A stretch of DNA of 64,000 bases from a virus (taxonomy: Duplodnaviria; Caudoviricetes), in IMG/VR virus record IMGVR_UViG_3300032030_002018. One strand, 5' to 3'. The notes under the pieces were generated by a model that did not search any database, had not been told where the DNA came from, and saw only the letters and a program-made list of their open reading frames with translations. This document shows positions 1 through 64,000 of the stretch, piece after piece; the first letter of the stretch is position 1, and every line of letters starts with the position of its first letter. A program made the translations under genes and the position numbers.

Positions 1-89
1 ATACCAACGAAAGCAGAAATAGAAAAAAAACACTTGAATGAAATCCCAAAAAATAACTTGAATAATACTACAGTAGATTTGGATATATA

Positions 90-953
90 ATGATGAGAAG
101 ACCGCATTTATTAAAGGAAAATACAACAGTACTACCAAATGGTTATACCAAAATTGACAACTTCAGTGAGTTTGCAGATTTCATCAAACCAAACAAACCT
201 GAGGAAATTTGGTTCGTTCAAATTATGAGGAGAAAAAAAGACCACGAAAACGACCCAAACGATACTTGGAAGTATTATCAAGGATACGCTATAATAGACA
301 CGAAAATAATACACACAGCAAACGAGCTTGAAATGCTCAAACCCGATATAATCAATGCTTGTGAAAAAAACGGTGCAAGAGCATACATCTTCCTTAATAG
401 GAGAAACCTTAACACAGCAAACGAATATATCAAGGTCGGAGAATCAAGAGGGTGGTTCGACAAAGGCGGCAGATTCTACCATCATAGAAATCATAAATTA
501 GCATTCGTTCTAGGACAGAAAAAAGATTTTGCGTCTAGACCAATATGCTTCCTTGACGTTGACAAAAATGACCCAAAGGTGTTCACAATAGTTGACGAAG
601 TACTCAAATCAGTAGGAATCACACCAATGGTGAAGTATCGAACAGCAAGCCTTGGTATGCACTATATACTGTCAGATAAAGAAGTTGTTATAGCAAAGAA
701 AATAGCTGATATACTGAACAAAAAACTTGACAAAGGAAGAGATTACGGAAGATGGGCAACATCAGGAATACATTATGACTGTCCAAACATCCTATATCTC
801 AACCTTATGCCAAATAACTACCAAAGGGAAGAAAGAAAAGTCAAAGAACTTGAACAACTATACGATAGAAGAGAACAAATGATTAAAAACGGACAAAACA
901 CTAGGTGGATTGATAAACAAATATACGACCAATGCGGAGCCTGGCCGAAATAA
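90..953 (+). CDS. hypothetical protein, possible AEP/PrimPol-like fold
   Basis: 287-aa ORF; hhDxD (CFLDVD) followed by T.SxGxH (RTASLGMH), as in archaeo-eukaryotic primase motifs. Confidence 0.4.
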   Translation: MMRRPHLLKENTTVLPNGYTKIDNFSEFADFIKPNKPEEIWFVQIMRRKKDHENDPNDTWKYYQGYAIIDTKIIHTANELEMLKPDIINACEKNGARAYIFLNRRNLNTANEYIKVGESRGWFDKGGRFYHHRNHKLAFVLGQKKDFASRPICFLDVDKNDPKVFTIVDEVLKSVGITPMVKYRTASLGMHYILSDKEVVIAKKIADILNKKLDKGRDYGRWATSGIHYDCPNILYLNLMPNNYQREERKVKELEQLYDRREQMIKNGQNTRWIDKQIYDQCGAWPK

Positions 954-955
954 TA

Positions 956-1894
956 TTACATTCCAACGTTTAATTCATATTTAATTGGTTTATCTGGATG
1001 ATAGTCAACGATTTCAAAATCATCATATTTCAAATCGTCAATATCATCCAGTTTTCTTTTAATAAGAAGTTTTGGCTGTATATCACTTCCACTCCTTGAT
1101 AACTGCTCCATTGCACCTTCAATATGATTCTCATATATATGAACATCCCCGCCAACATATAACAATTTGCCAACCTCCATATCACATATATTTGCAATTA
1201 TATACGTTAATATGGCATATTGTGTTATATTATATGGATTTCCGCAGCATATATCATTAGAACGCATATTGAACATACAAGACAACTCCCTCCTACCATT
1301 ATCAAGTTTTCTTGTGTAAAATTGAAACATTGTGTGACAAGGTGGTAAAGCAACATTATCAGCAACATCAGGATTGAAAGCAACACACAGCATTCTCCTG
1401 TTATCAGGGTCTGTCTTTAAAGTGTTTATTATGTTTTTTATCTGGTCAACACCATTTACGCCAAAACTCCTCCAAGACTTACCATATATATCACCCAAAT
1501 CACCAAAAATATATCTTTTGAAAATATTTATCTTCTTATCCTTTACCCAAGTCTGTCTTGATTTCAATACATTATCCAAAAACTCTTCCTTTGACATTGG
1601 AATTTCATCATAGAAAGAACAAAACCAACGATACGCATCATCATCCCATATATGAACATTGTTTTCAACAAGATACTTGATATTAGTATCACCTTTTAAA
1701 AACCATAATAACTCGTGAATTATACCCTTATAATACACACGCTTTGTTGTCAATATTGGCAAACCTTCTGATAAATCAAATTCCATACATACGCCAAATA
1801 TAGACCTAACCTTGCCAGACCTTGCTTCCTTTACATTACCAGTTTCAATAATCTCTCTCAATAACTTATTGTATAAAGCATCATAATTTGTCAT
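956..1894 (-). CDS. thyA: thymidylate synthase
   Basis: ELLWFLKGDTN, IWD, GDLGDIYG, catalytic LPPCH, RSND, GDVHIYENH motifs. Confidence 0.97.
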   Translation of the reverse strand: MTNYDALYNKLLREIIETGNVKEARSGKVRSIFGVCMEFDLSEGLPILTTKRVYYKGIIHELLWFLKGDTNIKYLVENNVHIWDDDAYRWFCSFYDEIPMSKEEFLDNVLKSRQTWVKDKKINIFKRYIFGDLGDIYGKSWRSFGVNGVDQIKNIINTLKTDPDNRRMLCVAFNPDVADNVALPPCHTMFQFYTRKLDNGRRELSCMFNMRSNDICCGNPYNITQYAILTYIIANICDMEVGKLLYVGGDVHIYENHIEGAMEQLSRSGSDIQPKLLIKRKLDDIDDLKYDDFEIVDYHPDKPIKYELNVGM

Positions 1895-2028
1895 AATTAT
1901 CACATTTTTTTTGGCTAAATATATATGAAATTATCGTGAAAAACAAATATTTTCGGATATTTTTAGCCAGTTTCTAATATTTAATATTATAGATTGAAAT
2001 AATTAATAAACTAGATATCAAAATAAAT

Positions 2029-2355
2029 ATGAAAAGAAGAATTAGACTAACAGAATCTGACCTGCACAGAATCATAAATCGGTCAGTGAAAAGAACGCTT
2101 AACGAGATTAGAGATACCGCTGAGACTTTTGGAGAATTTGCAGATACACCTTATCGAACACTTCACACTGGTTTAAAGAGTAAAAAAGAACAGATGGATT
2201 CTGATTGGGAAGACCTTGATGAATACTATCCATTCGGACACGGTAGATATCCTGCTGATTATGATGCTTCTGAATTGGCTCGTCTAAATTATGAAGATTG
2301 GAATCCTAGCCAACTTGATAACCAACATATACACGACTTTTATTTGGATAGATAA
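2029..2355 (+). CDS. LTESDL-leader protein (putative head-packaged internal protein)
   Basis: N-terminus MKRRIRLTESDLHRIINRSVKRTLNE. Confidence 0.75.
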   Translation: MKRRIRLTESDLHRIINRSVKRTLNEIRDTAETFGEFADTPYRTLHTGLKSKKEQMDSDWEDLDEYYPFGHGRYPADYDASELARLNYEDWNPSQLDNQHIHDFYLDR

Positions 2356-2384
2356 TAATTTATAAACTAGATAACAAAATAAAT

Positions 2385-2648
2385 ATGAAAAGAAGAATTA
2401 GACTAACAGAATCTGACTTGCACAGAATCGTAAATCGGTCAGTGAAAAGAGTGTTAAAAGACAACATATTTGAATCATCAATGAATGATACTTACTCATT
2501 TAGACAGTTTAGAAACTCTATGTGGAATACCATTGATGATGCGTTAAAAAGAACATTTAGAGAATTTGTTCAATATGTAGGAGACGGATGGGAGGTAACT
2601 AACCCAAATAATGAAGAAGAGTTTATTCATATAACTTTCGGAGATTAA
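2385..2648 (+). CDS. LTESDL-leader protein
   Basis: N-terminus MKRRIRLTESDLHRIVNRSVKRVLKD; upstream DNA nearly identical to that of the previous gene. Confidence 0.75.
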   Translation: MKRRIRLTESDLHRIVNRSVKRVLKDNIFESSMNDTYSFRQFRNSMWNTIDDALKRTFREFVQYVGDGWEVTNPNNEEEFIHITFGD

Positions 2649-2726
2649 TGCAATAAATCAAACTATTTTCTCTTTATATTATCCGGAATAATATTATATT
2701 ATATATATAAAATATTATTTAATATT

Positions 2727-3182
2727 ATGTCTAAATTATATAGTTATTATTCTGATAATATTGACAGGGCTTGGTACAAAAGTTCTAATATTCTTTACAG
2801 TGAGTGTATTGACAATGACAATGAATTAAAGACATTGAAGGTTGTTTTCAACAATGGTTCTGAATATCAGTATGATAAAGTTGATGTGAGGGATTATTTA
2901 CTGTTCAGGGAAAGCGATTCACAGGGAAAGACGTTCAACAGACTGATTAAAGAGAAAAAGTATGAGTATTCCAAGATTGGTGATGCTGATTTGGACAAAA
3001 TTAATGAGGAGTATGTGTTTAGAAGTGGAAACGGAGTTACAATCAAATATGACAATGACGGAATACTTGTAACAGACACAAAAGAAAATATCCTTGTAAA
3101 CCAAAGAGTGCCATTCAATGATGAACAAGTGAAAGTAATTGCTGAACTACTTGAAAATATTGGATATAAAGTACGGTGTTAA
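2727..3182 (+). CDS. KTSC-domain protein
   Basis: SSNI...TLKVVFNNGSEYQYDKV...FRESDSQGKTFNRLIK fits the KTSC pattern. Confidence 0.75.
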   Translation: MSKLYSYYSDNIDRAWYKSSNILYSECIDNDNELKTLKVVFNNGSEYQYDKVDVRDYLLFRESDSQGKTFNRLIKEKKYEYSKIGDADLDKINEEYVFRSGNGVTIKYDNDGILVTDTKENILVNQRVPFNDEQVKVIAELLENIGYKVRC

Positions 3183-3185
3183 AAA

Positions 3186-3215
3186 AATGGATGACTTTTA
3201 TGTGGTCATCCATTT
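3186..3215 (+). terminator. intrinsic terminator
   Basis: aaatggatgac / gtcatccattt hairpin after the KTSC gene. Confidence 0.65.
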
Positions 3216-3278
3216 ATTGTTTAATAATATATCACCAAAGTTTGACTATTTCAAATAAATAGTTATTTTTTATAAAAA

Positions 3279-5759
3279 ATGAGTTTTAATGATGGAATAT
3301 ACACACCTGAATTCAATAATGTCATAGAGTATATGATTGAGACATTATCAGCAGAATTCCCAACGGATGTCATAACATCTGAATACCTTATCACTTCGAT
3401 ATTGGATAATAAATACTGCCACGCAAATATGATATTATCCAAATGCCTTTCAAATGAAAATGTGCAAAGGCTGAAAGATATATATACAGAATACCTTAGT
3501 AACTATTATGACCCCTCAATCAAGCATAATGGAAATTCAGCCACATTCAGTCAGGAATTAGACTTCATAATGAACAGACTGAATGATGAGAGAGTTAATA
3601 CAAAAAGCACTATCATAGGTACTGAACATATATTACTTACAATACTAAACCCATCGAACAACATAAAAGCATCTGGCGTTTTTCAATCTATGGGATTGTT
3701 ATATGACGACCTTTTAAACAAATGCACAGAAAGAAGACTAAATAAACCTGTTAAATATGTGGGGAATAGAATGAACGGTATAAACAGCCCATCAATGGAA
3801 ATACCAGCAAAGGGTGCTACAAACCAAATGGCAATAACGACAAGCAATGATTTCATAAAGAAATACACAATAAACCTAAATGAAAAATACTCCAAAGGCG
3901 AATATGATGAATTGATTGGGAGGGAAAATGAAAAGGGTCAGATTATCAAGGCTTTGATGAGAAGGAAGAAAAACAACGCGATACTGATTGGTGACAGCGG
4001 TGTTGGAAAAACCGCTATAATCCAAGGTATAGCAGAACTTATCGTTAAGAATGAAGTACCTGACACATTGAAAGACAAACAAATGCTTATGTTGGATATT
4101 ATGACACTCATAAGCGGTACAAACCTGAGGGGTATGTTTGAGGAAAGAGTCAAAGGACTTTTTGATGAAATCAAGTCTTCAAATAAATATATTCTTGTAA
4201 TTGACGATATACATACAATAATCAAAAACGGACAAAAGGAAAAGGATACTGATATATCAGGAATGATAAACGATATATTATCAGGTGGAGAAGTCAGAGT
4301 AATAGCTTCAACTACGTTTAAAGATTACAGAAACAGCATTGAGCCTAATTCCTCAATATCAAAGAAATTCCAAAACGTAATCATAGAACCGCTGAATAAA
4401 TCACAGGCACTTGAAGTCATATTGTCAAACAAATCATATTATGAGGGTTTCCATAACGTCAAATATTCAGAAGAAACCTGCAAGAAGGCTGTTGAACTTG
4501 CTGATAGGTATATAACTGACAGGAAATTGCCTGATTCAGCGTTTGATATCATAGACCTCTCAGGTGCGTATATGTCATATAAGACAAAACCAAAAACAGA
4601 CCCGTCAAAGTTAATAAGAGTTAAAGAACTTGAAGAAGAGGAGCAAATAGCAATGAATCGAGGTGACTTTGAGAAAGTTGAGGAACTATCAAAGGAAAAA
4701 AATACAATCAATAAAGAAATTGCTGATGATAAAAGGAATATATCAGACAATCCATTTGAAATAACAGAAAACGACGTTGCGTATACCGTATCAGAAATGA
4801 CAAATATACCAATGTCAAAACTAACCTCTGACGAAAAAAAGAAAATAGCGAATATTGGAGAAATACTCAAAGAACATATCATAGGACAAGACGAAGCGAT
4901 TGATTCTGTATGCCAAGTGATAAAGAGAAACAAGGTAGGGCTTGGTGACAAGAGCAAGACACAGGGAGTATTCCTTCTTGAAGGAAAGTCTGGTGTTGGA
5001 AAGACATTACTTGCAAAGATGTTGGCAAAGGAGATATACGGTGACGAGAACGCTCTTGTAAGAATTGATATGTCAGAGTATTCTGAAAAGAATTCTGTAA
5101 GCAAACTAAATGGAACAAGTCAAGGATATATCGGATACGAGGACGGAGGAATACTTACAAACGCAATCAAAAAGAAACCATACTGCGTCATATTGTTAGA
5201 TGAGATAGAAAAGGCTAACGACGAAGTATATAACATATTCCTGCAATTATTTGATGAGGGAAGGTTGACGGAAAGTAATGGAAATGTTGTCAATTTCAAA
5301 AACACAATGATACTTATGACATCTAATATCGGCGCAAGAGAAGTATCAGAATTTGGCGGAGGTGTTGGTTTCTCAATAAATAAATCAGCAAACGCAAAAT
5401 CAATTATAGATAAGAACATAAAGAGAAAGTTCAGCCCAGAATTCATAAATAGAATTGATAAAATAGTGCATTTCAATGACTTGAATGAAGAAAACCTCAG
5501 GAAAATCGTTGAAATAGAAATAGGTAAGTTAAGAAAAAGGCTAAATGAAATTGGATATGACCTTGAATGCACAGAATCTGCGTTGAGTTATGTACACAAG
5601 AGGTCGATTGAAGAGAAGGATATGGGAGCAAGACCAATAATAAGACTTGTTCAAACAATTATTGAGGACAAGATTACAGACCTTATCCTTGAAAATGATT
5701 ATGATAAAAATCATAAGTTCATTGTTGATTATATTGATGAGAAAGTATCAATTATATAA
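3279..5759 (+). CDS. clpC: ClpC-like AAA+ unfoldase
   Basis: Clp-N-like repeats, Walker A GDSGVGKT and GKSGVGKT, UVR-like coil, RIDMSEY, LLDEIEKA, ClpP-docking VGF loop, GARPI. Confidence 0.9.
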   Translation: MSFNDGIYTPEFNNVIEYMIETLSAEFPTDVITSEYLITSILDNKYCHANMILSKCLSNENVQRLKDIYTEYLSNYYDPSIKHNGNSATFSQELDFIMNRLNDERVNTKSTIIGTEHILLTILNPSNNIKASGVFQSMGLLYDDLLNKCTERRLNKPVKYVGNRMNGINSPSMEIPAKGATNQMAITTSNDFIKKYTINLNEKYSKGEYDELIGRENEKGQIIKALMRRKKNNAILIGDSGVGKTAIIQGIAELIVKNEVPDTLKDKQMLMLDIMTLISGTNLRGMFEERVKGLFDEIKSSNKYILVIDDIHTIIKNGQKEKDTDISGMINDILSGGEVRVIASTTFKDYRNSIEPNSSISKKFQNVIIEPLNKSQALEVILSNKSYYEGFHNVKYSEETCKKAVELADRYITDRKLPDSAFDIIDLSGAYMSYKTKPKTDPSKLIRVKELEEEEQIAMNRGDFEKVEELSKEKNTINKEIADDKRNISDNPFEITENDVAYTVSEMTNIPMSKLTSDEKKKIANIGEILKEHIIGQDEAIDSVCQVIKRNKVGLGDKSKTQGVFLLEGKSGVGKTLLAKMLAKEIYGDENALVRIDMSEYSEKNSVSKLNGTSQGYIGYEDGGILTNAIKKKPYCVILLDEIEKANDEVYNIFLQLFDEGRLTESNGNVVNFKNTMILMTSNIGAREVSEFGGGVGFSINKSANAKSIIDKNIKRKFSPEFINRIDKIVHFNDLNEENLRKIVEIEIGKLRKRLNEIGYDLECTESALSYVHKRSIEEKDMGARPIIRLVQTIIEDKITDLILENDYDKNHKFIVDYIDEKVSII

Positions 5760-5803
5760 AAAATGTTAAATAATTTTGGAAAATAATTTTTTAATGTATA
5801 TAT

Positions 5804-6403
5804 TTGCCGATGAAATTCAAAAACAAACTGATATACAACAATATATCAAAAGAAGAATTGTTGGATAACATACTAATAACAAGCACAACGCCAAATGACA
5901 TACCATATATATTATCAATATTGAAAGACGGTTTCAATATGAATGGATATGGTGAGACATTCAGACAGATTGTTGAATCATCAATGGATTTATTCAATTC
6001 TGTTAAGGCAATTGACAAAAGAGACGGTACAATATATGGATTGCTTATGTTCTCACATTATCCATTAAAATATGGAACACCATTACCGTTGTCAAATGGA
6101 AAACTATCAAGATATCTTGAACAATATGAAGGGATAGACGGTCATTCATTCATTTTGGACGAAAGATTAAGAGGAACAGGCATCGACAATAAAATGCTAC
6201 ATTATAATGATACATACTTCTACGGAAATGATATTGATTATATATGGTGCGGAGTTGGAAAAGAATACAATACAGAACATTATTGGGAAAGAAAAGGATT
6301 TATAAAGATATGCGAAATACCAGATGAGGCATCATTCTATATATACCCATTAAATGAAGATATTGAATTTGATATAACAAGATTTTACGAATTACCAAAA
6401 TAA
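5804..6403 (+). CDS. GNAT-family acetyltransferase
   Basis: acetyl-CoA motif ERLRGTGI and C-terminal YWERKGF. Confidence 0.65.
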   Translation: MPMKFKNKLIYNNISKEELLDNILITSTTPNDIPYILSILKDGFNMNGYGETFRQIVESSMDLFNSVKAIDKRDGTIYGLLMFSHYPLKYGTPLPLSNGKLSRYLEQYEGIDGHSFILDERLRGTGIDNKMLHYNDTYFYGNDIDYIWCGVGKEYNTEHYWERKGFIKICEIPDEASFYIYPLNEDIEFDITRFYELPK

Positions 6404-6405
6404 AA

Positions 6406-6912
6406 ATGAAAAACATAACAATAGAATTAATAAAAGATATAGTAAATGAATCCGTTGATGATGTATTGAAGAGGATTGGTTTAATCAATGAATACGCAAT
6501 TCCTTTAAAAGGATATAGAGCAAGGGTAGATGGGTTGCGATTTCAATTAGTGGAAAATTGGTGTCTTTGCAAATGGTGTCAATTGCTTAATCCTGAATGT
6601 GAGAACTTTGCTCATTGGATGACTGAATTAAAGGCTTGTATTGATAATTTGAAATTCATTGATATTAAAAACGGAATTAACAAAAGAAGAACACTACTGC
6701 GAATGTTAATTAATGATTATGATTACAACAACCCAAATATGATTGAAAGAATAATCAGAGGCAAATTTGTTATTGAGAATATAAATGATAATAATCAAAA
6801 AATTCGTGTTTGCACAGAATTCGCAGATAATATAAATGATTTAATTGATGTTATTTCAATTGATGCAATTGATACTAATGAATATTTAGAAAACACATTT
6901 AGTACAGATTGA
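6406..6912 (+). CDS. hypothetical protein with leader-like N-terminus
   Basis: IKDIVNESVDDVLKRIGLINE resembles the second half of the LTESDL leader. Confidence 0.6.
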   Translation: MKNITIELIKDIVNESVDDVLKRIGLINEYAIPLKGYRARVDGLRFQLVENWCLCKWCQLLNPECENFAHWMTELKACIDNLKFIDIKNGINKRRTLLRMLINDYDYNNPNMIERIIRGKFVIENINDNNQKIRVCTEFADNINDLIDVISIDAIDTNEYLENTFSTD

Positions 6913-6958
6913 TAAAAAAAACAAAGTATCTGATATTTATATATAAAAGGACTATTTT

Positions 6959-7318
6959 ATGAAAGTCATATTGACAGAAGAACAAGAAAGAAAATTGGTT
7001 AGACATTTAATCAAAGAATCATATAACTATCCAGATAAGGTGCTGTTGGTCAAGAAGTTCCTTGACCAACACTTTTCTAGGGCAACATATGATTCAGAGG
7101 ATGAGAATGGAAAACCGTCAGAGAAACAAGTTGTTGCTTGGATGAACAGCAGCAATGAGGCTGTTAAGACATATACAGATGTCCAACTGTTCGAAATGCT
7201 TCAAGAGGAATTCAAGACAATATTATCAGATACAAAAGAAAGAGATGAATTCCTTAAAAAAATAATAAAAGCGTGGTATAATAAGAAAATTGATAACAAC
7301 GGAATTATAAAACAATAA
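6959..7318 (+). CDS. hypothetical protein, leader variant
   Basis: MKVILTEEQERKLVRHLIKE; TATTTAT motif upstream. Confidence 0.65.
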   Translation: MKVILTEEQERKLVRHLIKESYNYPDKVLLVKKFLDQHFSRATYDSEDENGKPSEKQVVAWMNSSNEAVKTYTDVQLFEMLQEEFKTILSDTKERDEFLKKIIKAWYNKKIDNNGIIKQ

Positions 7319-7425
7319 ATAATAACCGCGGAACAAATAAACGCCGTAACTCTTAAAACCTCTCATATCAAGGCGTTTATAAGGTATCTATATGATATCT
7401 ACCGCAACTTAAAAACAAAATTAAA

Positions 7426-7887
7426 ATGAGAAGAAAAAATTTTTTTATGGCATTATTGCTATTATTGATGTCGATTATTTCGACAAGTGCGCAAACAATC
7501 AACAAAGACAGTGTTGTCAGTGAGAAATTCAATTGGAATTATGTAATTGACGCAATCGCAAAAGTGGAAAGCGGAGGCAATCCAAAGGCAGTATCAAGTA
7601 ATGGATTATATGTTGGACTATTGCAAATCTCAACAGGATGCGTTAAACAGTGCAATATTATCCTTTCAAGAAAGGGAAGCAAAAAACGCTTCACAAACAA
7701 TGACAGATACAACGCCGAAAAATCAAAGGAAATGTTCGTTATTATGCAAAACGAATATAACCCTGAATGCAATATCGAAAAAGCGATAAGAATGTGGAAC
7801 GGAGGACCAAAATACAAAATCGCATCAACAAATGGGTACTATAGGAAAGTAATGAGACATTATTTGGCAAAAACAGAAAACAAATAA
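7426..7887 (+). CDS. secreted lytic transglycosylase (SLT/lysozyme-like)
   Basis: signal peptide; AIAKVESGGNPKAVS, GLLQI, WNGGP motifs. Confidence 0.85.
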   Translation: MRRKNFFMALLLLLMSIISTSAQTINKDSVVSEKFNWNYVIDAIAKVESGGNPKAVSSNGLYVGLLQISTGCVKQCNIILSRKGSKKRFTNNDRYNAEKSKEMFVIMQNEYNPECNIEKAIRMWNGGPKYKIASTNGYYRKVMRHYLAKTENK

Positions 7888-7896
7888 ATATAAAAA

Positions 7897-7937
7897 AATC
7901 CACTGATAAACATTTTTTATTGAATATCAGTGGATTT
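7897..7937. terminator. bidirectional terminator
   Basis: aaatccactgata / tatcagtggattt between convergent genes. Confidence 0.65.
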
Positions 7938-7944
7938 ATTGTTT

Positions 7945-9183
7945 TTATATATCCAAATCTATATCTAAATTATTTAAATCTCCAAAATCAATATTTTCAG
8001 TATCGTTTGATACATCCTCATCATTATCAACCCATTTTGGCTTTTTCTTATCATTATCTTGATTCATATTCTCCAATTCCTGTTTCTTTTGATAATATAT
8101 GTTCATACTGAACTGTCTTAAAGGACATATCATAATATCCTTATCATAAACATTATCATCCTCACCAAGATATATGTAAAACTCTCCGTCTTCCAATTGT
8201 TTTACTATGAAACCAACTCCATCAATGACAACACTTGTCCCTTCAGGAATGAATCTATCAGGAGCGTCATCAAACCATACATTCGTCATTGGAATACCAA
8301 TTACCCTTCCATCAATATATCGCTTATAATCCTTCCTGTATAAGTAATTTTTCTTTCCACCCTTTTCCACCAAAGCGAAATCGCCATAAAAATAAGGCAT
8401 TAGAAAATCATAATAAGCATTTGAATACCCTAATTTCCTATAAGTCTTGACATCATAATCATACTCGACATTAAGTTCCATCCAAATGTCCTCATTGTTA
8501 ATAGCATAGTCAAAATAATGCGCACCAATCTTTATAGGCTTGAAACTTTTACCATAATTAGAACTAACACCTACAGGTAACAGTCTTCTGAAATTCTTTG
8601 GCATTACAACAAAACCATCACCTCGACCGTGATAAATATACCCCTTAATCTTTCTGTTACTAACAGGATAGTTCCTTAACAGAGAAATTAAAGTCTGCAA
8701 CGGAACACGACCACTATGCCACATATCGTGACTATTCACTATCGTATGATATTCCCTACTATGATTAGTCTTTATGTCATTCAAATCCCTTCTGTCCAAC
8801 AAAACCTCAAGCTGGTCCTTTATCCTCCAATTACTACCGTATACATTTCTCGCAATATTAATATCATATATCACAAAATCCTCAAAACCATTTCCCACTA
8901 ACTTGAATTTCAACATTGCGTGACCATATATACCAGCTCTGTGGTTTCTGTCATAATTAGGGTCGTCTACCTCAGAACGTGGGTCTATTGACGGCCAGAA
9001 TGTAGTATATACAACAGGACCGAAAGCAGTACTGTTCTTGTTTAGAAAAAACCTCTCAAAACCAGTTCTCGCCATACTCTCGACAGCATTGACATCAGTC
9101 ATATGATAAAGGTATATTCCACCATTCTCATATCCTTCATTCAATACATTCCTGACAACATTACAAAATAAATCCATACGCAT
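7945..9183 (-). CDS. hypothetical protein, possible H-Y-type ADP-ribosyltransferase fold
   Basis: NVVRNVLNE then YLYHMT...GF...FGPVVYTT, PARP-like pattern. Confidence 0.45.
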   Translation of the reverse strand: MRMDLFCNVVRNVLNEGYENGGIYLYHMTDVNAVESMARTGFERFFLNKNSTAFGPVVYTTFWPSIDPRSEVDDPNYDRNHRAGIYGHAMLKFKLVGNGFEDFVIYDINIARNVYGSNWRIKDQLEVLLDRRDLNDIKTNHSREYHTIVNSHDMWHSGRVPLQTLISLLRNYPVSNRKIKGYIYHGRGDGFVVMPKNFRRLLPVGVSSNYGKSFKPIKIGAHYFDYAINNEDIWMELNVEYDYDVKTYRKLGYSNAYYDFLMPYFYGDFALVEKGGKKNYLYRKDYKRYIDGRVIGIPMTNVWFDDAPDRFIPEGTSVVIDGVGFIVKQLEDGEFYIYLGEDDNVYDKDIMICPLRQFSMNIYYQKKQELENMNQDNDKKKPKWVDNDEDVSNDTENIDFGDLNNLDIDLDI

Positions 9184-10714
9184 CCCTGTTTCTTATCTCA
9201 ACAAGTTTGTTGTACATCCTCCTGAACGATTCCTGAACATCAGATACTTGCTGATTATTATCCACATTATTCGACGACAACCTACGATGCTCATTTATAG
9301 AGTCAACCATCTTAGCAAATTTGTAAACCTCACCCTTTACAGCATTAAAGGTATCAGGATTACTTAAATTCGGATTATGTATGAACATATTAACCAAATG
9401 ATTCTTGTCAAGTTTCAACATCATCAACGTCGCAAAAACACAAGCATCAAGAGCTTTCTTTGAATTGCCACTCCTATCCCTGTCAATGAAGTCTTGATTC
9501 ATATAATACGACCTTACCATATCATATACATCAGCACCCTTCAAACTACCAAATATTTCAGGTTGCTGAACAGCCAATTCATTAAAAGCATTTGTAACAG
9601 ATTCAACATTCCTCTCATTCACCTCAATCTGATTGGCAAAATCACTCGCATCCTTACCAGAAACAACATCACTGTAAACCTCAGTGTACCCACTCAACAA
9701 TTCCTCAAGCCTCTTGTTCATCAAACTAGTGTCAATGTTACCAAGAACATAATCATTATCAAAGTCCATCTTACTATAACCAGCAGTCGTATCCGTATAA
9801 TCATAATAAGCCTTCATATAAAAATGCTTCTGACCAATAGTCATAAGACCAGCTTTCCAATGGGCTCTGCTAAGAGCAGCCCTATTAAGAGAACTGACCT
9901 CCTGACTGTTATAACCGGTGTTAGCCTCTGCCTGAGAAGCATTAAATGCACCACTTTCAGCAGGAATTGAAAGAAATATAGGTAAAGCATTACCATTTAC
10001 CTTTCTTCCATACATATAATTCCATTGGTCTTCCGTCAATAAATATAAAGGTGCGCCTGACCTACCAGCATTTCGCCATTGCATAATCGCTAACGCCATA
10101 TTGTTAACACTATAAGCACCGAATTTCAACGCTTCCATCATACGCTTGACATCATCAGGAACAGTATCCAATACCTTCATCATATCATCAAGTGCCTTAT
10201 GAGCCTCTTCACCAAACTCAGCCAAAATAGACTTCATATCCCTGAAAAAACCCGCAATGTTCTGATAAGCAATCTGATTCCTTTCAAGACGAGGAAATTG
10301 ATTATCCCTTAAAAAATTGTAACTATCTTCGTCTAACTTATAATCATACTGATGCTCTCCACGAGATATCATACTGAAATAAGAATTGAGGAAAGACGGC
10401 AATTTACTGAAAAAACAATTCTCACCAACTAATAATTTGGAGAACTGAGGTAAAGCAGTGTCAGATTCATTAAACGTCACCATTATTTGTACGTCACCAA
10501 GTTTACCCTTACTAATACATTCAGGATAAGGTCTTAAACTTGAACCATTCTGCATAACACCTAATATATTATTAGCAATCAAATCATCAACGCCACGAGG
10601 CTTGACAATGTTATTCTCCTCATCAAGCCCACCAATCTTTATATGTAAAAAACCATTAGAACCATTGCTACCCTCCTTGAAAGTAACAAAAACAATTCCC
10701 TTAAATACAGCCAT
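9161..10714 (-). CDS. hypothetical protein with ArdC-N-like ssDNA-binding segment
   Basis: YSVNNMALAIMQ...TEDQWNYMYGRKVNGNALPIFLSIP; start chosen after TATTTAT motif. Confidence 0.5.
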   Translation of the reverse strand: MAVFKGIVFVTFKEGSNGSNGFLHIKIGGLDEENNIVKPRGVDDLIANNILGVMQNGSSLRPYPECISKGKLGDVQIMVTFNESDTALPQFSKLLVGENCFFSKLPSFLNSYFSMISRGEHQYDYKLDEDSYNFLRDNQFPRLERNQIAYQNIAGFFRDMKSILAEFGEEAHKALDDMMKVLDTVPDDVKRMMEALKFGAYSVNNMALAIMQWRNAGRSGAPLYLLTEDQWNYMYGRKVNGNALPIFLSIPAESGAFNASQAEANTGYNSQEVSSLNRAALSRAHWKAGLMTIGQKHFYMKAYYDYTDTTAGYSKMDFDNDYVLGNIDTSLMNKRLEELLSGYTEVYSDVVSGKDASDFANQIEVNERNVESVTNAFNELAVQQPEIFGSLKGADVYDMVRSYYMNQDFIDRDRSGNSKKALDACVFATLMMLKLDKNHLVNMFIHNPNLSNPDTFNAVKGEVYKFAKMVDSINEHRRLSSNNVDNNQQVSDVQESFRRMYNKLVEIRNRDAYGFIL

Positions 10715-10804
10715 AATTGCAATTAAAAACTTTTTTATATAAATATCTAATATCCTTAAAAATTGTACTTTTTCAAACATATACTCAATTTTTATCCACA
10801 AAAA

Positions 10805-10838
10805 TTTTGTTTTTATAAATAAAACATATATCTTTGCA
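10805..10838 (+). promoter_or_regulatory. Bacteroidota-type promoter
   Basis: TTTG...TAtcTTTG upstream of 10871. Confidence 0.65.
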
Positions 10839-10870
10839 CTGTTAATTCACTTTTAAAATAATATTAGAAT

Positions 10871-11350
10871 ATGTTTGAGAGACTTTTATTAAATGAACTG
10901 AACAGAATCAACGAAATGCTTGATGAACTTGAAACAATTACAAACATCAACAACGGCATTGAACTGTTCAAAGACGATTTTGACGATTCAAGAGTATTCG
11001 TCTTCGGATTACTCGGAGGAAAAGACTGCAAAACACCACAAAAGGAAGCACCAAAAGCAACACCGCTCAAAAGATGGGAAGTATGCGAGTGCGAACCAAA
11101 GGAAGACCCTAATAAGGTGTTCGGTGTTAACATCAGAGTTGATGAACCAAGACGTGAAGACTATGCATCACGTGTTGAATTCGAAAGAGACCACGAAAAG
11201 TTCGATAATCTTATTGACGCAGCAGCAGAATGCACCTGGGAAAATAAGGACAATGACGCTCCACTACACAAAGTGAACGCCATCAGAAGAAGAATCGAAG
11301 ACGGTCCTCCTATGAATGTCAACCTTGTTGGAGAAACTCATTGGTGGTAA
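10871..11350 (+). CDS. hypothetical protein
   Basis: 159-aa ORF with promoter and downstream hairpin. Confidence 0.7.
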   Translation: MFERLLLNELNRINEMLDELETITNINNGIELFKDDFDDSRVFVFGLLGGKDCKTPQKEAPKATPLKRWEVCECEPKEDPNKVFGVNIRVDEPRREDYASRVEFERDHEKFDNLIDAAAECTWENKDNDAPLHKVNAIRRRIEDGPPMNVNLVGETHWW

Positions 11351-11547
11351 ACAAAGGAAATACATCTATCCCGAATACAATTAATAAATTATATATAATT
11401 TATTATCTCTATCTATCTGTTGTGTTCGGGATATTTGTTATTTTAACATTTTTTAAAAGTGAAAATTTGGTATTACAAAATAAATAGTGTACATTTGCAT
11501 CGAAAATAAATCACAAAAACAATTTATACAAACTTAATTCAAAAAAA

Positions 11548-12543
11548 ATGGTAAAGAACAGAACAGAACTTCTTGAAATGGCAAACCATTTCGTTAAAGC
11601 AGCAAAGGATGACATCAAGTCAAAAATCAATGAAATCATTGACGAATTTGAAACAAACGAGGATGAAATCGCATACGCCCTCGGTGTCGAAAAATCTGAA
11701 ATCGACAAGGTGATGAGAGGTGACGGAGATATCCTCATAAGCACACTAGCAAAAGTGCTTATCTCAACAGACCACGTTGTTGAAATTAAACCACTTTCAG
11801 CAGTTCCAGAGGAAATTCGAAAGGAACTCGGACTTGGAGAACCAATTCCAACAGAAGAAAGAATCGACGCATTCTCACCAATCGAATTAGAAGGGTCAGA
11901 CGAATTCATTGACGAATTTGAAGAGGAAGACTTCAACGACGATGAGGAAACAGAAGATAACCCATTCGTTGGCGAACCAGTTGGAGAAGGTGTAAGAAAG
12001 GTTGCATTCTCATTTGGCGAAATGTTTATTAACTCAGATGGAAAGCCTTGTGACAAATATGGAAACGTACTTCCTCCACCACCAGGCATTGGTACACTTG
12101 ACCATCCAACAAGTGTAACAGAAGCACCTGTGTTTGAAACCCATACAACAACAGAGGGAGTTACACCAAGGGAAACAAGACGTCCAACTCCAACACGTGA
12201 CTCTCACGGTAGGTTTGTAAGCACAGGAGAGAGACAACTTCCACCAGAGGAATACTATGCAAGACTTGCAACAGAACGCCTCAAGAGAATTATTACACGC
12301 AACCATTGGACAGATGAAATTGACGTTGATAATGCAACAAGAAGAGAACTTATCAACTTCATCTCCGCCAAGGAACGCAGAATGAGCGAAAGCGAAACAG
12401 AATGCGAACATCGTCCAGAAACGCCACGGTGCGAAGCAACACATCATCATTGCGACAAAATTGATGAAATGCTTGAAAACCTCAAAAATGATGAAAATCT
12501 TAAAAAGGCTTTTAAAGGACTACTTTCTGCGCTTCTCGATTAA
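11548..12543 (+). CDS. hypothetical protein with N-terminal HTH
   Basis: NEDEIAYALGVEKSEIDKVMRG Xre-like HTH; TTTG/TAcaTTTG promoter at ~11466-11497. Confidence 0.65.
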   Translation: MVKNRTELLEMANHFVKAAKDDIKSKINEIIDEFETNEDEIAYALGVEKSEIDKVMRGDGDILISTLAKVLISTDHVVEIKPLSAVPEEIRKELGLGEPIPTEERIDAFSPIELEGSDEFIDEFEEEDFNDDEETEDNPFVGEPVGEGVRKVAFSFGEMFINSDGKPCDKYGNVLPPPPGIGTLDHPTSVTEAPVFETHTTTEGVTPRETRRPTPTRDSHGRFVSTGERQLPPEEYYARLATERLKRIITRNHWTDEIDVDNATRRELINFISAKERRMSESETECEHRPETPRCEATHHHCDKIDEMLENLKNDENLKKAFKGLLSALLD

Positions 12544-12679
12544 CAAGACTGCATAAGACAAAGTGTCAACCATAATAACTTATGTATGCATCCACTGACA
12601 AAATTATCATTGTCAGTGGATTTTTTTTGTACATTATTGATATTTATTATCAAAATAATTTAATATAATAGAACATAAT

Positions 12680-13103
12680 ATGAAAAAAAAAACTCATTAA
12701 ACTTACAGAATCCGACTTGAATAGAATCGTGAACAGGTCGGTGAAAAGAATACTTAGAGAAGATTTGGGGTCAGAATGGGAAAGTGGTTTTCCTCAATTT
12801 TGGGAATTATCAATACCAAACAAAAATATGAATTTAAGATACAAATTAACGCCACAAGATATGGAACTTATAAGCCAACATAGATTTGGTTTATGTAATT
12901 TATGGGAAATCATATGGGAAAACGTTCCAATTAATAAAAGAACAGGAAAGCCTTCAAAATCATTGAATTGGGATGTATATTACAAATATAAAGATAATCC
13001 AGCAAAAATATTCGAATGGTTGGCAAGACAAGGATATGATATATGGACAGAATGCGAAGAAATGGATTGGGAAGGCGTTTACGAAGATGATTATTTCAAA
13101 TAA
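12680..13103 (+). pseudogene. LTESDL-leader gene frameshifted in an A10 tract
   Basis: ATG+A10 gives MKKKTH*; with A9 it reads MKKKLIKLTESDLNRIVNRSVKRILRE into ORF 12717..13103. Confidence 0.7.
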
Positions 13104-13123
13104 TAATAAATAAAACAATAAAT

Positions 13124-13723
13124 ATGAATAAGACAATTAATCGTATATTTGATACTTTATCAAAAGCAGATATATCACCCACTTCAAATTATAGCGTACC
13201 AGAATATTGGATGCGTCGTGCAATGAAAGGTGATGAAAAATGTAAAAGGAATCTCTTTAATTGGATTTCAAATATGTTTGGAGTTGATGAACACACATTA
13301 AATTCAATTTTCAATGAGAAATATGGTATTAACGAGAATAGAAAAAAGAAACTCATTAAACTTACAGAATCCGACTTGCAAAGAATCGTGAACAGGTCTG
13401 TTAAGCAAGCACTGAAAGAAGCAAAAGTTGAAGACTGGGATGATGACGACTTCATTACTTGGGATGACTATGCTTATTATTGCAATCATAGTGCTGATTG
13501 GGTAGATAAAAATAGCGAAAAAAGTGACAGATTAGGAATTCCAGATGACGAAAGATGTTACTTTTGTCAAAAACCAGTAAAAAAATATAAAACACTTTAT
13601 GCAAAACCTGGGGAATATCCATATTATGGAAAGCCTGGTCAAGGGCGTACAGATACATTTAAAGTTGGACCAACTTGTGCAAAGGCTGTTGAAAAAGCAC
13701 ATAATGATAAATACGGAAAATAA
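13124..13723 (+). CDS. protein with internal LTESDL leader
   Basis: internal KKKLIKLTESDLQRIVNRSVKQALKE; C-terminal CxxC. Confidence 0.75.
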   Translation: MNKTINRIFDTLSKADISPTSNYSVPEYWMRRAMKGDEKCKRNLFNWISNMFGVDEHTLNSIFNEKYGINENRKKKLIKLTESDLQRIVNRSVKQALKEAKVEDWDDDDFITWDDYAYYCNHSADWVDKNSEKSDRLGIPDDERCYFCQKPVKKYKTLYAKPGEYPYYGKPGQGRTDTFKVGPTCAKAVEKAHNDKYGK

Positions 13724-14127
13724 TGAAAAGAAGAATTAGATTAACAGAATCAGACCTTCACAGAATTATTAACAGGTCAGTTAAAAGAGTACTGAAAGAA
13801 TCACAAAGACAGCAGGAGATTTTTACAATATCGGCACTTGACATTGAAAACGAAGAAGATGTAAGTGATATGCAATATTGTGGAAAATCTTATTATGATA
13901 TTGATGAAGCCATTGAAGCAGCAACAGAATTCGCTAAAACACTTTCTGATTATGATAGTGTGATTATTGTTACAGTCTATGGTGGAGAGTATGAAACACA
14001 AAGCGGAGATGTATATGGAGAACCGTTTGATATATACACAATATCTAATAGCGACCAAGAAACAACAGAAATCGCAAGAGAAGAAGCAGGATATTATAGG
14101 TTGGATGTTGATGACTATGCTGTATAA
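13723..14127 (+). CDS. LTESDL-leader protein
   Basis: MKRRIRLTESDLHRIINRSVKRVLKE. Confidence 0.75.
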   Translation: MKRRIRLTESDLHRIINRSVKRVLKESQRQQEIFTISALDIENEEDVSDMQYCGKSYYDIDEAIEAATEFAKTLSDYDSVIIVTVYGGEYETQSGDVYGEPFDIYTISNSDQETTEIAREEAGYYRLDVDDYAV

Positions 14128-14157
14128 TAATACAAAAAATTTTGAAACTAATAATTT

Positions 14158-14544
14158 ATGAAAAGAAGAATTAGATTAACAGAATCTGACCTGCATAGAA
14201 TTATTAACAGGTCTGTGAAAAGAATATTGAATGAAGTCAAACTTGATAATCCTCATAATAACTTAGGTTATGTTGATGATATGGTTTCAAATCACAAAGA
14301 CATATATTCAAAGGGTGCAAGAATTGAAGAATGTTTGGCAGAACTAATGGTTGATAACGGATTGACAATTGAAGATGTTGAACAATATGATAACCTTATG
14401 TCCATTATAGACCGCAATAGATTAAATGACGCAATAGAAGAATATAAATCATTTCTTCAAAAACAAGAGGCTTACGATAAAAAACAAGAATATGAAGCCT
14501 GGGCAGAAGACCAAATGTCAGATATGGGTTTAGATTATGAGTAA
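14158..14544 (+). CDS. LTESDL-leader protein
   Basis: MKRRIRLTESDLHRIINRSVKRILNE. Confidence 0.75.
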   Translation: MKRRIRLTESDLHRIINRSVKRILNEVKLDNPHNNLGYVDDMVSNHKDIYSKGARIEECLAELMVDNGLTIEDVEQYDNLMSIIDRNRLNDAIEEYKSFLQKQEAYDKKQEYEAWAEDQMSDMGLDYE

Positions 14545-14562
14545 ATAAAAAAAGGAAGACTT

Positions 14563-15768
14563 TTAGTTGTCTTCCTTTTTCCATATATATTTGAACAAAC
14601 CACAATCCCAAATTCTACCATAACCAATTGCATTTGCCATCTCTAATTCTGTCATTGTCATTGGTAATCCATATTTTTTACTTAATTTATCTTTCTTAAA
14701 TCTCTCCCTTCTAATACGCTCATAAGAATTCATATTGGCATAATAATATCCTGGTGGTGTTGAATATTCCAATTTAAATCCCAACTTTGTATATACATTA
14801 TTATCACTTGAAAGCGTCCATCTCTTGTCAGCAAACGAACGTATTTCAAATGGGTCATATTTCCTAACAAAATACTTGAATAACTTACCACCAATTCCCT
14901 GACATATACATCCATTCAAAGACGCAAATCTTGTTAAATTCCATTTGTTTTCACCCTCATTCAAAAACGACATTACACCAACAATCTCACCATTGTATAA
15001 TGCGCCAAGATGAATTGTAGAGCCAACAAATCCCTGAATGTGATTCTTATCCAAAAACATTTCAGCCTCATCTTTGCTAATCTCAATAATATCACACTTC
15101 CTACCAGGTATCTTCCTTATCATATCATCCTTACCGAAAATATGCTTAATCTTCGATAATACAACTTCAGGTCTATCCCTATATTCATCCTCCAATATCT
15201 GAATATAACGATAACCATTTGAATTGCACGTGAATAACCTATTCTTCAATAAACTCCTGTAATTAAAATGATGTAAATCAACAAGATTCTTGTTCTTATA
15301 TATGTCAATGGCAATATCACCAGCAACTAATCCAACAGTGCAATTGTTGTTTATCTTACGATTTAACTCATATTCAATACCATTCTCATCCAATAAAGAA
15401 ATAATCTTATTCAAAAACGAAATACGTGATACATTTACCTTCTTGATATGACCATTCCATCTATTAGTCTCAACACCATTGGAACTTAATATCTCACTAA
15501 CCTTGTCATACTTTAAATCATATTTCTCACATATTTCACTTATCTTCATATGCTTTGAAACATAATCCTTTATAATGGAAGAAACGGTCTTATTAGATAA
15601 ATCAATCTTATTACCAATACCCTTAACCTTTACACCACAAGACTTTAATAAATCAGTAATACCATTATTAGACTTGTGAAACATCTTGGCAAGAACCTTA
15701 ATACTACCATACTCATTATAAGCAGACTTTAATGCCTCCAAATCAATTTGCTTCGCAATCCTTCCCAT
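14563..15768 (-). CDS. Hef-like putative homing endonuclease with GNAT-like C-terminal domain
   Basis: HTH repeats, YIQILEDEY, FLDKNHIQG...LTRFAS...SFADKRW...IWDCG pattern. Confidence 0.6.
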   Translation of the reverse strand: MGRIAKQIDLEALKSAYNEYGSIKVLAKMFHKSNNGITDLLKSCGVKVKGIGNKIDLSNKTVSSIIKDYVSKHMKISEICEKYDLKYDKVSEILSSNGVETNRWNGHIKKVNVSRISFLNKIISLLDENGIEYELNRKINNNCTVGLVAGDIAIDIYKNKNLVDLHHFNYRSLLKNRLFTCNSNGYRYIQILEDEYRDRPEVVLSKIKHIFGKDDMIRKIPGRKCDIIEISKDEAEMFLDKNHIQGFVGSTIHLGALYNGEIVGVMSFLNEGENKWNLTRFASLNGCICQGIGGKLFKYFVRKYDPFEIRSFADKRWTLSSDNNVYTKLGFKLEYSTPPGYYYANMNSYERIRRERFKKDKLSKKYGLPMTMTELEMANAIGYGRIWDCGLFKYIWKKEDN

Positions 15769-16750
15769 ATACTAATAAACTTGTCCAATTATTTCTTTTT
15801 GCAGAATTATAAGCACCACCAAATTTCTTAATCATATCCCTTGCACCTTTGGATTTTCTTGCAGCATCTAACACGTTTTCCAACTTATCCCAATAACCAG
15901 CATCCTTATTCTTGTTTTCGAAAAATTCATCAATCCAACCATTCTTTACAGAAGAACTATAAGCTGGTTGATTACCAACTTTCATAGCATACTTTCCATC
16001 ATATTTCAATGCCTCTTCCTTGCATTTTTCATATGTCCATTTCAATGTTGCACCAAGAGAACCTTTACCAACGCCTGTTCTTGCCTTGTTTAAAGTAACC
16101 CATCCATCTGAAATGTATCTGTTTTTCCAATAATCTTCAAGTTCCTGACTCTTACTTGCAATCACATTCTCTTCTAATATCTTTGGAGAAGGAATCTCAA
16201 TATCATTCTCATTTGCAAATTTCCATACAATATCATATTCTCGTTCACCATCTGAATGACCATAACCTTTCCTATGCTGTCTGTCTCTTCTCTTTATATT
16301 ATTGGTTCTACCAACATAAAACGCCTTTAAATCAACAAATTCATAAACATATACAACATTAATAGGGTCATCATAACGCATATAATGAATTGAATCATCA
16401 TAAAACATTGAAGCAACCTCATCTAACCAATTGTGCTTTCTCAAACTAGTATAGCAAGGACTATTATGTTTCTCTAAATCAAATTTGTTATGATATTTAC
16501 GTGCTTCCTCAATGCAATGTTCTTTATCATTCCAATACCCAACAGGTTTATAAACTATACCATTTCTAACACACACAGGGCATCCTTGTTTCTTATTAAC
16601 CAACCTATAAAAATCCTTATGGAATTCTCCGTGTTCAGGACAAAACAGTGTGATATCAGATTTTGCATTCTTATATTCCCATCCTTCTTCTAATTTGTAC
16701 TTGTTACCGTGGACTTCTCTAATCTTTTCTAACGCTTCTTTAGTTTCCAT
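15743..16750 (-). CDS. GIY-YIG putative homing endonuclease
   Basis: CPEHGEF...GCPVC Zn module; VVYVYEF...FYVGRTNNIKRRDRQH; repeated W..E.C.EEA.KY units. Confidence 0.75.
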   Translation of the reverse strand: METKEALEKIREVHGNKYKLEEGWEYKNAKSDITLFCPEHGEFHKDFYRLVNKKQGCPVCVRNGIVYKPVGYWNDKEHCIEEARKYHNKFDLEKHNSPCYTSLRKHNWLDEVASMFYDDSIHYMRYDDPINVVYVYEFVDLKAFYVGRTNNIKRRDRQHRKGYGHSDGEREYDIVWKFANENDIEIPSPKILEENVIASKSQELEDYWKNRYISDGWVTLNKARTGVGKGSLGATLKWTYEKCKEEALKYDGKYAMKVGNQPAYSSSVKNGWIDEFFENKNKDAGYWDKLENVLDAARKSKGARDMIKKFGGAYNSAKRNNWTSLLVYGKDCEAN

Positions 16751-16924
16751 ATATCAAATAATTTTATACTCCAAATATATATAAAAAAAGTTAAAAAAAC
16801 AAATTTATAACAATATATTTTAATAACTTTTTCCTAATAATAAATATAATAAGGCATTAAAAAAGATAACTTTTTCCTAACTATTTTTCATTTCTGAATG
16901 AATATTTGCATTATAAAACGGAAA

Positions 16925-16955
16925 AAGTTACCGAATTTTCACTCGGTAACCTTTC
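16925..16955 (-). terminator. terminator downstream of major capsid gene
   Basis: gttaccga / tcggtaac hairpin. Confidence 0.6.
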
Positions 16956-16980
16956 TAAATTATTGATTTTCAACAAGTTA

Positions 16981-18987
16981 TTAACGCAACTCACTGATTG
17001 ACCAATGAACAAGTCCGTCCACCCTCACGTGGCCGTAAAAGCGATTGTTGACTACCTTCTTCGCATATCTCGTCATTATACCTTTGACGGGAGCAAAGTT
17101 AAATGGATTATACATAGTAGGTGTTAACTGCATTGGCACGTATGGTGCGTAAATATAACCTGTGTCGAGGAGTGACTTACCCTTGTGACCGATGATAATT
17201 GACCAGTGTGGTGAATATGGGTCACGATAAACTTGGTAGCGTCCTGCGAGTGCGCCAATCTTTTCAATACCCATATTGTACTGGTCGCTTTCTGCGCTTG
17301 CGTCAGAAACGTGGAAGTACTCAAGGTTATCGAAGAGTGCGGATATTTCAGAAGATACTACAATGAAGTTTGCGCCACCACGGAGAGTTGCCTTATGTAT
17401 CTGTGCTGAAATCTGGTTAATCTTTGTGAAGAGTTCCTGGTTCCAGTCCTTCTGAGTGTAGTTAGTAGAGAATGCTGCCATTCTTCTCCAACCGTTGACA
17501 TCCCATCTTGCCTGCCAAGGAGCGGCTTTACGGAGGTCACGAAGAATCTCACGGTCAATTTCTGCTGCGATTTGTTCAGAAAGAATTGCTGTAAGTTCTG
17601 CCTCTGCGTCAATGTTATGGAATGCGCTAACGTCCTGTGCAAGTTCAGGAGACCAAGTTGCACGAAGTTTTCTTTCAGTAACTGATACTGTTACAGAATC
17701 GAGTTTGAAAGAAACCTCACCGATTTCGGTTTCAAGTTCAAGTGAATCGTACTGTGCCCAAGCAATCTTGAAGATTTCTGCTGTTGCATCTACATCAGTT
17801 GGGAATTCTCCAAGTGAATCTGCTGATACACCAACATAACCGTCAATTGTTCCACCTTGCTGCTTAACTGGTTTTGCGAGGTCAAGTTCAAGATAGATAT
17901 TTCCTTCTGCGTCACAAGCGCTGGAGTATTCTACAATACCCTTACCGTACTTTTGAGTAGCAACACGGAAAGGAACAGATTCAAACTGCTTGAAAGAAGA
18001 TGTGGTAACGCCAGATGCGCCTTCAACTTCACCAGCTGCAAGTTCCTTCATTGTGATAACTTTCAAAGAAGCCAAGAAAGCTTCTGTATCCATTTCGTTT
18101 CCGTCAGGACCTGTAAGTTTAGAAGCGTTGAAAGAAGAGAAGCCACCTACTTTAAGGATGACGTTACGAACAGTTCCGTCAAATCCGTTAAGTTGCCAGG
18201 TTACACCACTTGGAGGGGTATCCATACCTCTTGGAGTAAGGAATACAGGTGTTGCTTCACCAACCTTGATAGTAACTTTACCCTTAGAATTGTCATAAAG
18301 GAAGTCGTTATAGAAGAGGTCGTAAAGTGACTTTTGGAAGTACTTTGTTACCTCAGGACCAGCCTGACGATAGTTAGATGCAGGGATTGTTGGGTCAGCC
18401 TTAACTGCCTGTTGAAGTGCGTAACCGCTTTCGTATTCGTCTTCACCTGCTTCGATAGCTGGATTGATTTTTACAAACTTCTTTTCAAGTTCGTTAATTG
18501 TCTCGTCTGGGAGATAGTAGCGTGGTTCAACTTGTCCACCCTTATTGTTATTAACTCTATCGTAACCCATAAGACCTGTATGACGTCCTGTAGTTCCGTC
18601 TACGATATCACCAGGAGTGTACTCTTGGTCTGTTGGAAGTTCCCACTCTCTTTCTGATGTAACAGGAAGGATGAAGAACAACTTACCCACTGGCAAGTTC
18701 ATTGCCTGAACAGAAACGATATCGTTAGCAAGCAATTTGCTGAACACACGGCGAATGATAGGGAACACAACTGTTTCAAAAGAACCGCTGTTATCGGCTG
18801 CTGTTGCTTCTGAAATAAGGTGTTTTGCCTCGTTTTCGTAGAGTGTAGCGATATTTTCCTTAATAGTACCTTCAAGACCTTCGGTAAATCCGAGAGAGTC
18901 CCAACGTTTTTGGATGCTTTCACGAATCCTTCTCTGTTCGTTCAGTTCGATATTACCAACCTGTCCGCTTGATAAAAATTCTCTCAT
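16981..18987 (-). CDS. major capsid protein, T4 gp23-like
   Basis: LLANDIVSVQAMNLPVG, RKLRATWSPELAQDVSAFHNIDAEAEL, YAPYVP, KGIMTRY. Confidence 0.95.
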   Translation of the reverse strand: MREFLSSGQVGNIELNEQRRIRESIQKRWDSLGFTEGLEGTIKENIATLYENEAKHLISEATAADNSGSFETVVFPIIRRVFSKLLANDIVSVQAMNLPVGKLFFILPVTSEREWELPTDQEYTPGDIVDGTTGRHTGLMGYDRVNNNKGGQVEPRYYLPDETINELEKKFVKINPAIEAGEDEYESGYALQQAVKADPTIPASNYRQAGPEVTKYFQKSLYDLFYNDFLYDNSKGKVTIKVGEATPVFLTPRGMDTPPSGVTWQLNGFDGTVRNVILKVGGFSSFNASKLTGPDGNEMDTEAFLASLKVITMKELAAGEVEGASGVTTSSFKQFESVPFRVATQKYGKGIVEYSSACDAEGNIYLELDLAKPVKQQGGTIDGYVGVSADSLGEFPTDVDATAEIFKIAWAQYDSLELETEIGEVSFKLDSVTVSVTERKLRATWSPELAQDVSAFHNIDAEAELTAILSEQIAAEIDREILRDLRKAAPWQARWDVNGWRRMAAFSTNYTQKDWNQELFTKINQISAQIHKATLRGGANFIVVSSEISALFDNLEYFHVSDASAESDQYNMGIEKIGALAGRYQVYRDPYSPHWSIIIGHKGKSLLDTGYIYAPYVPMQLTPTMYNPFNFAPVKGIMTRYAKKVVNNRFYGHVRVDGLVHWSISELR

Positions 18988-19029
18988 ATTATTAATAAAT
19001 GTTATAATTAATTATTTTCATTTGTTTTA

Positions 19030-20580
19030 TTATTTGCATAATCTATGCATCAAGTCCAATGAACTGAGCAGGTCATCGGATTTATAGATACGAGTCTCAT
19101 TAACTTTTTTATTTTCAGTCAAGAATTCAGGATTGCTGATGTTGATTTTGTTTCTGTTTTGCAACTCCCTTGAAATTGACTCGTATAGATTTCTTGATTC
19201 CTTGACTGTTTTCGCCTCATTTCCAAATCGTGCGATAATCTCCTTCTTTTCGTCAGAGCTGGTTGAGTTTTCAGAGATGAGTTTTATTATTTGTCCAAGA
19301 TTGACATTTGTCACAGCTGCTTCCTTAAGAATGCCTTTGAATTGGTTAAGAGCGCGTTTAAGTTCATTATTCTCACGGAAAATGTTATTTGCCCTTCTTA
19401 CAACTGATTCAGTAGTAACATCGTCTTCTCTATTGGAATATCTTGGGGTTACAGTTCCCTTTATTCTCCTTCCACCCTTGCTTGCGCTTCTTGCGCTTCT
19501 ACCGTTTGAGTTTGGAACGTGTGATTTGGAAGTTGAGTTTTGTTGAACGAAGCCCCCAACGTTTGTTGCCTCTTCAAGTTCCATATCGTCTTCTTCCTCA
19601 ACAGTTTTTCCTTTTCCGGCTGTGAAAGGTTTGTCTGCTGATTTCCTTGGATATCCTGACCAAGGTTTAGCGTCACCCTTTGGAACACCCTTATCCCAAT
19701 CTCTTACATTTTTGCCAGGTTCTGACATACCAGGATTACTCATAACATCATTTTTCTGATAGTTATCAGTATATCCAACGTTGGAATCGTATTCATTCAG
19801 GGCGATTTCAAAAATCATCGATTCATTCATTGTTTTATCATTATTATCTTCGTCTTCTTCGGAATCCTCATCAGTATCATCCTCCAAGACATTATCTTCA
19901 TCATCGTCGATTTCGACCTCGATATCATCGTCATCAGTGTCGTCGTCTTCTGTATCATAAGAAACCTCAATATCAACATCGTCATCAGTATCGTCAATAT
20001 CAACATCTGTATCGTCAAAATCAGTGTCAATATCTGTATCAACGTCTGTATCCGTGTCCATATCAAGAATTATCTCACTATCAGCAGAATCAGCGTCATC
20101 ATCAAGAACGATGATATATTCTGCCCCGGTTTCATTGTCTTTAACGTTGACCTTATTGTCAGTTTTCTTAATTACAACTTGGTCGTCGTTATTGAGCAAT
20201 TTATAAACCTTCACGACTTCATCGTCTTCCGCGTTAGAGAAATCATACTCGTCATCTGATACCTTATACTTATCAAAATCAGACCATTCCTCAGCATCAT
20301 CAGAATCTATATCTGAATCCATATCGCCTGTTTCATTTTCGTCTGAATCATCGGTATCAATTTCAGTATCTTCCACCTCTTCAACATCATAAGCGTCGTC
20401 ATCCTCGTCTTTGTCATCTTCTTCAGATTCGTTCAAGATTTTTGTATAGGTTTCACGAACTGCGTCATTAAGCAAATCCTTAACAGCATTTGTCGTGTTT
20501 TCCTTAAGCAATCCTTCGATATTGCTGAACTCATCAAGAGATTCCTTGACATATTTGCTTCTGATATTTTCTTTTTTCAT
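19030..20580 (-). CDS. prohead core scaffold protein, gp22-like
   Basis: directly upstream of MCP; very acidic; many L/I-x-E sites; coiled C-terminus. Confidence 0.7.
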   Translation of the reverse strand: MKKENIRSKYVKESLDEFSNIEGLLKENTTNAVKDLLNDAVRETYTKILNESEEDDKDEDDDAYDVEEVEDTEIDTDDSDENETGDMDSDIDSDDAEEWSDFDKYKVSDDEYDFSNAEDDEVVKVYKLLNNDDQVVIKKTDNKVNVKDNETGAEYIIVLDDDADSADSEIILDMDTDTDVDTDIDTDFDDTDVDIDDTDDDVDIEVSYDTEDDDTDDDDIEVEIDDDEDNVLEDDTDEDSEEDEDNNDKTMNESMIFEIALNEYDSNVGYTDNYQKNDVMSNPGMSEPGKNVRDWDKGVPKGDAKPWSGYPRKSADKPFTAGKGKTVEEEDDMELEEATNVGGFVQQNSTSKSHVPNSNGRSARSASKGGRRIKGTVTPRYSNREDDVTTESVVRRANNIFRENNELKRALNQFKGILKEAAVTNVNLGQIIKLISENSTSSDEKKEIIARFGNEAKTVKESRNLYESISRELQNRNKINISNPEFLTENKKVNETRIYKSDDLLSSLDLMHRLCK

Positions 20581-20755
20581 AATTTAAAAATAAATAAAAT
20601 TTAGTTTTCTTACAATTAATTATCAGTAAATTACAAATTTACCGATTTTTAGCATCATTTTTAAAAATAAATATATCATATTATTAAAAAAAATAACTAA
20701 AATATACCTTTAATTGAAAAAAAAATATATTTATATTAAAAAATCTTAAAAAAAG

Positions 20756-21910
20756 ATGAATAAAGGTGTAATAAAAGAGATAAAAAAGGGAGAAACAGGT
20801 AAGGGATTGTTAATTGAATCTGATGGATACATATCAATGAACCTGTCAGAAAACAACAGAAGGATATGCGAGGATTTCAGACAGGATGGATGGAATGTAC
20901 CAAAGCCATTCATCGTTGATGCTGTATTTCAGAAATTTGATACAAAAAATGCAAACGGAAGAATATATCCTGAGAAAATATTAAAGGAACAAGTTGAAAT
21001 ATACCAACAGAAAATCAAAGAAAGAAGAGCATACGGTGAATGCTATAAACCAGATGCACTGATATTAACTGAAACCGGATGGAAAACACTGGAAGAAGTT
21101 AAAGTTGGCGATAATATACTCACGTTAAATGTTGAAACAAATCAAATCGAAATTCAACCTATATATGAAAAGGTTGAATATGATTATGAGGGAGATATGA
21201 TAAGGATATACAATAGGAACATTGATGATATTGTAACGCCAGAACACCAATACATCGTATATGATAATGATACAAAAAAATATCTTAATAGATATACAGC
21301 CACAGAAATTATGTACGGAGATTTCGATGATAAACTATATATTCCAAATATCGGTATAAATGACGGAATTCTTCTAAAAGACGTTAAATCAGAAAAAATC
21401 CCATATAATGGCAAAGTTATGTGTGTAAAAGTTGAAAATCACAACTTCTATGTTATGTGTAACAATAAAACACACTGGACATCAAATTACTGTAACCATC
21501 CGTCGGACACCACAATTGACCTTGGACGAATATCACATAACATCATTGAGTTACATTGGGTTGGAAAAACACTTGTTGGAAAAATGGAACTCAACATATC
21601 TGAAGGTTTCAGGCGTAACGGAATATGTTCGTCATATGGAGATACTGTTGCATTGCTATTGCTTAATGGATATAAGATTGGAGTGTCTTCAAGAGGAGTT
21701 GGAAATGTTGAAATGAAAATGGGAAATTATATCGTTGGAGACGATTTTGAAATAATCTGTTGGGATACCGTTTCTGACCCAAGCACTCCGGGGGCTTTTA
21801 TATCATCAAACGGTCCTGATGAATTACGGCAATATGTAGAAAATTCAGAAAAGGATAAATCAAAACTTATTTCAGAAAAAATAAACAAAATAAAAAACAT
21901 ACTTAAATAA
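20756..21910 (+). CDS. prohead core protease, T4 gp21-like, with intein
   Basis: NANGRIYP, GE[intein]CNHP, SHNI, GVSSRGVG, DTVSDPSTPGA. Confidence 0.92.
   Translation: MNKGVIKEIKKGETGKGLLIESDGYISMNLSENNRRICEDFRQDGWNVPKPFIVDAVFQKFDTKNANGRIYPEKILKEQVEIYQQKIKERRAYGECYKPDALILTETGWKTLEEVKVGDNILTLNVETNQIEIQPIYEKVEYDYEGDMIRIYNRNIDDIVTPEHQYIVYDNDTKKYLNRYTATEIMYGDFDDKLYIPNIGINDGILLKDVKSEKIPYNGKVMCVKVENHNFYVMCNNKTHWTSNYCNHPSDTTIDLGRISHNIIELHWVGKTLVGKMELNISEGFRRNGICSSYGDTVALLLLNGYKIGVSSRGVGNVEMKMGNYIVGDDFEIICWDTVSDPSTPGAFISSNGPDELRQYVENSEKDKSKLISEKINKIKNILK
21041..21487 (+). mobile_element. mini-intein (149 aa, no endonuclease) in gp21
   Basis: CYKPDALILTETGWK block A, VTPEH block B, YNGKVMCVKVENHNFYV...HWTSN blocks F/G. 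Confidence 0.88.
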
Positions 21911-22008
21911 TAGCAATGATATACTATTTTACCTAAATATCTAAATAATAATGAGCAGCCAAATAAATGACTGCTCATTCTATTTTTTATACACATATGT
22001 CAAATGCA

Positions 22009-24144
22009 TCAAGATGCTGCATATATTTTATCAGCATAATATTTCCAATTGTCTGCTGATTTATATGAATCAACCATATTTGAAGGGACATATATTTTGA
22101 AATCATTCCCAACCTTGTTAAACGCACCGTATCCAAGAGTTACAACATTGCTTTCATTATCAATCGTAACTGAAGACAAATTAATGCATCCAACAAACGA
22201 TGACGCACCTATATTTGTACAACCTGAAGGTATTACAATTTCAGTCAAGCTCTTACATAATGAGAATGAACAAGTTCCTATTGATGTGATATTTGATAAA
22301 TCAACACCAGTAAGGCCAGTTGCGCCATAAAAAGCAAAACTACCAATTGAAGTAGCACTAGACGGAATCTCAGAAGTGCTACATCCTGCAACTATGCAAT
22401 TTGAAGGAAATATTCTTACAGGAGAAGATGGAGATGCACTCGTATAACTATATATATTCTGTGTAGACATTATAACATTCTTTCCACCATCAGTATAATA
22501 AGTATTTCCAGTATCAACAGTTATGTTTGTCATACCCTGACAATTCTTTAATATACCCTCCCTTATTGTAGTAACACTTGCAGGAATAGTAATTGAAGAC
22601 AATGACTTACAATCAGCAAAGAAATAACTTCCAATTACTTTCAAAGCGTTGGAAACTGGGTCAAAAGAACCAGAAGAAGTATTAAACTCAAATGAACGTA
22701 AATTTACACAACCACTAAAAGTAGCACCATACTTAGCAGTAACATCTGCACCAATACCATCATTACCAGCAGGTTTATCGTCACCTCCCAAAATAGACGA
22801 ATGTAACGTCATACTGACAGAAGTCAAAGCACTGCATCCATAAAAGGCATAATTACCCAATATCTGTAAAGGGGTATTAACGAAATCAGCACTTTCAAGA
22901 TTTATGCACTTCTGAAATGAATATCTTTTAACAGCTTTGACATTCGCATTAACAGATGTAATACCACTGCAATTTACGAAAGATGAATTCTGAATACTCT
23001 TTATTCTTGAATCACCAAAATCTGTTGATTTACAACCTGTAACTAAATTACCAGCATCCGTAGAAGTACCAACAACAACAGCATTAAGAGTATTGCCAGT
23101 ATAATATCTACTATTATTATTTGCTACCTCAATGAAATCACAATTTGATAATTTCTCAGTAACACTAGTAACACCTGACGGTATAGTTACAGAATTAATA
23201 CTCTGACAAAATAACGCAAAACCACCAAAAGACTTGACATTCGAAGGTATAACAGTATTCTTACAACCAACAATCATCTTGTTGTCAGATTTACTGATAA
23301 CAGCGTTACAATTATTTCGACTGTCATAAACAGGATTGTCAGAATCAACCGTAACAGCAGATACATTATAACATTCTGCAAAAGAAGAAGAACCTATACC
23401 AGTTATTCCTGAATGTATGTGTATGGAAGTCAAACCATTACAGCCATAAAAAGCATTGTTATCAATACCAGTGATAGTATCAGGTATAACAGTGTTCTTG
23501 CAACCAACGACAATATGATTATTCGAAACGTCAATTACAGCATTACATTCATTACCATTAGCATCCATTGAAGTGTATTTAACATTCCTTTCATCAACGA
23601 TAATGCTCTCAAGAGAAGTACAACTACGTAAAGCATCACCATTTATATCATTTACATTATAAGGTATCGCCAAATGCTTTAAATTATAAAGATTAGAAAA
23701 ACTTGAATTAATCTTCTTCATATAAGGCGATATAATCAAAGTGGATATATTATGGCAATCAAACAATCTGGTATTACATTCAGGAGAATAAAACTCATAC
23801 GCGAACACGTGCCTTCCAACAGTCTCAAACTGCCATATCAAACCATAAGAATGAGTACTACCAGAATTATTACTCAATATCTTCACACCATCAACATACC
23901 AATCAAACGAATTCGCATCCCTGAAAGAATTAGACGTTACCTCAATCGGCTCATTCAGTAAATCACTGGTAACATCTAATACACCAATTATATAATAACG
24001 CTTGTCATAATGAACCTCACCTAAATCGCCACCTTCAATCAAGTAAGAACTTACATAAGTGTCAGCAGAAGTTATAGTCCCCTCATAATCCCACTGAGTC
24101 TCATTGTCACTAAATAAATGTATATATCTATTATCTAATATCAT
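22009..24144 (-). CDS. BspA-type leucine-rich repeat protein
   Basis: many IGxxAFxxCxxLTSIxIP repeats, YDSRNNCNAVI units, C-terminal IYVP...YKSADNW. Confidence 0.9.
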   Translation of the reverse strand: MILDNRYIHLFSDNETQWDYEGTITSADTYVSSYLIEGGDLGEVHYDKRYYIIGVLDVTSDLLNEPIEVTSNSFRDANSFDWYVDGVKILSNNSGSTHSYGLIWQFETVGRHVFAYEFYSPECNTRLFDCHNISTLIISPYMKKINSSFSNLYNLKHLAIPYNVNDINGDALRSCTSLESIIVDERNVKYTSMDANGNECNAVIDVSNNHIVVGCKNTVIPDTITGIDNNAFYGCNGLTSIHIHSGITGIGSSSFAECYNVSAVTVDSDNPVYDSRNNCNAVISKSDNKMIVGCKNTVIPSNVKSFGGFALFCQSINSVTIPSGVTSVTEKLSNCDFIEVANNNSRYYTGNTLNAVVVGTSTDAGNLVTGCKSTDFGDSRIKSIQNSSFVNCSGITSVNANVKAVKRYSFQKCINLESADFVNTPLQILGNYAFYGCSALTSVSMTLHSSILGGDDKPAGNDGIGADVTAKYGATFSGCVNLRSFEFNTSSGSFDPVSNALKVIGSYFFADCKSLSSITIPASVTTIREGILKNCQGMTNITVDTGNTYYTDGGKNVIMSTQNIYSYTSASPSSPVRIFPSNCIVAGCSTSEIPSSATSIGSFAFYGATGLTGVDLSNITSIGTCSFSLCKSLTEIVIPSGCTNIGASSFVGCINLSSVTIDNESNVVTLGYGAFNKVGNDFKIYVPSNMVDSYKSADNWKYYADKIYAAS

Positions 24145-24180
24145 AAATTAACCTTTTTTTGCTAAATGCAATTATATCTT

Positions 24181-24318
24181 GTGAACTACCCACAAACTAA
24201 AGATTCGTAGGCTTCTGACTTCTCAGCGAATTGCCCTTGAAAGGGTCTTACATCTGCTCCATCAGTGTAATCGACAGTCCCTGCCGATATATTTCTTAAT
24301 ACTTCCGAAAGGATATTA
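24181..24318 (-). mobile_element. IS200/IS605 tnpB 3-prime remnant / orphan omegaRNA-like right end
   Basis: minus strand reads NILSEVLRNISAGTVDYTDGADVRPFQGQ (TnpB-tail-like), then a subterminal hairpin ending GGGTAGTTCAC. Confidence 0.7.
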
Positions 24319-24921
24319 AATACAATTAAATCTTATAAATCTCCTTATAGACTCATTCACAGCACGCCTAATGGAACGATTTATGGATTCTAATTCAACG
24401 TTGAATGTAGCCTTATCATTAGCCATTTGCTCAGCATTGTTTGCATCATCTTTTATTTTCTTTCTGTCTTTCATAGACTGCCTATACATAAACAAATTAG
24501 CACCTGTAAGTTGTTTCCCTATTTTACCAATAATAATACCCCTTACCCTGTCTAATACTGGGTCTGATTTATATTTGGCATTTAAAGTTTTCTTAATTGT
24601 CTGAGCTTTGGTCTTTTTACCGCCTTTGTTATTTAATTTAACAATAGCCTTTGCTAAATCCTGTTGGTATTTGTCATATATATAATAACAACTCTTAAAC
24701 ATTTCAAGGTCATCATCCTTAATATAATTCGTAACCTTATCAGTTGTGTTTGCCCTGAAATTTGCAAAGAAATCATCAGCCAAATGGGAGATATCAATCA
24801 TATCATCAATATAACCCATTATGTCACCAGAACAAGGCAACATAATATTCTCAAAGAAATCTGCCACATCAGTATCAATCAATTCCTTTGTCTGCTCAGG
24901 TGTTAGTTCATAATAATCCAT
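24316..24921 (-). CDS. hypothetical protein
   Basis: 201-aa ORF; C-terminal IRRAVNESIRRFI resembles the leader motif. Confidence 0.65.
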   Translation of the reverse strand: MDYYELTPEQTKELIDTDVADFFENIMLPCSGDIMGYIDDMIDISHLADDFFANFRANTTDKVTNYIKDDDLEMFKSCYYIYDKYQQDLAKAIVKLNNKGGKKTKAQTIKKTLNAKYKSDPVLDRVRGIIIGKIGKQLTGANLFMYRQSMKDRKKIKDDANNAEQMANDKATFNVELESINRSIRRAVNESIRRFIRFNCI

Positions 24922-24924
24922 ATT

Positions 24925-25116
24925 CTATTCAACATCCATATATCCATTATTATCATTATCTCTGTCAGATACAAACTGATTCATCTTGTTCAATATGTCC
25001 AAACATTCCTCATCAGACATTATATCCAACCTGCCAACTGCTTCATTTACAGCCTTTTTCCTTAAAACATTCTTCGTTTCCTCACGAATTATATCCCTTA
25101 ATCTATTTCTTCTCAT
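24925..25116 (-). CDS. hypothetical protein
   Basis: MRRNRLRDIIREETKNVL, leader-like; tight operon spacing. Confidence 0.6.
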   Translation of the reverse strand: MRRNRLRDIIREETKNVLRKKAVNEAVGRLDIMSDEECLDILNKMNQFVSDRDNDNNGYMDVE

Positions 25117-25565
25117 TTTATCTTAACTTTACTAACATTGACATCATTGCGGTCAAAAGCATAAGACATCTCATTACATACCTCAAACGCCATATCACCC
25201 ATAACATCCTTTAAATCATTTAACTTACGAACAATATCACCATTCTGAGTCACATATAAATCAAAAGTGACAAACTTACTACCACCAGGTTTCTGACCAC
25301 ATAAATTTAAATCAAAATCAAATATGTATCTGTTACTAAAAGTATCAGAATGACCATTTACAACACGTTTCACAGCATCACGCACCCGACGGTAAACAAA
25401 GTTCTGAACATCATCAGTGAAATCACCATCATTACTCTTTACCCAAGTCTTGCCACTTATATATACAACAACAGGATTCAACCTGTCAACGCAACCAATC
25501 GATACCCTTACCTTGTCAGAAATATTATCCAATTTGATATCCTTACCCAATCTGCTCTTATTCAT
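25113..25565 (-). CDS. hypothetical protein
   Basis: 150-aa ORF in operon. Confidence 0.65.
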   Translation of the reverse strand: MNKSRLGKDIKLDNISDKVRVSIGCVDRLNPVVVYISGKTWVKSNDGDFTDDVQNFVYRRVRDAVKRVVNGHSDTFSNRYIFDFDLNLCGQKPGGSKFVTFDLYVTQNGDIVRKLNDLKDVMGDMAFEVCNEMSYAFDRNDVNVSKVKIK

Positions 25566-25612
25566 AATCTAAACCTCTTTTTTATAAAAAATAAAGGTTT
25601 CAATCATAAAAG

Positions 25613-26527
25613 TCAAATGCCGCCATCCATAAGTATATCCCTAATCTCCAATAACTTCGCAATGTCACCAACAATGGTCTCAGAACAATAATCCATACCA
25701 GATATATCACCCTTCAACTCCATTAAACGGCTCTTGTCAGCCTCATCAGCACCATCAATCATCTCATCAATCTTCTTCAAACAATCATCCCTGAAAGAAC
25801 AGAATAAATTCTTCTTACGATTGTCAGCACCAACAGACTTTGCATCAATTATCTGATTCACAAGCTCACGCTCATCCTCATTCAACATATTGTAAGCATT
25901 CTTGGACTTGCACTCATTAACAACATCAACACGCTTATGCTCATCAATATACTTACTTACATTCTTCCTCGATTCCAATAAAGTCGATATGTTTCCCAAC
26001 GATTCAACCTTTAACATAAGTTTCTGACAATCATTGAAAAACCTCTTCCTATCCTCAGATAATAGCGAAGAAGGCTTTATACCATTGCGAACCAATAAAT
26101 CAGATAACTTCCTGTTGGATTCCAATAACCTCTTCCTGTTTATCTTCGAACGTAACAACTTTACAGCACGATTTAAATAAGCATCAGAAGAAACTGATTC
26201 ACTTAACCTGCTGTTATACTCATTCAACGCATTGTAAAAACTAAACTGGGCGGATAAATTGACATCATTCCTAATCATATTCATTATCTCAGACAATAAC
26301 TTCCTGTTACCCTTGAATAAAGACGGAACATTCTCAATAATAATTTCATTCAATATGCCGAAATTATCACAACGGGATTCAGATAACAAAGCATCAGAAC
26401 GACGCATTGAAGATACCTTACCCTCCAATAATTCCTTAGCCCTGTCAAAACCATTATAATCGCCATTGACAATACTGTCATTCATCATACCAATGTATTT
26501 GCCAATAATATTACTTCTTCTAGACAT
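25613..26527 (-). CDS. hypothetical, probably head-associated protein
   Basis: helical, repeated LLxE sites; TATTTAT motif upstream. Confidence 0.6.
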   Translation of the reverse strand: MSRRSNIIGKYIGMMNDSIVNGDYNGFDRAKELLEGKVSSMRRSDALLSESRCDNFGILNEIIIENVPSLFKGNRKLLSEIMNMIRNDVNLSAQFSFYNALNEYNSRLSESVSSDAYLNRAVKLLRSKINRKRLLESNRKLSDLLVRNGIKPSSLLSEDRKRFFNDCQKLMLKVESLGNISTLLESRKNVSKYIDEHKRVDVVNECKSKNAYNMLNEDERELVNQIIDAKSVGADNRKKNLFCSFRDDCLKKIDEMIDGADEADKSRLMELKGDISGMDYCSETIVGDIAKLLEIRDILMDGGI

Positions 26528-26630
26528 AAAAAAATATTTTTTTCTTAAATAAATATAACAAATATCCAATATTTTCCGTTTAGTTTAATAATAATTATTA
26601 AACTAATGAAAATATTATGAAAAATAGAAT

Positions 26631-26655
26631 GGCAATTATAGACGAGTTGACACGA
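26631..26655 (+). repeat. IS1595 terminal inverted repeat copy
   Basis: ggcaattatagacgagttgacacga; 24/25 match to reverse complement of 36707..36731. Confidence 0.85.
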
Positions 26656-26705
26656 AATAAAAATGAGCAGCCATTAATTTGACTGCTCATTTTGTATTTT
26701 ATACA

Positions 26706-27479
26706 TTACCAATACTCTCTTTCATCTGATGTATCCAAATAATCACTACACCTTCGTTCTAATTCATCAGAAATTTCCCGCCTAATGAATTTCCTTAATC
26801 TGATTTTATCAGAATCATTAGGTACATATTCATTTAAAATCTTACCTTCTATTCTATTCAACAATTGTGATATTTCTCCTTTTATGCTCTTTTTCTCATA
26901 ATCATTGCCATAAACTGATATATCAAGTATATGTAGTAGGTCTTGATTTAATTCATCGTCGAAACATTGTTTAATAATACTTCGCCAAGAAGAATTCCCC
27001 TTTTTATATCCGTTCCTATCTACATTGTCTCTATTCAATCCATTCTTGTTGAACCCCTGACGATTAAAACCATCTCTATCAATACCATATCGGTTAAAAC
27101 CTTCTCTATTATATCCTTCACGGTCATAACCTCTATTGTTGAAACCTTCTTTATCAAAGCCACTTCTTCCAAAACCATTCTTATCATAACCTTCTCTATC
27201 ATATCCTTCACGGTCATAACCATTAACATCCCTTTTTGGAATTCTCTTTAACCCTATTTCTGGTTCCCGATTATTTGTTTTAACTAAAGTATCTGTTGTT
27301 ATCCAATCTTTAGGCATTTTACCATTGTATTCACCAAACGTATCATCCAAATATTTCCTGGTACCGTATTTATCATCAAGTTTTGGCTTTACCTCTATTT
27401 CATTTAATATTCTTTTCACAGACTCTGATACTATTCTTCTCAATCCTGATTCTGTTAATCTAACTCTATTTTTTCTCAT
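26706..27479 (-). CDS. LTESxL-leader protein with G[YF][DN]xx pentapeptide repeats
   Basis: MRKNRVRLTESGLRRIVSESVKRILNE; GYDREGYDREGYDKNGF... repeats. Confidence 0.8.
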   Translation of the reverse strand: MRKNRVRLTESGLRRIVSESVKRILNEIEVKPKLDDKYGTRKYLDDTFGEYNGKMPKDWITTDTLVKTNNREPEIGLKRIPKRDVNGYDREGYDREGYDKNGFGRSGFDKEGFNNRGYDREGYNREGFNRYGIDRDGFNRQGFNKNGLNRDNVDRNGYKKGNSSWRSIIKQCFDDELNQDLLHILDISVYGNDYEKKSIKGEISQLLNRIEGKILNEYVPNDSDKIRLRKFIRREISDELERRCSDYLDTSDEREYW

Positions 27480-27559
27480 AATTTTCATCAGTTTAATAAT
27501 TATTATTAAACTAAACGGAAAAATACTGGATAATTGTTATATTTATATTAAAAAATATA

Positions 27560-28207
27560 ATGGATACAAAGGAAATCAACAAGATTATAAACAAATTATA
27601 TCGCATTGTTCAAAAAAGCGGATATAGCGGAAAACTGTATCGTGACGACGACTGGTCAGGATTATTCTCAATAAGAGAGATTGTCCAACCAGTACTTCCA
27701 CCAGGATTCAGACTGATTATGAACCACGTGTACGGATATACACAAGACGGCAATTCAAAGGAATATCAATTCACAGTCGAACACGAAGAAACCGGAGAGC
27801 AAATAATTGACGGATATATCACAGCTCACGCAGCCGGGAATATGAACGATAAATGGAGCGCATACGATATAACAGCACAATGGGCAAAACATAATAATAC
27901 ATATACAGAATCAAATAAGATGAAAAAGAAACTTGTAAGATTAACAGAATCTGACCTACATAGAATTGTTAATGAGTCAGTAAGAAAAGTATTGAGAGAA
28001 TGGAACAATGATTACGAAGGAAACGACTTAACATACGATTCAATAAAAATGCAAGCAGAACATATCATACCACAAATGGAACAGAATGGAGAACCAATCT
28101 CTTGGAGGAATGTTGCAAAACAAATGGGATTCAGACTTGAAACACTCAACGGAGATGATATGGAACTGCTCAAAGACACAATAGAAGAAGTTATGATGTA
28201 TATGTAA
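27560..28207 (+). CDS. protein with internal LTESDL leader
   Basis: internal MKKKLVRLTESDLHRIVNESVRKVLRE. Confidence 0.75.
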   Translation: MDTKEINKIINKLYRIVQKSGYSGKLYRDDDWSGLFSIREIVQPVLPPGFRLIMNHVYGYTQDGNSKEYQFTVEHEETGEQIIDGYITAHAAGNMNDKWSAYDITAQWAKHNNTYTESNKMKKKLVRLTESDLHRIVNESVRKVLREWNNDYEGNDLTYDSIKMQAEHIIPQMEQNGEPISWRNVAKQMGFRLETLNGDDMELLKDTIEEVMMYM

Positions 28208-28246
28208 AAATAATAAATCCAGCCTGAATTTCAGACTGGATTTTTT

Positions 28247-28549
28247 TTATTCAACATACTCAGAAGTCACATCCTCTTCCTCATTGACTTCTTCCTCCTC
28301 TTTATCTTTTTCCTTCTTCCTAATGCCATATACTTGTTTCTTGGCGTGACCAATCATACCCAAATTGTCCAACGATAAGTTAACACCCAATAAACCACTG
28401 ACAAATAACAACATCTGAGCAGTAAACCATAACACGGTTGAATCAATAATACCCTCAGGCGGTATGAACAACGCAATGAAACCAATAACCAACGCAGTCA
28501 GAAAAGCCAATACAGACAATATCGCCTTCAATTTATAATAATCCCTCAT
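28247..28549 (-). CDS. putative holin
   Basis: two TM segments, charged C-terminal tail, in lysis-like cluster. Confidence 0.55.
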   Translation of the reverse strand: MRDYYKLKAILSVLAFLTALVIGFIALFIPPEGIIDSTVLWFTAQMLLFVSGLLGVNLSLDNLGMIGHAKKQVYGIRKKEKDKEEEEVNEEEDVTSEYVE

Positions 28550-28935
28550 CTCTTAATCCTCCACACAATTTTAAATATTATATACGCAATGCCAATTACA
28601 CCACATATAATCAAATATAACTGCCATTGCTTAAGCTTATTGACCTCAACAACCTTCGTTATCGTAACAGTCTTTATAATAGGTATTGTATCAATCTGAC
28701 GCAACGTGTCCCTGGATACAATACGCTTCACAACAACCTTCTCCTTGGTGTCATATACAGTGTCACCCTTACGTTCAATATAACGAACAACAGAGTCATT
28801 GACAATAACACTGTCAACCTTTGTAACATACTCAGTCCTTACCCTCTCAACCTCAACAACACGCTCAACAGGCTTGCAAGAGAATAATAATAACGAGAAT
28901 AATACAAATACCAAATAATAATTAACCCTTCTCAT
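28546..28935 (-). CDS. putative unimolecular spanin
   Basis: lipobox LLFSC, beta-rich middle, C-terminal TM followed by basic residues. Confidence 0.65.
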   Translation of the reverse strand: MRRVNYYLVFVLFSLLLFSCKPVERVVEVERVRTEYVTKVDSVIVNDSVVRYIERKGDTVYDTKEKVVVKRIVSRDTLRQIDTIPIIKTVTITKVVEVNKLKQWQLYLIICGVIGIAYIIFKIVWRIKR

Positions 28936-29282
28936 TTCTTATCCAAAACTTTTTTACTAACCCAATTCATATACTCATCCCTGAAATCCATAACAGCGGC
29001 AAACTTACAATATACATTGTCCAACGTAATACCATACTCATCCATCAAACGACTGACCAACTCCAATAAAGCACAACGCTGCTCAACTGTCCTGGTGTCA
29101 CAAACAGTCTTGCCATCAATACCAATACCACCAACATAACATACGCTGATTCTATTACCAATAACATTACTGCAAGAACGAACAACACCATCACGATGTA
29201 TTATGTAATCAAATAAACACCTCTCATTATCCATAATATCATCACCATACGAACAATCAAGGACAATCTCTCTTACATTCAT
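28932..29282 (-). CDS. degenerate N-acetylmuramoyl-L-alanine amidase (T7 lysozyme-like)
   Basis: YIIHRDG, ISVCYVGG, DTRTVEQRCALLELV retained; Zn-binding His positions replaced. Confidence 0.65.
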   Translation of the reverse strand: MNVREIVLDCSYGDDIMDNERCLFDYIIHRDGVVRSCSNVIGNRISVCYVGGIGIDGKTVCDTRTVEQRCALLELVSRLMDEYGITLDNVYCKFAAVMDFRDEYMNWVSKKVLDKK

Positions 29283-29407
29283 ATTTTTTTTTCACTTTTA
29301 TAAATAAATATACCGAAAAATAAGAATGTAACAAAAATATTTCAACCAAATATCAGTATTTTTAACCATTTTCTAATATTTATTATTATAAACTAAATAT
29401 TACATAT

Positions 29408-30013
29408 ATGAAAAGAAAAATTAGACTAACAGAATCTGACCTTCACAGAATCGTGAATGAGTCAGTGAAGAGCATATTAACCGAACTTGATTGGAGAACA
29501 GTAGTGAGTGCCGCTAATAAGGCACGTGCCAAATTTAAAGATATGGTAGTTGACCGTGCAATGGGACAACTTGACCCTTATGGCAAATATAGTAAATTAA
29601 CTGGACAATACGGACCACATAGTGATTATGTAATTAAAAGAAGTTGGAAAAGTCCTAAAGGTTCAACTCGTTGGGTTAACAAAGATGACGAAATACGAAG
29701 AAAGATGAGGCAAGCAGATAATCTTTCTAAATTTGCCGACGAAGCAATTAAAGATAGATTCGGTAAAGAATCATATTACAACAATTTAAATGGAGTCGGA
29801 GAAGAATTCCCAGTATATAGAAAAACGCGTAATAACAGAGAAATGGATGAACCAGAAGTTTTGGACTACACCCCAAACAATGATTATGTAAATGGAGAAT
29901 ACGGTGATTATGAATTAGACAGTATGCCACAAAAATACCAAGATAATGCCAAGGAAATTAATGATTTCCAAAACGGGAAAACAAAATATCTTAAAGGAAG
30001 AGGATGGAAATAA
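29408..30013 (+). CDS. LTESDL-leader protein
   Basis: MKRKIRLTESDLHRIVNESVKSILTE. Confidence 0.78.
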   Translation: MKRKIRLTESDLHRIVNESVKSILTELDWRTVVSAANKARAKFKDMVVDRAMGQLDPYGKYSKLTGQYGPHSDYVIKRSWKSPKGSTRWVNKDDEIRRKMRQADNLSKFADEAIKDRFGKESYYNNLNGVGEEFPVYRKTRNNREMDEPEVLDYTPNNDYVNGEYGDYELDSMPQKYQDNAKEINDFQNGKTKYLKGRGWK

Positions 30014-30025
30014 AACATTAATAAT

Positions 30026-30050
30026 GTCAACTATGTACGAGTTGACACGA
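30026..30050 (+). repeat. degenerate IS1595 terminal repeat copy
   Basis: gtcaactatgtacgagttgacacga, 21/25 identical to the 26631 copy. Confidence 0.65.
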
Positions 30051-30366
30051 AATAATTGAAAAATGCAGCCATATCTGACTGCATTTTTTGTTTTTCCATA
30101 TTAATAGACATTTTGTGCAAATATATGTATTTTTTTCTTTTAATCAAACTATTTTTTAACAAACCATATAGATATACAAAAATGAGCAGCCAATAACGGT
30201 TGCTCATTTTTTTCTCCTTATAATATATCTGTCATATCCCCTCTTACCATTCAAAGTCAAACGCTTCTTGTCAATAATGTCAAACTGATTCCTGTTCAAT
30301 ACCGTATATAAAATTCTAATCAAATCTATGATTCCACTACATTTTATTTCTTGTTTCAACCTATCA

Positions 30367-31572
30367 CTACTCTTTAGGTGGTAAACCACGTTCATCCATA
30401 GGTGGATAGTCCACAAGCGTAAATTCGGTGCTACGGACACCTATTATTCTTTCGCCTTCCATTAGTATATTAATTGCTGCATTCAAATCCCTATCGTGAT
30501 GCTCTCCACATACTGGACAAGTCCACTCTCTGTCATTCAGTGTCAACTCCTTATTCACATAACCACACTTATGACAAGTCTTTGAACTTGGGTAAAACCT
30601 ACCAACAAATACAACTTCCTTGTAGTTGTTCCTTGCCTTGTCTTCAAGTATCTGTTTGAACTTATAGAAGCCAACCTCTTGTATTGCCTTCGCTAACTTA
30701 TGATTCTTAATCATTCCTTGAACATTCAAGTCTTCCATAAACACTGTATCATAATAAGTCAACAACTCGTTTATTACACTGTGTATGTAAGCATCCTTTT
30801 GATTGGTAAGTTTTTCAAACGCCTTTGCTACCTTAACACGTTGTTTGTTCCTGTTATTAGAGTCTTTCTGCTTCTTTGATAGTTGTCTTTGCAACTTTGC
30901 TATTTTATTCTCTTGTGATTTGAAGAAATGTTTGTTTTCAAAAACCTCACCGTCACTTGTAATCACAAAGTCCTTAACTCCAAGGTCAATGCCAACGTGT
31001 TCATTCGTCTGTCCAAATCTTACTATTTCTTCTTGAGGTAACTCTATAAGGATAGATAGGAAATAGTTACCACTCTTGGTTTTCGATAAGGTAGCACTCC
31101 TTATTCCTTCCTTATATGTTTGTAACCTCTTAAAGTATAAGTCAGAACATCTGAATCTAATATCCTTTAAAGGTTGTGTTAATGTTATCTTTCTCTCATT
31201 GAACTTATTACCTTTTGATATTGCTTCCAATGGGAACAATGCTGATTGTTTGTTCTTCTTTGACTTGAACTTTGGAAATCCGTTATGTTGTTTGAAGAAC
31301 TTGTCATAGGCTGAAAGCATCTGCCTTATTGACTGCTTCATTACCTTTGTGTTCTGTTCTTTCAACCATTCGTATTGTTCATCTTTCAGCAATGTTCCGT
31401 GAAAGTATTTTGATAGGTCTGTAAGTCCTAATGATTTCTTATTATCGTTATATTCTTTTTGTTTGAGAGCAAGCATTTGGTTATAGACAAATCGGTAGCA
31501 ACCCAAAACCTTATTGAGTTTCAGTTCTTGTTCCTTGTTTGGATATAACCTTATCTTTATTGCTCTTAACAT
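30367..31572 (-). CDS. tnpB: RNA-guided endonuclease TnpB (no adjacent tnpA)
   Basis: IKIRLYPN HTH, RuvC GIDLG / MEDLN / DRDLNAAINI, CHKC...CPVC zinc finger. Confidence 0.93.
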   Translation of the reverse strand: MLRAIKIRLYPNKEQELKLNKVLGCYRFVYNQMLALKQKEYNDNKKSLGLTDLSKYFHGTLLKDEQYEWLKEQNTKVMKQSIRQMLSAYDKFFKQHNGFPKFKSKKNKQSALFPLEAISKGNKFNERKITLTQPLKDIRFRCSDLYFKRLQTYKEGIRSATLSKTKSGNYFLSILIELPQEEIVRFGQTNEHVGIDLGVKDFVITSDGEVFENKHFFKSQENKIAKLQRQLSKKQKDSNNRNKQRVKVAKAFEKLTNQKDAYIHSVINELLTYYDTVFMEDLNVQGMIKNHKLAKAIQEVGFYKFKQILEDKARNNYKEVVFVGRFYPSSKTCHKCGYVNKELTLNDREWTCPVCGEHHDRDLNAAINILMEGERIIGVRSTEFTLVDYPPMDERGLPPKE

Positions 31573-31574
31573 AT

Positions 31575-31802
31575 TTATTTAAATTTAAAAATAAAACCTT
31601 TTGTTTGTTTAATTTTTTCTAAACAATTCATTGAAATTAATCTAAAATCAACATTTGTTGCTTTGCTTGCTTCTCGTGCATTTTTATATTCACCAATGTA
31701 AATATTGTCAATATTAAAAACGATTATTTCTTTTTCAGAACTTATTTTTTTCCATTTGCATTCTTCAGCAATTTTTTCAAATACATTCATATATATATCC
31801 AA
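31575..31802 (-). CDS. NUMOD1-like DNA-binding protein
   Basis: IGEYKNAREASKATNV...ISMNC...TKGFIFKF. Confidence 0.6.
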   Translation of the reverse strand: MDIYMNVFEKIAEECKWKKISSEKEIIVFNIDNIYIGEYKNAREASKATNVDFRLISMNCLEKIKQTKGFIFKFK

Positions 31803-31805
31803 AAA

Positions 31806-32441
31806 TCATTTCCTATATTTGTCAGAACCGGCATTCAATAAATAAGAACCACCCAAACGATAAACATTACCATTAATCCTTACATAAGATACCTCAACAA
31901 CAGCATCCGAATTCATCCTCACCTCAGTCTCATCCTTCATACCATAAGAATTCAAATATATCGTCTCAACCCAATCAATACTGTCAGGATGAACATAACC
32001 ACATAACACAACATTAACAACATTGTTGTTCAATAACGAAAAATCAGCACAATAACTACGCGAATTACGACGCTTCCAAGACCAACACTCACCAACAGAA
32101 CTGAAAGATAAATCATCCAAACTACCAGACGCATCAATGTCAATACTGCGCTCAACATATATCAAACCACGCTTGTTGAACGTTAAATGACCTAAAACAT
32201 CAACCTTAAAATTATGGCGAAAATATTGAAAACCATCACGTCTTACACCATCAGTACTCTTACAAGCCCAATCATAAGCAATACTAAACGCATCCTCATA
32301 ATAATCAGATAACTTACCAACAAAAGAAGATAACTTACCCCTGACACCAAAACCCCTTATGTAATCCAATATAATACCTATATAATCCAAAGAAGATTCC
32401 AATATCAAACCCAATTGACGCTCATTCAACCTGATAACCAT
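31806..32441 (-). CDS. leader-variant protein, possible R-S-E ADP-ribosyltransferase
   Basis: MVIRLNERQLGLILE; YVERSI...GECWSW...ETEVRM. Confidence 0.45.
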   Translation of the reverse strand: MVIRLNERQLGLILESSLDYIGIILDYIRGFGVRGKLSSFVGKLSDYYEDAFSIAYDWACKSTDGVRRDGFQYFRHNFKVDVLGHLTFNKRGLIYVERSIDIDASGSLDDLSFSSVGECWSWKRRNSRSYCADFSLLNNNVVNVVLCGYVHPDSIDWVETIYLNSYGMKDETEVRMNSDAVVEVSYVRINGNVYRLGGSYLLNAGSDKYRK

Positions 32442-32444
32442 ATG

Positions 32445-33257
32445 TCATTCACCAAATTTTTCCCTTATAATATCAATAATGTGAAACTGCTGTATCTTAC
32501 GCATAGCAATACAACTCAAATAACCACACCAATCAAAATTGCATAAATAATCAATTACATCATCACGAAAAGGACAACTGTCATCTATCTTTATCTTGTA
32601 CTCAGCAGAATAACTCTCACCATCAGACAATATCTTACCAGCACTGCCATCTCCCCAAGCACACATACGAATGTCATACACAAAATCATTATATCGCTTA
32701 CTGTCATTCCTACATATACTAACATAAGATAACTTACTAGACGCCTTACTGTTTAACTTACCAGATAACGGACGACGATAAACATTGAAACAACAACGCA
32801 ACTTCACACCACTGTATGATAACTCACCCAAATCCTCACTGTGTATCAAATCAAACTCATATAAGGACTGAACATTGCCTAACTGACTTATAGGCAATAT
32901 AAACGCAATGTAATCACATATAACAACACTCTTCTTGAAAAACTTCTGAGCCAAATTCATCCTACTGCCATAAGGAGGATTACCAATCACCAAACGATTA
33001 CTCCTGTAATCAATAGGATATTCCAACCAATCAGCACGAATAATATCAATACCATTAACATTGTCAACACCAGAATCAATGTCAATACATAACATAGGCT
33101 TCCTGTTAACAATAGAATGATGAAGAAACGAACCATTACCAACAGAAGGCTCAACAATCTCATCAATATTATCCTCACCAATCAAATCAATAACAACATC
33201 ATAACAATGATTCGCAATAGATACAGGAGTGAAATACTTGTCTAATACTATCTTCAT
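32445..33257 (-). CDS. N6-adenine DNA methyltransferase
   Basis: KYFTP, EPSVGNGSF (motif I), GNPPYG (motif IV). Confidence 0.85.
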   Translation of the reverse strand: MKIVLDKYFTPVSIANHCYDVVIDLIGEDNIDEIVEPSVGNGSFLHHSIVNRKPMLCIDIDSGVDNVNGIDIIRADWLEYPIDYRSNRLVIGNPPYGSRMNLAQKFFKKSVVICDYIAFILPISQLGNVQSLYEFDLIHSEDLGELSYSGVKLRCCFNVYRRPLSGKLNSKASSKLSYVSICRNDSKRYNDFVYDIRMCAWGDGSAGKILSDGESYSAEYKIKIDDSCPFRDDVIDYLCNFDWCGYLSCIAMRKIQQFHIIDIIREKFGE

Positions 33258-33269
33258 ATATATAACCAA

Positions 33270-33995
33270 CTAATTACCATATTCACTCATAGGATGAACG
33301 TAATTCCAATTTGGAGTGTTCCTGTATATATCAACACTCTCATCAGGAACATAAATAGCAATGTGATAACTATTCAAAAACATATTCTCATCAGCACCAA
33401 CAGGAGGCGTAACAGCATATAACAATATATCTAAATCATAAGACGCATTAAACAAACCAGGACCAATACGCTCCAAAGTACTCGGCAACTCTATCTTAAG
33501 ACGACCATCAGGACGAATCATAGCAAAACAACTGTCATCAGTAAAAATAACACCCTCAGGAATACTTATACCACTTGAACATATCGAATGTATACCACCA
33601 AACGCATTCTTACCAATATTCCTTATAGTCGAAGGCAATATTATACCATATAAATCAGTACCAATAAACATATTGTCAGAAACAATCGTATCATCAATCA
33701 AATGATATACAACACGATGTATATCACTGTCATCAAAAGTGTAACCAGTTACAATACTATCCAACCTGATACCATCAACCTCCATATAAGATATGTTTGA
33801 CCTACCACCACGAAATAATATCGTCACATCACCATCCATACCTAAATATTCAGCAATTATTACACTGTCAATATACGGATTGTAATGAACATCCTCAATA
33901 TCATCACAATAACTTATATTCGGCAACTTCTTACCATCACCACTAACCCATTCCTCATAATCAGTATGAGAACTAAAACGCCTTAAATATTTCAT
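33270..33995 (-). CDS. short BspA-type LRR protein
   Basis: LPSTIRNIGKNAF, TPP, IYVPDESVDIYRNTPNW. Confidence 0.75.
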   Translation of the reverse strand: MKYLRRFSSHTDYEEWVSGDGKKLPNISYCDDIEDVHYNPYIDSVIIAEYLGMDGDVTILFRGGRSNISYMEVDGIRLDSIVTGYTFDDSDIHRVVYHLIDDTIVSDNMFIGTDLYGIILPSTIRNIGKNAFGGIHSICSSGISIPEGVIFTDDSCFAMIRPDGRLKIELPSTLERIGPGLFNASYDLDILLYAVTPPVGADENMFLNSYHIAIYVPDESVDIYRNTPNWNYVHPMSEYGN

Positions 33996-34128
33996 AATAA
34001 TAATACATTTTTTCTTAATAAATATAACAAAAATCCAATATTTTTTCACATAGTTTAATAATAATTATTGGCAATTATAGACAAGTTGACACGATTATAT
34101 TAAAAATGCAGTCGTTTCCGACTGCATT

Positions 34129-34488
34129 TTATTGATTTTCAATAAACAGCCTTAATTTGTTTATTATGTTATCAATGTTAAGAAGAACGAAATGATGAAT
34201 GTTTTCCACAACTGTTAATTGAACCTCTAATATTCCGTTATATCTATATACGTTGTAACAGTCATTATTATTTTGTATATATAAAACAATAGTAGGGGTC
34301 CCTCCAATACCCACATCACCATTTATTACAAATGTGTTATTTTTTAATCCACCTCCATAATAATACTTAATCCAAACTTCTTTTCCTATGTTGCATTGTT
34401 GTGTTATGCATTTATAAAAATATGATGTTGATAATTGTAGTGCAGAACGAATGTCTGATGTTTCATAAATATAAACGAAATCTTCCAT
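34129..34488 (-). CDS. hypothetical protein (IS passenger)
   Basis: 119-aa ORF inside the TIRs. Confidence 0.55.
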   Translation of the reverse strand: MEDFVYIYETSDIRSALQLSTSYFYKCITQQCNIGKEVWIKYYYGGGLKNNTFVINGDVGIGGTPTIVLYIQNNNDCYNVYRYNGILEVQLTVVENIHHFVLLNIDNIINKLRLFIENQ

Positions 34489-34554
34489 ACCTTTTTTTTC
34501 TGCAAATTTATTATTATTTTATGAAAGTATAGATATTTATTTAGAAAAACCACA

Positions 34555-35643
34555 ATGAATTCTTTAAAAACAACAATATATAAAAATTTAAAAAATGAGG
34601 GAATTGACGATATCCGAATTAAAGACATAATAAAAGAAGTAGAAGAATATTACAATTATTTGAATGACTTTAACCTTGAGCGATTAGATTATATTGGATT
34701 TTTAAGGGCAATTCAATATGGGAAATTCTTGAAAGTAAACGATGTCTATTGGAAAAATGCAAATGTTTGGAACGATACCAAAATATACTCAGATGACGGT
34801 ATCGTAATTTGGAAACCACGTAATTTCAAAGAATCAGAAACTTTGGGAAACCAAATATGGTGTGTTTCATATAGAGACTACAGATGGAATGAACACGTCA
34901 ATTATAATGGTGAAACTATTTATATGATATATAATGGATGGGTAGATGAATATTTACAATACACAAGTGCTTGTGTTGAACGGAATGGAAACATAATAAT
35001 TTATGATTGCAAACATAATCAACTATCTGGGGAAGAGAAAAAAACTTTCTTAAAAAGTTTGGGGAAAGGCTTATCAGTTTTAAAGCCAACTCCAAAGGAA
35101 AAAGATAGAGTTCCACAAAATATATCAGTTGATAATGATGGAAACTATGTATCGGCAAATGATGATGGCGCGGATTACGTATCAGAAAATAATCAATATA
35201 AATATAATAGAAATAATATGAAAAAGAGAATTAGACTAACAGAAAGTGACCTACATAGAATAGTGAACAGGTCAGTAAAAATGACACTGAATGAAATCGG
35301 TGATACAACCAAGGGACAGTATATGCTTGGAAGATTGTATGCTAAATATAAAGGGGAAAACGATGAAAAAGCAAGAGAGATAGATAAGTACGCATCTAAT
35401 CGTAGGAAAGAACAGAATAATGGTTACGATAACCTTCCGAGCTATTGGGGACTTGGTAGATGTACCAACCCTATGAGGCACGAATTCAAAGATGGTGTAG
35501 AGGAATATTGTTTAACACCGGGTACACCAGCTTTGGGATGGATAAAACATCTTGATAAGTTAATAGCAAAATCTCATCTCAATGGCGATGAATCAAGGTG
35601 GCGGTTAGAAAGAGAACTTGAAGACGGAGCTCTTAGACGCTGA
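34555..35643 (+). CDS. protein with internal LTESDL leader (IS passenger)
   Basis: internal MKKRIRLTESDLHRIVNRSVKMTLNE; TATTTAT motif upstream. Confidence 0.75.
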   Translation: MNSLKTTIYKNLKNEGIDDIRIKDIIKEVEEYYNYLNDFNLERLDYIGFLRAIQYGKFLKVNDVYWKNANVWNDTKIYSDDGIVIWKPRNFKESETLGNQIWCVSYRDYRWNEHVNYNGETIYMIYNGWVDEYLQYTSACVERNGNIIIYDCKHNQLSGEEKKTFLKSLGKGLSVLKPTPKEKDRVPQNISVDNDGNYVSANDDGADYVSENNQYKYNRNNMKKRIRLTESDLHRIVNRSVKMTLNEIGDTTKGQYMLGRLYAKYKGENDEKAREIDKYASNRRKEQNNGYDNLPSYWGLGRCTNPMRHEFKDGVEEYCLTPGTPALGWIKHLDKLIAKSHLNGDESRWRLERELEDGALRR

Positions 35644-35645
35644 TA

Positions 35646-36623
35646 TTAAGCAGCCACAAATCCTGCTCTTATATCAGACCATTTCTTAACAAGTCCTATA
35701 GACTTGTTGAACATATCAATGAAGCGTTCCGTTTGGGACGCTTTTCTTGTATTCCACCTATACACAGCCTCATCAATGTAAGACTGCAAATGAGCATCAC
35801 TCACGTCGTGGTAACAACCTGTTATCATCCTTCTGAAATGACTCCAAAAACCCTCAATGCCATTCGTGAAAATGTCATCCTTGACATACTCATCAGAGCC
35901 GTGGCACACAACCTCGTGAGTATAACCAAGTTCTGACAAACCATTGTATGAATTCAACTCATCAGTGATAACCCTTGAACCATCAACAACGAACTGACCA
36001 ATGATGGGAAGCAAGGTGTCCTTGTTCGTGTTCTCAACGACAAACGCGTGAACGTATGACATAGGTTCTTCCTCACCCCTTACATTGATGAAGACATCAC
36101 GCTTTACCATACCAAAGACAGGTGTCTTCGTCTTGGTGGAACGTCCCTGAGTGTGTGGTGTGCGCATTGACTTGTGCTTCCACTTCTCCCTGCCACCGAT
36201 ATACACCTCATCACATTCAACCGTGCCGTCAAATCCCTCTGTGTCACTCTGTTGGAACAGAGCGCGTATCTTGTGAAGCATATGCCAAGCAGTCTTCTGT
36301 GATATGGCTATGTCACGAGCCAACTGACAGGATGAAATGCCTTTCTTGTGGGAAGAAATAAGGTACATAGCCACGAACCACTTGGTAAGTGGTGTCTTGG
36401 TGTTCTCAAAGATTGTTCCTACAAGGCAGGAAAAGTACTTGTTGCAATGAGTGCAATGGTATCTGCCGTTCTTGGCGGTCTGGCAGTGATGTTTGCCACA
36501 ATATGGGCAAATGATGTCTCCGTCGGCCCATCTGCTTTCGATGATTGTCTGTTTGCAGATGTCTTCGGTGTTGAAGTAAGTGGTAAGAGAGATAAGGCTG
36601 TTGAACTTGGTAAAATCTATCAT
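35646..36623 (-). CDS. IS1595-family DDE transposase
   Basis: CPYC...CTHC Zn ribbon, VECDEVYIGG, VITDE, TNGIEGFWS. Confidence 0.93.
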   Translation of the reverse strand: MIDFTKFNSLISLTTYFNTEDICKQTIIESRWADGDIICPYCGKHHCQTAKNGRYHCTHCNKYFSCLVGTIFENTKTPLTKWFVAMYLISSHKKGISSCQLARDIAISQKTAWHMLHKIRALFQQSDTEGFDGTVECDEVYIGGREKWKHKSMRTPHTQGRSTKTKTPVFGMVKRDVFINVRGEEEPMSYVHAFVVENTNKDTLLPIIGQFVVDGSRVITDELNSYNGLSELGYTHEVVCHGSDEYVKDDIFTNGIEGFWSHFRRMITGCYHDVSDAHLQSYIDEAVYRWNTRKASQTERFIDMFNKSIGLVKKWSDIRAGFVAA

Positions 36624-36752
36624 ATTATATAGTGGTTTGTTTCCACTATAAAATGTAATAAAAACTTTTTAAAAGTCCAGCCTTTATAGTGTTAAAAATG
36701 CTGGATTCGTGTTAACTCGTCTATAATTGCCAAAAAAATTTCCGGAAATTTT

Positions 36753-36859
36753 TTCACTTTATCATTTATTCACAAAAATATTCCGGAAAAATTTTTAATA
36801 TAACATTTTCAGCAAAAAATATTCACTTTATCATTTATTCACAAAAATATTCCGGAAAA
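36753..36859. repeat. two ~38-bp direct repeats with TTCCGGAA palindromes
   Basis: ttcactttatcatttattcacaaaaatattccggaaaa at ~36753 and ~36822. Confidence 0.85.
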
Positions 36860-36900
36860 TTATTCGGAAAACTGTTCGCCCAAAAAACACCATTGAAATA

Positions 36901-36944
36901 GGTGGGTAGGTGGTGGGTAAGGTAGGGAGGGGTAGGGGGAGGGG
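36901..36944 (+). other. G-tract, potential G-quadruplex
   Basis: six runs of 3-5 G in an otherwise very AT-rich sequence. Confidence 0.7.
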
Positions 36945-37174
36945 ATGTATATCCCACAATTAACTGTTAAATAATGTTAAAATATTTCCATATCTCAAAT
37001 AAATTGTTTACATTTGTGACAGCACAGCATATACCCAAATTTTAATCCTAATTGTTAAAGAATGTTAAAATGCGCCATCATAGCAAAAAAAAATGACAAA
37101 TGTTTTGTTATATCAAATAAATTGTTTACATTTGGAATGTTCACTTAATTAATAACCTTTTAATCCCCATCATT

Positions 37175-37777
37175 ATGGAACAATTCATTAACAACATTAA
37201 GGGTGGCACATTTGGAGTGTATGTTGCCACACTCACAGAGAAGACTATGAACAAGGGTGGTCGCAAGGGTGTTGCTCCAAATCCACTCATTGGCAAGGTC
37301 TTTACACTCGCCCTCTATCAGAATGCCATCACAGGTTGTGCCTATCGCTCACTTGTCAAGAGTGAGTGCAAGCGAGAGGGTATCAATGTGGATGACTTTG
37401 ACAAGGTTTTCCCACCAAGTGAGACCTATGCAGACACAGACAACAACAAGATTTTCACCCACAAGACAAGTGGCAAGAAGTACTTTCGCCTTTACCTTTC
37501 CAATGGTAGGGAGCGCAGTAAGGTTAAGTATGATACCTTGATTTTGGATGGTGGTGTGTATCGCTACCCAACAAGTGAAGAGGCTGCCACAATCAAACTC
37601 TACACTCCAAGCAAGTCCGCAAGTGCAAAGCAAGTTGGTCTTGGAATAACCAACATTGTTGAGGTGCGCAACATCACCCTTGAAAATGTGTTGTTCATCA
37701 AGCAAGGTGACAAAGAAATAAAGAGGGATGACAATGTGACAATCCCAAGTGACTTAAAGTCATTCTTCGCAAAATAA
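37175..37777 (+). CDS. hypothetical early protein
   Basis: 200-aa ORF with own promoter and terminator. Confidence 0.75.
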   Translation: MEQFINNIKGGTFGVYVATLTEKTMNKGGRKGVAPNPLIGKVFTLALYQNAITGCAYRSLVKSECKREGINVDDFDKVFPPSETYADTDNNKIFTHKTSGKKYFRLYLSNGRERSKVKYDTLILDGGVYRYPTSEEAATIKLYTPSKSASAKQVGLGITNIVEVRNITLENVLFIKQGDKEIKRDDNVTIPSDLKSFFAK

Positions 37778-37793
37778 GTACTTAATTAAGTAC
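37778..37793. repeat. 16-bp palindrome GTACTTAATTAAGTAC (also 40297, 44063, 59504, 59952, 60456)
   Basis: six copies seen, four perfect and two with one mismatch. Confidence 0.85.
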
Positions 37794-38030
37794 TATATAG
37801 CATAAAATCACTCACAATTATTTTTGGTTGTGGGTGATTTTTTTTATGTTTTTATTTGGATATATGAAATAAATTGCTTACATTTGTGTCAGCAGAGAAG
37901 TATATTTTTGCTTTATAAAAGCATATAGAATAAGCAAAAAAAGTTTGAAAAAAGTTGTATAAATGTTTGGTAGTTTAAAACAAATTGCTTACATTTGGAA
38001 TGTTGTTAAACCTTTTAAACCTTTTAAGAT

Positions 38031-38396
38031 ATGGTAAATAGAGATTGGAATGAGATTAAGAAAAGAATCACCAACCAAGCACAAAGAGAGTACAATCTCC
38101 TTTGTGAGAAGGTGAATGGGTTGAACTTTTGTGAGGCATTGAAAACCTTGGATGGTTTCAACCTTGAAGAGGAAGTTTCTACATTTGGAGAGAACAATGA
38201 AGTAATTTCCTCAAATATGGTGTTTGACTATTCATTCAAGCACATAAGAGGTGCAGTGTTCAGTCTTGATGATGGTGGCATTGAGATTTGGGATGAGTTG
38301 TGCTATGTTGAACAAGGAGAGGAAGTTGCTTGGTTTGATATCACCTACAAAGGTGAAGTGCAATTTGATAGGTGGATGGTGGAAGGCATTGAGTAA
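38031..38396 (+). CDS. hypothetical early protein
   Basis: ORF with own promoter and terminator. Confidence 0.7.
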   Translation: MVNRDWNEIKKRITNQAQREYNLLCEKVNGLNFCEALKTLDGFNLEEEVSTFGENNEVISSNMVFDYSFKHIRGAVFSLDDGGIEIWDELCYVEQGEEVAWFDITYKGEVQFDRWMVEGIE

Positions 38397-38519
38397 TATA
38401 TAGCATAAAATCACTCGCACTTTTTTTTCAAGGTGTGGGTGATTTTTTTATGTTTTTATTTGGATATTTCAGATAAATTGTTTACATTTGCGCCATAACC
38501 AATAAAAACAGATTAAGAT

Positions 38520-38705
38520 ATGACAACAAACATTAAAATCAAAGCAATGTGCGAAAAAGCATTTAAGGATTCGCACAATGTGGATGATTTTCTCTATAAG
38601 AGAATTGAATTGTGGTTACAAAAAGCCTATGACCTTGGTCACTCTGATGGATATGCACAATGTGTTTATGATACAATGGAACAACAATCAAAGAGAGGGA
38701 AATAA
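38520..38705 (+). CDS. hypothetical early protein
   Basis: ORF after promoter and aaccaataaaa leader. Confidence 0.65.
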   Translation: MTTNIKIKAMCEKAFKDSHNVDDFLYKRIELWLQKAYDLGHSDGYAQCVYDTMEQQSKRGK

Positions 38706-38942
38706 GATATGTTTACATTAATTTGTCTATTATTCCTACTCACAAACTTTATATGTGATAGGGAAGAATTAAAAGACGAAAGTTGGAGTAGTGCTATCAA
38801 ATTTGTGTTGGTGTTTTGTGTGTTAATAGATGTTTTTATAGTGCTACCATATTATCTATTGTGTTGCTAAAATAAGTCACCCACAATCAGTTTAGGTTGT
38901 GGGTGGTCTTTTTATGTATGTGGTTATATATAGGAATAAAAA

Positions 38943-38972
38943 AACCACCAATGTTTCACAACATCAGTGGTT
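38943..38972 (-). terminator. repeated terminator family CCAyyGATGTTGTGAAACATTGGTGG-Tn (also ~42733, 44813, 47756, 52980, 54965)
   Basis: near-identical hairpins with U tract on the minus strand. Confidence 0.75.
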
Positions 38973-39452
38973 CTAACACAGTCTTATATTTATGAACAAT
39001 GCAAATGTAAGAAATTTATTTCATATTGCCAAATAATTTGCAAAGAAAATCACATTAAAATTTGCTTTTTTCAAATTAAACATATATCTTTGCAATGTCT
39101 ATATAGATATATTAGATAATTGCAATTATTTGGGGATAATGCTTTCGATGGGGATTAGAAAGCATTATCCTCTTTTTTTATGTATATATCTCCATCTGTC
39201 ACAAATGTAAGAAATTTATTTTGCGTTTCCAAATAAATTAACATAAAAATTTCAATAAAATTATTCAAAAAAAGTGGTTGCAATATTTGGTTGTTTCATT
39301 TAAATTGCTTACATTTGTGTCAGCAAATGTTATGCAATGGTATATGAATAGATGTATTAAAAAAAATGAAAAAAAGTTACTCAAATATTTGGTTATATCA
39401 AAAAAATAGTTTACATTTGCAATGTTGTTAAACCAATAAAACCATATAGGAT

Positions 39453-40130
39453 ATGAACAGAAGAACATTTGAATTAGTTAGCAATGAATTGTCAAAGTTT
39501 GCTCCCAATGTGCCAATGTGGGGTCGCAGACAGAACTTTGAGGACAATAGTGTAATAACATTAGGTCAGTTAAATCATATATATACTTTGACTGACCTTG
39601 AGCGCGTTATGGCAACCAAAGGTTTGGATGAGGATAGCAAGAACTACCATAGGAGAAGATGGTTTCACACTTGGTGTGCTTGGATTGATGAATACCTATT
39701 CTACTCACTCCCAAATGTGACCAAGAATAGTGATGAGTATAGTCCTGATTGGGATATTGAATTTGACAATGGCGAACAATATGACATCAAGTCCACAAAG
39801 GTTCTTGCAAGGATTGAGAAGAACAAGTCCTTTGATTGGATATTGAAGAATCACACAGACATCATTGAGAGTTTGGAGAGCAATGCAAGTACAAGTCGCA
39901 AGACTGACCAAGATAGATTGTATGTGCTTACGTATAGTCACAAAGGTCACACACAGACAGACCACGATAGGGTTGCAGTTGATTGGGAGTTGAAGAAGAA
40001 GGCTTTCAAGTATGTGGCTGACCACATTGATGACATTAATGTGTTCTACCACAATGGTGTGAATGTGGTGATTCTCTATTTGATTGAGAACAATGATGGT
40101 TCAACTAAATTCTTCACCTATGAGACTTAA
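39453..40130 (+). CDS. hypothetical, possible PD-(D/E)XK nuclease
   Basis: E..F ... WDIEF ... YDIKST spacing. Confidence 0.45.
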   Translation: MNRRTFELVSNELSKFAPNVPMWGRRQNFEDNSVITLGQLNHIYTLTDLERVMATKGLDEDSKNYHRRRWFHTWCAWIDEYLFYSLPNVTKNSDEYSPDWDIEFDNGEQYDIKSTKVLARIEKNKSFDWILKNHTDIIESLESNASTSRKTDQDRLYVLTYSHKGHTQTDHDRVAVDWELKKKAFKYVADHIDDINVFYHNGVNVVILYLIENNDGSTKFFTYET

Positions 40131-40296
40131 TAATTGTGAAATCACTTATGATTACATTGACAAGAACAATGTATATCGTGTTGAGACTGAAACAACAATC
40201 AGTTATTTCCCCACATTTGTTTGCGCCGCGCAATATGCAATGTTGACAAGTGAAATGAAGACCTTGTTTGAAGTGTGGCGTCCCTTTTTGACATAG
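40120..40296 (+). CDS. hypothetical protein
   Basis: overlaps previous stop; ends at the palindrome. Confidence 0.5.
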   Translation: MRLNNCEITYDYIDKNNVYRVETETTISYFPTFVCAAQYAMLTSEMKTLFEVWRPFLT

Positions 40297-40438
40297 GTAC
40301 TTAATTTAGTACCATATAGATTTGGATATATAAAACGTATTAATTATATTTCATTTATGAATATCTATCGTTTAACAAGAGTAAAATTTCCTGTGGTTTT
40401 TCCAAACACAAAGGAATCGTTTCAATTACAACCTTTTT

Positions 40439-40654
40439 ATGCCAAAATCAAATCATTTAAGATATATGGAGACGAATAGTGAAGATAGGTTGCTTGATTA
40501 CATTGATGAATTGGAATCAGCAAAGTGCAAATTGGTGGATAACAATGACAGATTGAGAAGAGATATAATGCGTTTAAAATCAGTCATAGTGTCAAAGAAT
40601 GTATTGATTGTATGTATGTCCATTGTTATTTTATTGCTTTTAATATTCAAATAA
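40439..40654 (+). CDS. small coiled-coil membrane protein
   Basis: coiled segment plus C-terminal TM. Confidence 0.55.
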   Translation: MPKSNHLRYMETNSEDRLLDYIDELESAKCKLVDNNDRLRRDIMRLKSVIVSKNVLIVCMSIVILLLLIFK

Positions 40655-40719
40655 ACACAAAAGAACAATCCCCACATCAGTAATATGGTGTGGGGATTTT
40701 TTGTTATTTACCAAACAAT

Positions 40720-41001
40720 TTAGCAATAAGAATGTAGTTTATATTTTTTATTTGGGTTTTTCTTTCTCAATTCCCTTAATTTATCTTCAACTTGTGCGTG
40801 CGAACTCAAATCATAAAGAACCTTATCTGTATCAGCATCAACAATAAGTTCTCCATTCTTCACCTCATAATCCTTATAATATCTCTTTTTCTTATTGCCA
40901 CTTTGGTCTTGTTTGCCATAGGCACTTTCCCTTAATATTCTTCTTACAGACCTATCAACCATCCTGTATAGGTCACTTTCAGTTAATTTAATTCTTCTCA
41001 T
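40720..41001 (-). CDS. LTESDL-leader protein
   Basis: MRRIKLTESDLYRMVDRSVRRILRE. Confidence 0.75.
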   Translation of the reverse strand: MRRIKLTESDLYRMVDRSVRRILRESAYGKQDQSGNKKKRYYKDYEVKNGELIVDADTDKVLYDLSSHAQVEDKLRELRKKNPNKKYKLHSYC

Positions 41002-41105
41002 ATCTAATTTTTTTTATTATAAATATAAAGAAAGTTTGAAAAAGATTTGTTCATATCAAATAAATTGTTTACATTTGGGATGTAATCATTAAAATAGATA
41101 AGTAT

Positions 41106-41363
41106 ATGAACAAGAACATTGAAACATACATTGAGATTGTGCTTGGGATTATATCCAATGATTATCCCAAAGCGAATGCCATCATTGAAGGCAATGCCAT
41201 TAAGCTCTTTATTGGTAATGCCTATGTCAATGAGATTGTTGTAATCTCCAATGGTAATACATTGGTAATATCCATTGAAGAAAAACCATTCTTCTCATTT
41301 GACATTAATGATGATGATATAACAGATGCAATTATTGAACCTTTAAATTGGATATTAGGATGA
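41106..41363 (+). CDS. hypothetical early protein
   Basis: ORF after promoter. Confidence 0.65.
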   Translation: MNKNIETYIEIVLGIISNDYPKANAIIEGNAIKLFIGNAYVNEIVVISNGNTLVISIEEKPFFSFDINDDDITDAIIEPLNWILG

Positions 41364-41536
41364 GTATAGAAGACATTCAAAACGAATTGGTTTCAAGGGA
41401 AAAGGATTATGACCTTGAAGGTGTTGAAATCACAGAGGAAGATGCACTCTATGTGAATTTGCTTATGAAAGGCGGATATAGTTTAGAAGTTGCCATTGGC
41501 AAATGCCTTGAGGGAATCTATGAGTGCTTGAACTAA
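41360..41536 (+). CDS. hypothetical protein
   Basis: ATGA overlap with previous gene. Confidence 0.6.
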   Translation: MSIEDIQNELVSREKDYDLEGVEITEEDALYVNLLMKGGYSLEVAIGKCLEGIYECLN

Positions 41537-41658
41537 CAACCCACACACACAAAAGAATAATCCCCACATCAGTAAAATGGTGTGGGGATTTTTTGTTATT
41601 TACATCTCTCTCTGACACAAATGTAAGCAATTTATTTTAGACTACCAAATATTTTAAC

Positions 41659-41897
41659 AAAAAAAATGCAACAGAAAACTGACAAGTTCTGTTGCATTCT
41701 CTGATGTTGTCTAAATCAGCACCAACATCTGTGGTGACTTATGATTCTTTGTCCCTACAAGGTGTTTCTTTTTCCACCTTAATCAGAAGTAGGGTAGCGG
41801 TCTAATCTCCGCACAGATACCATCCTATCTTGGCCGCGGTCCTCAGGTATCGTTAGATGTCCCTCCATCAGTATTGTTGTGCCATATTGACACAATG
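41659..41897 (-). ncRNA. candidate structured ncRNA (~230 nt)
   Basis: own promoter and terminator, no ORF, GC-elevated, nested helices. Confidence 0.6.
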
Positions 41898-42029
41898 GCA
41901 AATGTATATTATTTATTTTGATTTACCAAATTATTTAACAATAAATATTTAATTAAAATAATTGGGTAAACATTTGGATATATCAGATAAATTGTTTACA
42001 TTTGGAATGTAATCAAAACAATAATAGAT

Positions 42030-42278
42030 ATGTTACCAAGATTTATCAAGTACAACCTTGATGGTTATAGAGGGTATGAAGTGGTTAAATTCCCTCTAAA
42101 AATCTTCCAAAGGAAAGATGGTCAATGGGTTGTTTGGTATGCTCACGATGGCGCAGAATGGGCAATTGTGGTCTTCAATGACTTTGACAAAGAGAAAGCC
42201 ATCGCCGATATGGAAGAATATATCAAGAAACATAAGGTTAATGAAAGGAAAGTATTTCAAATAGGAGATTTACCATAA
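42030..42278 (+). CDS. hypothetical early protein
   Basis: ORF after promoter. Confidence 0.65.
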   Translation: MLPRFIKYNLDGYRGYEVVKFPLKIFQRKDGQWVVWYAHDGAEWAIVVFNDFDKEKAIADMEEYIKKHKVNERKVFQIGDLP

Positions 42279-42592
42279 TGAGCAAAAGTTATTCAAATTA
42301 CAAAACCATTGGTGTGTGCTATGGTAACAACACACCATATTACAAAGCGCGTCGTCGCAAGTTTCGCTCAAAGAACAACCAATCAATAAGGAACTTGCTT
42401 GCGCATTCCTCAATTGAGGATTTTGATGACAATTACCAACCATTCATTCAGCCAACCAAGGATTCTTGGGATGAACCAACAGATGGTTCTTATAAGGTCA
42501 CTTACAATGGCAAATATGGTGGTCCAACATTCAAATATTCACCAATCATTTACAAAGGTGTGTATTTCATCAATGGTAAAGTAAAGAAGTAA
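42278..42592 (+). CDS. hypothetical protein
   Basis: overlapping stop/start with previous gene. Confidence 0.65.
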   Translation: MSKSYSNYKTIGVCYGNNTPYYKARRRKFRSKNNQSIRNLLAHSSIEDFDDNYQPFIQPTKDSWDEPTDGSYKVTYNGKYGGPTFKYSPIIYKGVYFINGKVKK

Positions 42593-42797
42593 AGTTTCAT
42601 ATCAAAATAGGTTTTATTAGGTTTTTTCTGTGCGCAATTTCCTCTGGATTTTGCGCATTTTTTATGTTAAATTATTTGTTTATCTCAAATAAATTGTTTA
42701 CATTTGTGACAGAGGGAGATGTATACAAAAAAATGCCACCAATGTTTCACAACATCAATGGCATACCCTAACTAACCTTATATATATTACTAACCTT

Positions 42798-43073
42798 TTA
42801 AGCCTCTACGATTGCAATTCTATTCCCATCCCTAATTAGTTTTGGGAGATAGATGTCAAGTGCGTGATATGGAAAACCCGCCATCCTTGGTGAACTCCTC
42901 TCATTTGGATTAAGAGATATCACTGTGACACCTGTCACTCTTCCGAGTGTTAAGGCATCCCCATCGTATGTTTCATAGAAATTCCCACACCTCATTAGTA
43001 TGAGGCACTCACTATGCTTTTTCCTATATTCCTTGAATGCCTTATAGGTCTTTGATTCTGTGAAGTTCTCCAT
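42798..43073 (-). CDS. stand-alone MutS domain I protein
   Basis: ILMRCGNFYETYDGDA...MAGFPYHALDIYLPKLIRDGNRIAIVE. Confidence 0.85.
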   Translation of the reverse strand: MENFTESKTYKAFKEYRKKHSECLILMRCGNFYETYDGDALTLGRVTGVTVISLNPNERSSPRMAGFPYHALDIYLPKLIRDGNRIAIVEA

Positions 43074-43247
43074 ATCTCTTATTGTTTTTGATTACATTCC
43101 AAATGTAAGCAATTTATTTTAAATTACCAAACATTTTAGTAACTTTTTTCAATAAAAAAAATTAAATTTTTCTACGATTTTATTTGGTTATATCGGATAA
43201 ATTGTTTACATTTACATCAAGTTAAACCAATAAAACATATAGGATAT

Positions 43248-43982
43248 ATGAAACAATACATCGTTGAATTAGTGACAAAGGACGCCCCATACATTTGTTT
43301 GGGATATGTCAAGAATGATTCGATAGAGTCTAACGTTCTCAATTTCGCAAGGGATATTGAGGATGCCATTGTTGTTTGTGACAAGTCAACAATGGATAAG
43401 GTTTTGGAACTCATCTCAAAGCACAATAAGAATGGCGTTCGTGTGATGGATTGGATTACACAATTTGGTTGTAAAGAAAGAGTGTTTAACAATGAAATAA
43501 CTTGGTAATATGGACATAAGATTTGAAATTGAAATGGTTGAGAATGGTAGATTGCTCCATTCCTCAATGGTGAACTCTTCTTTTACTATTAAGGATGTAA
43601 TTGAGTTTTATGGTTTGAATGAGGGTGATATTTCCTCATACACAATCAAAAAGATTAAGGATGGAAAAGTAGTAAGAACTATAAATGTGAACAAATGACA
43701 AAACAACAGATACTTGACAAAACAAAGGATTGCGCTATCATTGAGGTATATAAGACTGATGAGACAAAGCGCGTTCATACTGACCACATCAAATATATTG
43801 GTCTTGGTTTCTTTGACAATAGGGAGATAGATGTTCTTCCATTTGATTCAAATGGTGAATGTAATATTGACCTATATATAATGGATAAGAATGAATATTC
43901 TTCAACCATTATTGTCAATTCAAATGAACAATGGGAATTGGGTGATGATGATACCATCGCAGTTATTGTTGTGACTGCGTGA
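43248..43982 (+). CDS. three small hypothetical genes (43248..43508, 43510..43698, 43695..43982)
   Basis: tightly spaced ORFs between a promoter and a terminator. Confidence 0.6.
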
Positions 43983-44282
43983 GGCTTTGTGTAAGGCGTT
44001 AAAAAGAAACAACCGCTCATTTGGTTATGGGCGGTTGTTTTTTGCTTTATATAAAGGCATAGGTACTTAATTCAGTACTATATAGGGTATATTACCTTTC
44101 CTCTGTTACATTAACTATTCTGCTTTCCATTTCATCTTCAAGAACAAACTCATTGATGTCAGCGTCCTCTGCGGCGTCTCTTGCTTTTCCCAATGCCATT
44201 CCCTCATCATCTGCTTGTACTGTAAAGATGCCTTTTGCCTTATAAACAATTTCCACACTATATAACATAACTCTTCTTGATT

Positions 44283-44645
44283 TTAATATTCAACATTGAA
44301 TGTATCTTTTTCTCTATATGAATTTGTATCTTCCATATATTCCATTTTAACACCATTCTTGAATAGTTCATTGAATGTGCTGATAATATCCATAATGGTT
44401 ATTTCAGCATCGTCTTTCAATTCAAGTTCTTTTCTGATGGTTTCTTGGGCTTCCTTGCTTTCATTGATGAATTGCACTCTTGGATAAATCATTGAGTATT
44501 CATCTCCATTGTAATCAGGACAATAGGCAAAACCATCATAGACCTCCCAATCCATTGGGTTGTCAAAACCACAGATGTTAAGCTGACATTTATGCAAGAC
44601 CTTTCCATAAAGTCTTTCCAAGTCTTTTTCACTGATTCTTTCCAT
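44283..44645 (-). CDS. hypothetical protein
   Basis: acidic ORF starting MERISEKD. Confidence 0.6.
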   Translation of the reverse strand: MERISEKDLERLYGKVLHKCQLNICGFDNPMDWEVYDGFAYCPDYNGDEYSMIYPRVQFINESKEAQETIRKELELKDDAEITIMDIISTFNELFKNGVKMEYMEDTNSYREKDTFNVEY

Positions 44646-44887
44646 ATTGATTTCAATTATAATATTAACAATACAAATATACACTAAAAAGAATCATTTC
44701 CAAAATTATAAATCTTAAAAAATCTTAATATCAGATTTATAATACACATACCTTGGTCTGACACAAATGTAAACAATTTATTTGAAATAACCAAATAAAA
44801 ACACAAAAAAATGCCACCAATGTTTTCAACATCGATGGCACACACAAACCAATAAACCCTTTTGAAATATGAAAGCGCGTAACAACT

Positions 44888-44996
44888 TGGTTGTATGAGT
44901 AGGATTCGAACCTACGAAGTCTCATAAGAGACAGATATGTTTACAGACATATCCCCATTTGTCCCGATGATTTCCATCTTCCTTTGGTATCATACA
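44888..44996 (-). tRNA. atypical tRNA-Tyr(GTA)-like gene, copy 1, CCA encoded
   Basis: acceptor tgtatga/tcataca, T-arm gtaggTTCGAATcctac, long variable arm, anticodon loop ctGTAa, extra hairpin in D-loop. Confidence 0.65.
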
Positions 44997-45002
44997 CATA
45001 AT

Positions 45003-45112
45003 TTGTTGTATGAGTAGGATTCGAACCTACGAAGTCTCATAAGAGACAATGCTTTTACCAAGCATCCCATTTGTCCCATCAGCGTGATGCTGATTTCCTT
45101 TGGTATCATACA
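45003..45112 (-). tRNA. atypical tRNA-Tyr(GTA)-like gene, copy 2
   Basis: same scaffold; anticodon arm atgct-tgGTAaa-agcat; different D-loop hairpin. Confidence 0.6.
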
Positions 45113-45188
45113 AGAGCAGATTTGTGCTTGCATTAACCTACAAGGTGGCATCGCACCCACTCCAATCTGCGAGGAGTATGTCTATATA

Positions 45189-45440
45189 TTATGCAGTGAG
45201 CATAATCATCTGTTTCTTGTCTTCGGGCGTATTCACCCACCACTCATCATACTCATCTTGAAGAGTATAATCTGTTGGTTCATAGGAGTGACGATTGCCA
45301 TCAAAGTTCTTTTGAAGAGCGCAATTCCTCTTGTAGATTTGCTCAAAGAACTCTTCCTTTGTATCGGCTGACCATCTTTCAGTTCTATTGACTGCTCCTT
45401 GCCAACCATCTTCACCAATGTAATTAACCTCAAATGTCAT
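45189..45440 (-). CDS. hypothetical protein
   Basis: 83-aa ORF after a TAtcTTTG promoter. Confidence 0.6.
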   Translation of the reverse strand: MTFEVNYIGEDGWQGAVNRTERWSADTKEEFFEQIYKRNCALQKNFDGNRHSYEPTDYTLQDEYDEWWVNTPEDKKQMIMLTA

Positions 45441-45527
45441 TGTCTATTTCCTTTCTTTTTTTTACAATGCAAAGATATATGTTTTATTTTAAAAAACCAA
45501 ATTCCTTAACATTCTTTAAGATTTTTG

Positions 45528-46088
45528 TGGGCTCAGTAGGGCTTGAACCTACGACCTCCAGATTCCTACCACTCTATGTTACCATAGCCAAACAAAACTG
45601 AGAGATTCGAACTCTCTGACTTTTAACAGTAACTCCACTGCTTTGTTTGTTGTGGTCTGGACTGTCTCAGTACCATATTGAAATTCTTGCAAGATATGAA
45701 TATATACTACTCGCACTTTTCAAAGCGTTACCTTTTAATAGGTGTATTATTCTCTCATATATACCCATAATTTCAACTTAGGTATCTCCCGTTCAGTCTC
45801 TACACGATTATGAGGTGTATAACTATGTTCAAATTCAACCGTCTCTTTCAACGATTCTTTTTGGACTTTCACCAACTGTGGTAGATGGCTTACTTCCATA
45901 GTTATTCTTTTCATTTTCGCTCGGTATTGTCCTTACACATTATTGTTTAGTGTTTTAACTTAGACAACCTTAAATTTCTGTCGCAAAGGGTTTCCACCGA
46001 ATTTAGGAGATTCTACTATGGGATTTCTCGCCATAGCACACAATTTTGCTAATGAGTCTGTTACTCTGACCAACTGAGTTATGAGCCC
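45528..46088 (-). tRNA. tRNA-Ile2(CAT) interrupted by a group I intron (exons 46052..46088 and 45528..45564)
   Basis: spliced product gggctcataactcagttggtcagagtaacagactCATaatctggaggtcgtaggttcaagccctactgagccca is a full cloverleaf; Ile2 rather than Met is inferred from body sequence. Confidence 0.85.
45565..46051 (-). ncRNA. group I intron (487 nt, no ORF)
   Basis: 5-prime exon ends in U, intron ends in G; P aaattcggtggaa, Q caataccgagc, R gtagagactga, S gacagtccagac elements. Confidence 0.85.
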
Positions 46089-46211
46089 TTTATTGTTTTC
46101 AATACCAATCTCTCTGCGTCATATTCATTATTCTCTGCTTTATTGTTATTTTTTCAACATTGCAAATGTACACAATTTATTTGAAGATTCCAAATTTTTG
46201 AAAGACTTTTT

Positions 46212-47592
46212 TTAATTTTCTTCCTTAAAATCTGCGTGTATGATTTCGCTATAATAGTCATCTTCAAATTCTCCAAGAGAGTAATATACGAAGATTGTTG
46301 CCTTTAGTATGAACACATCTATTGTGCCAAACTCTTTCTGAATATCAATTTCAAATACATAGCCATTTTCGGCCTCACGAATCCAATAGGCATAGTCTTC
46401 ATCATCATAGTTTCTGTCAAAGTCCTCTGTGTCAAGGTTGAAATTGAATTGAGACCCGTTGTAGGTTCTGAACTCTACTGATAGTTTCATATCTCTTATT
46501 GTTTTATTTGTTATATGACAAATGTAAACAATTTATTTGATATTTCCAAATTTGTGGAAAACTTTTTTTCAATTATTTCTAACACCACTGAAAAAATCAA
46601 ACATTCTTTTATGAAAGTCATCATCCATATTGGAGTAATACTCCCATTCGGAATTAATTGTGTGGTGCAATCTTCCGTCTTTCAACTCAAGAGGAAGAAA
46701 ATAGTTCTCTTGCTGATATACAACCTTTTTATCTATTGTAATCTTAACAATACAATTTGTAAGAAAAGCACCACCACCAATACTGCGACTTGTCTTAATC
46801 AAAAGTGGTATGGGTCTGATACCGGTTGACTTACCAACATACCCAATAGTATCATATACGTTGCACCAATCTTCGCCGGTGTTTCTATCACCATAGAATA
46901 CTCTGATACGCTTGCCACTATTATAAGCATCATTCAATATGTCCATAACAGAATTCGGTGTGTTCTCATTGAAATAAAACGCTCCATTCTTAATCTTTTC
47001 CATATCTTTATTCTGTTTTTATTGGTTGTTTGTTGATGTAAATGTAAACAATTTATTTGATATATCCAAATTATTCATAAGATAAATTGGTGAAAATCTC
47101 ATAAATTCCTTCAATATCACTTATTGGATACTCCAAACCATCAGAGAAAATAACCAATCTTTTCTCATTTTTCCAATAATCCATTGATATGGATTCATAA
47201 TAATAAGTACACCCATTTATATCAACAGAACCACTATGTTCATTCCCACGCTCTTGTAAGATGCTTTCAATGGCATCTAACATATCATTGCGCAAGACAT
47301 TTATTCTATCCTTGAACTCTTTCATATCTGTTTATTGGTTATTGGTTATAGTGCAAATGTAAATAATTTATTTTATTCTACCAAACTTTTTTTAAGAAAT
47401 TATCTCATATTTAATACCCCAACAAGTGCATACCATATTCAAAGCACTTATTAAAGGAGCATTATCTAAATATGTGATTGTGTCAGCGTCCTCAACTTCA
47501 TCGCACATTTCAACAAAGTCATCTACAAGGGTTTTAGCATTCATAACACCATCATAAACCCCTTCAGTGTCTTGTAATATCTTAATTAGCAT
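46212..47592 (-). CDS. four small hypothetical genes (46212..46490, 46569..47003, 47071..47325, 47392..47592)
   Basis: each ORF preceded by its own promoter repeat. Confidence 0.65.
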
Positions 47593-47815
47593 AATTATTT
47601 TATTGGTTACATTACAAATGTAAACAATTTATTTTAATCTACCAAACTTTTGGATTATTTTTTTTTATCTTTTTTATATGCACATCCTGAGCGCATCTCT
47701 CTCTGACACAAATGTAAACAATTTATTTTATATTTCCAAATAAATTAACAAAAAATCCACCAATGTTTCACAACATCAGTGGATTATAAATACTTAATAC
47801 AAAATCTAAAATATA

Positions 47816-48607
47816 CTATGAAATCCCATAGACTTGTTCATACTTCCTAAAATCGCAAGTCTTAATCTTCACAATCAATCTCTCCCCCATTCTTGTTCTC
47901 AACCCAAATGGTGCTTTCAATACCAATCCCTCTGCATCATAGTCCTTGTTCTCTGCAATGGTTGATTTAAACCCTTTCTTGACAAATTCTATTGCCTCAT
48001 CAATGGTCATCATTCCCATATTTGGAACACAAGGCGCACCCATCTTCTCTGCAATACCCCTATAATTGTCTGTAAGTAGATAGGTATCATTTACCTTAAC
48101 ATCAAAGACAATGAACCCAACACCATTCCTAATGTAGTTTCCACCACTCTGTATCTTCATACCATAACCCTCACCATATATGGTATAAAGATTTGGAATT
48201 CTCCCAAAATCAGGCTCACCCTTTTCATTCACCCAACGATGCCCCCCAAATTCATCAGTTGGGATGAATACCTTTAACCCCAATGCCTTCAACACCACAC
48301 TTGCAGGGTATTTCTCCTCTAAGAACGCAAGCAGATGCTCCGGAATCTGCGCACTATCCGTCTTACCCTTATACTCAACATAAAATGAAACCCCTATAAG
48401 TTTCTCCCCATTATCCACCAAATCACGATGCACCTCAATGCGAATGTTTGTACCATCAATCTTTTCAGTTGCCTCCCATTTGATTCCTCTCAACACCTCA
48501 AATTCTGGGGAGACAAAACTCCCATCAAGTATGATGATATTTTTGTCATCCCTCTTGAATAGGGTGTTTATTTTCTGATAAGTATTTGAACTCCTTTTCT
48601 GTGCCAT
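47816..48607 (-). CDS. RNA ligase, Rnl2-like nucleotidyltransferase
   Basis: motif I EKIDGTN, YGEGYG, FIVFDV, EGLVLK, KIK. Confidence 0.85.
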   Translation of the reverse strand: MAQKRSSNTYQKINTLFKRDDKNIIILDGSFVSPEFEVLRGIKWEATEKIDGTNIRIEVHRDLVDNGEKLIGVSFYVEYKGKTDSAQIPEHLLAFLEEKYPASVVLKALGLKVFIPTDEFGGHRWVNEKGEPDFGRIPNLYTIYGEGYGMKIQSGGNYIRNGVGFIVFDVKVNDTYLLTDNYRGIAEKMGAPCVPNMGMMTIDEAIEFVKKGFKSTIAENKDYDAEGLVLKAPFGLRTRMGERLIVKIKTCDFRKYEQVYGIS

Positions 48608-48612
48608 TTTTC

Positions 48613-49056
48613 CTACTTGTTTTTATCAAGATACTCTTTGAGGTTGTGCCACTCTGTGTCTTCATCGCTTTGGAAATACCAATTTCCATCCTCAAACTTA
48701 TACACATACTCTTCCTCACAAATTGGTGTATCAAGTTGAGCGGGTTCTACAAATCCCTCTCTTGCACAATAGTATGCAAGGCAACCACCATTGATTGATG
48801 ATACATCTCCACCCAACACAAGATTCAATGCTTTGTCATAGTCATTGAAATCATCTATAAGGGTTTGTCCCACGCCCTCGGGATATCCATCCCAATGATG
48901 ATAGATTTGTATGACAGGTTTGTTAATGGTGACTTCTTCCATTACCTCTACACCTTCTGCCACTCTGTCCTTTGGGAGTTTGTTCTCATCAAACTTAATT
49001 GTTTTCCCAAGGTCTTCATTTTTGACCACAACTGCGATATTACTTCTTGTTGCCAT
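48613..49056 (-). CDS. hypothetical phage protein
   Basis: MATRSNI...YHHWDGYPEGVG motif. Confidence 0.7.
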   Translation of the reverse strand: MATRSNIAVVVKNEDLGKTIKFDENKLPKDRVAEGVEVMEEVTINKPVIQIYHHWDGYPEGVGQTLIDDFNDYDKALNLVLGGDVSSINGGCLAYYCAREGFVEPAQLDTPICEEEYVYKFEDGNWYFQSDEDTEWHNLKEYLDKNK

Positions 49057-49070
49057 ATCTTTATTGTTTT

Positions 49071-49256
49071 TTAGTGTTCCAATCCTTTGAAATAGTTACG
49101 AATGTCATCCTCGCATTGAATGTTTTCAAGTTCCATAACTGCCATTGCCAATTTGGTTTTGATACTGCCATCTGTCATATTATGATAGACACGACGATAG
49201 AATGCACTTGTTTCACCCATTTTTTTTACCATCTCAATTATTTGTTCCTTATTCAT
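49071..49256 (-). CDS. MNKEQI-family small protein
   Basis: similar to 51450..51626 and 51673..51885. Confidence 0.65.
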   Translation of the reverse strand: MNKEQIIEMVKKMGETSAFYRRVYHNMTDGSIKTKLAMAVMELENIQCEDDIRNYFKGLEH

Positions 49257-49337
49257 ATCTCTATTATGTTTTTATTGGTTATGTTCCAAATGTACACAAT
49301 TTATTTTACAATTCCAAATGTTTTGAGGATTTTTTTA

Positions 49338-49553
49338 TTACATTTGTGTGAAAATGTAATATCCCATCTTGTCCACATCAATCTCGCCATCCTCATCAAT
49401 AAGGTTGTTTGCTATGGCGTCGTCCATTGAGATTTCCCCAACATACTCACCAAATAACTCATTGTCTGTGGATACATAGACATCAAAGAATGAACGATTG
49501 GTGTCTGTATCATAGCACTTCTTCACAAGGTAATTGTCAACTTTAATGCACAT
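49338..49553 (-). CDS. hypothetical protein
   Basis: ORF after promoter repeat. Confidence 0.6.
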   Translation of the reverse strand: MCIKVDNYLVKKCYDTDTNRSFFDVYVSTDNELFGEYVGEISMDDAIANNLIDEDGEIDVDKMGYYIFTQM

Positions 49554-49653
49554 ATTGTTTCTTGTTTTATTGGTTTAACTGATGCAAATGTAAGAAATTT
49601 ATTTTAATCTACCAAACTTTTGGATTATTTTTTTTAGGTAATAATATACAAGT

Positions 49654-49846
49654 TGACCCATTGAGAAAGTTACTTGACCTGTTCCTCCGTCCTCCCTTAC
49701 ATCGTTAGCATCGCAGTTGCGTGAAATGGTTCGTGGTATTGTGTAATACGTCACCAAATGTCGATGCGATATGGGTTTGCCAACTAAGCCTACCACAGCC
49801 AATGGTCGAAGCCATAGTAGTTAGTACTCACTTAATCTTTAGGTCA
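49654..49846 (-). ncRNA. candidate structured ncRNA (~190 nt)
   Basis: GC-elevated intergenic stretch closed by tgacc/ggtca with internal hairpins; strand inferred from neighbours. Confidence 0.4.
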
Positions 49847-49866
49847 TTGCTATATTATTTCCTTTT

Positions 49867-50286
49867 TTAATATGGATGATTAATTTCTTTAAGATGGTCA
49901 ATGATAATCTTTGATGTCTTGCAAGCGTATTCATTTCTGCCATCATAATAGTTCTTTTCGCAATTCTCTGCGAGTTTGGATATGTATGCCATACACACCT
50001 TGAACATCTCATTTTGTAGGTATCTATGGTCGTAAGACATCTTTTCAGCGACCCTTGTCTTACTGCGCATCTTCCCATTGACAAAGTTACCAAACTGCCT
50101 TGCAAAGACATCATCCTCTGTCTCATTGTCACGTCTGCACATCCCATATTCAAACCTTTCAAGGACTTGATTCAATAGGTGTGTTTTTCCATCACTTGTT
50201 ATCAAATCTCCTTTTATCAGTGAGACAATCTCCTCATTTGTAAGTTGATAACTCTCTAATTCTCTTCCTTCTACTTTGAACTTCAT
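49867..50286 (-). CDS. hypothetical protein
   Basis: 139-aa ORF after promoter repeat. Confidence 0.7.
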   Translation of the reverse strand: MKFKVEGRELESYQLTNEEIVSLIKGDLITSDGKTHLLNQVLERFEYGMCRRDNETEDDVFARQFGNFVNGKMRSKTRVAEKMSYDHRYLQNEMFKVCMAYISKLAENCEKNYYDGRNEYACKTSKIIIDHLKEINHPY

Positions 50287-50530
50287 ATCTCTATCTGTTT
50301 TTATTGGTTTAACTTAATGCAAATGTAAGAAATTTATTTGAATTATCCAAATATTTTGAGAACTTTTTTCAATTTTTTTATAGGTGCGTCCTGAGCACAC
50401 GTCTCTCTGACACAAATGTAAGCAATTTATTTTAATCTACCAAATAAATTAACAAAAAAGTGCAATCTCAATTAAGAAATTGCACTTTCCAACATAAAAA
50501 GTTATTAACCAATAAAACAACAAAGATAGA

Positions 50531-50887
50531 TTATACTAAATCGTCGTCTTCAAAATCTTCTTCATCATCCAACAGACCAAAATACTCCAAAGCGTCCTCA
50601 TCAAAGAATTCATTCAAATCATATTCGTCTGTTAATTGGTCAAGAGTGTGATAGCCGGTTGTAGCATATAGCACACTATCCAATGTATCAATAGATAATC
50701 CATTAATGTTTGTAACAAGTTGAAGCGCATCTTCTGACACAATGCCACTATCTATTAGGAAATCATAATATTGCCTTTCTACATTGCTCATACTCTCTTT
50801 AATCAATCGTTTGTTTATTGCTTTTGTAACTCTTTCTGTAATGAGTTGATTCAAGTCATTTTCAGTTAGTCTAATTCTCTTTTTCAT
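50531..50887 (-). CDS. LTExDL-leader protein
   Basis: MKKRIRLTENDLNQLITERVTKAINKRLIKE; TATTTAT motif upstream. Confidence 0.75.
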   Translation of the reverse strand: MKKRIRLTENDLNQLITERVTKAINKRLIKESMSNVERQYYDFLIDSGIVSEDALQLVTNINGLSIDTLDSVLYATTGYHTLDQLTDEYDLNEFFDEDALEYFGLLDDEEDFEDDDLV

Positions 50888-50943
50888 ATCTATATCAATT
50901 TTTTATATAATATAAATATATCAATAGAATGAAAAATACTTTG

Positions 50944-51026
50944 TGCCTACGGTGGGAATCGAACCCACAAGGGATAAATCCCAATGGATTTTAAGTCCAT
51001 AGCGTTTGCCATTTCGCCACATAGGC
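50944..51026 (-). tRNA. tRNA-Leu(TAA)
   Basis: acceptor gcctatg/cgtaggc, anticodon arm atgga-ctTAAaa-tccat, variable arm, GGTTCGATTCC. Confidence 0.92.
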
Positions 51027-51121
51027 ATACATACAGGTGAGTGAATTAAAATCTTGGAACAATATTTATTATAATCAAAAATTGCTGTAACTCACCTTGA
51101 TGTAAAATTCAGCAACTATAT

Positions 51122-51364
51122 TTATTTGGGACTTGCTCTTGCCATATTAAAGGTTAACTAATAGTCATTAATTAAAAACTAAAAATTCTTTAATATTCAA
51201 TTAAATGGGTCGGTCTCTTGCCATAAGTGATGGACTTGAATGTATGTGTGCTTTTGTAACCATAATTGGATAACCCTATTATGCACTATGATGTTGGGGT
51301 TTTGTTTTTATTTAAATATCACCTACTTTTTTCCACAATGTTATTTCGGACCGTCTCTTGCCAT
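51122..51364 (-). CDS. three 7-codon minigenes MARDGPK (51341..51364), MARDRPI (51201..51224), MARASPK (51122..51145)
   Basis: each ATGGCAAGAG-N11-TAA, downstream of a promoter repeat. Confidence 0.6.
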
Positions 51365-51449
51365 ATTAAAGGTGTTTTTATTGATTGTTTGACATTGCAA
51401 ATGTACACAATTTATTTTAATTATCCAAATGTTTTGAGGACTTTTTTTT

Positions 51450-51626
51450 TCAACTTTCCAAAAACAATATCAAATCTAATTCGTCTCCAAAGCCTTGTTC
51501 TTCAAGCACTTCTAATGCTCTATTGGATGCCTCACTTCCATCTGTGAGTATTGCATAGAGTCTTCCGTAGAAACCTTGGCAACTTGCCAATCCCTTAATA
51601 GCGTCTAAAATCTGTTCCTTATTCAT
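51450..51626 (-). CDS. MNKEQI-family small protein (not in ORF track)
   Basis: MNKEQILDAIKGLASCQGFYGRLYAILTDGSEASNRALEVLEEQGFGDELDLILFLES. Confidence 0.7.
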   Translation of the reverse strand: MNKEQILDAIKGLASCQGFYGRLYAILTDGSEASNRALEVLEEQGFGDELDLILFLES

Positions 51627-51672
51627 ATCTGTTCTTGTTTATTGGTTGTTTGTTGATGTAAATGTAAGCAAT

Positions 51673-51885
51673 TTATTTGATATTACCAAATGTTTTGACC
51701 ACTTTTTTCAACTTTTCCAAAAAAATCATCAAATCTACTACATCACTAAAATTCTGTTCTTCAAACAACTCTAATGCTCTCTTGGATGTTTCACTTCCAT
51801 CTGTGAGCCTTGCATAGAGTCTCCCATAATATCCTTGGGAATATGATAAAATCTTAATCGCCTCTAAAATTTGTTCCTTATTCAT
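51673..51885 (-). CDS. MNKEQI-family small protein
   Basis: tandem paralog of 51450..51626. Confidence 0.7.
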   Translation of the reverse strand: MNKEQILEAIKILSYSQGYYGRLYARLTDGSETSKRALELFEEQNFSDVVDLMIFLEKLKKVVKTFGNIK

Positions 51886-51961
51886 ATCTGTTCTTGTTTA
51901 TTGGTTACATTGCAAATGTAAGCAATTTATTCGATATTACCAAATGTTTTGACCACTTTTT

Positions 51962-52803
51962 TCAAGAAATTTGTTTGAAATGATAAGAGGTCATTTCCTT
52001 TCCCATTGATGTGGTGTGCGTTTTCTTCTCCCAAGTGAATTGATATGTCAGTACAACATCATTGCAATTGTAAGAACCAAAATTGAATGATACAAGGTCA
52101 TCATCACTATGTGTTATAGTTATTGGCATATCCTTTTCCATTTGGTCATACAAGGTCTGTTTGTCATAGACACAAGCATACAAGTACATTCTCCTTATAT
52201 ACCCTAAAAATCGCTCTCTCATAGGGTGTATAACTCTTTTATGTAATGATAATCATAAATGATTGTAGTTGCGCCATTGATAATGCTCTCAAAGGTATCC
52301 TTGGCATCCTCATAAGAGTAAGCATTAACTTCTGCATCAACATTGATACAAAACTCATCCTCATCTTCTTCAACATCAATGTTAACGTCGATATTGAGGT
52401 TTCTCAAAGTCTCTACCAACTCATCCTTTGTCTTGGTGTCTGCGCCATTTACAAAGAATGTTGCGCCTATACCCCATCTCTTTAATTCTTTTGTCTTCAT
52501 ATTCTTGTTTTATTGGTACATTGCAAATGTAAGTTATTTATTTGAATTATCCAAATATTTTGAGGATTATTTTATGCGAATTACTAAAATTCCCTCTTCC
52601 ATAGAGCAAGAATCTTTTGTCTCACCTACTTTCATATCTTTGTATTCCTCATAGTAAAGACCATTTTTAATAAAGTCATCCTTTGTATCAAGAGCCACAA
52701 TAAAAGGCTCTCCATTTGTCCACAACTTGATGTCATTTGTTCCAATGGCAACATACTTTGAATTGATAGTGTTCAACTCTCCATTCTTTAAGGTCTTTTC
52801 CAT
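51962..52803 (-). CDS. three small hypothetical genes (51962..52222, 52219..52500, 52567..52803)
   Basis: ORFs after promoter repeats. Confidence 0.65.
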
Positions 52804-53047
52804 ATCTCTTGTTTTTATTGGTTACATTGCAAATGTAAGCAATTTATTTTAATCTACCAGGCATTTAGACAACTTTTTCAATTTTTTTTATATGTGTTCT
52901 GATTATCACATATACAGACCTTGGTCTGACACAAATGTAAGCAATTTATTTGAAACTACCAAATAAATTAACAAAAAAATCCACCAATGTTTCGCAACAT
53001 CAGTGGATTTTACCCCCCTACTTACCAACCCAACTCAACCCTATTGG

Positions 53048-53545
53048 CTAAAATGGGATTCCAAGGTTCTCACAAAGGAGTTTGTAGTCAGTGAGTCTTG
53101 TTGTGGCATCCTTGCCAAGCACCTTGCTCTTTCCCAATACATCCTCAAAGGTCTCAAAGTCACTACTAACCTTGTCGTGAAACCTCTTTATGAGGCGAAT
53201 GACCACATCACTCATCTTGCCACCCACTTTGTTATAGGCGAGGTATGCCATACCCATTTTGTACACCATAAGCACCTTTTCAGGGTCAAACTTCTTGTAA
53301 CCCTTCTCAAAGTCACACATTCTGTATGCGCCATCCCCCACTCCAACTGAAAGGACAAAGTACATCGGGATTTGCTGATTCTCTGCCATAAACTTCACAA
53401 TGGCATCGCATACATCCTTATGTGCTTGCGCCTTGAGTTTCTCATTGTGTTTCTTACCACCCTCGCAATATTGTTTGAGGTTATACTTGCCATTCAACTT
53501 CTTGTTTGCTACTTCCTCAATGAGGTTCTTGATTGTGTTACTCAT
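53048..53545 (-). CDS. hypothetical protein
   Basis: 165-aa ORF with promoter and terminator. Confidence 0.7.
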   Translation of the reverse strand: MSNTIKNLIEEVANKKLNGKYNLKQYCEGGKKHNEKLKAQAHKDVCDAIVKFMAENQQIPMYFVLSVGVGDGAYRMCDFEKGYKKFDPEKVLMVYKMGMAYLAYNKVGGKMSDVVIRLIKRFHDKVSSDFETFEDVLGKSKVLGKDATTRLTDYKLLCENLGIPF

Positions 53546-53897
53546 ACTTGTTTGTTTTTTTATTGGTTTGACTTATTGTTTGTTTGTCTATATTGCAAAT
53601 GTAAGCAATTTATTTTATATTTCCAAATTATTTGAGGATTTTTTTAAGAAATTCTTTTGTGGATTTGGTATTCCGCATTTGGATTTTTCTCTTGTAGTTT
53701 CGCTACAACCCTCTTTGCTCTATCCATTTCATCCCTTGCGGTGATGAAAGACACTCTACCATTTGGGTAATATCTTACTACTACAAACTCTACTTCTCTG
53801 TCATAATTTCCCATATCTCTATATCTGTTTATTGGTTTGACAATGTAAATGTAAGCAATTTATTTGATATCTCCAAATTATTTGAGAACTTTTTTAA

Positions 53898-54786
53898 TTA
53901 ATTCTCCAAATAATATGTTACATAGAGATTATAGATTTCGCTATATGATGGGTATGAATATGGTGCTTTGAGGACTTCATCAATAATTTCGCCCAAGTTG
54001 CGACAAAGGATGCTAACAAGTTCGTTCTCATCCTCAATTTGCTTTGGTGTTGGATATTTCTCGCCAAACAAGAATAGATTCTTGCCATAATAGTCGTGTT
54101 CCTCCATCTTTGCGATGTCAGTCCAAGTCAGTCCACCTTTAACACAAGTGGAAAGGTCATCTTGATTGTTGAGGTCAAATATGTAGTTATTTCCATTGCC
54201 ACAAGTTTCCTCATAAGCATTGTGCGCATTCAAGACACACAAAATCATTTGTGAATCCTTGCTTCTAATGGCGGCCTCAACCCTTTCTTCAATGATGGTT
54301 GATAACTCCAAAACTAACTCTTTCAGAACGTCTTTGTCTTCGCTATACATATCTCTATTCTGTTTTTATTGGTTTAACAACAATCCAAATGTAAACAATT
54401 TATTTGATATTTCCAAATATTTTTGGAGTTTATTTTCAATAAATTGTTTCATTTATTTCCTCTCCATTGATGTCAAGGACAAATGTAATGTGTTGTAGAG
54501 TGATATTCCCCTCTATTGTGGAATAGACACCATCATAGGTATCAATGTCGCAAAGTTGTACTTGCATTGCATTGTCTTGGCAAAAGACTTGAATGTCATA
54601 GGTAACGCCATCCAATGTGATTGAATGCCAAGGTCCATCCTCAACAAAGAAATCACCATAAGGAGCATCAAAGTTCTCCAAACCAATTCTAACCTCTTCG
54701 CCATTCATTATGATAGTAAGGTAGCAATGCTTTACTCTCACATTGTTGTTGAGGTTTTGTCTCAAAAGGATGTCTAATGTTCTCAT
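53898..54786 (-). CDS. two hypothetical genes (53898..54350, 54436..54786)
   Basis: each with own promoter repeat. Confidence 0.65.
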
Positions 54787-55024
54787 ATCTCTTATTGTTT
54801 ATTGGTTACATTGCAAATGTAAGTTATTTATTTGAATTATCCAAATATTTGAGTAACTTTTTTTCATTTTTTTTATATGAACTCTGTTTCTCTCATACAC
54901 AGACCTTGGTCTGACACAAATGTAAACAATTTATTTTAAACTACCAAATAAATTAACAAAAAAATCCCACCAATGTTTCACAACATTGATGGGATACCAA
55001 CTTTCCCACATTATTTACTATTTT

Positions 55025-55855
55025 TTATTTAACAAATTTCCAATATTTGTCCAAATATTTTTTCTCAATTGCCCCAAAGAAACAACCACCACCACTAACA
55101 TTCACATAGGTATCCAAAACTTCATCAATTTCAACTTGATAAGGAATTCTCTTGTATTCAAGAATTGTGCCAATATCATACTTCACAACTTTCTCACCAT
55201 CCCAAAACATATCAAGTTTTGCCAATCTCTCTTTGAACTCAACAATGTCTTTGATTTCAGCGGGTCTAAAATAATCACAATGACAAATAGCATTGGTTTT
55301 AGTTGAAATGTTACCATAGTTTTCATCCTTTGAAACCCAAAACAAATTATTGAAATAACTTCTGTTTATCCTCTTGTCAAAGACAACAATGTCTCCATTA
55401 TTTGTATTGACAAGAACATCTCCACATTGGGAATGCTTAATATCCCATTTGTCCTCTATCATATCAATCAAGATATCACCCTTATTGCCATCTTGGTCAA
55501 CCACATACACTTTATCACCTTTGATATCAATGATTTTGACCAATGAATCGCAATATACAACCCAATCACCAACATTGTAGTTTGTGACTTTGAGAACTTC
55601 TTCCCAACCATCCCAAGTTCTATGGTCTTTGGAGGGCCACAGAATACAAGGTGACATTTCCCAATTGTCATAGAATGTTCCATATTCTGTTAAGGTTTCA
55701 TAATACCCATTGTCAACGCCCTTAATTGTAATCGTCATATTGGATTCATTAGTATCATCAACGCCAAGGTAGTACACCTCTCCAATCAAGTCGCACCACA
55801 TTTTGGTCTTGATTGGTAATTTGTACATAATCTCAATAAGGTTCTTCTTTTCCAT
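55025..55855 (-). CDS. hypothetical protein
   Basis: 276-aa ORF with VGDWV/GDVLV SH3-like beta units. Confidence 0.7.
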   Translation of the reverse strand: MEKKNLIEIMYKLPIKTKMWCDLIGEVYYLGVDDTNESNMTITIKGVDNGYYETLTEYGTFYDNWEMSPCILWPSKDHRTWDGWEEVLKVTNYNVGDWVVYCDSLVKIIDIKGDKVYVVDQDGNKGDILIDMIEDKWDIKHSQCGDVLVNTNNGDIVVFDKRINRSYFNNLFWVSKDENYGNISTKTNAICHCDYFRPAEIKDIVEFKERLAKLDMFWDGEKVVKYDIGTILEYKRIPYQVEIDEVLDTYVNVSGGGCFFGAIEKKYLDKYWKFVK

Positions 55856-55934
55856 ATCTCTATTCTGTTTTTATTGGTTACATTGCAAATGTAAGTTATT
55901 TATTTGATATCTCCAAACTTTTTGGAGACTTTTT

Positions 55935-56783
55935 TCAAGAAATCATAAACTTTATATCATCCACAATAGCATTGATTACATTATCATTTGTGACATCGCA
56001 ACTACTTTCGCCACACAATGGCACTCTACAAGTCAAACAAGCAATACCCCTATTGTCCAAATTCAATGTCATTGAACCCATTTGGCATTTGCCATCATAG
56101 ACAACAATTGCCATATAGTTATTAATATTGCCATCACATCCTCTTTTTCCCTCTCTTGCACTAATGTTCAAAGTTGGGAACAATGGTTTAACCATATCCA
56201 CAATGGCATTGATATCAAGTTCGCCTTTCCACTTCATAGAGTCTCTATATTTCAATTCCTCATCCACCTTTGATTTGAGTAACTTTGTAATCATTTTCAT
56301 ACCAACTACGCCAAAGTCAGTAAGATGGACAAACTTCTCCTTATATGTCCTAAAATTATAAAGTTGAATGGTGCAATTATATTCACCATCAAAAGTAGAA
56401 ATGCTATATATGGTAGGGAACTTCTTCAATTCAGAATTATCCATTTCCAACACATAGGTGTTATTATTGTATATTTTCTCCCAACTTGCAAAGTAAGAGT
56501 GAGAAATAGACAACTCTTTGCATTGGTCAAATACATTGATATATTCCTTTGCGATATCACCATACTTGGCAATGAGTTCTTTTTCTCCTTTGAGCAATCT
56601 CATTGTATCCTTGATTGTACAAGTATATAATCCCATATCTTCCAAAGCACATTGGAGTTTATAGTTATTGTATATGTTCCATTCATCTACACCACAATCC
56701 ACCAACTTCTTGGTATACTCTTTCATACCTTTGATTGTATTGAGGTTGATGCCATTTGCCATTTCAATGTACTTGTTTTCCAT
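55935..56783 (-). CDS. hypothetical protein
   Basis: 282-aa ORF after promoter repeat. Confidence 0.7.
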   Translation of the reverse strand: MENKYIEMANGINLNTIKGMKEYTKKLVDCGVDEWNIYNNYKLQCALEDMGLYTCTIKDTMRLLKGEKELIAKYGDIAKEYINVFDQCKELSISHSYFASWEKIYNNNTYVLEMDNSELKKFPTIYSISTFDGEYNCTIQLYNFRTYKEKFVHLTDFGVVGMKMITKLLKSKVDEELKYRDSMKWKGELDINAIVDMVKPLFPTLNISAREGKRGCDGNINNYMAIVVYDGKCQMGSMTLNLDNRGIACLTCRVPLCGESSCDVTNDNVINAIVDDIKFMIS

Positions 56784-57194
56784 ATCTCTATTCTTGTTTT
56801 ATTGATTATATTGCAAATGTAAGTTATTTATCTGAATTATCCAAATATTTTTGAGACTTTTTTCATATTTTTTTATTGGTTGTCTGACACATAGGCATAC
56901 ACCTTGGTCTGTCACAAATGTAAGCAATTTATTTGAATTGACCAAATAAATAACGCACAAAAAGTGTTAACAGATGTTAAAAAACACCCGTTAACACTAT
57001 ATGGTACAATGGTTTGTGTTGTGATTACCTTATGATATCAATCATTGCAAGTGCAAGAATCATTAGGAAAGCGCACAACACACACACAATGTTTTGGAAA
57101 GCATTGACAACCTCATTCTCCCTATCAAGCATAGTTTCTGATGCTATCAGAATAAGAATTGCCACAATGAAAATCATAATTGCTATGTGTGCCA

Positions 57195-58300
57195 TTACTT
57201 ATATATTTTTGGTCTTATTCCCTCAATGTAGGTATCATATAGTACATCCACCCACTCCATTGCAATGGACGCATATTCATCCATTATTGGTTTGTCACCA
57301 ATGGTACACGCCTTTGGGTCATTCCCATTGGATGCCAATCTATTCATTAGGTCATTACCCTCTTTTACAAAGATGGGTGCGATTGCCTTCAAAAGGTCTA
57401 ACTTAACTTGTGTCTTTAACATATTTCTATCTGTTTTTATTGGTTGAACAATCCAAATGTAAACAATTTATTTTAATCTACCAAATATTTGAGTAACTTT
57501 TTTTAATAAATTCTCAAATATGGTGCATCCATATTCCTTCTAAATGGATAGGGCAAGTCATTGTATCTCTTTACCACACTTTCCAACTCCTCAAAGACCT
57601 TGCAATAGTCATCATAATGGTCTATTGTACTTTGGTGTTCATCAGTGTTTTTCTTAAAGTTCTCAATCCACGCTTGACCTACCTTATCATTAATGGTTGA
57701 ATCATAGTCAATCCTACCATCATTAGTAAGGTTGCATTTTACATAGATTGTCTCGCAATCTGTGTAGTTATATGGGGACACTCTAACACTAATCTCAATG
57801 TGGTCGTATTCTCTTTCCCTTACATAGAGATACTCATTCATCTTCTTGCCCTCTTCATTCAAGGCATTGATGAACCTCTTATTATAGACTTTCCCATTGA
57901 ATTTCAATGCCATCATTGGGAAATACACATTCTCAACAAAGTCAAGAATCTCTTTGCGAAGGTTAATTCTTTTCTCAATGTCCTTGACAAACTCACTTTT
58001 GATTTTCTTTTCTCTCATATTCTTGTTTTATTGGTTGAACATTGTAAATGTAAATAATTTATTTGAATTATCCAAACTTTTGGGAGACTTTTTTTAAGTA
58101 TATTCAATCCATTCAAGTTCTCCTTTATCAATTGACTCCCTAACAACCATATTGAGATGTCTGATTATGTGTAGCATAATCATTGACCCCTCTGTGAGAC
58201 TTCCATCACTTTTTGTTTGTAGGTGTGATTCTATTACATTCTTTAAGTAATTTAGGTCTGTTCCTACAAACCTTAATGCTTGTTTCTCTTCTTTTGTCAT
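57195..58300 (-). CDS. three hypothetical genes (57195..57422, 57503..58018, 58094..58300)
   Basis: each with own promoter repeat. Confidence 0.65.
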
Positions 58301-58915
58301 ACCTTATTATATTGTTTTATTGGTTGAACATTGCAAATGTAAGTTATTTTTTTGAAGATTCCAAATTTTTCCTAATAAAAATTAAAATAAAGTTTATAAA
58401 ATTATCAGAATCTCCGGAACAGGAAATGCAGCTTACACTCTCTACTCTGTCACAAATGTAAGCAATTTTTTTGACATAAACAAATTTTTTTGAAGAAAAA
58501 TGAAAAATTTTTCTCAAAATTGTGTCTTTTTCAATTTTACGAGATATTTATATATGATATATATTTATTATATATCAATAAGAATGTCCGGATAAATAGA
58601 TTCTTCTTTAAATATATTAACCAATAAATAATATAATATATATTATATAACAAAAACCGTGCCAAAGTCAATAGTTTTTGAAACTTTTTTTCATATTTTT
58701 TTATGTTAAATTATTTGGTTAATTGAGATAAATTGTTTACATTTGTGTCAGCGTGTATTATATGGCATTGATTAGGTTCAATGTCATTTTTCATACCCAA
58801 AATTTAACAGATGTTAAAATGTTAAAATCCAGCGAAATCCAGCGAATTCCAGTTCTTTATATCAAAAATAGATTGTTTACATTTGCTCTGTAATCAATTA
58901 AAAACAATATATAAT

Positions 58916-59155
58916 ATGGAAAATCAAATAATGAATGAATTAAAGAAATTTGCAAAAGTAAATGGTTTAACTATCATTACAGTAGATAAAACATTAAAAA
59001 CCAATAAGTTAGGTTTTTATATTTATATATTTGACAATCAAACAAATAAAAGAACATATAAATATATATGTGATAAATTGACTGATAATGTTATTTCTCA
59101 CATATATATTATAATATGTAGATATATTGCTGGAGTGTTAAAAATTAACATTTAA
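58916..59155 (+). CDS. hypothetical protein
   Basis: ORF after TAcaTTTG box. Confidence 0.55.
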   Translation: MENQIMNELKKFAKVNGLTIITVDKTLKTNKLGFYIYIFDNQTNKRTYKYICDKLTDNVISHIYIIICRYIAGVLKINI

Positions 59156-59239
59156 CACTCTGGTAATTTTATTTTTATATATCAAAAACTTTGATATTAC
59201 AGATATTTTGTATATATTTGCAATGTAATATTAAAGTGT

Positions 59240-60455
59240 ATGGTAGATATATTCGAAAATCGTAGTAAAGTAGCACGTAGACTCAAACAAGACAATATGT
59301 TTGGGAATTATATTCTGTCTGTTGGATATCCTTGTAATAATATTAGTAACTATAATAATATTCGTAGCTATTATAATTTTATTCTTGACCAAGATTATAT
59401 GGTGAAGAATTCGAGTTTTCAATTAGTTATAAAAAGGTTATCTCAATTGTACCAATATGATAGAAGGGAATTATATGGAATATGGGATAACTATTACAGA
59501 AAGGTACTTAATTAAGTACTATATAGTATTGATAATAAAAGAAAAGTTAAAATAATAATATGACAGATTTATTTAAAAACAGACCAATCATTCCAAAGAC
59601 TATGAAAAGAATGGGTATATATGGAGATTATATACTTGAAGTCAGAGGAGATAATAGTCAAAAAGACATTATGAATGTTGTTAAACATTATGACCCCAGT
59701 CGTTATCATTATGTTATAACATCTATGAAAAACTGGATTCATACCAGATTAGGTAGAGATTGGTGGAGAAATAAAGAACGAGAATTTGAATCAACAATGA
59801 GATATTATAAACGTATTTGATAATGCCAATGCAAGAGATTGTGCAAGAAAAATGAAGGAAATGGGTTTCTTTGGAGATTATATCATAGCTGTGAGAAGAT
59901 TTCCCAATACAAATAAAATAATCATACGCAAACATATATAGACAATTATAGGTACTTAATTAAGTACTAATACACTATGAAACAAATAGCAAAACAAATA
60001 ACAAACTCCAATCAAGTAAAATGTTCTTTAAGGAAGCTGAAGAATGCTGGTGTATATGGAGACATATTAGCTTCTGTAAGAAGCATATTAGTTACAACAG
60101 TAGACCCATATTTAATTATTGACATACTAAATAACAAACTTTTAGAAACTAGATTGACTTCGTTTCTGGGATTTCTAACTTGTAATGATACTAATAGAAC
60201 AAGGAGTAATGTAATAAGTCAAACAATATTATGAGTGTACCTGAAGTATTAAGAATGTTAAAAAACACAGGAGAATATGGAACAATTATGATGTCTATAA
60301 AGTCTCTTGGAATGGCATTAAAACTTACAATAAAAGATATTTTGCTGACGTATAAATTTCAATCAGATATTAAAAATTTTATAAATACATTATATCTATA
60401 TGAACCAAACCAAAATATAAGAACAGAACTATATAAAATTCTAAATACCCCATAG
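59240..60455 (+). CDS. four small related genes (59240..59515, 59560..59820, 59977..60234, 60231..60455)
   Basis: share K..G.[FY]G[DN][YI]I motif with the downstream array. Confidence 0.6.
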
Positions 60456-60522
60456 GTACTTAATTAAGTACCAATATATCCCCTATATAGACTTACATAT
60501 TATCTATATAGGGGATATGTAA

Positions 60523-62509
60523 TTATATATTATAGGCGGTGTCATACCAAAAATCATATCCTTCATTTGTGTCAAGCCACGATAAATATTGATTTACTAT
60601 ATCATACGAAGAAAGAGGGATTAAGCGTTTTTTGAATGGAAGAAAAGACGCCGGGTATTTTTGAGGGAGACATTGTTTATAATGTTCATAAAAGAATAAT
60701 GGGAATATATCCATACGATTCTTTAATTTCCTTAATGATTTAATGTTATCTCTTCGCATTGTTAAATTCTTTTTTATATATGTCGTTCCAAAAATCGTAT
60801 CCCTGTGATGTCCTTGACCAAGTTATACCCCAATCAATCACATTAAAAACGAAATCATTACATCTATCATTATCTATCACAAACAGTTTATTCCGTGGTC
60901 TTTTATAATGCTCATAAAAAAACAATGGAAAATAATCTCTCCTTTTAAATTTTTTATATGTCCTTTTTGATATTGTTATCATATCTATACTTTATTTCGT
61001 TCATATATATATCTTCCCAATGTTCAAACCCCTGTGATGTTTCTTCCCACCTAATTGAATTATCAATAATATAAGCAACATCAATGAATCTGTTGTAATC
61101 ATTCTTTACCGTAATAGAATCGTATGGATTTTGTTTATAATACTCATAAAAAAACAACGGAAAATAATCTCTACTTTTAAATTTACGATATATATTCTTT
61201 GATATTGTCATAATATGCTGTTTTTCTTTTCCTTCCACATTAAAGAAATGCGAATATCATTCCAAAAATAGCAATCCTGTGGAGTCTTATCCCACCAGAA
61301 TATCCTACTGATATCTTCTGAAGATAATCGTTCACTTGGATATGTTACATCACCAGGTTCCAATCGCTTGGCTAATATTACATCACCATATATCCCAAAC
61401 TTCTTACAATCAGATATAAAAGACGGCTTAAATTGATTTATCATAAAAACTTATTATATATATTTAACCAAAAATCGTGTCCCTGAGGTGTTAAACTCCA
61501 TCTTATACTTCTGTTAATAACAGCTTTTACTGAACAATCATTACCAAAATAAAAATTGCACGGAAAATTAGGATGTAATCTCTTTGCTAATATATAATCA
61601 CCAAAGAAACCCATTCCTTTTATTCTTCTTGATATGTTATTGCCTATATAATTCATTTTATAACTTATTATATATATCTACCCAAAATTTACTACCCTGA
61701 GGAGTCATACTCCATCTAATACTTCTGTCAATAACCATTCTTAATGTATTACTATCATCATTATAATGGAACGCATACGGATGATTATACTGTAACCTTT
61801 TTGCCAATATATAATCACCAAAGAAACCCATTCCTTTTATTCTTCTTGATATGTTATTGCCTATATAATTCATTTTATAACCTATTAAAATAATCTCTCA
61901 TATATATTTAACCAAAAATATTCACCCTGAGGAGTTCTTGACCATACCATACTCTTATCTATAAGGGTACGAGATAAACAAACAGCACCACTAAAACACG
62001 GATAATCAGGCTGCAACCTCTTTGCCAATATATAATCGCCAAAAATCATCTTATCTTTCATCTGTTTGGCGATAAATTTGCTAATCATTTTTTTCATATT
62101 CTTCCTCTATATACATTATACCAAAATTGATAACCCTGGGGAGTAGTAGCCCAGTTAAGAGTAAGACTTATCAGACCCTCTATACTCGGATAATCGAATG
62201 TACGATATGGACATTTCCTTTTGGCTAATATATAATCACCAAATATGTTCTTGCCCTTTAATTTCTTAAATAATTCTTTTCCATTCATATCTATAACATA
62301 ATATCGAATACTTTGCTCCAAAAATTATACCCCTGTGGAGTGCCACTCCAATATAAACCGTGCATAAGAAAACCCCTTGTATTATAATAATGACTTAAAT
62401 CAGAAATTTCCCGACAACTGCCGGAATATTTATAATTAATGATTGCCAATATAAAATCGCCAGTTATGTTATTACGCCTTAAATCCTTATGTAATTCCAA
62501 ATTAGTCAT
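60523..62509 (-). CDS. tandem array of nine 70-85 aa paralogs with W..T[PS]QG..FW motif
   Basis: ORFs ending at 60523, 60746, 60954, 61208, 61441, 61658, 61885, 62094, 62291. Confidence 0.8.
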
Positions 62510-62521
62510 AATTACCTTATT

Positions 62522-63439
62522 TTAAGAAGTATGTTCAACATAATCCTTATATCTTATAACAACCATATCAATGCAATTATTAACACGATTGGATATCAAT
62601 GTCTTACATTTATAAGCCTCATCCCTCGACTTGAATAAATAAGGAACTTTACCACGCTCGCATTCAAACATAAACGAAGTCAACGCACTCTTATCCTCAT
62701 TATATTTGACATTAACAAGCTTATAATCTGAATCCTTGGCATTGAATATCATATAATAATCATCATTGAGATTATTGTTGTTATCATTATTACAAGAATC
62801 AGCAAATAAAGAATATAACTCCTTTAACCTACTATAGCTTGTAGCATATACCAAAGACTGAGTAACCTCATCATAATAACAATGAGCATAACTGAATGAC
62901 TTTAACTTGTTCTTGTCAACATCTGTGATTATAATTTTCTTCTCCTCACAGAAAGAAAGAAACATATCTATAGTATAAAATATCCTTGGATATACACTTA
63001 AAACACCATTATCAATCGCATAATAACTTACATTACAATACTTACTGTTACTACTATATACAGGAGAATATGAAACACTGGTGTTCTTATAATAAGTAGA
63101 ACTGTTCTTCTCACGAGCTAATGCCTTATCCTTCTCATAACGCTCCATATGACTACGTACCAAACCAGGAATGATATTCGACATTATCTTGATACTAACA
63201 TCAATATTGCCAAAAGACATCTTATGTATCTTGAAATCACTAGGCTTTAATATCCTACCAGCAGAAAAACTATCAATGGCATATACATCACCATCAGTAT
63301 ATACAGTACTAATAGTCAATATATGACCAACATCCCAACCATAATCAAGAAAACGCTCTGTTAATAACTCAATTATATCACCACGCTTATAGTCATATAA
63401 ATCAGACTCACACCAATTGTTATATACATTTATATTCAT
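62522..63439 (-). CDS. hypothetical protein
   Basis: 305-aa ORF in operon. Confidence 0.65.
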   Translation of the reverse strand: MNINVYNNWCESDLYDYKRGDIIELLTERFLDYGWDVGHILTISTVYTDGDVYAIDSFSAGRILKPSDFKIHKMSFGNIDVSIKIMSNIIPGLVRSHMERYEKDKALAREKNSSTYYKNTSVSYSPVYSSNSKYCNVSYYAIDNGVLSVYPRIFYTIDMFLSFCEEKKIIITDVDKNKLKSFSYAHCYYDEVTQSLVYATSYSRLKELYSLFADSCNNDNNNNLNDDYYMIFNAKDSDYKLVNVKYNEDKSALTSFMFECERGKVPYLFKSRDEAYKCKTLISNRVNNCIDMVVIRYKDYVEHTS

Positions 63440-63443
63440 AATA

Positions 63444-63977
63444 TTAAAAAGGTAAATCTACGCCATTATATTCCATATTACCAACAATAGAAGTATCATC
63501 TATATCATCCCGTAAAGCATCATAACACTTCCAATATAAATTACCATAGCTGTAATCACTCTCCAGCCTACACTCGCCATAACGCTTTGCCACCGGGTCA
63601 ATACAACAATGTATAATGTATTCACTACGTAAAGAATTATATAAGCTATCAGATATGTGAATACCCATCATATCACAATACTCACGCAACTCCTTTAAAC
63701 TACTGAAACGCTCATCCGGGTCTTCGCCACATCCAATGTCACTGTAAAAGTATATCTCCTTTAAACCGGTATCATCTGTATCCAATACTACATCATCATC
63801 TTCATCTGGAAATAACTTTGAAACCACACCATTAACGTGATTCAAACCATAACGATTGCCAATGCCATACCAATCATCATAATAGTCATCATCATACCAA
63901 TCATCATACAAATAATTGTAATAACTACTATAAGACTTGACATTGGAAGATATATAATCACGCACTAACTTTATCAA
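63444..63977 (-). CDS. hypothetical acidic protein
   Basis: Tyr/Asp-rich ORF; start uncertain near window edge. Confidence 0.6.
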   Translation of the reverse strand: MIKLVRDYISSNVKSYSSYYNYLYDDWYDDDYYDDWYGIGNRYGLNHVNGVVSKLFPDEDDDVVLDTDDTGLKEIYFYSDIGCGEDPDERFSSLKELREYCDMMGIHISDSLYNSLRSEYIIHCCIDPVAKRYGECRLESDYSYGNLYWKCYDALRDDIDDTSIVGNMEYNGVDLPF

Positions 63978-64000
63978 ATTAGGTCTGTGAACATTCTTTA

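Follow-up and report, generated by a model that had tools for sequence, protein, structure and literature searches.

In phage T4, genes 67 and 68 sit between the portal gene 20 and the protease gene 21, and the internal proteins IPII and IPIII are basic and DNA-binding. From the internal proteins IPI, IPII and IPIII and from the Alt propeptide, a capsid-targeting sequence (CTS) is removed by gp21 (Mullaney & Black 1996; PMC3012670, PMC9026906), which cuts by the rule (L/I)-x-E; Asp at P1 stops cutting, and targeting remains (PMC9026906). That T4 packages a varied set of internal proteins with only the CTS in common is already covered in reviews (PMC3012670, PMC9026906), so that the principle, which a sequence-only reading of the DNA studied here had put forward as its best candidate for an undescribed system, is not new. 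Two further systems bear on the comparison: in phiKZ-like giant phages (201phi2-1, phiKZ and SPN3US), the propeptides of inner-body and ejection proteins are cut off after Glu (PMC5694885, PMC7411985, PMC9026906), and in T4-type phages the PeSLs, in which a conserved promoter and stem-loop flank variable ORFs, are thought to mediate shuffling (PMC2839356, PMC4122927).

We analyzed a stretch of 64,000 nucleotides (hereafter the window) from the genome of an uncultured, T4-related phage of 335 kb, whose host is a rumen Prevotella-type bacterium. The sequence-only reading had reported a short peptide at the head of nine ORFs of the window and inside three others, and had proposed that a profile of it be built and its matches counted. 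A six-frame hmmsearch with such a leader profile (E<1e-3) found 30-31 copies in the 334,687-bp genome, of which 12 lie in the window, 9 N-terminal and 3 internal, exactly as had been read. The consensus, MK[KR]RIRLTESDLHRIVNxSVKRxLxE, spans 26 residues, whereas the T4 CTS has 10 (PMC9026906), and there is no sequence resemblance between the two beyond the terminal h-x-E. The scale also differs, with about 30 leader genes per genome against three or four in T4, and with thousands of cargo clusters overall; the leader family as a whole comprises 6,741 representative clusters (50% identity). Internal copies make up about 25% among the top database matches, and at least two copies occur in 117 of the 176 top database proteins. 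The name leader thus suits most copies, which are N-terminal, and fails for the internal quarter and for the many proteins with two or more. The leader copies of the window are as follows.

2029..2355, + strand: leader gene, 108 aa; leader ends TLNE; acidic cargo; TATTTAA motif upstream
2385..2648, + strand: leader gene, 87 aa; leader ends VLKD, with Asp replacing Glu at the predicted P1
12680..13103, + strand: frameshift-broken or frameshift-needing leader gene; TATTTAT at about 12641
13124..13723, + strand: 199-aa protein with an internal leader at 13343-13420; profile match
13723..14127, + strand: leader gene, 134 aa; very acidic cargo
14158..14544, + strand: leader gene, 128 aa; last in a four-gene leader array
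26706..27488, - strand: leader gene, 260 aa; leader Met at 27479; MRKNRVRLTESGL subtype
27560..28207, + strand: 215-aa protein with an internal leader at 27923-28000; TATTTAT 5' of the long ORF
29408..30013, + strand: leader gene, 201 aa; basic cargo, conserved in 5 database homologs
34555..35643, + strand: 362-aa late-promoter protein with an internal leader at 35218-35295; convergent with, and abutting, the transposase gene
40720..41001, - strand: leader gene, 93 aa; TATTTAT motif; among early genes with the host-type TACATTTG promoter
50531..50887, - strand: diverged leader gene, 118 aa; motif extends to RLIKE; TATTTAT; inside an early-gene block

Outside the family itself, the leader left little trace in reference collections. 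A tblastn search of 50,697 GenBank phage records returned no match, so that no cultured relative is available, and the peptide string was not found in a literature search. Neither leader nor cargo was assigned to a family when ten leader proteins of the window were compared with Pfam and PHROGs, or when 143 database members were compared with Pfam. One database match, P0036 (4,271 aa, Ser/Thr-rich), was rejected as a low-complexity false positive.

When the cargo regions of 33 copies in the genome, taken from residue 31 on, were compared with one another by BLASTP, no match reached E<1e-3, which bears out the earlier statement that what follows the leader is unrelated from gene to gene. As with the T4 CTS, a short N-terminal peptide ending in (L/I)-x-E is common to unrelated, fast-evolving small proteins; unlike in T4, the peptide is often internal or in tandem, and the cargo, with a median of 104 aa, is mostly acidic (pI <6 in 23 of 33), whereas T4 IPII and IPIII are basic. 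In the leader itself, a basic N-terminus is followed by the short, strand-like IRLTE and then by an amphipathic, basic helix (pI 11.3) from about residue 9 to 26. An AF2 model of the 29408 protein (six sequences, pLDDT 62) placed the helix at residues 9-26, with a break following at 27-28; a Foldseek comparison of this model with the PDB gave nothing at E<=0.001, and a look-up of the leader in the ESM Atlas was uninformative. A secretion signal was ruled out, as the leader is not hydrophobic. Since no cargo has a recognisable domain, the anti-defence effector role that had been suggested for these proteins gains no direct support.

We then compared the end of the leader with the predicted processing sites of the head proteins, whose genes lie in the window between two groups of leader genes.

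16981..18987, - strand: T4-type major capsid protein, 668 aa; predicted maturation site HLISE|A
19030..20580, - strand: acidic scaffold protein in the gp22 position; N-terminal segment ends TKILNE|SEEDD
20756..21910, + strand: prohead protease, Peptidase_S77 (gp21 type; PF03420); TATTTAT at -29

Among 204 copies from the best database matches, leader position 24 was L or I in 92% and position 26 was E in 96%, while in the next column, the predicted P1', no residue exceeded 18% and G, S or A together made up 42%. Conservation thus ends right after E26, and the terminal [IVL]-[LI]-x-E26 agrees with the T4 gp21 rule, (L/I)-x-E (PMC9026906). The LISE of the capsid protein and a scaffold site (KILNE), both claimed earlier, are present; the capsid HLISE|A aligns to the known T4 gp23 cut, FLTE|A, and homologs of the scaffold protein adjoin the capsid gene in relatives. 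The protease contains an intein-like insert of about 150 aa, which its homolog in the relative L017 lacks, and has LLIE|S at its N-terminus. With the T4 system the phage shares an S77 protease, an acidic scaffold, and a capsid protein of the T4 type that bears this motif where the T4 cut aligns. With the phiKZ-like phages, the likeness lies in the many head proteins cut after Glu at a short motif, the gp21-related protease and the large internal sets delivered to the host; those phages belong to another lineage, their propeptides are long and have no single common peptide, and their cleavage has been seen by mass spectrometry. A search for [ILVM][IL]xE near N-termini gave no significant excess in late genes (21%) over early genes (15%; p 0.48). 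A conserved (L/I)-x-E was also looked for before the internal leader copies, and none was found, only N/K/E/S-rich linkers, so that after cutting the upstream domain would retain a C-terminal leader.

To characterize expression class, we scored promoter motifs across the genome. The host-type TAnnTTTG promoter preceded 0 of 33 leader genes, compared to 67 of 395 others (p 0.005), whereas TATTTA[TA] was found upstream of 14 of 33 leader genes, compared to 69 of 395 others (p 0.002). TATTTAT also lies upstream of the sheath gene, the portal operon, the tube operon, gp21 and large portal-gene neighbours. In the window, 7 of the 12 leader copies have TATTTA[TA] in the 75 nt ahead of them, and the motif also precedes the head genes gp21 and scaffold, in line with the earlier claim that the motif precedes most leaders as well as these two genes. 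By these motifs, the leader genes are assigned to a predicted late-type promoter class. They lie near head genes, as in T4, and a late class would be a further likeness to the T4 CTS. Since TATTTAT precedes the long ORF rather than the internal leader at 27560 and 34555, these two ORFs are true fusions.

The position of the leader genes relative to the head module was also informative. In the window, leader genes border the module on both sides, at 12.7-14.5 kb and at 26.7-30 kb, and only two homing-endonuclease genes separate the 14158..14544 leader gene from the capsid gene. Four relatives (L017, G007, G002 and G001) carry leader genes between the portal gene and the S77/scaffold/capsid genes, which is the place of genes 67 and 68 in T4. 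Like gp67 and gp68, the leader proteins are small, acidic and predicted to be late; the comparison covers gene position and these general properties, and gp67 and gp68 are single conserved genes whereas the leader genes form a variable library. All 13 large related contigs held leaders (5-18 each) and 10 of them held S77, with a leader gene within 3 kb of S77 in 8 of these 10. The three contigs without S77 were also without a full Gp23 match, so that the head module probably lies off those contigs. In a sample of 80 phage loci, a head gene occurred within 3 kb in 21-23, a figure that we discount because short contigs are called viral largely via head genes; among the loci on contigs of at least 100 kb, the number reduced to 4 of 31.

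A second association, on which the sequence-only reading was silent, concerns a transposase and leader copies in bacterial chromosomes.

35646..36623, - strand: IS1595-family transposase; DDE_Tnp_IS1595 PF12762 (E 5.5e-44) plus Zn ribbon PF12760

Insertion sequences of the IS1595 family that carry passenger genes were reportedly described as 'transporter IS' by Siguier, Gagnevin and Chandler in 2009. Using an exact degenerate DNA pattern, we found 21 leader loci in Prevotellaceae/Bacteroidales genomes; a full leader-protein query against bacterial genomes gave no match. Leader copies are thus present in the chromosomes of isolated bacteria, without head genes nearby, and at 15 of the 21 loci the leader gene is followed closely, in convergent orientation, by an IS1595 transposase or by what remains of its 3' end, Segatella bryantii DSM 11371 and Prevotella sp. 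MA2016 being Prevotellaceae isolates with a leader gene beside the transposase. A transposase or 3' remnant also lies beside the leader at about 24 of 80 phage loci and at 3 copies in the genome. Association with IS1595 and occurrence in host chromosomes set the leader genes apart from the T4 CTS. A zinc-ribbon DDE transposase with one convergent non-transposase gene, repeated across genomes, resembles a transporter IS; what differs is that the passenger always bears a leader, with the late-type promoter motif if the leader is N-terminal, and that the remainder varies. DNA similarity between leader/transposase copies is confined to the transposase ORF and the leader, and a search for inverted repeats bounding the element near 34300-36900 gave nothing convincing. 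The roughly 100 nt before the ATG are conserved along with the leader in phage and bacterial copies alike, and the chromosomal genes with an N-terminal leader retain the phage TATTTAT late-type promoter motif. At 98.7-100.4 kb of the genome, two tandem units have a terminator hairpin, TATTTAT and the leader in common; this extended hairpin/TATTTAT flank was found in only a few other genomic copies. Such cassettes, which repeat hairpin, motif and leader before different cargos, recall PeSLs, which are non-coding and have early promoters, whereas the leader block is late-type and runs into coding sequence as a selected peptide.

On balance, we consider it probable that the leader is a T4-CTS-like capsid-targeting propeptide of T4-related jumbo phages of rumen and gut Bacteroidota. 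This reading fits because of the (L/I)-x-E end, the match to the capsid site, the S77 gene, the late-type promoter and the head-module synteny; counted against it were the internal and multiple copies, the acidic cargo, the chromosomal copies, the length of 26 rather than 10 residues and the non-significant motif excess in late genes. The indirect tests fit the T4-style propeptide part of the sequence-only reading; the effector role gained no direct support, the principle is not undescribed, and the peptide is not a leader in the strict sense. We infer core binding, cleavage, packaging, ejection and cargo function as follows. Leader genes would be transcribed alongside virion genes from TATTTAT-type late promoters, and the leader helix would bind the scaffolding core during prohead assembly, so that the fused cargo is enclosed. 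The gp21-type Peptidase_S77 would cut after the invariant Glu of [IVL]-[LI]-x-E26, freeing a small, often acidic cargo inside the head, from which it may exit with the DNA. The promoter-leader segment would act as a swappable cassette, and recombination between copies, together with a leader-carrying IS1595 element, would set the tag before new cargos and by the same route spread it, host chromosomes included.

Should the proposed function hold, each virion of this clade of gut and rumen jumbo phages would carry dozens of small proteins of different kinds, and a large unexplored protein reservoir would be delivered at the onset of infection, where anti-defence and host-takeover functions are expected. 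The T4 CTS serves as a packaging handle in E. coli phages, and for Bacteroidota phages a portable tag of 26 residues, cut at a defined site, would likewise be a practical handle on the packaging of foreign proteins. The IS1595 link, in turn, offers a concrete route for cargo-gene shuffling and exchange with the host. Since chromosomal leader genes lie beside IS1595 and, where the leader is N-terminal, keep TATTTAT, they could be switched on by an infecting phage. That host- or transposon-resident leader genes stay silent until a phage infects, and are then expressed with the phage late genes and loaded into capsids, is an idea that we hold to be quite unlikely; if true, they would be either a selfish virion-riding element or a defence of the 'Trojan horse' type, by which progeny heads are spoiled or marked, and a transposon would be trading a capsid address tag between phage and host.

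In another explanation, the helix would stay uncut and be itself a working part of the mature proteins, as a shared oligomerisation or docking helix that provides numerous small late proteins with a single partner; this could be the scaffold, the inner wall of the capsid, DNA or a common target in the host. In its favour, internal and tandem copies occur often, the internal ones have no conserved upstream cut site, some copies (2385 in the window) end in Asp, which is uncut in T4, and the peptide is amphipathic and basic. However, an abrupt end of conservation after a near-invariant Glu, in the very motif of the protease, would be unexpected for such a helix, which moreover is predicted to be separated from the cargo, and Pfam gives no RHH, HTH or coiled-coil family; we judge this explanation unlikely. 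For a tag recognized by the two-ring ClpA/ClpB-like AAA+ unfoldase of the phage (window 3279-5759), whether for degradation of the proteins that bear it or for their unfolding and threading, perhaps into the head, one can cite the leader genes at 2029 and 2385 just upstream of the AAA+ gene and the proposal that phage Clp-type ATPases act as protein translocases into heads (PMC7824862). Yet this adjacency occurs at one place only, the other 28 copies being unlinked to the ATPase, and the (L/I)-x-E ending is left unexplained, and we rank this explanation as the least probable of those weighed here.

It could also be that the leader is spread as a mobile DNA cassette, either an IS1595 passenger or a PeSL-like terminator-promoter unit, and that the peptide is a by-product of a DNA or RNA function such as a promoter, a translation start or a recombination site. 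The conserved 100 nt upstream of the ATG, the IS1595 neighbours in bacteria and phages and the tandem units with their common hairpin, TATTTAT and leader all point in this direction. Against it, no remnant of a transposase accompanies most copies in the genome, and what lies upstream of them differs; in addition, leader codons 5-26 showed a pS of 0.66 and a pN of 0.26, and Ser10 is encoded by TCN in 17 copies and by AGT in 7. Synonymous sites are thus near-saturated and the peptide is kept, which means that selection works on the leader peptide, and a pure DNA repeat was ruled out on the same ground. Mobility accounts for the spread of the tag, but not for the conservation of the peptide, and as a full explanation it is very unlikely. 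The capsid-targeting propeptide remains the reading that we prefer.

Individual copies and candidates of the window gave some further observations. The 50887(-) copy is a diverged variant recovered with a wider profile (E 2e-6). Looser variants had been listed at 6406, 6959, 9183(-), 25116(-) and 32441(-), none of which was significant by the leader profile: 6406 scored an E of about 1-2, and the other four gave no profile match. Circumstantial support only comes from the late-type motif at 6959 and from ORF 24925-25116(-), which sits where a related head module has a leader gene. In the 12680(+) copy, the ATG is out of the leader frame by one base because of an A10 run at 12683-12692, the leader frame starting from 12684; with nine A's in the run, it would read MKKKLIKLTESDL. 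The frame break stems from misassembly, from a gene that is broken or from slippage. The leader DNA of the neighbouring 13124..13723 protein, at 13343, is nearly identical to that of the 12684 copy, which suggests a recent duplication or conversion.

The window spans bases 201,184-265,183 of a single virus contig of 334,687 bp (34% G+C; estimated completeness 96%) and contains three head genes:

16981-18987, minus strand: T4-type major capsid protein
19030-20580, minus strand: acidic scaffold protein
20756-21910, plus strand: Peptidase_S77 prohead protease (gp21) with an intein-like insert

Homologs of portal, sheath, tube and gp25 are encoded elsewhere in the genome, and the closest GenBank phage capsid proteins show ~40% identity across half the length. 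The protease gene has 384 codons, compared to ~235 in relatives; its ~150-residue insert gives a sub-threshold match to Intein_splicing (PF14890, 27 bits), and an intein is also present in the portal gene of the related phage contig L017. The head-gene neighborhood further includes a BspA-type leucine-rich-repeat protein of 711 residues (22009-24144), with a paralog behind a late-type promoter motif at genome 138127-139347, and two homing-endonuclease-like genes (14563-16750; HNH or other endonuclease PHROG families) between the leader array and the capsid gene. In related phages, DUF723-type endonuclease genes are dispersed in the head module.

To count the leader, a conserved 26-residue peptide, we scanned the six-frame translation with a regular expression and, after that, with two profiles, which returned 30-31 copies in the genome at E<1e-3, 12 of them in the window. 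Nine of these are N-terminal and three internal, just as the sequence-only reading had placed them; the five "looser variants" that it also listed fail both profiles, one of them being a 63-codon ORF (24925-25116) that occupies the same place as a leader gene in a related head module. Since a late-type promoter motif lies upstream of the long ORF in both 27560 and 34555, their internal copies represent real fusions rather than mis-called starts. At 12680, the ATG is one base out of frame with the leader owing to a run of ten A's directly after the start codon (12680-12692); nine A's would give back MKKKLIKLTESDL. Candidate explanations are misassembly, a pseudogene or expression that depends on slippage. 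The proposal that the cargos, i.e., the regions behind the leader, are unrelated was borne out, with no BLASTP similarity among them; at least one, that of 29408, is a protein conserved in five homologs from the database. Another multigene family, with no relation to the leader, occupies 59500-62500: some ten short paralogs of 64-91 codons stand in a row and have in common a motif such as G-[IMF]-[YF]-GD-YILAKR close to the N-terminus, or FPLFFYE-YK.

Across 30 copies, synonymous sites in leader codons 5-26 were near saturation (pS 0.66), non-synonymous differences were far fewer (pN 0.26), and Ser10 was encoded by both TCN and AGT, indicating that the peptide is the selected object. Members of some leader subgroups also have ~100 nt of upstream DNA in common. 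When 1.84 billion representative proteins were searched, 6,741 matched at E<=1e-3, of which 518 also passed E<=1e-10, and we profiled 204 copies from the best of these. L7, E9, L12, S19 and V20 were near-invariant, position 24 was L or I in 92% and position 26 was E in 96%. Past this residue (E26) conservation collapses, with the top residue at no more than 18% and position 27 most often Gly, Ser or Ala; AF2 predicted, with modest confidence, a helix over residues 9-26 and a break at 27-28. No consistent Pfam domain was detected among 143 members tested, the peptide was not found in 50,697 GenBank phage genomes, and a literature search found no publication containing it.

We then compared the end of the leader with the sites expected for the head protease. 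In T4, gp21 cleaves after the Glu of (L/I)-x-E, and the capsid targeting sequence (CTS) of internal proteins is a 10-residue propeptide whose processing is governed by residues 8 and 10; Asp at position 10 blocks cutting while targeting is kept (PMC9026906). The gp21-type sites suggested earlier in the capsid protein and scaffold were both recovered: HLISE/A aligns with the T4 gp23 site FLTE/A (IYE/A and VSE/A in two relatives), and the N-terminal scaffold segment ends KILNE/SEEDD. The gp21 N-terminus itself carries LLIE/S. The leader end, [IVL]-[LI]-x-E, thus has the motif predicted for cleavage of the known substrates of S77. By T4 precedent, the product of 2385, whose leader ends VLKD, would be targeted yet uncut. 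Two large late proteins of 1207 and 519 aa, encoded beside the portal gene and beyond the window (genome 185771-189394 and 189551-191110, minus strand), have a common N-terminal segment, RIIRQVINEQILLTEGDSR; it includes h-x-E motifs and is a candidate for a second and shorter kind of propeptide.

Leader genes also keep company with the protease gene. In a 169-kb contig, the gene for an 84-residue leader protein lies directly upstream of Peptidase_S77, between portal and protease genes, and a 238-residue protein with two leader copies is encoded nearby; in three large IMG/VR genomes, the stretch from portal to protease/scaffold/capsid, or the position immediately following the protease gene, holds one to four leader genes. 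Each of the 13 large related contigs contains 5-18 leaders, and 10 contain S77; the three lacking it also lack a full capsid-protein match. A leader gene lay within 3 kb of S77 in 8 of these 10 (chance expectation ~20% per genome), a count that overstates independence because the genomes are related. Leader genes lie on both sides of the window's own head module (capsid protein, scaffold, gp21 and conserved neighbors), as an array of four at 12.7-14.5 kb and as further genes at 26.7-30 kb. Just downstream of two other leader genes is a ClpA/ClpB-like two-ring AAA+ ATPase (3279-5759; AAA, AAA_2, ClpB_D2-small).

The best-supported reading, which we regard as reasonably probable, is that of a putative capsid-targeting propeptide, similar to the T4 CTS, which the S77 protease would cut. 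A simple leader does not fit everything: among the top database matches, at least two copies are present in 117 of 176 proteins, and 51 of 204 copies lie inside the protein, with no conserved cut motif ahead of these internal ones, and the cargos are mostly acidic. These features leave room for a docking helix that is retained rather than removed, or for polyprotein-like products in which the upstream domain keeps a C-terminal tag. As for the earlier view of the tagged library as the best candidate for an undescribed system, the principle is already known in T4 (PMC3012670, PMC9026906); new here are the sequence, length, copy number, tandem architecture and transposon association.

This last association is seen at 34555-35643, an ORF with an internal leader that lies tail to tail with an abutting IS1595-family transposase gene. 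Bacterial genomes gave 21 exact matches to the leader, of which at least 15 show this convergent layout with a homolog or remnant of the transposase; isolates of Segatella bryantii and Prevotella sp. MA2016 are among them, and N-terminal bacterial copies retain the tgaTATTTATtagaaaaa motif. The best exact bacterial matches all come from Prevotellaceae or Bacteroidales of rumen and gut, which suggests the host group. In ~24 of 80 phage loci, the transposase gene, in some reduced to its final 25-47 codons, follows 0.3-0.7 kb after the start of the leader; remnants also adjoin two further leader genes of this genome. Likeness between such loci is limited to leader and transposase, the intervening cargo being different. 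Leader genes are probably carried inside an IS1595 element, but terminal inverted repeats around the unit were looked for and not found. At genome 98.7-100.4 kb, two units in tandem have hairpin, TATTTAT and leader in common, an arrangement that recalls the PeSL cassettes known from T4-type phages (PMC2839356, PMC4122927). A TnpB gene (30367-31572; OrfB_IS605 and Cas12f1-like TNB) adjoins leader gene 29408-30013, and the genome has three to four further TnpB copies at 304-318 kb.

Upstream motifs fall into two classes. One, TTTG ... TAnnTTTG, usually TACATTTG, is of the Bacteroidota housekeeping-promoter type and precedes many small genes at 37-59 kb; the other, TATTTAT[AT], stands ~25-35 nt ahead of the start codon and precedes gp21, the sheath gene, the portal and tube operons and several very large genes beside portal. 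The TAnnTTTG type was absent from leader genes (0/33 versus 67/395 others, p 0.005), and the TATTTAT type was enriched (14/33 versus 69/395, p 0.002); leader genes 41001 and 50887, inside the early block, each have their own TATTTAT. Judged from these motifs, the pattern supports late expression of leader genes. Nearly all of the dozens of small genes at 37000-59000 follow one ~60-nt promoter unit, TTTGG-N-ATAAAT-N-TACATTTG (Bacteroidota -33/-7 type), providing a clean early-promoter set for the phage. A conserved ~60-nt intergenic unit (ATTATTATTAAACTAAACGGAAAAATATTGGAT ... TATTTAT) lies between divergent late genes at 27499-27545, 34033-34080 and ~26530-26600, and at genome 137281-137330; its other side runs into MRKNR-type leader genes, and the unit is a possible late promoter of extended or bidirectional type.

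Follow-up and report, generated by a model that had tools for sequence, protein, structure and literature searches.

Tandem tRNA-Tyr-like RNAs with a predicted fifth arm in the D-loop, from giant phages that encode a tyrosyl-tRNA synthetase

The shape of tRNA is among the most conserved in biology. U33 of the anticodon loop is nearly universal among decoding tRNAs. Bacterial tyrosyl-tRNA synthetase (TyrRS) identifies its tRNA by A73, the acceptor stem, and the long variable arm; within the anticodon, G34 and U35 count for more than A36. Colicin E5 cleaves the tRNAs for Tyr, His, Asn, and Asp, with YGU described as an absolute requirement (PMC1635277). The effectors of retron-Eco7 deplete tRNA-Tyr, and a phage tRNA-Tyr restores infection (PMC11555353). 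For phage tRNAs with altered anticodon loops, evasion of host tRNases has been proposed (PMC10264068).

We analyzed a 64,000-nt stretch of phage DNA, referred to as the window, which carries a tandem pair of RNA genes related to tRNA-Tyr. The window comprises bases 201184-265183 of a 334,687-bp dsDNA phage record in IMG/VR (G000; 96% complete, G+C content approximately 33%). The record is that of a giant phage of the gut or rumen.

The tandem RNA genes and their predicted transcription unit

The features of the locus are listed in the order of the predicted transcription.

45470..45501, minus strand: promoter-like site of the Bacteroidota type, read from the sequence (putative)
45189..45440, minus strand: ORF of 83 aa with no assigned function (ORF call)
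45113..45188, minus strand: spacer or leader of 76 nt, from the ORF stop codon to copy A, read from the sequence
45004..45112, minus strand: five-armed tRNA-Tyr-like RNA, copy A, 109 nt (RNAfold; model R1, 134 bits)
45078..45094, minus strand: extra D-loop hairpin of copy A, AUCAGC-AUCAC-GCUGAU, 6 bp (fold)
45049..45065, minus strand: anticodon arm of copy A, AUGCU / UGGUAAA / AGCAU (fold)
44888..44996, minus strand: five-armed tRNA-Tyr-like RNA, copy B, 109 nt (RNAfold; model R1, 120.6 bits)
44966..44978, minus strand: extra D-loop hairpin of copy B, GAUG-GAAAU-CAUC, 4 bp (fold)
44934..44953, minus strand: anticodon arm of copy B, 6-nt loop CUGUAA on a 7-bp stem (fold)
44811..44841, minus strand: intrinsic-terminator-like hairpin, 14 pairs followed by a U run, 47 nt 3′ of copy B

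When each copy was folded alone, the minimum free energy structure was a five-armed cloverleaf (RNAfold z-scores of −4.8 and −3.3; 0 of 200 shuffles equaled the native fold). In both copies the acceptor stem has 7 bp and the D stem 3 bp (CCA/UGG), the long variable arm pairs GUCUC with GAGAC, and the T arm is GUAGG-UUCGAAU-CCUAC; their D-loop reads AAGGAA, then the hairpin, then GGGACAAA. Copy A has U1 at 45112 and A73 at 45006, with the tail C-A. Copy B has U1 at 44996 and A73 at 44891, and is the only copy with an encoded CCA (44890-44888). An earlier sequence-only reading had described two copies of approximately 109 nt with identical acceptor, variable, and T arms, and both the sequence and the folds agree with this description, except that the genes lie on the minus strand. 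The D-loop hairpin and the anticodon stem, in contrast, differ wholly between the copies, and all of them still pair, as had been noted both for the hairpins (AUCAGC/GCUGAU in copy A, GAUG/CAUC in copy B) and for the anticodon stems.

The extra hairpin of copy A has a folding energy of −7.5 kcal/mol, and 26 of 2000 shuffles folded equally well. Aligned by eye with the canonical tRNA-Tyr of the phage, the hairpin is inserted between D-loop position 16/17 and G18; provided that G18/G19 still make their tertiary contacts with the T loop, it would project from the outside of the L-shaped fold, at its corner. In the anticodon loop of copy A, position 33 is a G and positions 34-36 are GUA, and the loop of copy B grows to 8 nt if its inner U-A pair opens.

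The promoter consensus in Bacteroidota is TTTG / TAnnTTTG. Just 5′ of the 83-aa gene we observed TTTG at 45501-45498, a 20-nt spacer, and TATCTTTG at 45477-45470, and we take this TTTG-N20-TATCTTTG arrangement (45501-45470) to fit that consensus. The TAnnTTTGCAnTG box was seen again in three of the metagenome contigs described in the next section (L061, L062, and L064), and it is from the promoter boxes that we infer the identity of the host. The 83-aa gene is probably co-transcribed with the RNA pair, in which copies A and B are separated by 9 nt, a spacing usual for a tRNA operon. Transcription would start at the Bacteroidota-type promoter, pass through the 83-aa gene and both RNAs, and end at the terminator past copy B.

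The 83-aa protein had no Pfam match, and a protein query of IMG/VR returned no homolog. Four homologs with 70-94% identity were found, and four more (33-41% identity) adjoin five-armed RNAs in L061-L064. No homolog was found beside the five-armed RNAs of L065, of L066, or of the megaphages, and the protein is not kept across the whole five-armed family.

The surroundings of the pair contain other RNA-related genes. A 263-aa RNA ligase (PF09414, E 7e-14) is encoded 2.7 kb away (window 47816-48607, minus strand), and its homologs in 41 related phage loci sit within tRNA gene arrays. A tRNA gene with the anticodon CAU (window 45527-46088, minus strand) is split by a 487-nt intervening sequence directly after the anticodon; ARAGORN sees this gene only when introns are allowed, with the anticodon mislabeled, and the intervening sequence had no Rfam group I intron match. 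Within the intervening sequence lies a mini tRNA-like element (window 45591-45676, minus strand), which lacks an anticodon arm and consists of a single hairpin, an acceptor-like stem of 8 bp, and a T arm that pairs perfectly (GAGAG-UUCGAAU-CUCUC).

Family members, covariation, and the altered anticodon loop

A covariance-model search for relatives had been proposed together with the original observation. It was performed with a model derived from copies A and B (R1) and, on complete genomes, with a later model (R2), along with protein and pattern queries, and 20 further members were found in 10 other records, for a total of 22 members in 11 records. These other records are a 317-kb phage, a contig binned with a metagenome-assembled genome (MAG), four metagenome contigs, and four complete megaphages of approximately 410 kb. 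The four metagenome contigs (L061-L064) were reached through the 83-aa neighbor, with five-armed RNAs beside it at 40-54 bits (R1). L061b and L064 are full copies with a D-loop arm of approximately 52 nt (read from the DNA), and in L062 the start of a second tandem copy is visible. Tandem pairs in L065 (genome G042, the 317-kb IMG/VR phage) and L066 (a 13.7-kb contig from the bin of a Lachnospiraceae MAG) were recovered with a pattern of loop plus T arm. A TyrRS query led to seven more phage records, and in the four complete megaphage genomes R2 found two or three RNAs each (114-135 nt), with five arms as in the window.

Other queries were negative. The exact pattern of T arm plus acceptor and the L061-type loop pattern (the latter in IMG/VR) had no match, and blastn against GenBank phages gave short matches to ordinary tRNA-Tyr only. 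Synteny with the RNA ligase gave 41 related tRNA-rich records, all with canonical tRNA-Tyr only and none (0/41) with a five-armed RNA. The exact D-loop pattern had four matches in IMG/VR, which were chance matches inside coding DNA; a relaxed pattern of D-loop plus loop gave 15 further loci, all due to chance and blank with R1.

Covariation was examined in two sets of 11 members each, set 1 (the window and L061-L066) over the four standard helices and set 2 (the megaphages) over six helices. In set 1, 97.8% of cells were paired and 18 of 25 pairs had changed on both sides; none of 500 shuffles was as good, and sliding the partners by 1-3 columns lowered pairing to 35-47%. The D-loop inserts of set 1 each fold into a hairpin at one common site, with eight different helix sequences. 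In the megaphage set, 97.9% of cells were paired, with two-sided changes in 23 of 35 pairs overall and in 5 of the 6 pairs of the extra hairpin. Across the family this hairpin has a fixed position, more than 10 helix sequences, and a length of 13-52 nt, and it is capped by a GNRA tetraloop in many members.

Two-sided changes were thus present in every helix, the inserted arm included, which upholds the earlier proposal of compensatory change under selection on five arms; the absence of covariation from the inserted arm of homologs had been named beforehand as the outcome that would speak against it, and the homologs show such covariation. Because the inserted arm covaries, its structure must have been selected, and the five-armed RNAs almost certainly constitute a real, selected family derived from tRNA-Tyr. 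The suggestion of a new tRNA-like class likewise gains support from the compensatory changes in the 20 further members.

All members share U1-A72, U8, A73-C74, the D stem, and the long variable arm, and G2-C71 is usually present as well. The flanks of the hairpin are also conserved, with the purine-rich AGGA(G)AA before it and GGACAAA after it; in L061-L064 the flank is instead A-GCAAA, found together with a UGCAAAU T loop. No member has an unaltered anticodon loop. The loop UGGUAAA occurs in seven members (including copy A, L062, L065, and L066). In four members the loop is UGGUUAA, where position 36 has changed from A to U while G33-G34-U35 and the Tyr-type body are unchanged. G33 is present in 11 members. 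The eleven megaphage RNAs have an invariant UUCGUG on a 9-bp stem and, with the stem closed in this way, are without an anticodon. The statement that GTA is kept in abnormal loops therefore holds for both window copies but not for the whole family: since one lineage has GUU and the megaphages have UUCGUG, the dinucleotide GU is the sole element common to all loops.

The conserved set would therefore correspond to features recognized by TyrRS rather than to those needed for decoding on the ribosome. Judged from the loops, the five-armed RNAs are probably unable to decode normally and, family-wide, would not be ordinary decoders.

Accessory tRNA-Tyr genes with the same loop were also observed in cellular genomes. 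Daejeonella oryzae DSM 19973 has one extra tRNA-Tyr gene with the loop UGGUAAA (G33; L069 437-521), and a Pedobacter MAG has three (L067 6832-6920, L068 3540-3625, and L070 679-766). These genes have a normal D-loop and housekeeping neighbors, both genomes carry a canonical CUGUAAA tRNA-Tyr in addition, and the anticodon stems of the G33 copies differ yet still pair. This suggests that the G33 accessory tRNA-Tyr of Sphingobacteriales is a cellular counterpart.

Standard tRNA detectors miss the family. A check with ARAGORN and an Infernal-type Rfam search had been suggested from the sequence: neither window copy was called by ARAGORN (default) or by the Rfam tRNA model (RF00005), which matched only the 3′ part of each copy, at 16.1 and 14.6 bits, below its gathering score of 29. 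No five-armed member in eight loci had an Rfam tRNA match, and ARAGORN misses members there as well. No Rfam family reached threshold on any member, the tmRNA and Y-RNA models had no match, and no intron family matched the window copies. Because standard finders miss the genes, such RNAs are probably under-counted.

Measured against the features that define tRNA, the 7-bp acceptor stem, the UUCRANY T loop, the long variable arm, and A73 were all found, with the T loop of one lineage (L061-L064, UGCAAAU) as an exception. In place of an unbranched D-loop of approximately 7-11 nt, the D-loops are 26-60 nt long and contain a covarying hairpin, and an anticodon loop of 7 nt that has U33 and one constant anticodon was not seen. 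The five-armed RNAs are thus tRNA-derived yet lack three tRNA features: a score above the detector threshold, an unbranched D-loop, and a 7-nt loop with U33.

G000 itself has 16 ordinary tRNA genes, a canonical tRNA-Tyr(GUA) among them. This tRNA shares with the five-armed RNAs U1-A72, the acceptor stem, the D stem (CCA/UGG), the D-loop GG-NCAAA (G18-G19...CAAA), the long variable arm, the T arm, A73-C74, and, copy B excepted, the un-encoded CCA. Compared with bacterial type-II tRNA-Tyr (RF00005), the five-armed RNAs add a fifth helix of 13-52 nt in the D-loop, and the canonical CUGUAAA loop is replaced by a loop with G33, a 6-nt loop, or a closed stem. To judge from their sequences, the family is derived from a type-II (long variable arm) tRNA-Tyr and is found in giant phages with their own TyrRS.

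Further tRNA-like genes of unusual form were seen in G000 and in related loci. Outside the window, G000 has a tRNA-Thr(UGU)-like gene (G000:C1:309257-309385, minus strand) with an insertion of approximately 58 nt between the D and anticodon arms; it is missed by ARAGORN, and a normal tRNA-Thr(UGU) is encoded in G000 too. Also outside the window, the main tRNA cluster includes a tRNA-shaped sequence of 83 nt (G000:C1:313707-313789, minus strand), which is silent in ARAGORN and has a perfect acceptor stem and T arm. A conserved tRNA-like gene of 68-70 nt was found in L022 (3438-3507), in L023 (3944-4011), and in the same place in approximately 12 further loci related through the RNA ligase. Its anticodon arm is shrunken (3-4 bp, loop of 5-6 nt) with compensatory differences between phages, and it may be another non-decoding tRNA-like RNA. 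A 150-nt tRNA-Leu-like gene with large insertions at two sites, one following the D arm and one within the variable region, is present in L036 (3793-3942), L038 (6554-6703), and L040 (5551-5700).

Several elements were also observed beside the five-armed genes of other records. A leader hairpin lies 5′ of these genes in L061 (9447-9526 and 10468-10547), L062 (1826-1892), and L064 (1795-1860); it reads GGAAAGU...ACUUUCC, or GGAAAGA...UCUUUCC in L062, which amounts to one compensatory change. A block of approximately 60 nt beginning with GGGAUGUGUGACCCC is kept just 3′ of the five-armed RNA in L061 (9640-9700) and L064 (2012-2072). In the megaphages of approximately 410 kb, a tmRNA (RF00023; 64 and 53 bits) was found at L122 425-782 (plus strand) and L120 2456-2914 (minus strand), within about 1 kb of the tandem five-armed pair. 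In L121 and L115, an aberrant tRNA-like sequence with the T arm GAGUGG-UUCGAUU-CCAUGC and an acceptor-like end lies approximately 10-90 nt 3′ of a five-armed RNA, directly after one megaphage copy.

The tyrosyl-tRNA synthetase and possible functions

At about 16.3-17.6 kb (G000:C1 16309-17619), about 230 kb from the five-armed genes, G000 encodes a TyrRS of the bacterial type (TIGR00234, 352 bits) that is full-length and comprises both the catalytic domain and a C-terminal domain resembling S4. It was the only one of four synthetase families tested to be found, no member of the three other large families being detected in G000. The record also encodes a CCA-adding-type nucleotidyltransferase. 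The TGT family was absent from G000, which leaves a link to queuosine without support. G042 has a TyrRS homolog, and in G042 and the four complete megaphages with TyrRS we observed two or three five-armed RNAs each plus a canonical tRNA-Tyr. Five-armed RNAs were thus present in 6 of 6 complete phage genomes with TyrRS, and TyrRS was found in none of 30 other tRNA-rich phage records tested (11 of them at least 90% complete; 28 also among the 41 records related through the RNA ligase). The TyrRS proteins of these phages have 51-63% identity and all TyrRS phages found are relatives, so 6 of 6 and 0 of 30 are not independent evidence. The pattern is one of lineage-wide co-retention and not of six independent events, and the association may be through shared ancestry only.

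The mechanism that we tentatively favor is that of a stable, non-decoding tRNA-Tyr mimic that would work off the ribosome as a decoy. The five-armed RNAs would be excised and CCA-tailed as the ordinary tRNAs of the phage are. TyrRS would still recognize them, because A73, the acceptor stem, the long variable arm, and the loop G-U are kept, and they would not act as normal decoders. The mimic would tie up whatever host factor binds tRNA-Tyr or attacks it, for example an anticodon nuclease like colicin E5 or retron-Eco7 PtuAB, while its own cleavage site would be gone, with G33 in place of Y33 or with the loop closed into a long stem. Since YGU is required by colicin E5 (PMC1635277), the change from Y33 to G33 removes a nuclease determinant of the anticodon loop, for the colicin E5 type only. 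Tyrosine decoding would meanwhile be sustained by the phage TyrRS and the canonical tRNA-Tyr. The combination of its own TyrRS, its own tRNA-Tyr, and look-alikes with an inert loop is consistent with a conflict centered on tRNA-Tyr; that the RNA is specifically a decoy in a defense conflict is possible, if somewhat doubtful. The earlier reading had proposed decoys for anticodon nucleases or synthetases, or nuclease-resistant tRNAs; G33, the missing anticodon loop of the megaphage members, and the TyrRS of the phages would be consistent with these proposals. A decoy for an anticodon nuclease would need no A73, perfect acceptor stem, or CCA-compatible end, which points to an enzyme of the acceptor end (TyrRS or another).

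Instead of a mimic, the window type (7-nt loop, GUA) could be a hardened but working tRNA-Tyr, charged by TyrRS and reading UAY, with the G33 and the extra arm hiding it from tRNA-Tyr nucleases or modification enzymes so that it serves as a back-up once the normal tRNA-Tyr is destroyed. Copy A and seven relatives do keep the 7-nt loop, GUA, and A37-A38, and the occurrence of an identical UGGUAAA in the extra, ordinary-looking tRNA-Tyr genes of Daejeonella oryzae and the Pedobacter MAG, beside the canonical copy, would suit a hardened tRNA at least equally well. However, U33 is almost universal in decoding tRNAs, and the U at position 36 on a Tyr-type body in one lineage would misread Asn codons. 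Copy B has a loop of 6 or 8 nt, the megaphage members have no anticodon loop, and a canonical tRNA-Tyr is already available in the phage. The abolition of the colicin E5 determinant by G33 (PMC1635277) also favors hardening, and precedents exist in rescues reported for T5 tRNA-Lys (PMC11464382) and for tRNA-Tyr (PMC11555353). On balance we consider a hardened decoder unlikely.

An alternative that gives more weight to the acceptor end is a dedicated partner of the phage TyrRS, in which the RNA would accept tyrosine for a purpose other than translation on the ribosome, as the donor in some tRNA-dependent transfer, or would regulate TyrRS or serve it as a cofactor, be it the enzyme of the phage or of the host, with the extra arm and the altered loop excluding it from translation. 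The family-wide features are those that TyrRS reads, the RNAs occur in every complete TyrRS phage, and TyrRS alone was found among the four synthetase families; non-decoding aminoacyl carriers and Tyr-accepting viral tRNA-like structures are also known (PMC10870377). Against this stand the distance of approximately 230 kb between the RNA genes and the TyrRS gene in G000, where the two are not adjacent, and a co-occurrence that may be phylogenetic. We regard this role as quite unlikely, and its strongest form as correspondingly improbable, namely that TyrRS and the five-armed RNA are a private pair outside translation, the RNA being tyrosylated by the phage enzyme and barred from the ribosome by its elbow arm and disabled loop. 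If true, it would be a virus-encoded synthetase with its own non-decoding tRNA, which would carry tyrosine or act as a switch, either in a reaction specific to the phage or in the control of the host tyrosine system.

It is very improbable that the D-loop hairpin is an intron-like insert whose excision gives an ordinary tRNA. In its favor, the insert has a fixed site but a length anywhere between 13 and 52 nt, an RNA ligase gene is near, and the adjacent tRNA(CAU) is split by 487 nt. Removal of the hairpin, however, would leave a D-loop of 14 nt (window type) or of 7 nt without GG (L061-L064) and does not restore a canonical D-loop, which makes excision unlikely; moreover, conservation extends to both sides of the hairpin (AGGA(G)AA ... 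GGACAAA) and the anticodon loops are abnormal anyway. No group I intron and no archaeal bulge-helix-bulge geometry of the kind whose excision restores a canonical tRNA was found. Decaying duplicate pseudogenes of tRNA-Tyr, or a chance fold, would account for the missed detection and the abnormal anticodon loops, but this explanation can be dismissed, since 22 members in 11 records with approximately 98% pairing, many two-sided changes in every helix, a conserved position of the extra arm, and a terminator 3′ of the pair are incompatible with decay.

Comparison with known systems

The non-decoding mimic that we favor has several relatives in concept. Nuclease-evading phage tRNAs (PMC10264068; T5 tRNA-Tyr against retron-Eco7, PMC11555353) are similarly phage-encoded, with altered loop determinants and a retained aminoacylation identity; T5 tRNA-Lys against PARIS (PMC11464382) offers another such comparison, and the retron-Eco7 case establishes tRNA-Tyr as a proven defense target (PMC11555353). 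Those tRNAs, however, are four-armed and decode, whereas the five-armed RNAs add an arm and many would be unable to decode.

The TLS-Tyr of brome mosaic virus (BMV), a tRNA-like structure of plant RNA viruses (PMC10870377, PMC11791061), is likewise a viral multi-helix mimic of tRNA-Tyr that has no true anticodon and is directed to TyrRS, a property that we infer for the five-armed RNAs. TLS-Tyr acts in cis at the 3′ terminus of +ssRNA genomes, and its acceptor arm is a pseudoknot, whereas the five-armed RNAs are internal, free-standing tandem genes of a dsDNA phage with a plain 7-bp acceptor stem, an otherwise regular cloverleaf to which one arm is added, and a terminator, and the two have no sequence relation. 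The tRNA-like domain of tmRNA and the Y-RNA-like YrlA (PMC4201824) also mimic the acceptor and T arm without decoding; the five-armed RNAs differ from these in having a simple hairpin at the position of the anticodon arm and ends that pair as a normal acceptor stem.

The family bears on how much extra structure the tRNA elbow tolerates and on the use by phages of tRNA decoys, beside tRNA replacements, against tRNA-targeting immunity. Co-retention of the RNAs across a TyrRS divergence of 51-63% identity suggests that phage-host conflict, or phage control of translation, has a level specific to tyrosine, and the family offers a handle on the reason why giant phages carry single aminoacyl-tRNA synthetases.

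No description of such five-armed RNAs was found in the searchable literature, work on jumbo phages included (subscription journals lay outside this scope). As far as found, a maintained fifth helix within the D-loop is undescribed, and it represents a new architecture and a new genomic association among tRNA mimics. The five-armed RNAs resemble TLS-Tyr and the nuclease-evading phage tRNAs in concept and belong to neither.

Follow-up and report, generated by a model that had tools for sequence, protein, structure and literature searches.

Three open reading frames of seven codons each, arrayed in the genome of a Caudoviricetes virus, raise the question of whether units so short are translated and, if they are, what their translation is for. 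The window in which they were noticed is a stretch of 64,000 nucleotides and is part of a virus record of 334,687 bases (a jumbo phage of about 335 kb, 34% GC), whose genome contains a major head protein and 16 standard tRNAs. A Shine-Dalgarno sequence is found upstream of 12 of 208 genes in this phage and dozens of promoters of the type TTTG...TAnnTTTG are present in its genome, two features that, on the basis of the published promoter consensus (PMC6847099), indicate a Bacteroidetes host. Near-identical DNA was found in sheep-gut runs. Moreover, a sheep-gut metatranscriptome yielded an identical contig over positions 50543-51642, which comes from the contigs of one study and from a library that may include DNA; the missing cover upstream of 51901 was not counted as evidence.

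All three frames are encoded on the minus strand and each is 24 nt long. A sequence-only reading had described them as MARxxPx minigenes, and each is an exact match to that pattern at the expected site: minigene 1 (MARDGPK-stop) at 51341-51364, minigene 2 (MARDRPI-stop) at 51201-51224 and minigene 3 (MARASPK-stop) at 51122-51145. When one mismatch was allowed, the matches in the window were still these three ORFs, while 100 shuffles of the window gave a mean of 0.03 matches and never reached three. In the whole genome the motif occurs in just 3 of 683 short intergenic ORFs, which are again the three minigenes. Minigene 1 has A at -3, -12 and -13, positions at which this base is a positive determinant of starts (PMC6847099), and its peptide is found also at L137, L150, L157, L170-172 and L185. 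The peptide of minigene 2 is the commonest of the family described below and is present in a group of AT-rich jumbo phages as well, and that of minigene 3 recurs at L159 and L195, where different codons are used for Ser, Ala, Lys and the stop. Among the differences listed between minigene 3 and a relative (run X6), one falls in the ORF, changing codon 2 from Ala to Thr, and ten fall in the 22 nt just 3' of the stop. It had also been proposed that minigene 2 could start 13 codons earlier. An in-frame ATG is indeed present at 51263, within the hairpin of a pseudoknot, but the N-terminal extension is not conserved (the ATG is missing in L170, and missing and out of frame in L137 and L185) and was rejected.

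The minigenes lie behind a promoter of the Bacteroidetes type, as the sequence-only reading had supposed for a promoter in general. It is found at 51429-51398 on the minus strand, 34 nt upstream of the first ATG, and consists of a TTTG at -33, a 20-nt spacer and TACATTTG at -7 (TTTG-N20-TACATTTG); the consensus, taken from PMC6847099, has 61 matches on the minus strand of the genome. On the 3' side, the tRNA-Leu into which the transcript had been said to continue is a tRNA-Leu(TAA) at 51026-50943 and is probably cotranscribed with the minigenes; related arrays have at their 3' end a tRNA-Leu, a tRNA-Lys or no tRNA. There follow on the same strand an ORF of 118 aa (50531-50887), which among related loci is not a conserved partner of the arrays, and an intrinsic terminator-like hairpin (50455-50490, minus strand) that would end the transcription unit. 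The flanking ORFs have no Pfam or PHROG family.

Further features of the phage were recorded in passing. A promoter and a small gene are tandemly duplicated as a 259-nt unit in the window (51444-51647 and 51703-51906), the two gene copies being of 58 and 70 aa and both beginning with MNKEQI; no Pfam or PHROG family was found for the 58-aa copy. An Rnl2-type RNA ligase (PF09414), possibly a tRNA-repair enzyme, is encoded at 47816-48607, about 2.3 kb downstream of the minigenes, and such a ligase lies close to an orthologous locus in another assembly too. Outside the window, ARAGORN reports a tRNA-Ile with anticodon AAT (G000, 311434-311505); this anticodon is unusual for tRNA-Ile in bacteria and their phages. 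The sole credible tRNA-Pro of the phage, weakly called, lies in the tRNA cluster and has the anticodon UGG, which reads CCA, and neither Pth nor Pth2 was found in this phage.

The sequence-only reading had suggested a pattern search in related phages; pattern scans and neighbour proteins together led to 30 further loci, which fall into about four lineages. The first comprises close relatives and a chromosomal cassette, the second L142, L159 and L195, and the third the AT-rich jumbo phages (26-29% GC). The fourth consists of phages with Shine-Dalgarno sequences ahead of their genes (22 of 26 ORFs), for which a Firmicutes host is probable on this account. Loose pattern scanning brought to light the 435-kb phage L113, where three copies occupy a unit free of ORFs, and the 71-kb phage L112, whose one copy is flanked by a sigma-70-type promoter and a terminator-like hairpin. 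A stricter metagenome scan gave 38 matches, 22 of which are genuine arrays, and four orthologous loci were reached via neighbour proteins; one Bacteroidaceae genome in GTDB carries a family locus, and IMG/VR added one phage, whose major head protein is 71% identical to that of the phage studied here. Most lone matches that the loose patterns gave in viral, metagenome and GTDB sequences fall within long ORFs and were discarded as chance. No relatives were found in IMG/VR via neighbour proteins, nor among the INPHARED phages except for the tRNA, and a search of 300 further Bacteroidaceae genomes gave no locus outside the source genome.

The number of copies per array ranges from one to four or more. 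Local duplication appears to enlarge the arrays, with four copies in L170-L172 (L170:55-410) and tandem MIKSRDRP copies at L146:4500-4990. Across the arrays no conserved downstream protein gene was found, their ends being a tRNA, a terminator or unrelated ORFs. A two-copy cassette without the phage promoter is present in a Bacteroidaceae chromosome (L185, a MAG from sheep rumen; L252). This cassette (L137:1100-1520, L150, L157, L185), of about 500 nt and phage-like, stands in a bacterial chromosome context beside a leucine-rich-repeat gene and is composed of a stub of the upstream 58-aa gene, two minigenes, the pseudoknot, a stem, a tRNA-Leu and a stub of the 118-aa gene; RNA run X1 contains letters matching the chromosomal version. 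Matches in the rel leader of Tetragenococcus (L175, L194), considered as a host counterpart, were put down to chance, because the ORF occurs in the source genome alone of 30 Enterococcaceae rel loci (one of them mis-anchored) and the ATG is lost in the sister species. A search of largely open-access literature about minigenes in phages, motifs of ribosome arrest and the RNAs of rumen phages gave no description of the family. The loci constitute a conserved, undescribed family of minigenes, very probably translated, that is accompanied by a new candidate pseudoknot and for which a function is proposed below.

Selection on the peptide had been suggested from the three copies of the window, and the wider family supports it. 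The family consists of 33 distinct nucleotide variants, which encode 22 peptides in ORFs of 7-10 codons. Since the seed pattern fixed ATG and TAA, the frame was tested in unfixed copies, anchored on the nucleotide core. In all 22 of these an ATG is in frame 6, 9, 12 or 15 nt upstream of the Arg codon, and a stop follows in frame 0-2 codons past the Pro or Thr, even though 12 have other N-termini and in five the stop has moved by exactly one codon; a 23rd core match, without ATG or stop, lies inside a tRNA, and one L142 copy is without its stop. In the non-seed cores, 20 codon changes were counted along a minimum spanning tree, of which 13 are synonymous against an expected fraction of 0.28-0.31 (p ~1e-3). 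Moreover, the transcripts of the AT-rich group also carry a second minigene class, N-K-P-P-P, which had not been searched for; its start, too, shifts by whole codons, and 11 of its 15 changes are synonymous (p below 5e-4). Changes are concentrated at third positions (32 of 50; 11 of 15), Ser is encoded by AGT, TCG, TCC or TCT, and both TAA and TAG serve as stops. The loci are related, so these p-values overstate independence; the independent lines of evidence nevertheless agree with one another. A pattern in which homologs keep the DNA motif and break frame and stop was looked for and is not what they show. From these comparisons it is very probable that the minigenes are translated and that selection acts on their peptides.

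The core of the family is R-[A/D]-[G/S/R]-P, with RDRP in 13 of the 33 variants, RASP in seven, RDGP in four, RDST in four, RDSP in three, and RAGP and RDKP in one each. The Arg is present in 33/33 variants, in part through selection by the search, and the Pro is mostly the penultimate residue; each minigene of the window has a single Pro. Selection acts on the choice of codons too. In fact, the Pro of the motif is encoded by CCG or CCC in 26 of 29 variants, while the two codons make up 14% of the Pro codons in the genes of this phage and 2% in the AT-rich group; in a small chromosomal sample they are common (57%). The codon ahead of this Pro is mostly CGA, TCG or TCC, each of which has a share of 1-8% in these phages, and GCA AGA is nearly invariant. 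The final codons AAA, ATT and AAT are all common in the phage, and minigene 3 uses AGT, which is read by the phage's own tRNA-Ser(GCT). Local pairing is not the reason for this codon choice, because in 46 cores the native codons paired no better with the flanks than same-GC synonymous variants did (mean rank 0.55). The unusual codons occupy the two positions that would fill the P and A sites in an arrest of the RAPP type (positions from PMC12992588), and it is possible that they were chosen for the identity of the tRNA or for firm codon-anticodon pairing in a paused complex.

The spacers between the minigenes had been regarded as unrelated, a view that has to be abandoned: copies 1 and 3 have a 33-nt repeat in common (88%), and the spacer upstream of copy 2 holds a conserved pseudoknot RNA (51248-51303, minus strand). 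The latter is formed by P1 (ACCC/GGGU), a pseudoknot helix (GUGC/GCAC) and a small hairpin, with AAUAGG and UUACAAA invariant in the main subtype. In other loci the pseudoknot helix reads GAGG/CCUC, GGAG/CUCC, UGG/CCA or GAAGUU/AACUUC, and in 5 of 6 pairs both sides are changed. Its covariation score is 0.54 against 0.17 in shuffled and at most 0.22 in slid controls, and a partner-swap test gave 0/20000; these controls are lenient, because the structure was named from the same sequences. Searches of Rfam 15 with the window stretch and with 12 related loci returned the tRNA only, besides weak sub-threshold matches (E up to 5 and up to 1, respectively), so that the pseudoknot is proposed from sequence comparison as a new candidate RNA motif. 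It occurs once in this phage genome, and some copies in other loci have no minigene downstream; four of five matches of the pseudoknot pattern lie within long ORFs and were set aside as chance. In the Shine-Dalgarno-using group the sequence model of the pseudoknot detected nothing, and there a CCAAU/UGG hairpin and a short common downstream stretch are found, which hint that the two RNAs may have a common origin.

Two further elements belong to the unit on the minus strand. An AAGUCC element (51232-51237) lies, in most loci, 3-8 nt upstream of a minigene start; it has no conserved pairing partner, and a pairing with the anticodon arm of the tRNA-Leu was rejected as not conserved. Between minigenes and tRNA there is a stem-loop RNA (51036-51096) with a GGUGAGU/ACUCACC closing stem, which is kept in L137, L170, L174 and L185 around a variable interior. 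Other arrays have structures of their own. Directly upstream of the MKIRDST-type minigene lies a second candidate pseudoknot, GGGU/ACCC with GGCGA/UCGCC (L113:2740-2815, L134, L135, L141, L158, L160), followed on its 3' side by a GGRCUU that could pair with the upstream AAGUCC; the GGAGG upstream of copies of this type was not counted as a Shine-Dalgarno sequence, because that phage group uses none (2 of 86 ORFs). At the 3' ends of the arrays in L113, L139, L146, L155, L160 and L162 a conserved RNA structure stands just upstream of the terminator; its closing stem, GGRUUC/GAAYCC, shows apparent compensatory changes, and the structure had no Rfam match in those loci that were searched. Shine-Dalgarno-using phages (L131:6290-6390, L132, L156) have a long closed stem GAGGAAGA/UCUUCCUC 3' of the minigene, which is absent from L112 and L161. 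A MIPMWL minigene in the Firmicutes-type loci is ambiguous, because it overlaps the CCAAU/UGG hairpin, and was left out of the counts.

The explanation that best accommodates these data, and to which we give about an even chance, is that the locus is a self-contained RNA operon of the phage, in which each 7-codon ORF is translated and maintained by selection as a minimal translation-impeding sequence. A ribosome would initiate, translate R-[A/D]-[G/S/R] and pause as the Pro codon occupies the A site, in the geometry of the SecM RAGP and RAPP arrests. With a chain of just five residues, the complex might linger or release peptidyl-tRNA, drop-off being as likely as stable arrest. That the minigenes act by slowing the ribosome is somewhat more probable than not; a shared theme of impeding translation is supported by the polyproline class that accompanies them in one lineage. 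A point against arrest is that neither RDRP, the commonest core, nor RDST is a described arrest motif. With less assurance, several pause sites on one early transcript may, in a dose-dependent way, trap or decoy host ribosomes in trans, together with the tRNA isoacceptors reading CCG, CCC, CGA, TCG and TCC, which an AT-rich phage would hardly need; the pseudoknot might, as a guess, position, protect or gate the next minigene. Such a trap is favoured over a switch in cis because copy number varies by duplication, no downstream gene is conserved and the pairing with neighbours is not conserved, and we advance it as the purpose of the array tentatively, at less than even confidence. Against it counts that the phage itself needs ribosomes and encodes no detectable Pth; the AGT codon of minigene 3, readable by a tRNA of the phage, and the L142 copy without its stop are further points against. 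Strong toxicity, furthermore, is argued against by the Bacteroidaceae chromosome that keeps its two-copy cassette, albeit without the phage promoter. In its broadest form the proposal is that an operon of minimal arrest motifs and a pseudoknot selectively ties up host ribosomes or host-preferred isoacceptors and leaves the AT-rich mRNAs of the phage unaffected, or serves as a decoy for a factor of ribosome surveillance or defence, in the service of a host takeover or counter-defence that needs no conventional protein product, and that it has spread across phages of different host groups and been acquired by a host chromosome; this is a speculative possibility, on balance doubtful.

The stalling step is common to a reading with a different purpose, in which a paused ribosome would act in cis on neighbouring RNAs and alter how they fold, are processed or persist, in the manner of leader peptides, the output being a tRNA or non-coding RNA. 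The minigenes are in fact interleaved with structured RNAs in both the Bacteroidetes-type and the AT-rich lineages, and the last minigene of L159 pairs with the tRNA-Lys at -19.7 kcal/mol, better than 40 of 40 synonymous recodings; when the minigenes of that locus are blocked, the predicted pairing of the tRNA-Lys acceptor stem rises from 0.01 to 0.90. In the window, in contrast, the predicted acceptor-stem pairing moves merely from 0.73 to 0.83. Moreover, the flank pairing of the 46 cores is no better than that of their synonymous variants, many arrays lack a tRNA and finish at a terminator, and a switch has no need of tandem duplicates, so that this reading appears unlikely, if by no means negligible. 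Alternatively, the released peptides (ARDxPx after removal of Met) could be ligands of a host protease, translation factor or defence sensor. This would agree with the selection at the peptide level, with R-x-x-P at a fixed distance from the C-terminus, with multiple copies, which would increase the dose, and with retention in phages with differing translation signals. It leaves the fixed use of CCG/CCC and CGA unexplained, and neither an export signal nor a conserved partner gene accompanies the minigenes; free hexapeptides are, besides, short-lived in the cytoplasm. Such ligands are improbable. Still less probable is a role of the repeats as RNA motifs, be it C-rich seeds or sites for protein binding in a sponge RNA, with incidental ORFs. 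The structured non-coding RNA around the minigenes would suit such motifs, and the codon choice far off the phage norm together with the nearly invariant GCA AGA does imply some constraint at the nucleotide level, but all indels ahead of the core have lengths divisible by three, the stop moves by whole codons, changes are biased to third positions and Ser alternates between AGT and TCN. Chance, or decaying duplicates of a gene start, might be suspected as several phage proteins start with MAR and copies 1 and 3 have upstream sequence in common, and is refuted by an expectation of 0.03 matches and by conservation in about four lineages with diverged flanks.

ORFs of seven codons escape annotation, yet selection on both peptide and codons can be measured in them across differing translation signals. 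Peptides that paused ribosomes here would be far shorter than the SecM/RAPP-type arrest peptides of the papers cited here and would contradict the N-terminal region reported as a requirement; a ready test series exists in the naturally occurring RAGP, RASP, RDGP, RDSP, RDRP and KPPP. A trap would also give a natural role to the trapping of tRNAs by minigenes, long known but largely a laboratory phenomenon.

Among known systems, several offer partial parallels. Polyproline stalls depend on EF-P, and leaders with Pro codons exist, such as MgtL. The N-K-P-P-P class of the AT-rich group and the favoured CCC and CCG recall them, whereas the minigenes have no transporter or other regulated gene downstream and those of the window a single Pro. 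The downstream-peptide (glutamine-II) motif is a pseudoknotted RNA upstream of a short ORF. It likewise stands directly ahead of that ORF, in phages as well, but the pseudoknot described here has no Rfam match, other conserved nucleotides and far shorter peptides. Leader-peptide attenuators, whose coding sequence supplies a strand to alternative hairpins that are conserved, find no counterpart in the arrays with the single exception of L159. The stalled termination at a Pro near the stop, which had been invoked for the minigenes, is not the closest model, because the Pro is usually second-last and not last, and the core resembles instead the elongation-arrest motif of SecM and the RAPP peptides.

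The other comparison made by the sequence-only reading, with the phage lambda bar minigene (AUG AUA UAA; PMC8012679), fits less well. Both are phage ORFs short enough for drop-off of peptidyl-tRNA and sequestration of tRNA, given that chains under 7 residues can leave the ribosome (PMC8012679) and that the minigenes, with 7 sense codons, would have 5 residues at the proposed pause. The bar dipeptide, on the other hand, traps the tRNA of its last codon, the rare AUA directly ahead of the stop, whereas in the minigenes the last codons are common, the unusual ones are internal, a 4-residue motif is selected, and a dedicated promoter and structured RNAs are present. A further defining trait of the bar type is the accumulation of peptidyl-tRNA with toxicity that is rescued by Pth.

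With SecM and the RAPP peptides (ApcA, ApdA, ApdP, YwcI, CruR) the minigenes share an Arg three residues ahead of a Pro near the C-terminus, and their variants include exact RAGP, the motif of E. coli SecM, and RASP, known from uORFs of the SecM cluster (PMC10987492). Mutagenesis of RAPP showed that Arg is irreplaceable, that Asp is partly tolerated at the second position, as in ApdA and ApdP, and that Gly is tolerated at the third (PMC12992588), so that the RDGP and RDSP variants are plausible against the described motifs, RDRP, RDST and RDKP being undescribed. The SecM/RAPP peptides are much longer (YwcI has 100 aa, and the motifs of ApcA, ApdA and ApdP lie past residue 100). They are encoded in single copy upstream of a regulated gene, whereas the minigenes are arrayed without a conserved downstream gene. 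RAPP-like cores alone are reported to be insufficient for arrest and to require an N-terminal region (PMC12992588), often a localization signal, whereas the minigenes have only 2-5 residues ahead of the Arg; moreover, most proteins tested that bear RAPP or RAGP gave no arrest (PMC10987492). A further trait that defines this family is an EF-P-resistant arrest with the fourth codon of the motif in the A site. Since two traits defining RAPP and one defining bar are not found in them, the minigenes belong to neither family; they probably combine a reduced form of the SecM/RAPP pause with the drop-off known from minigenes.
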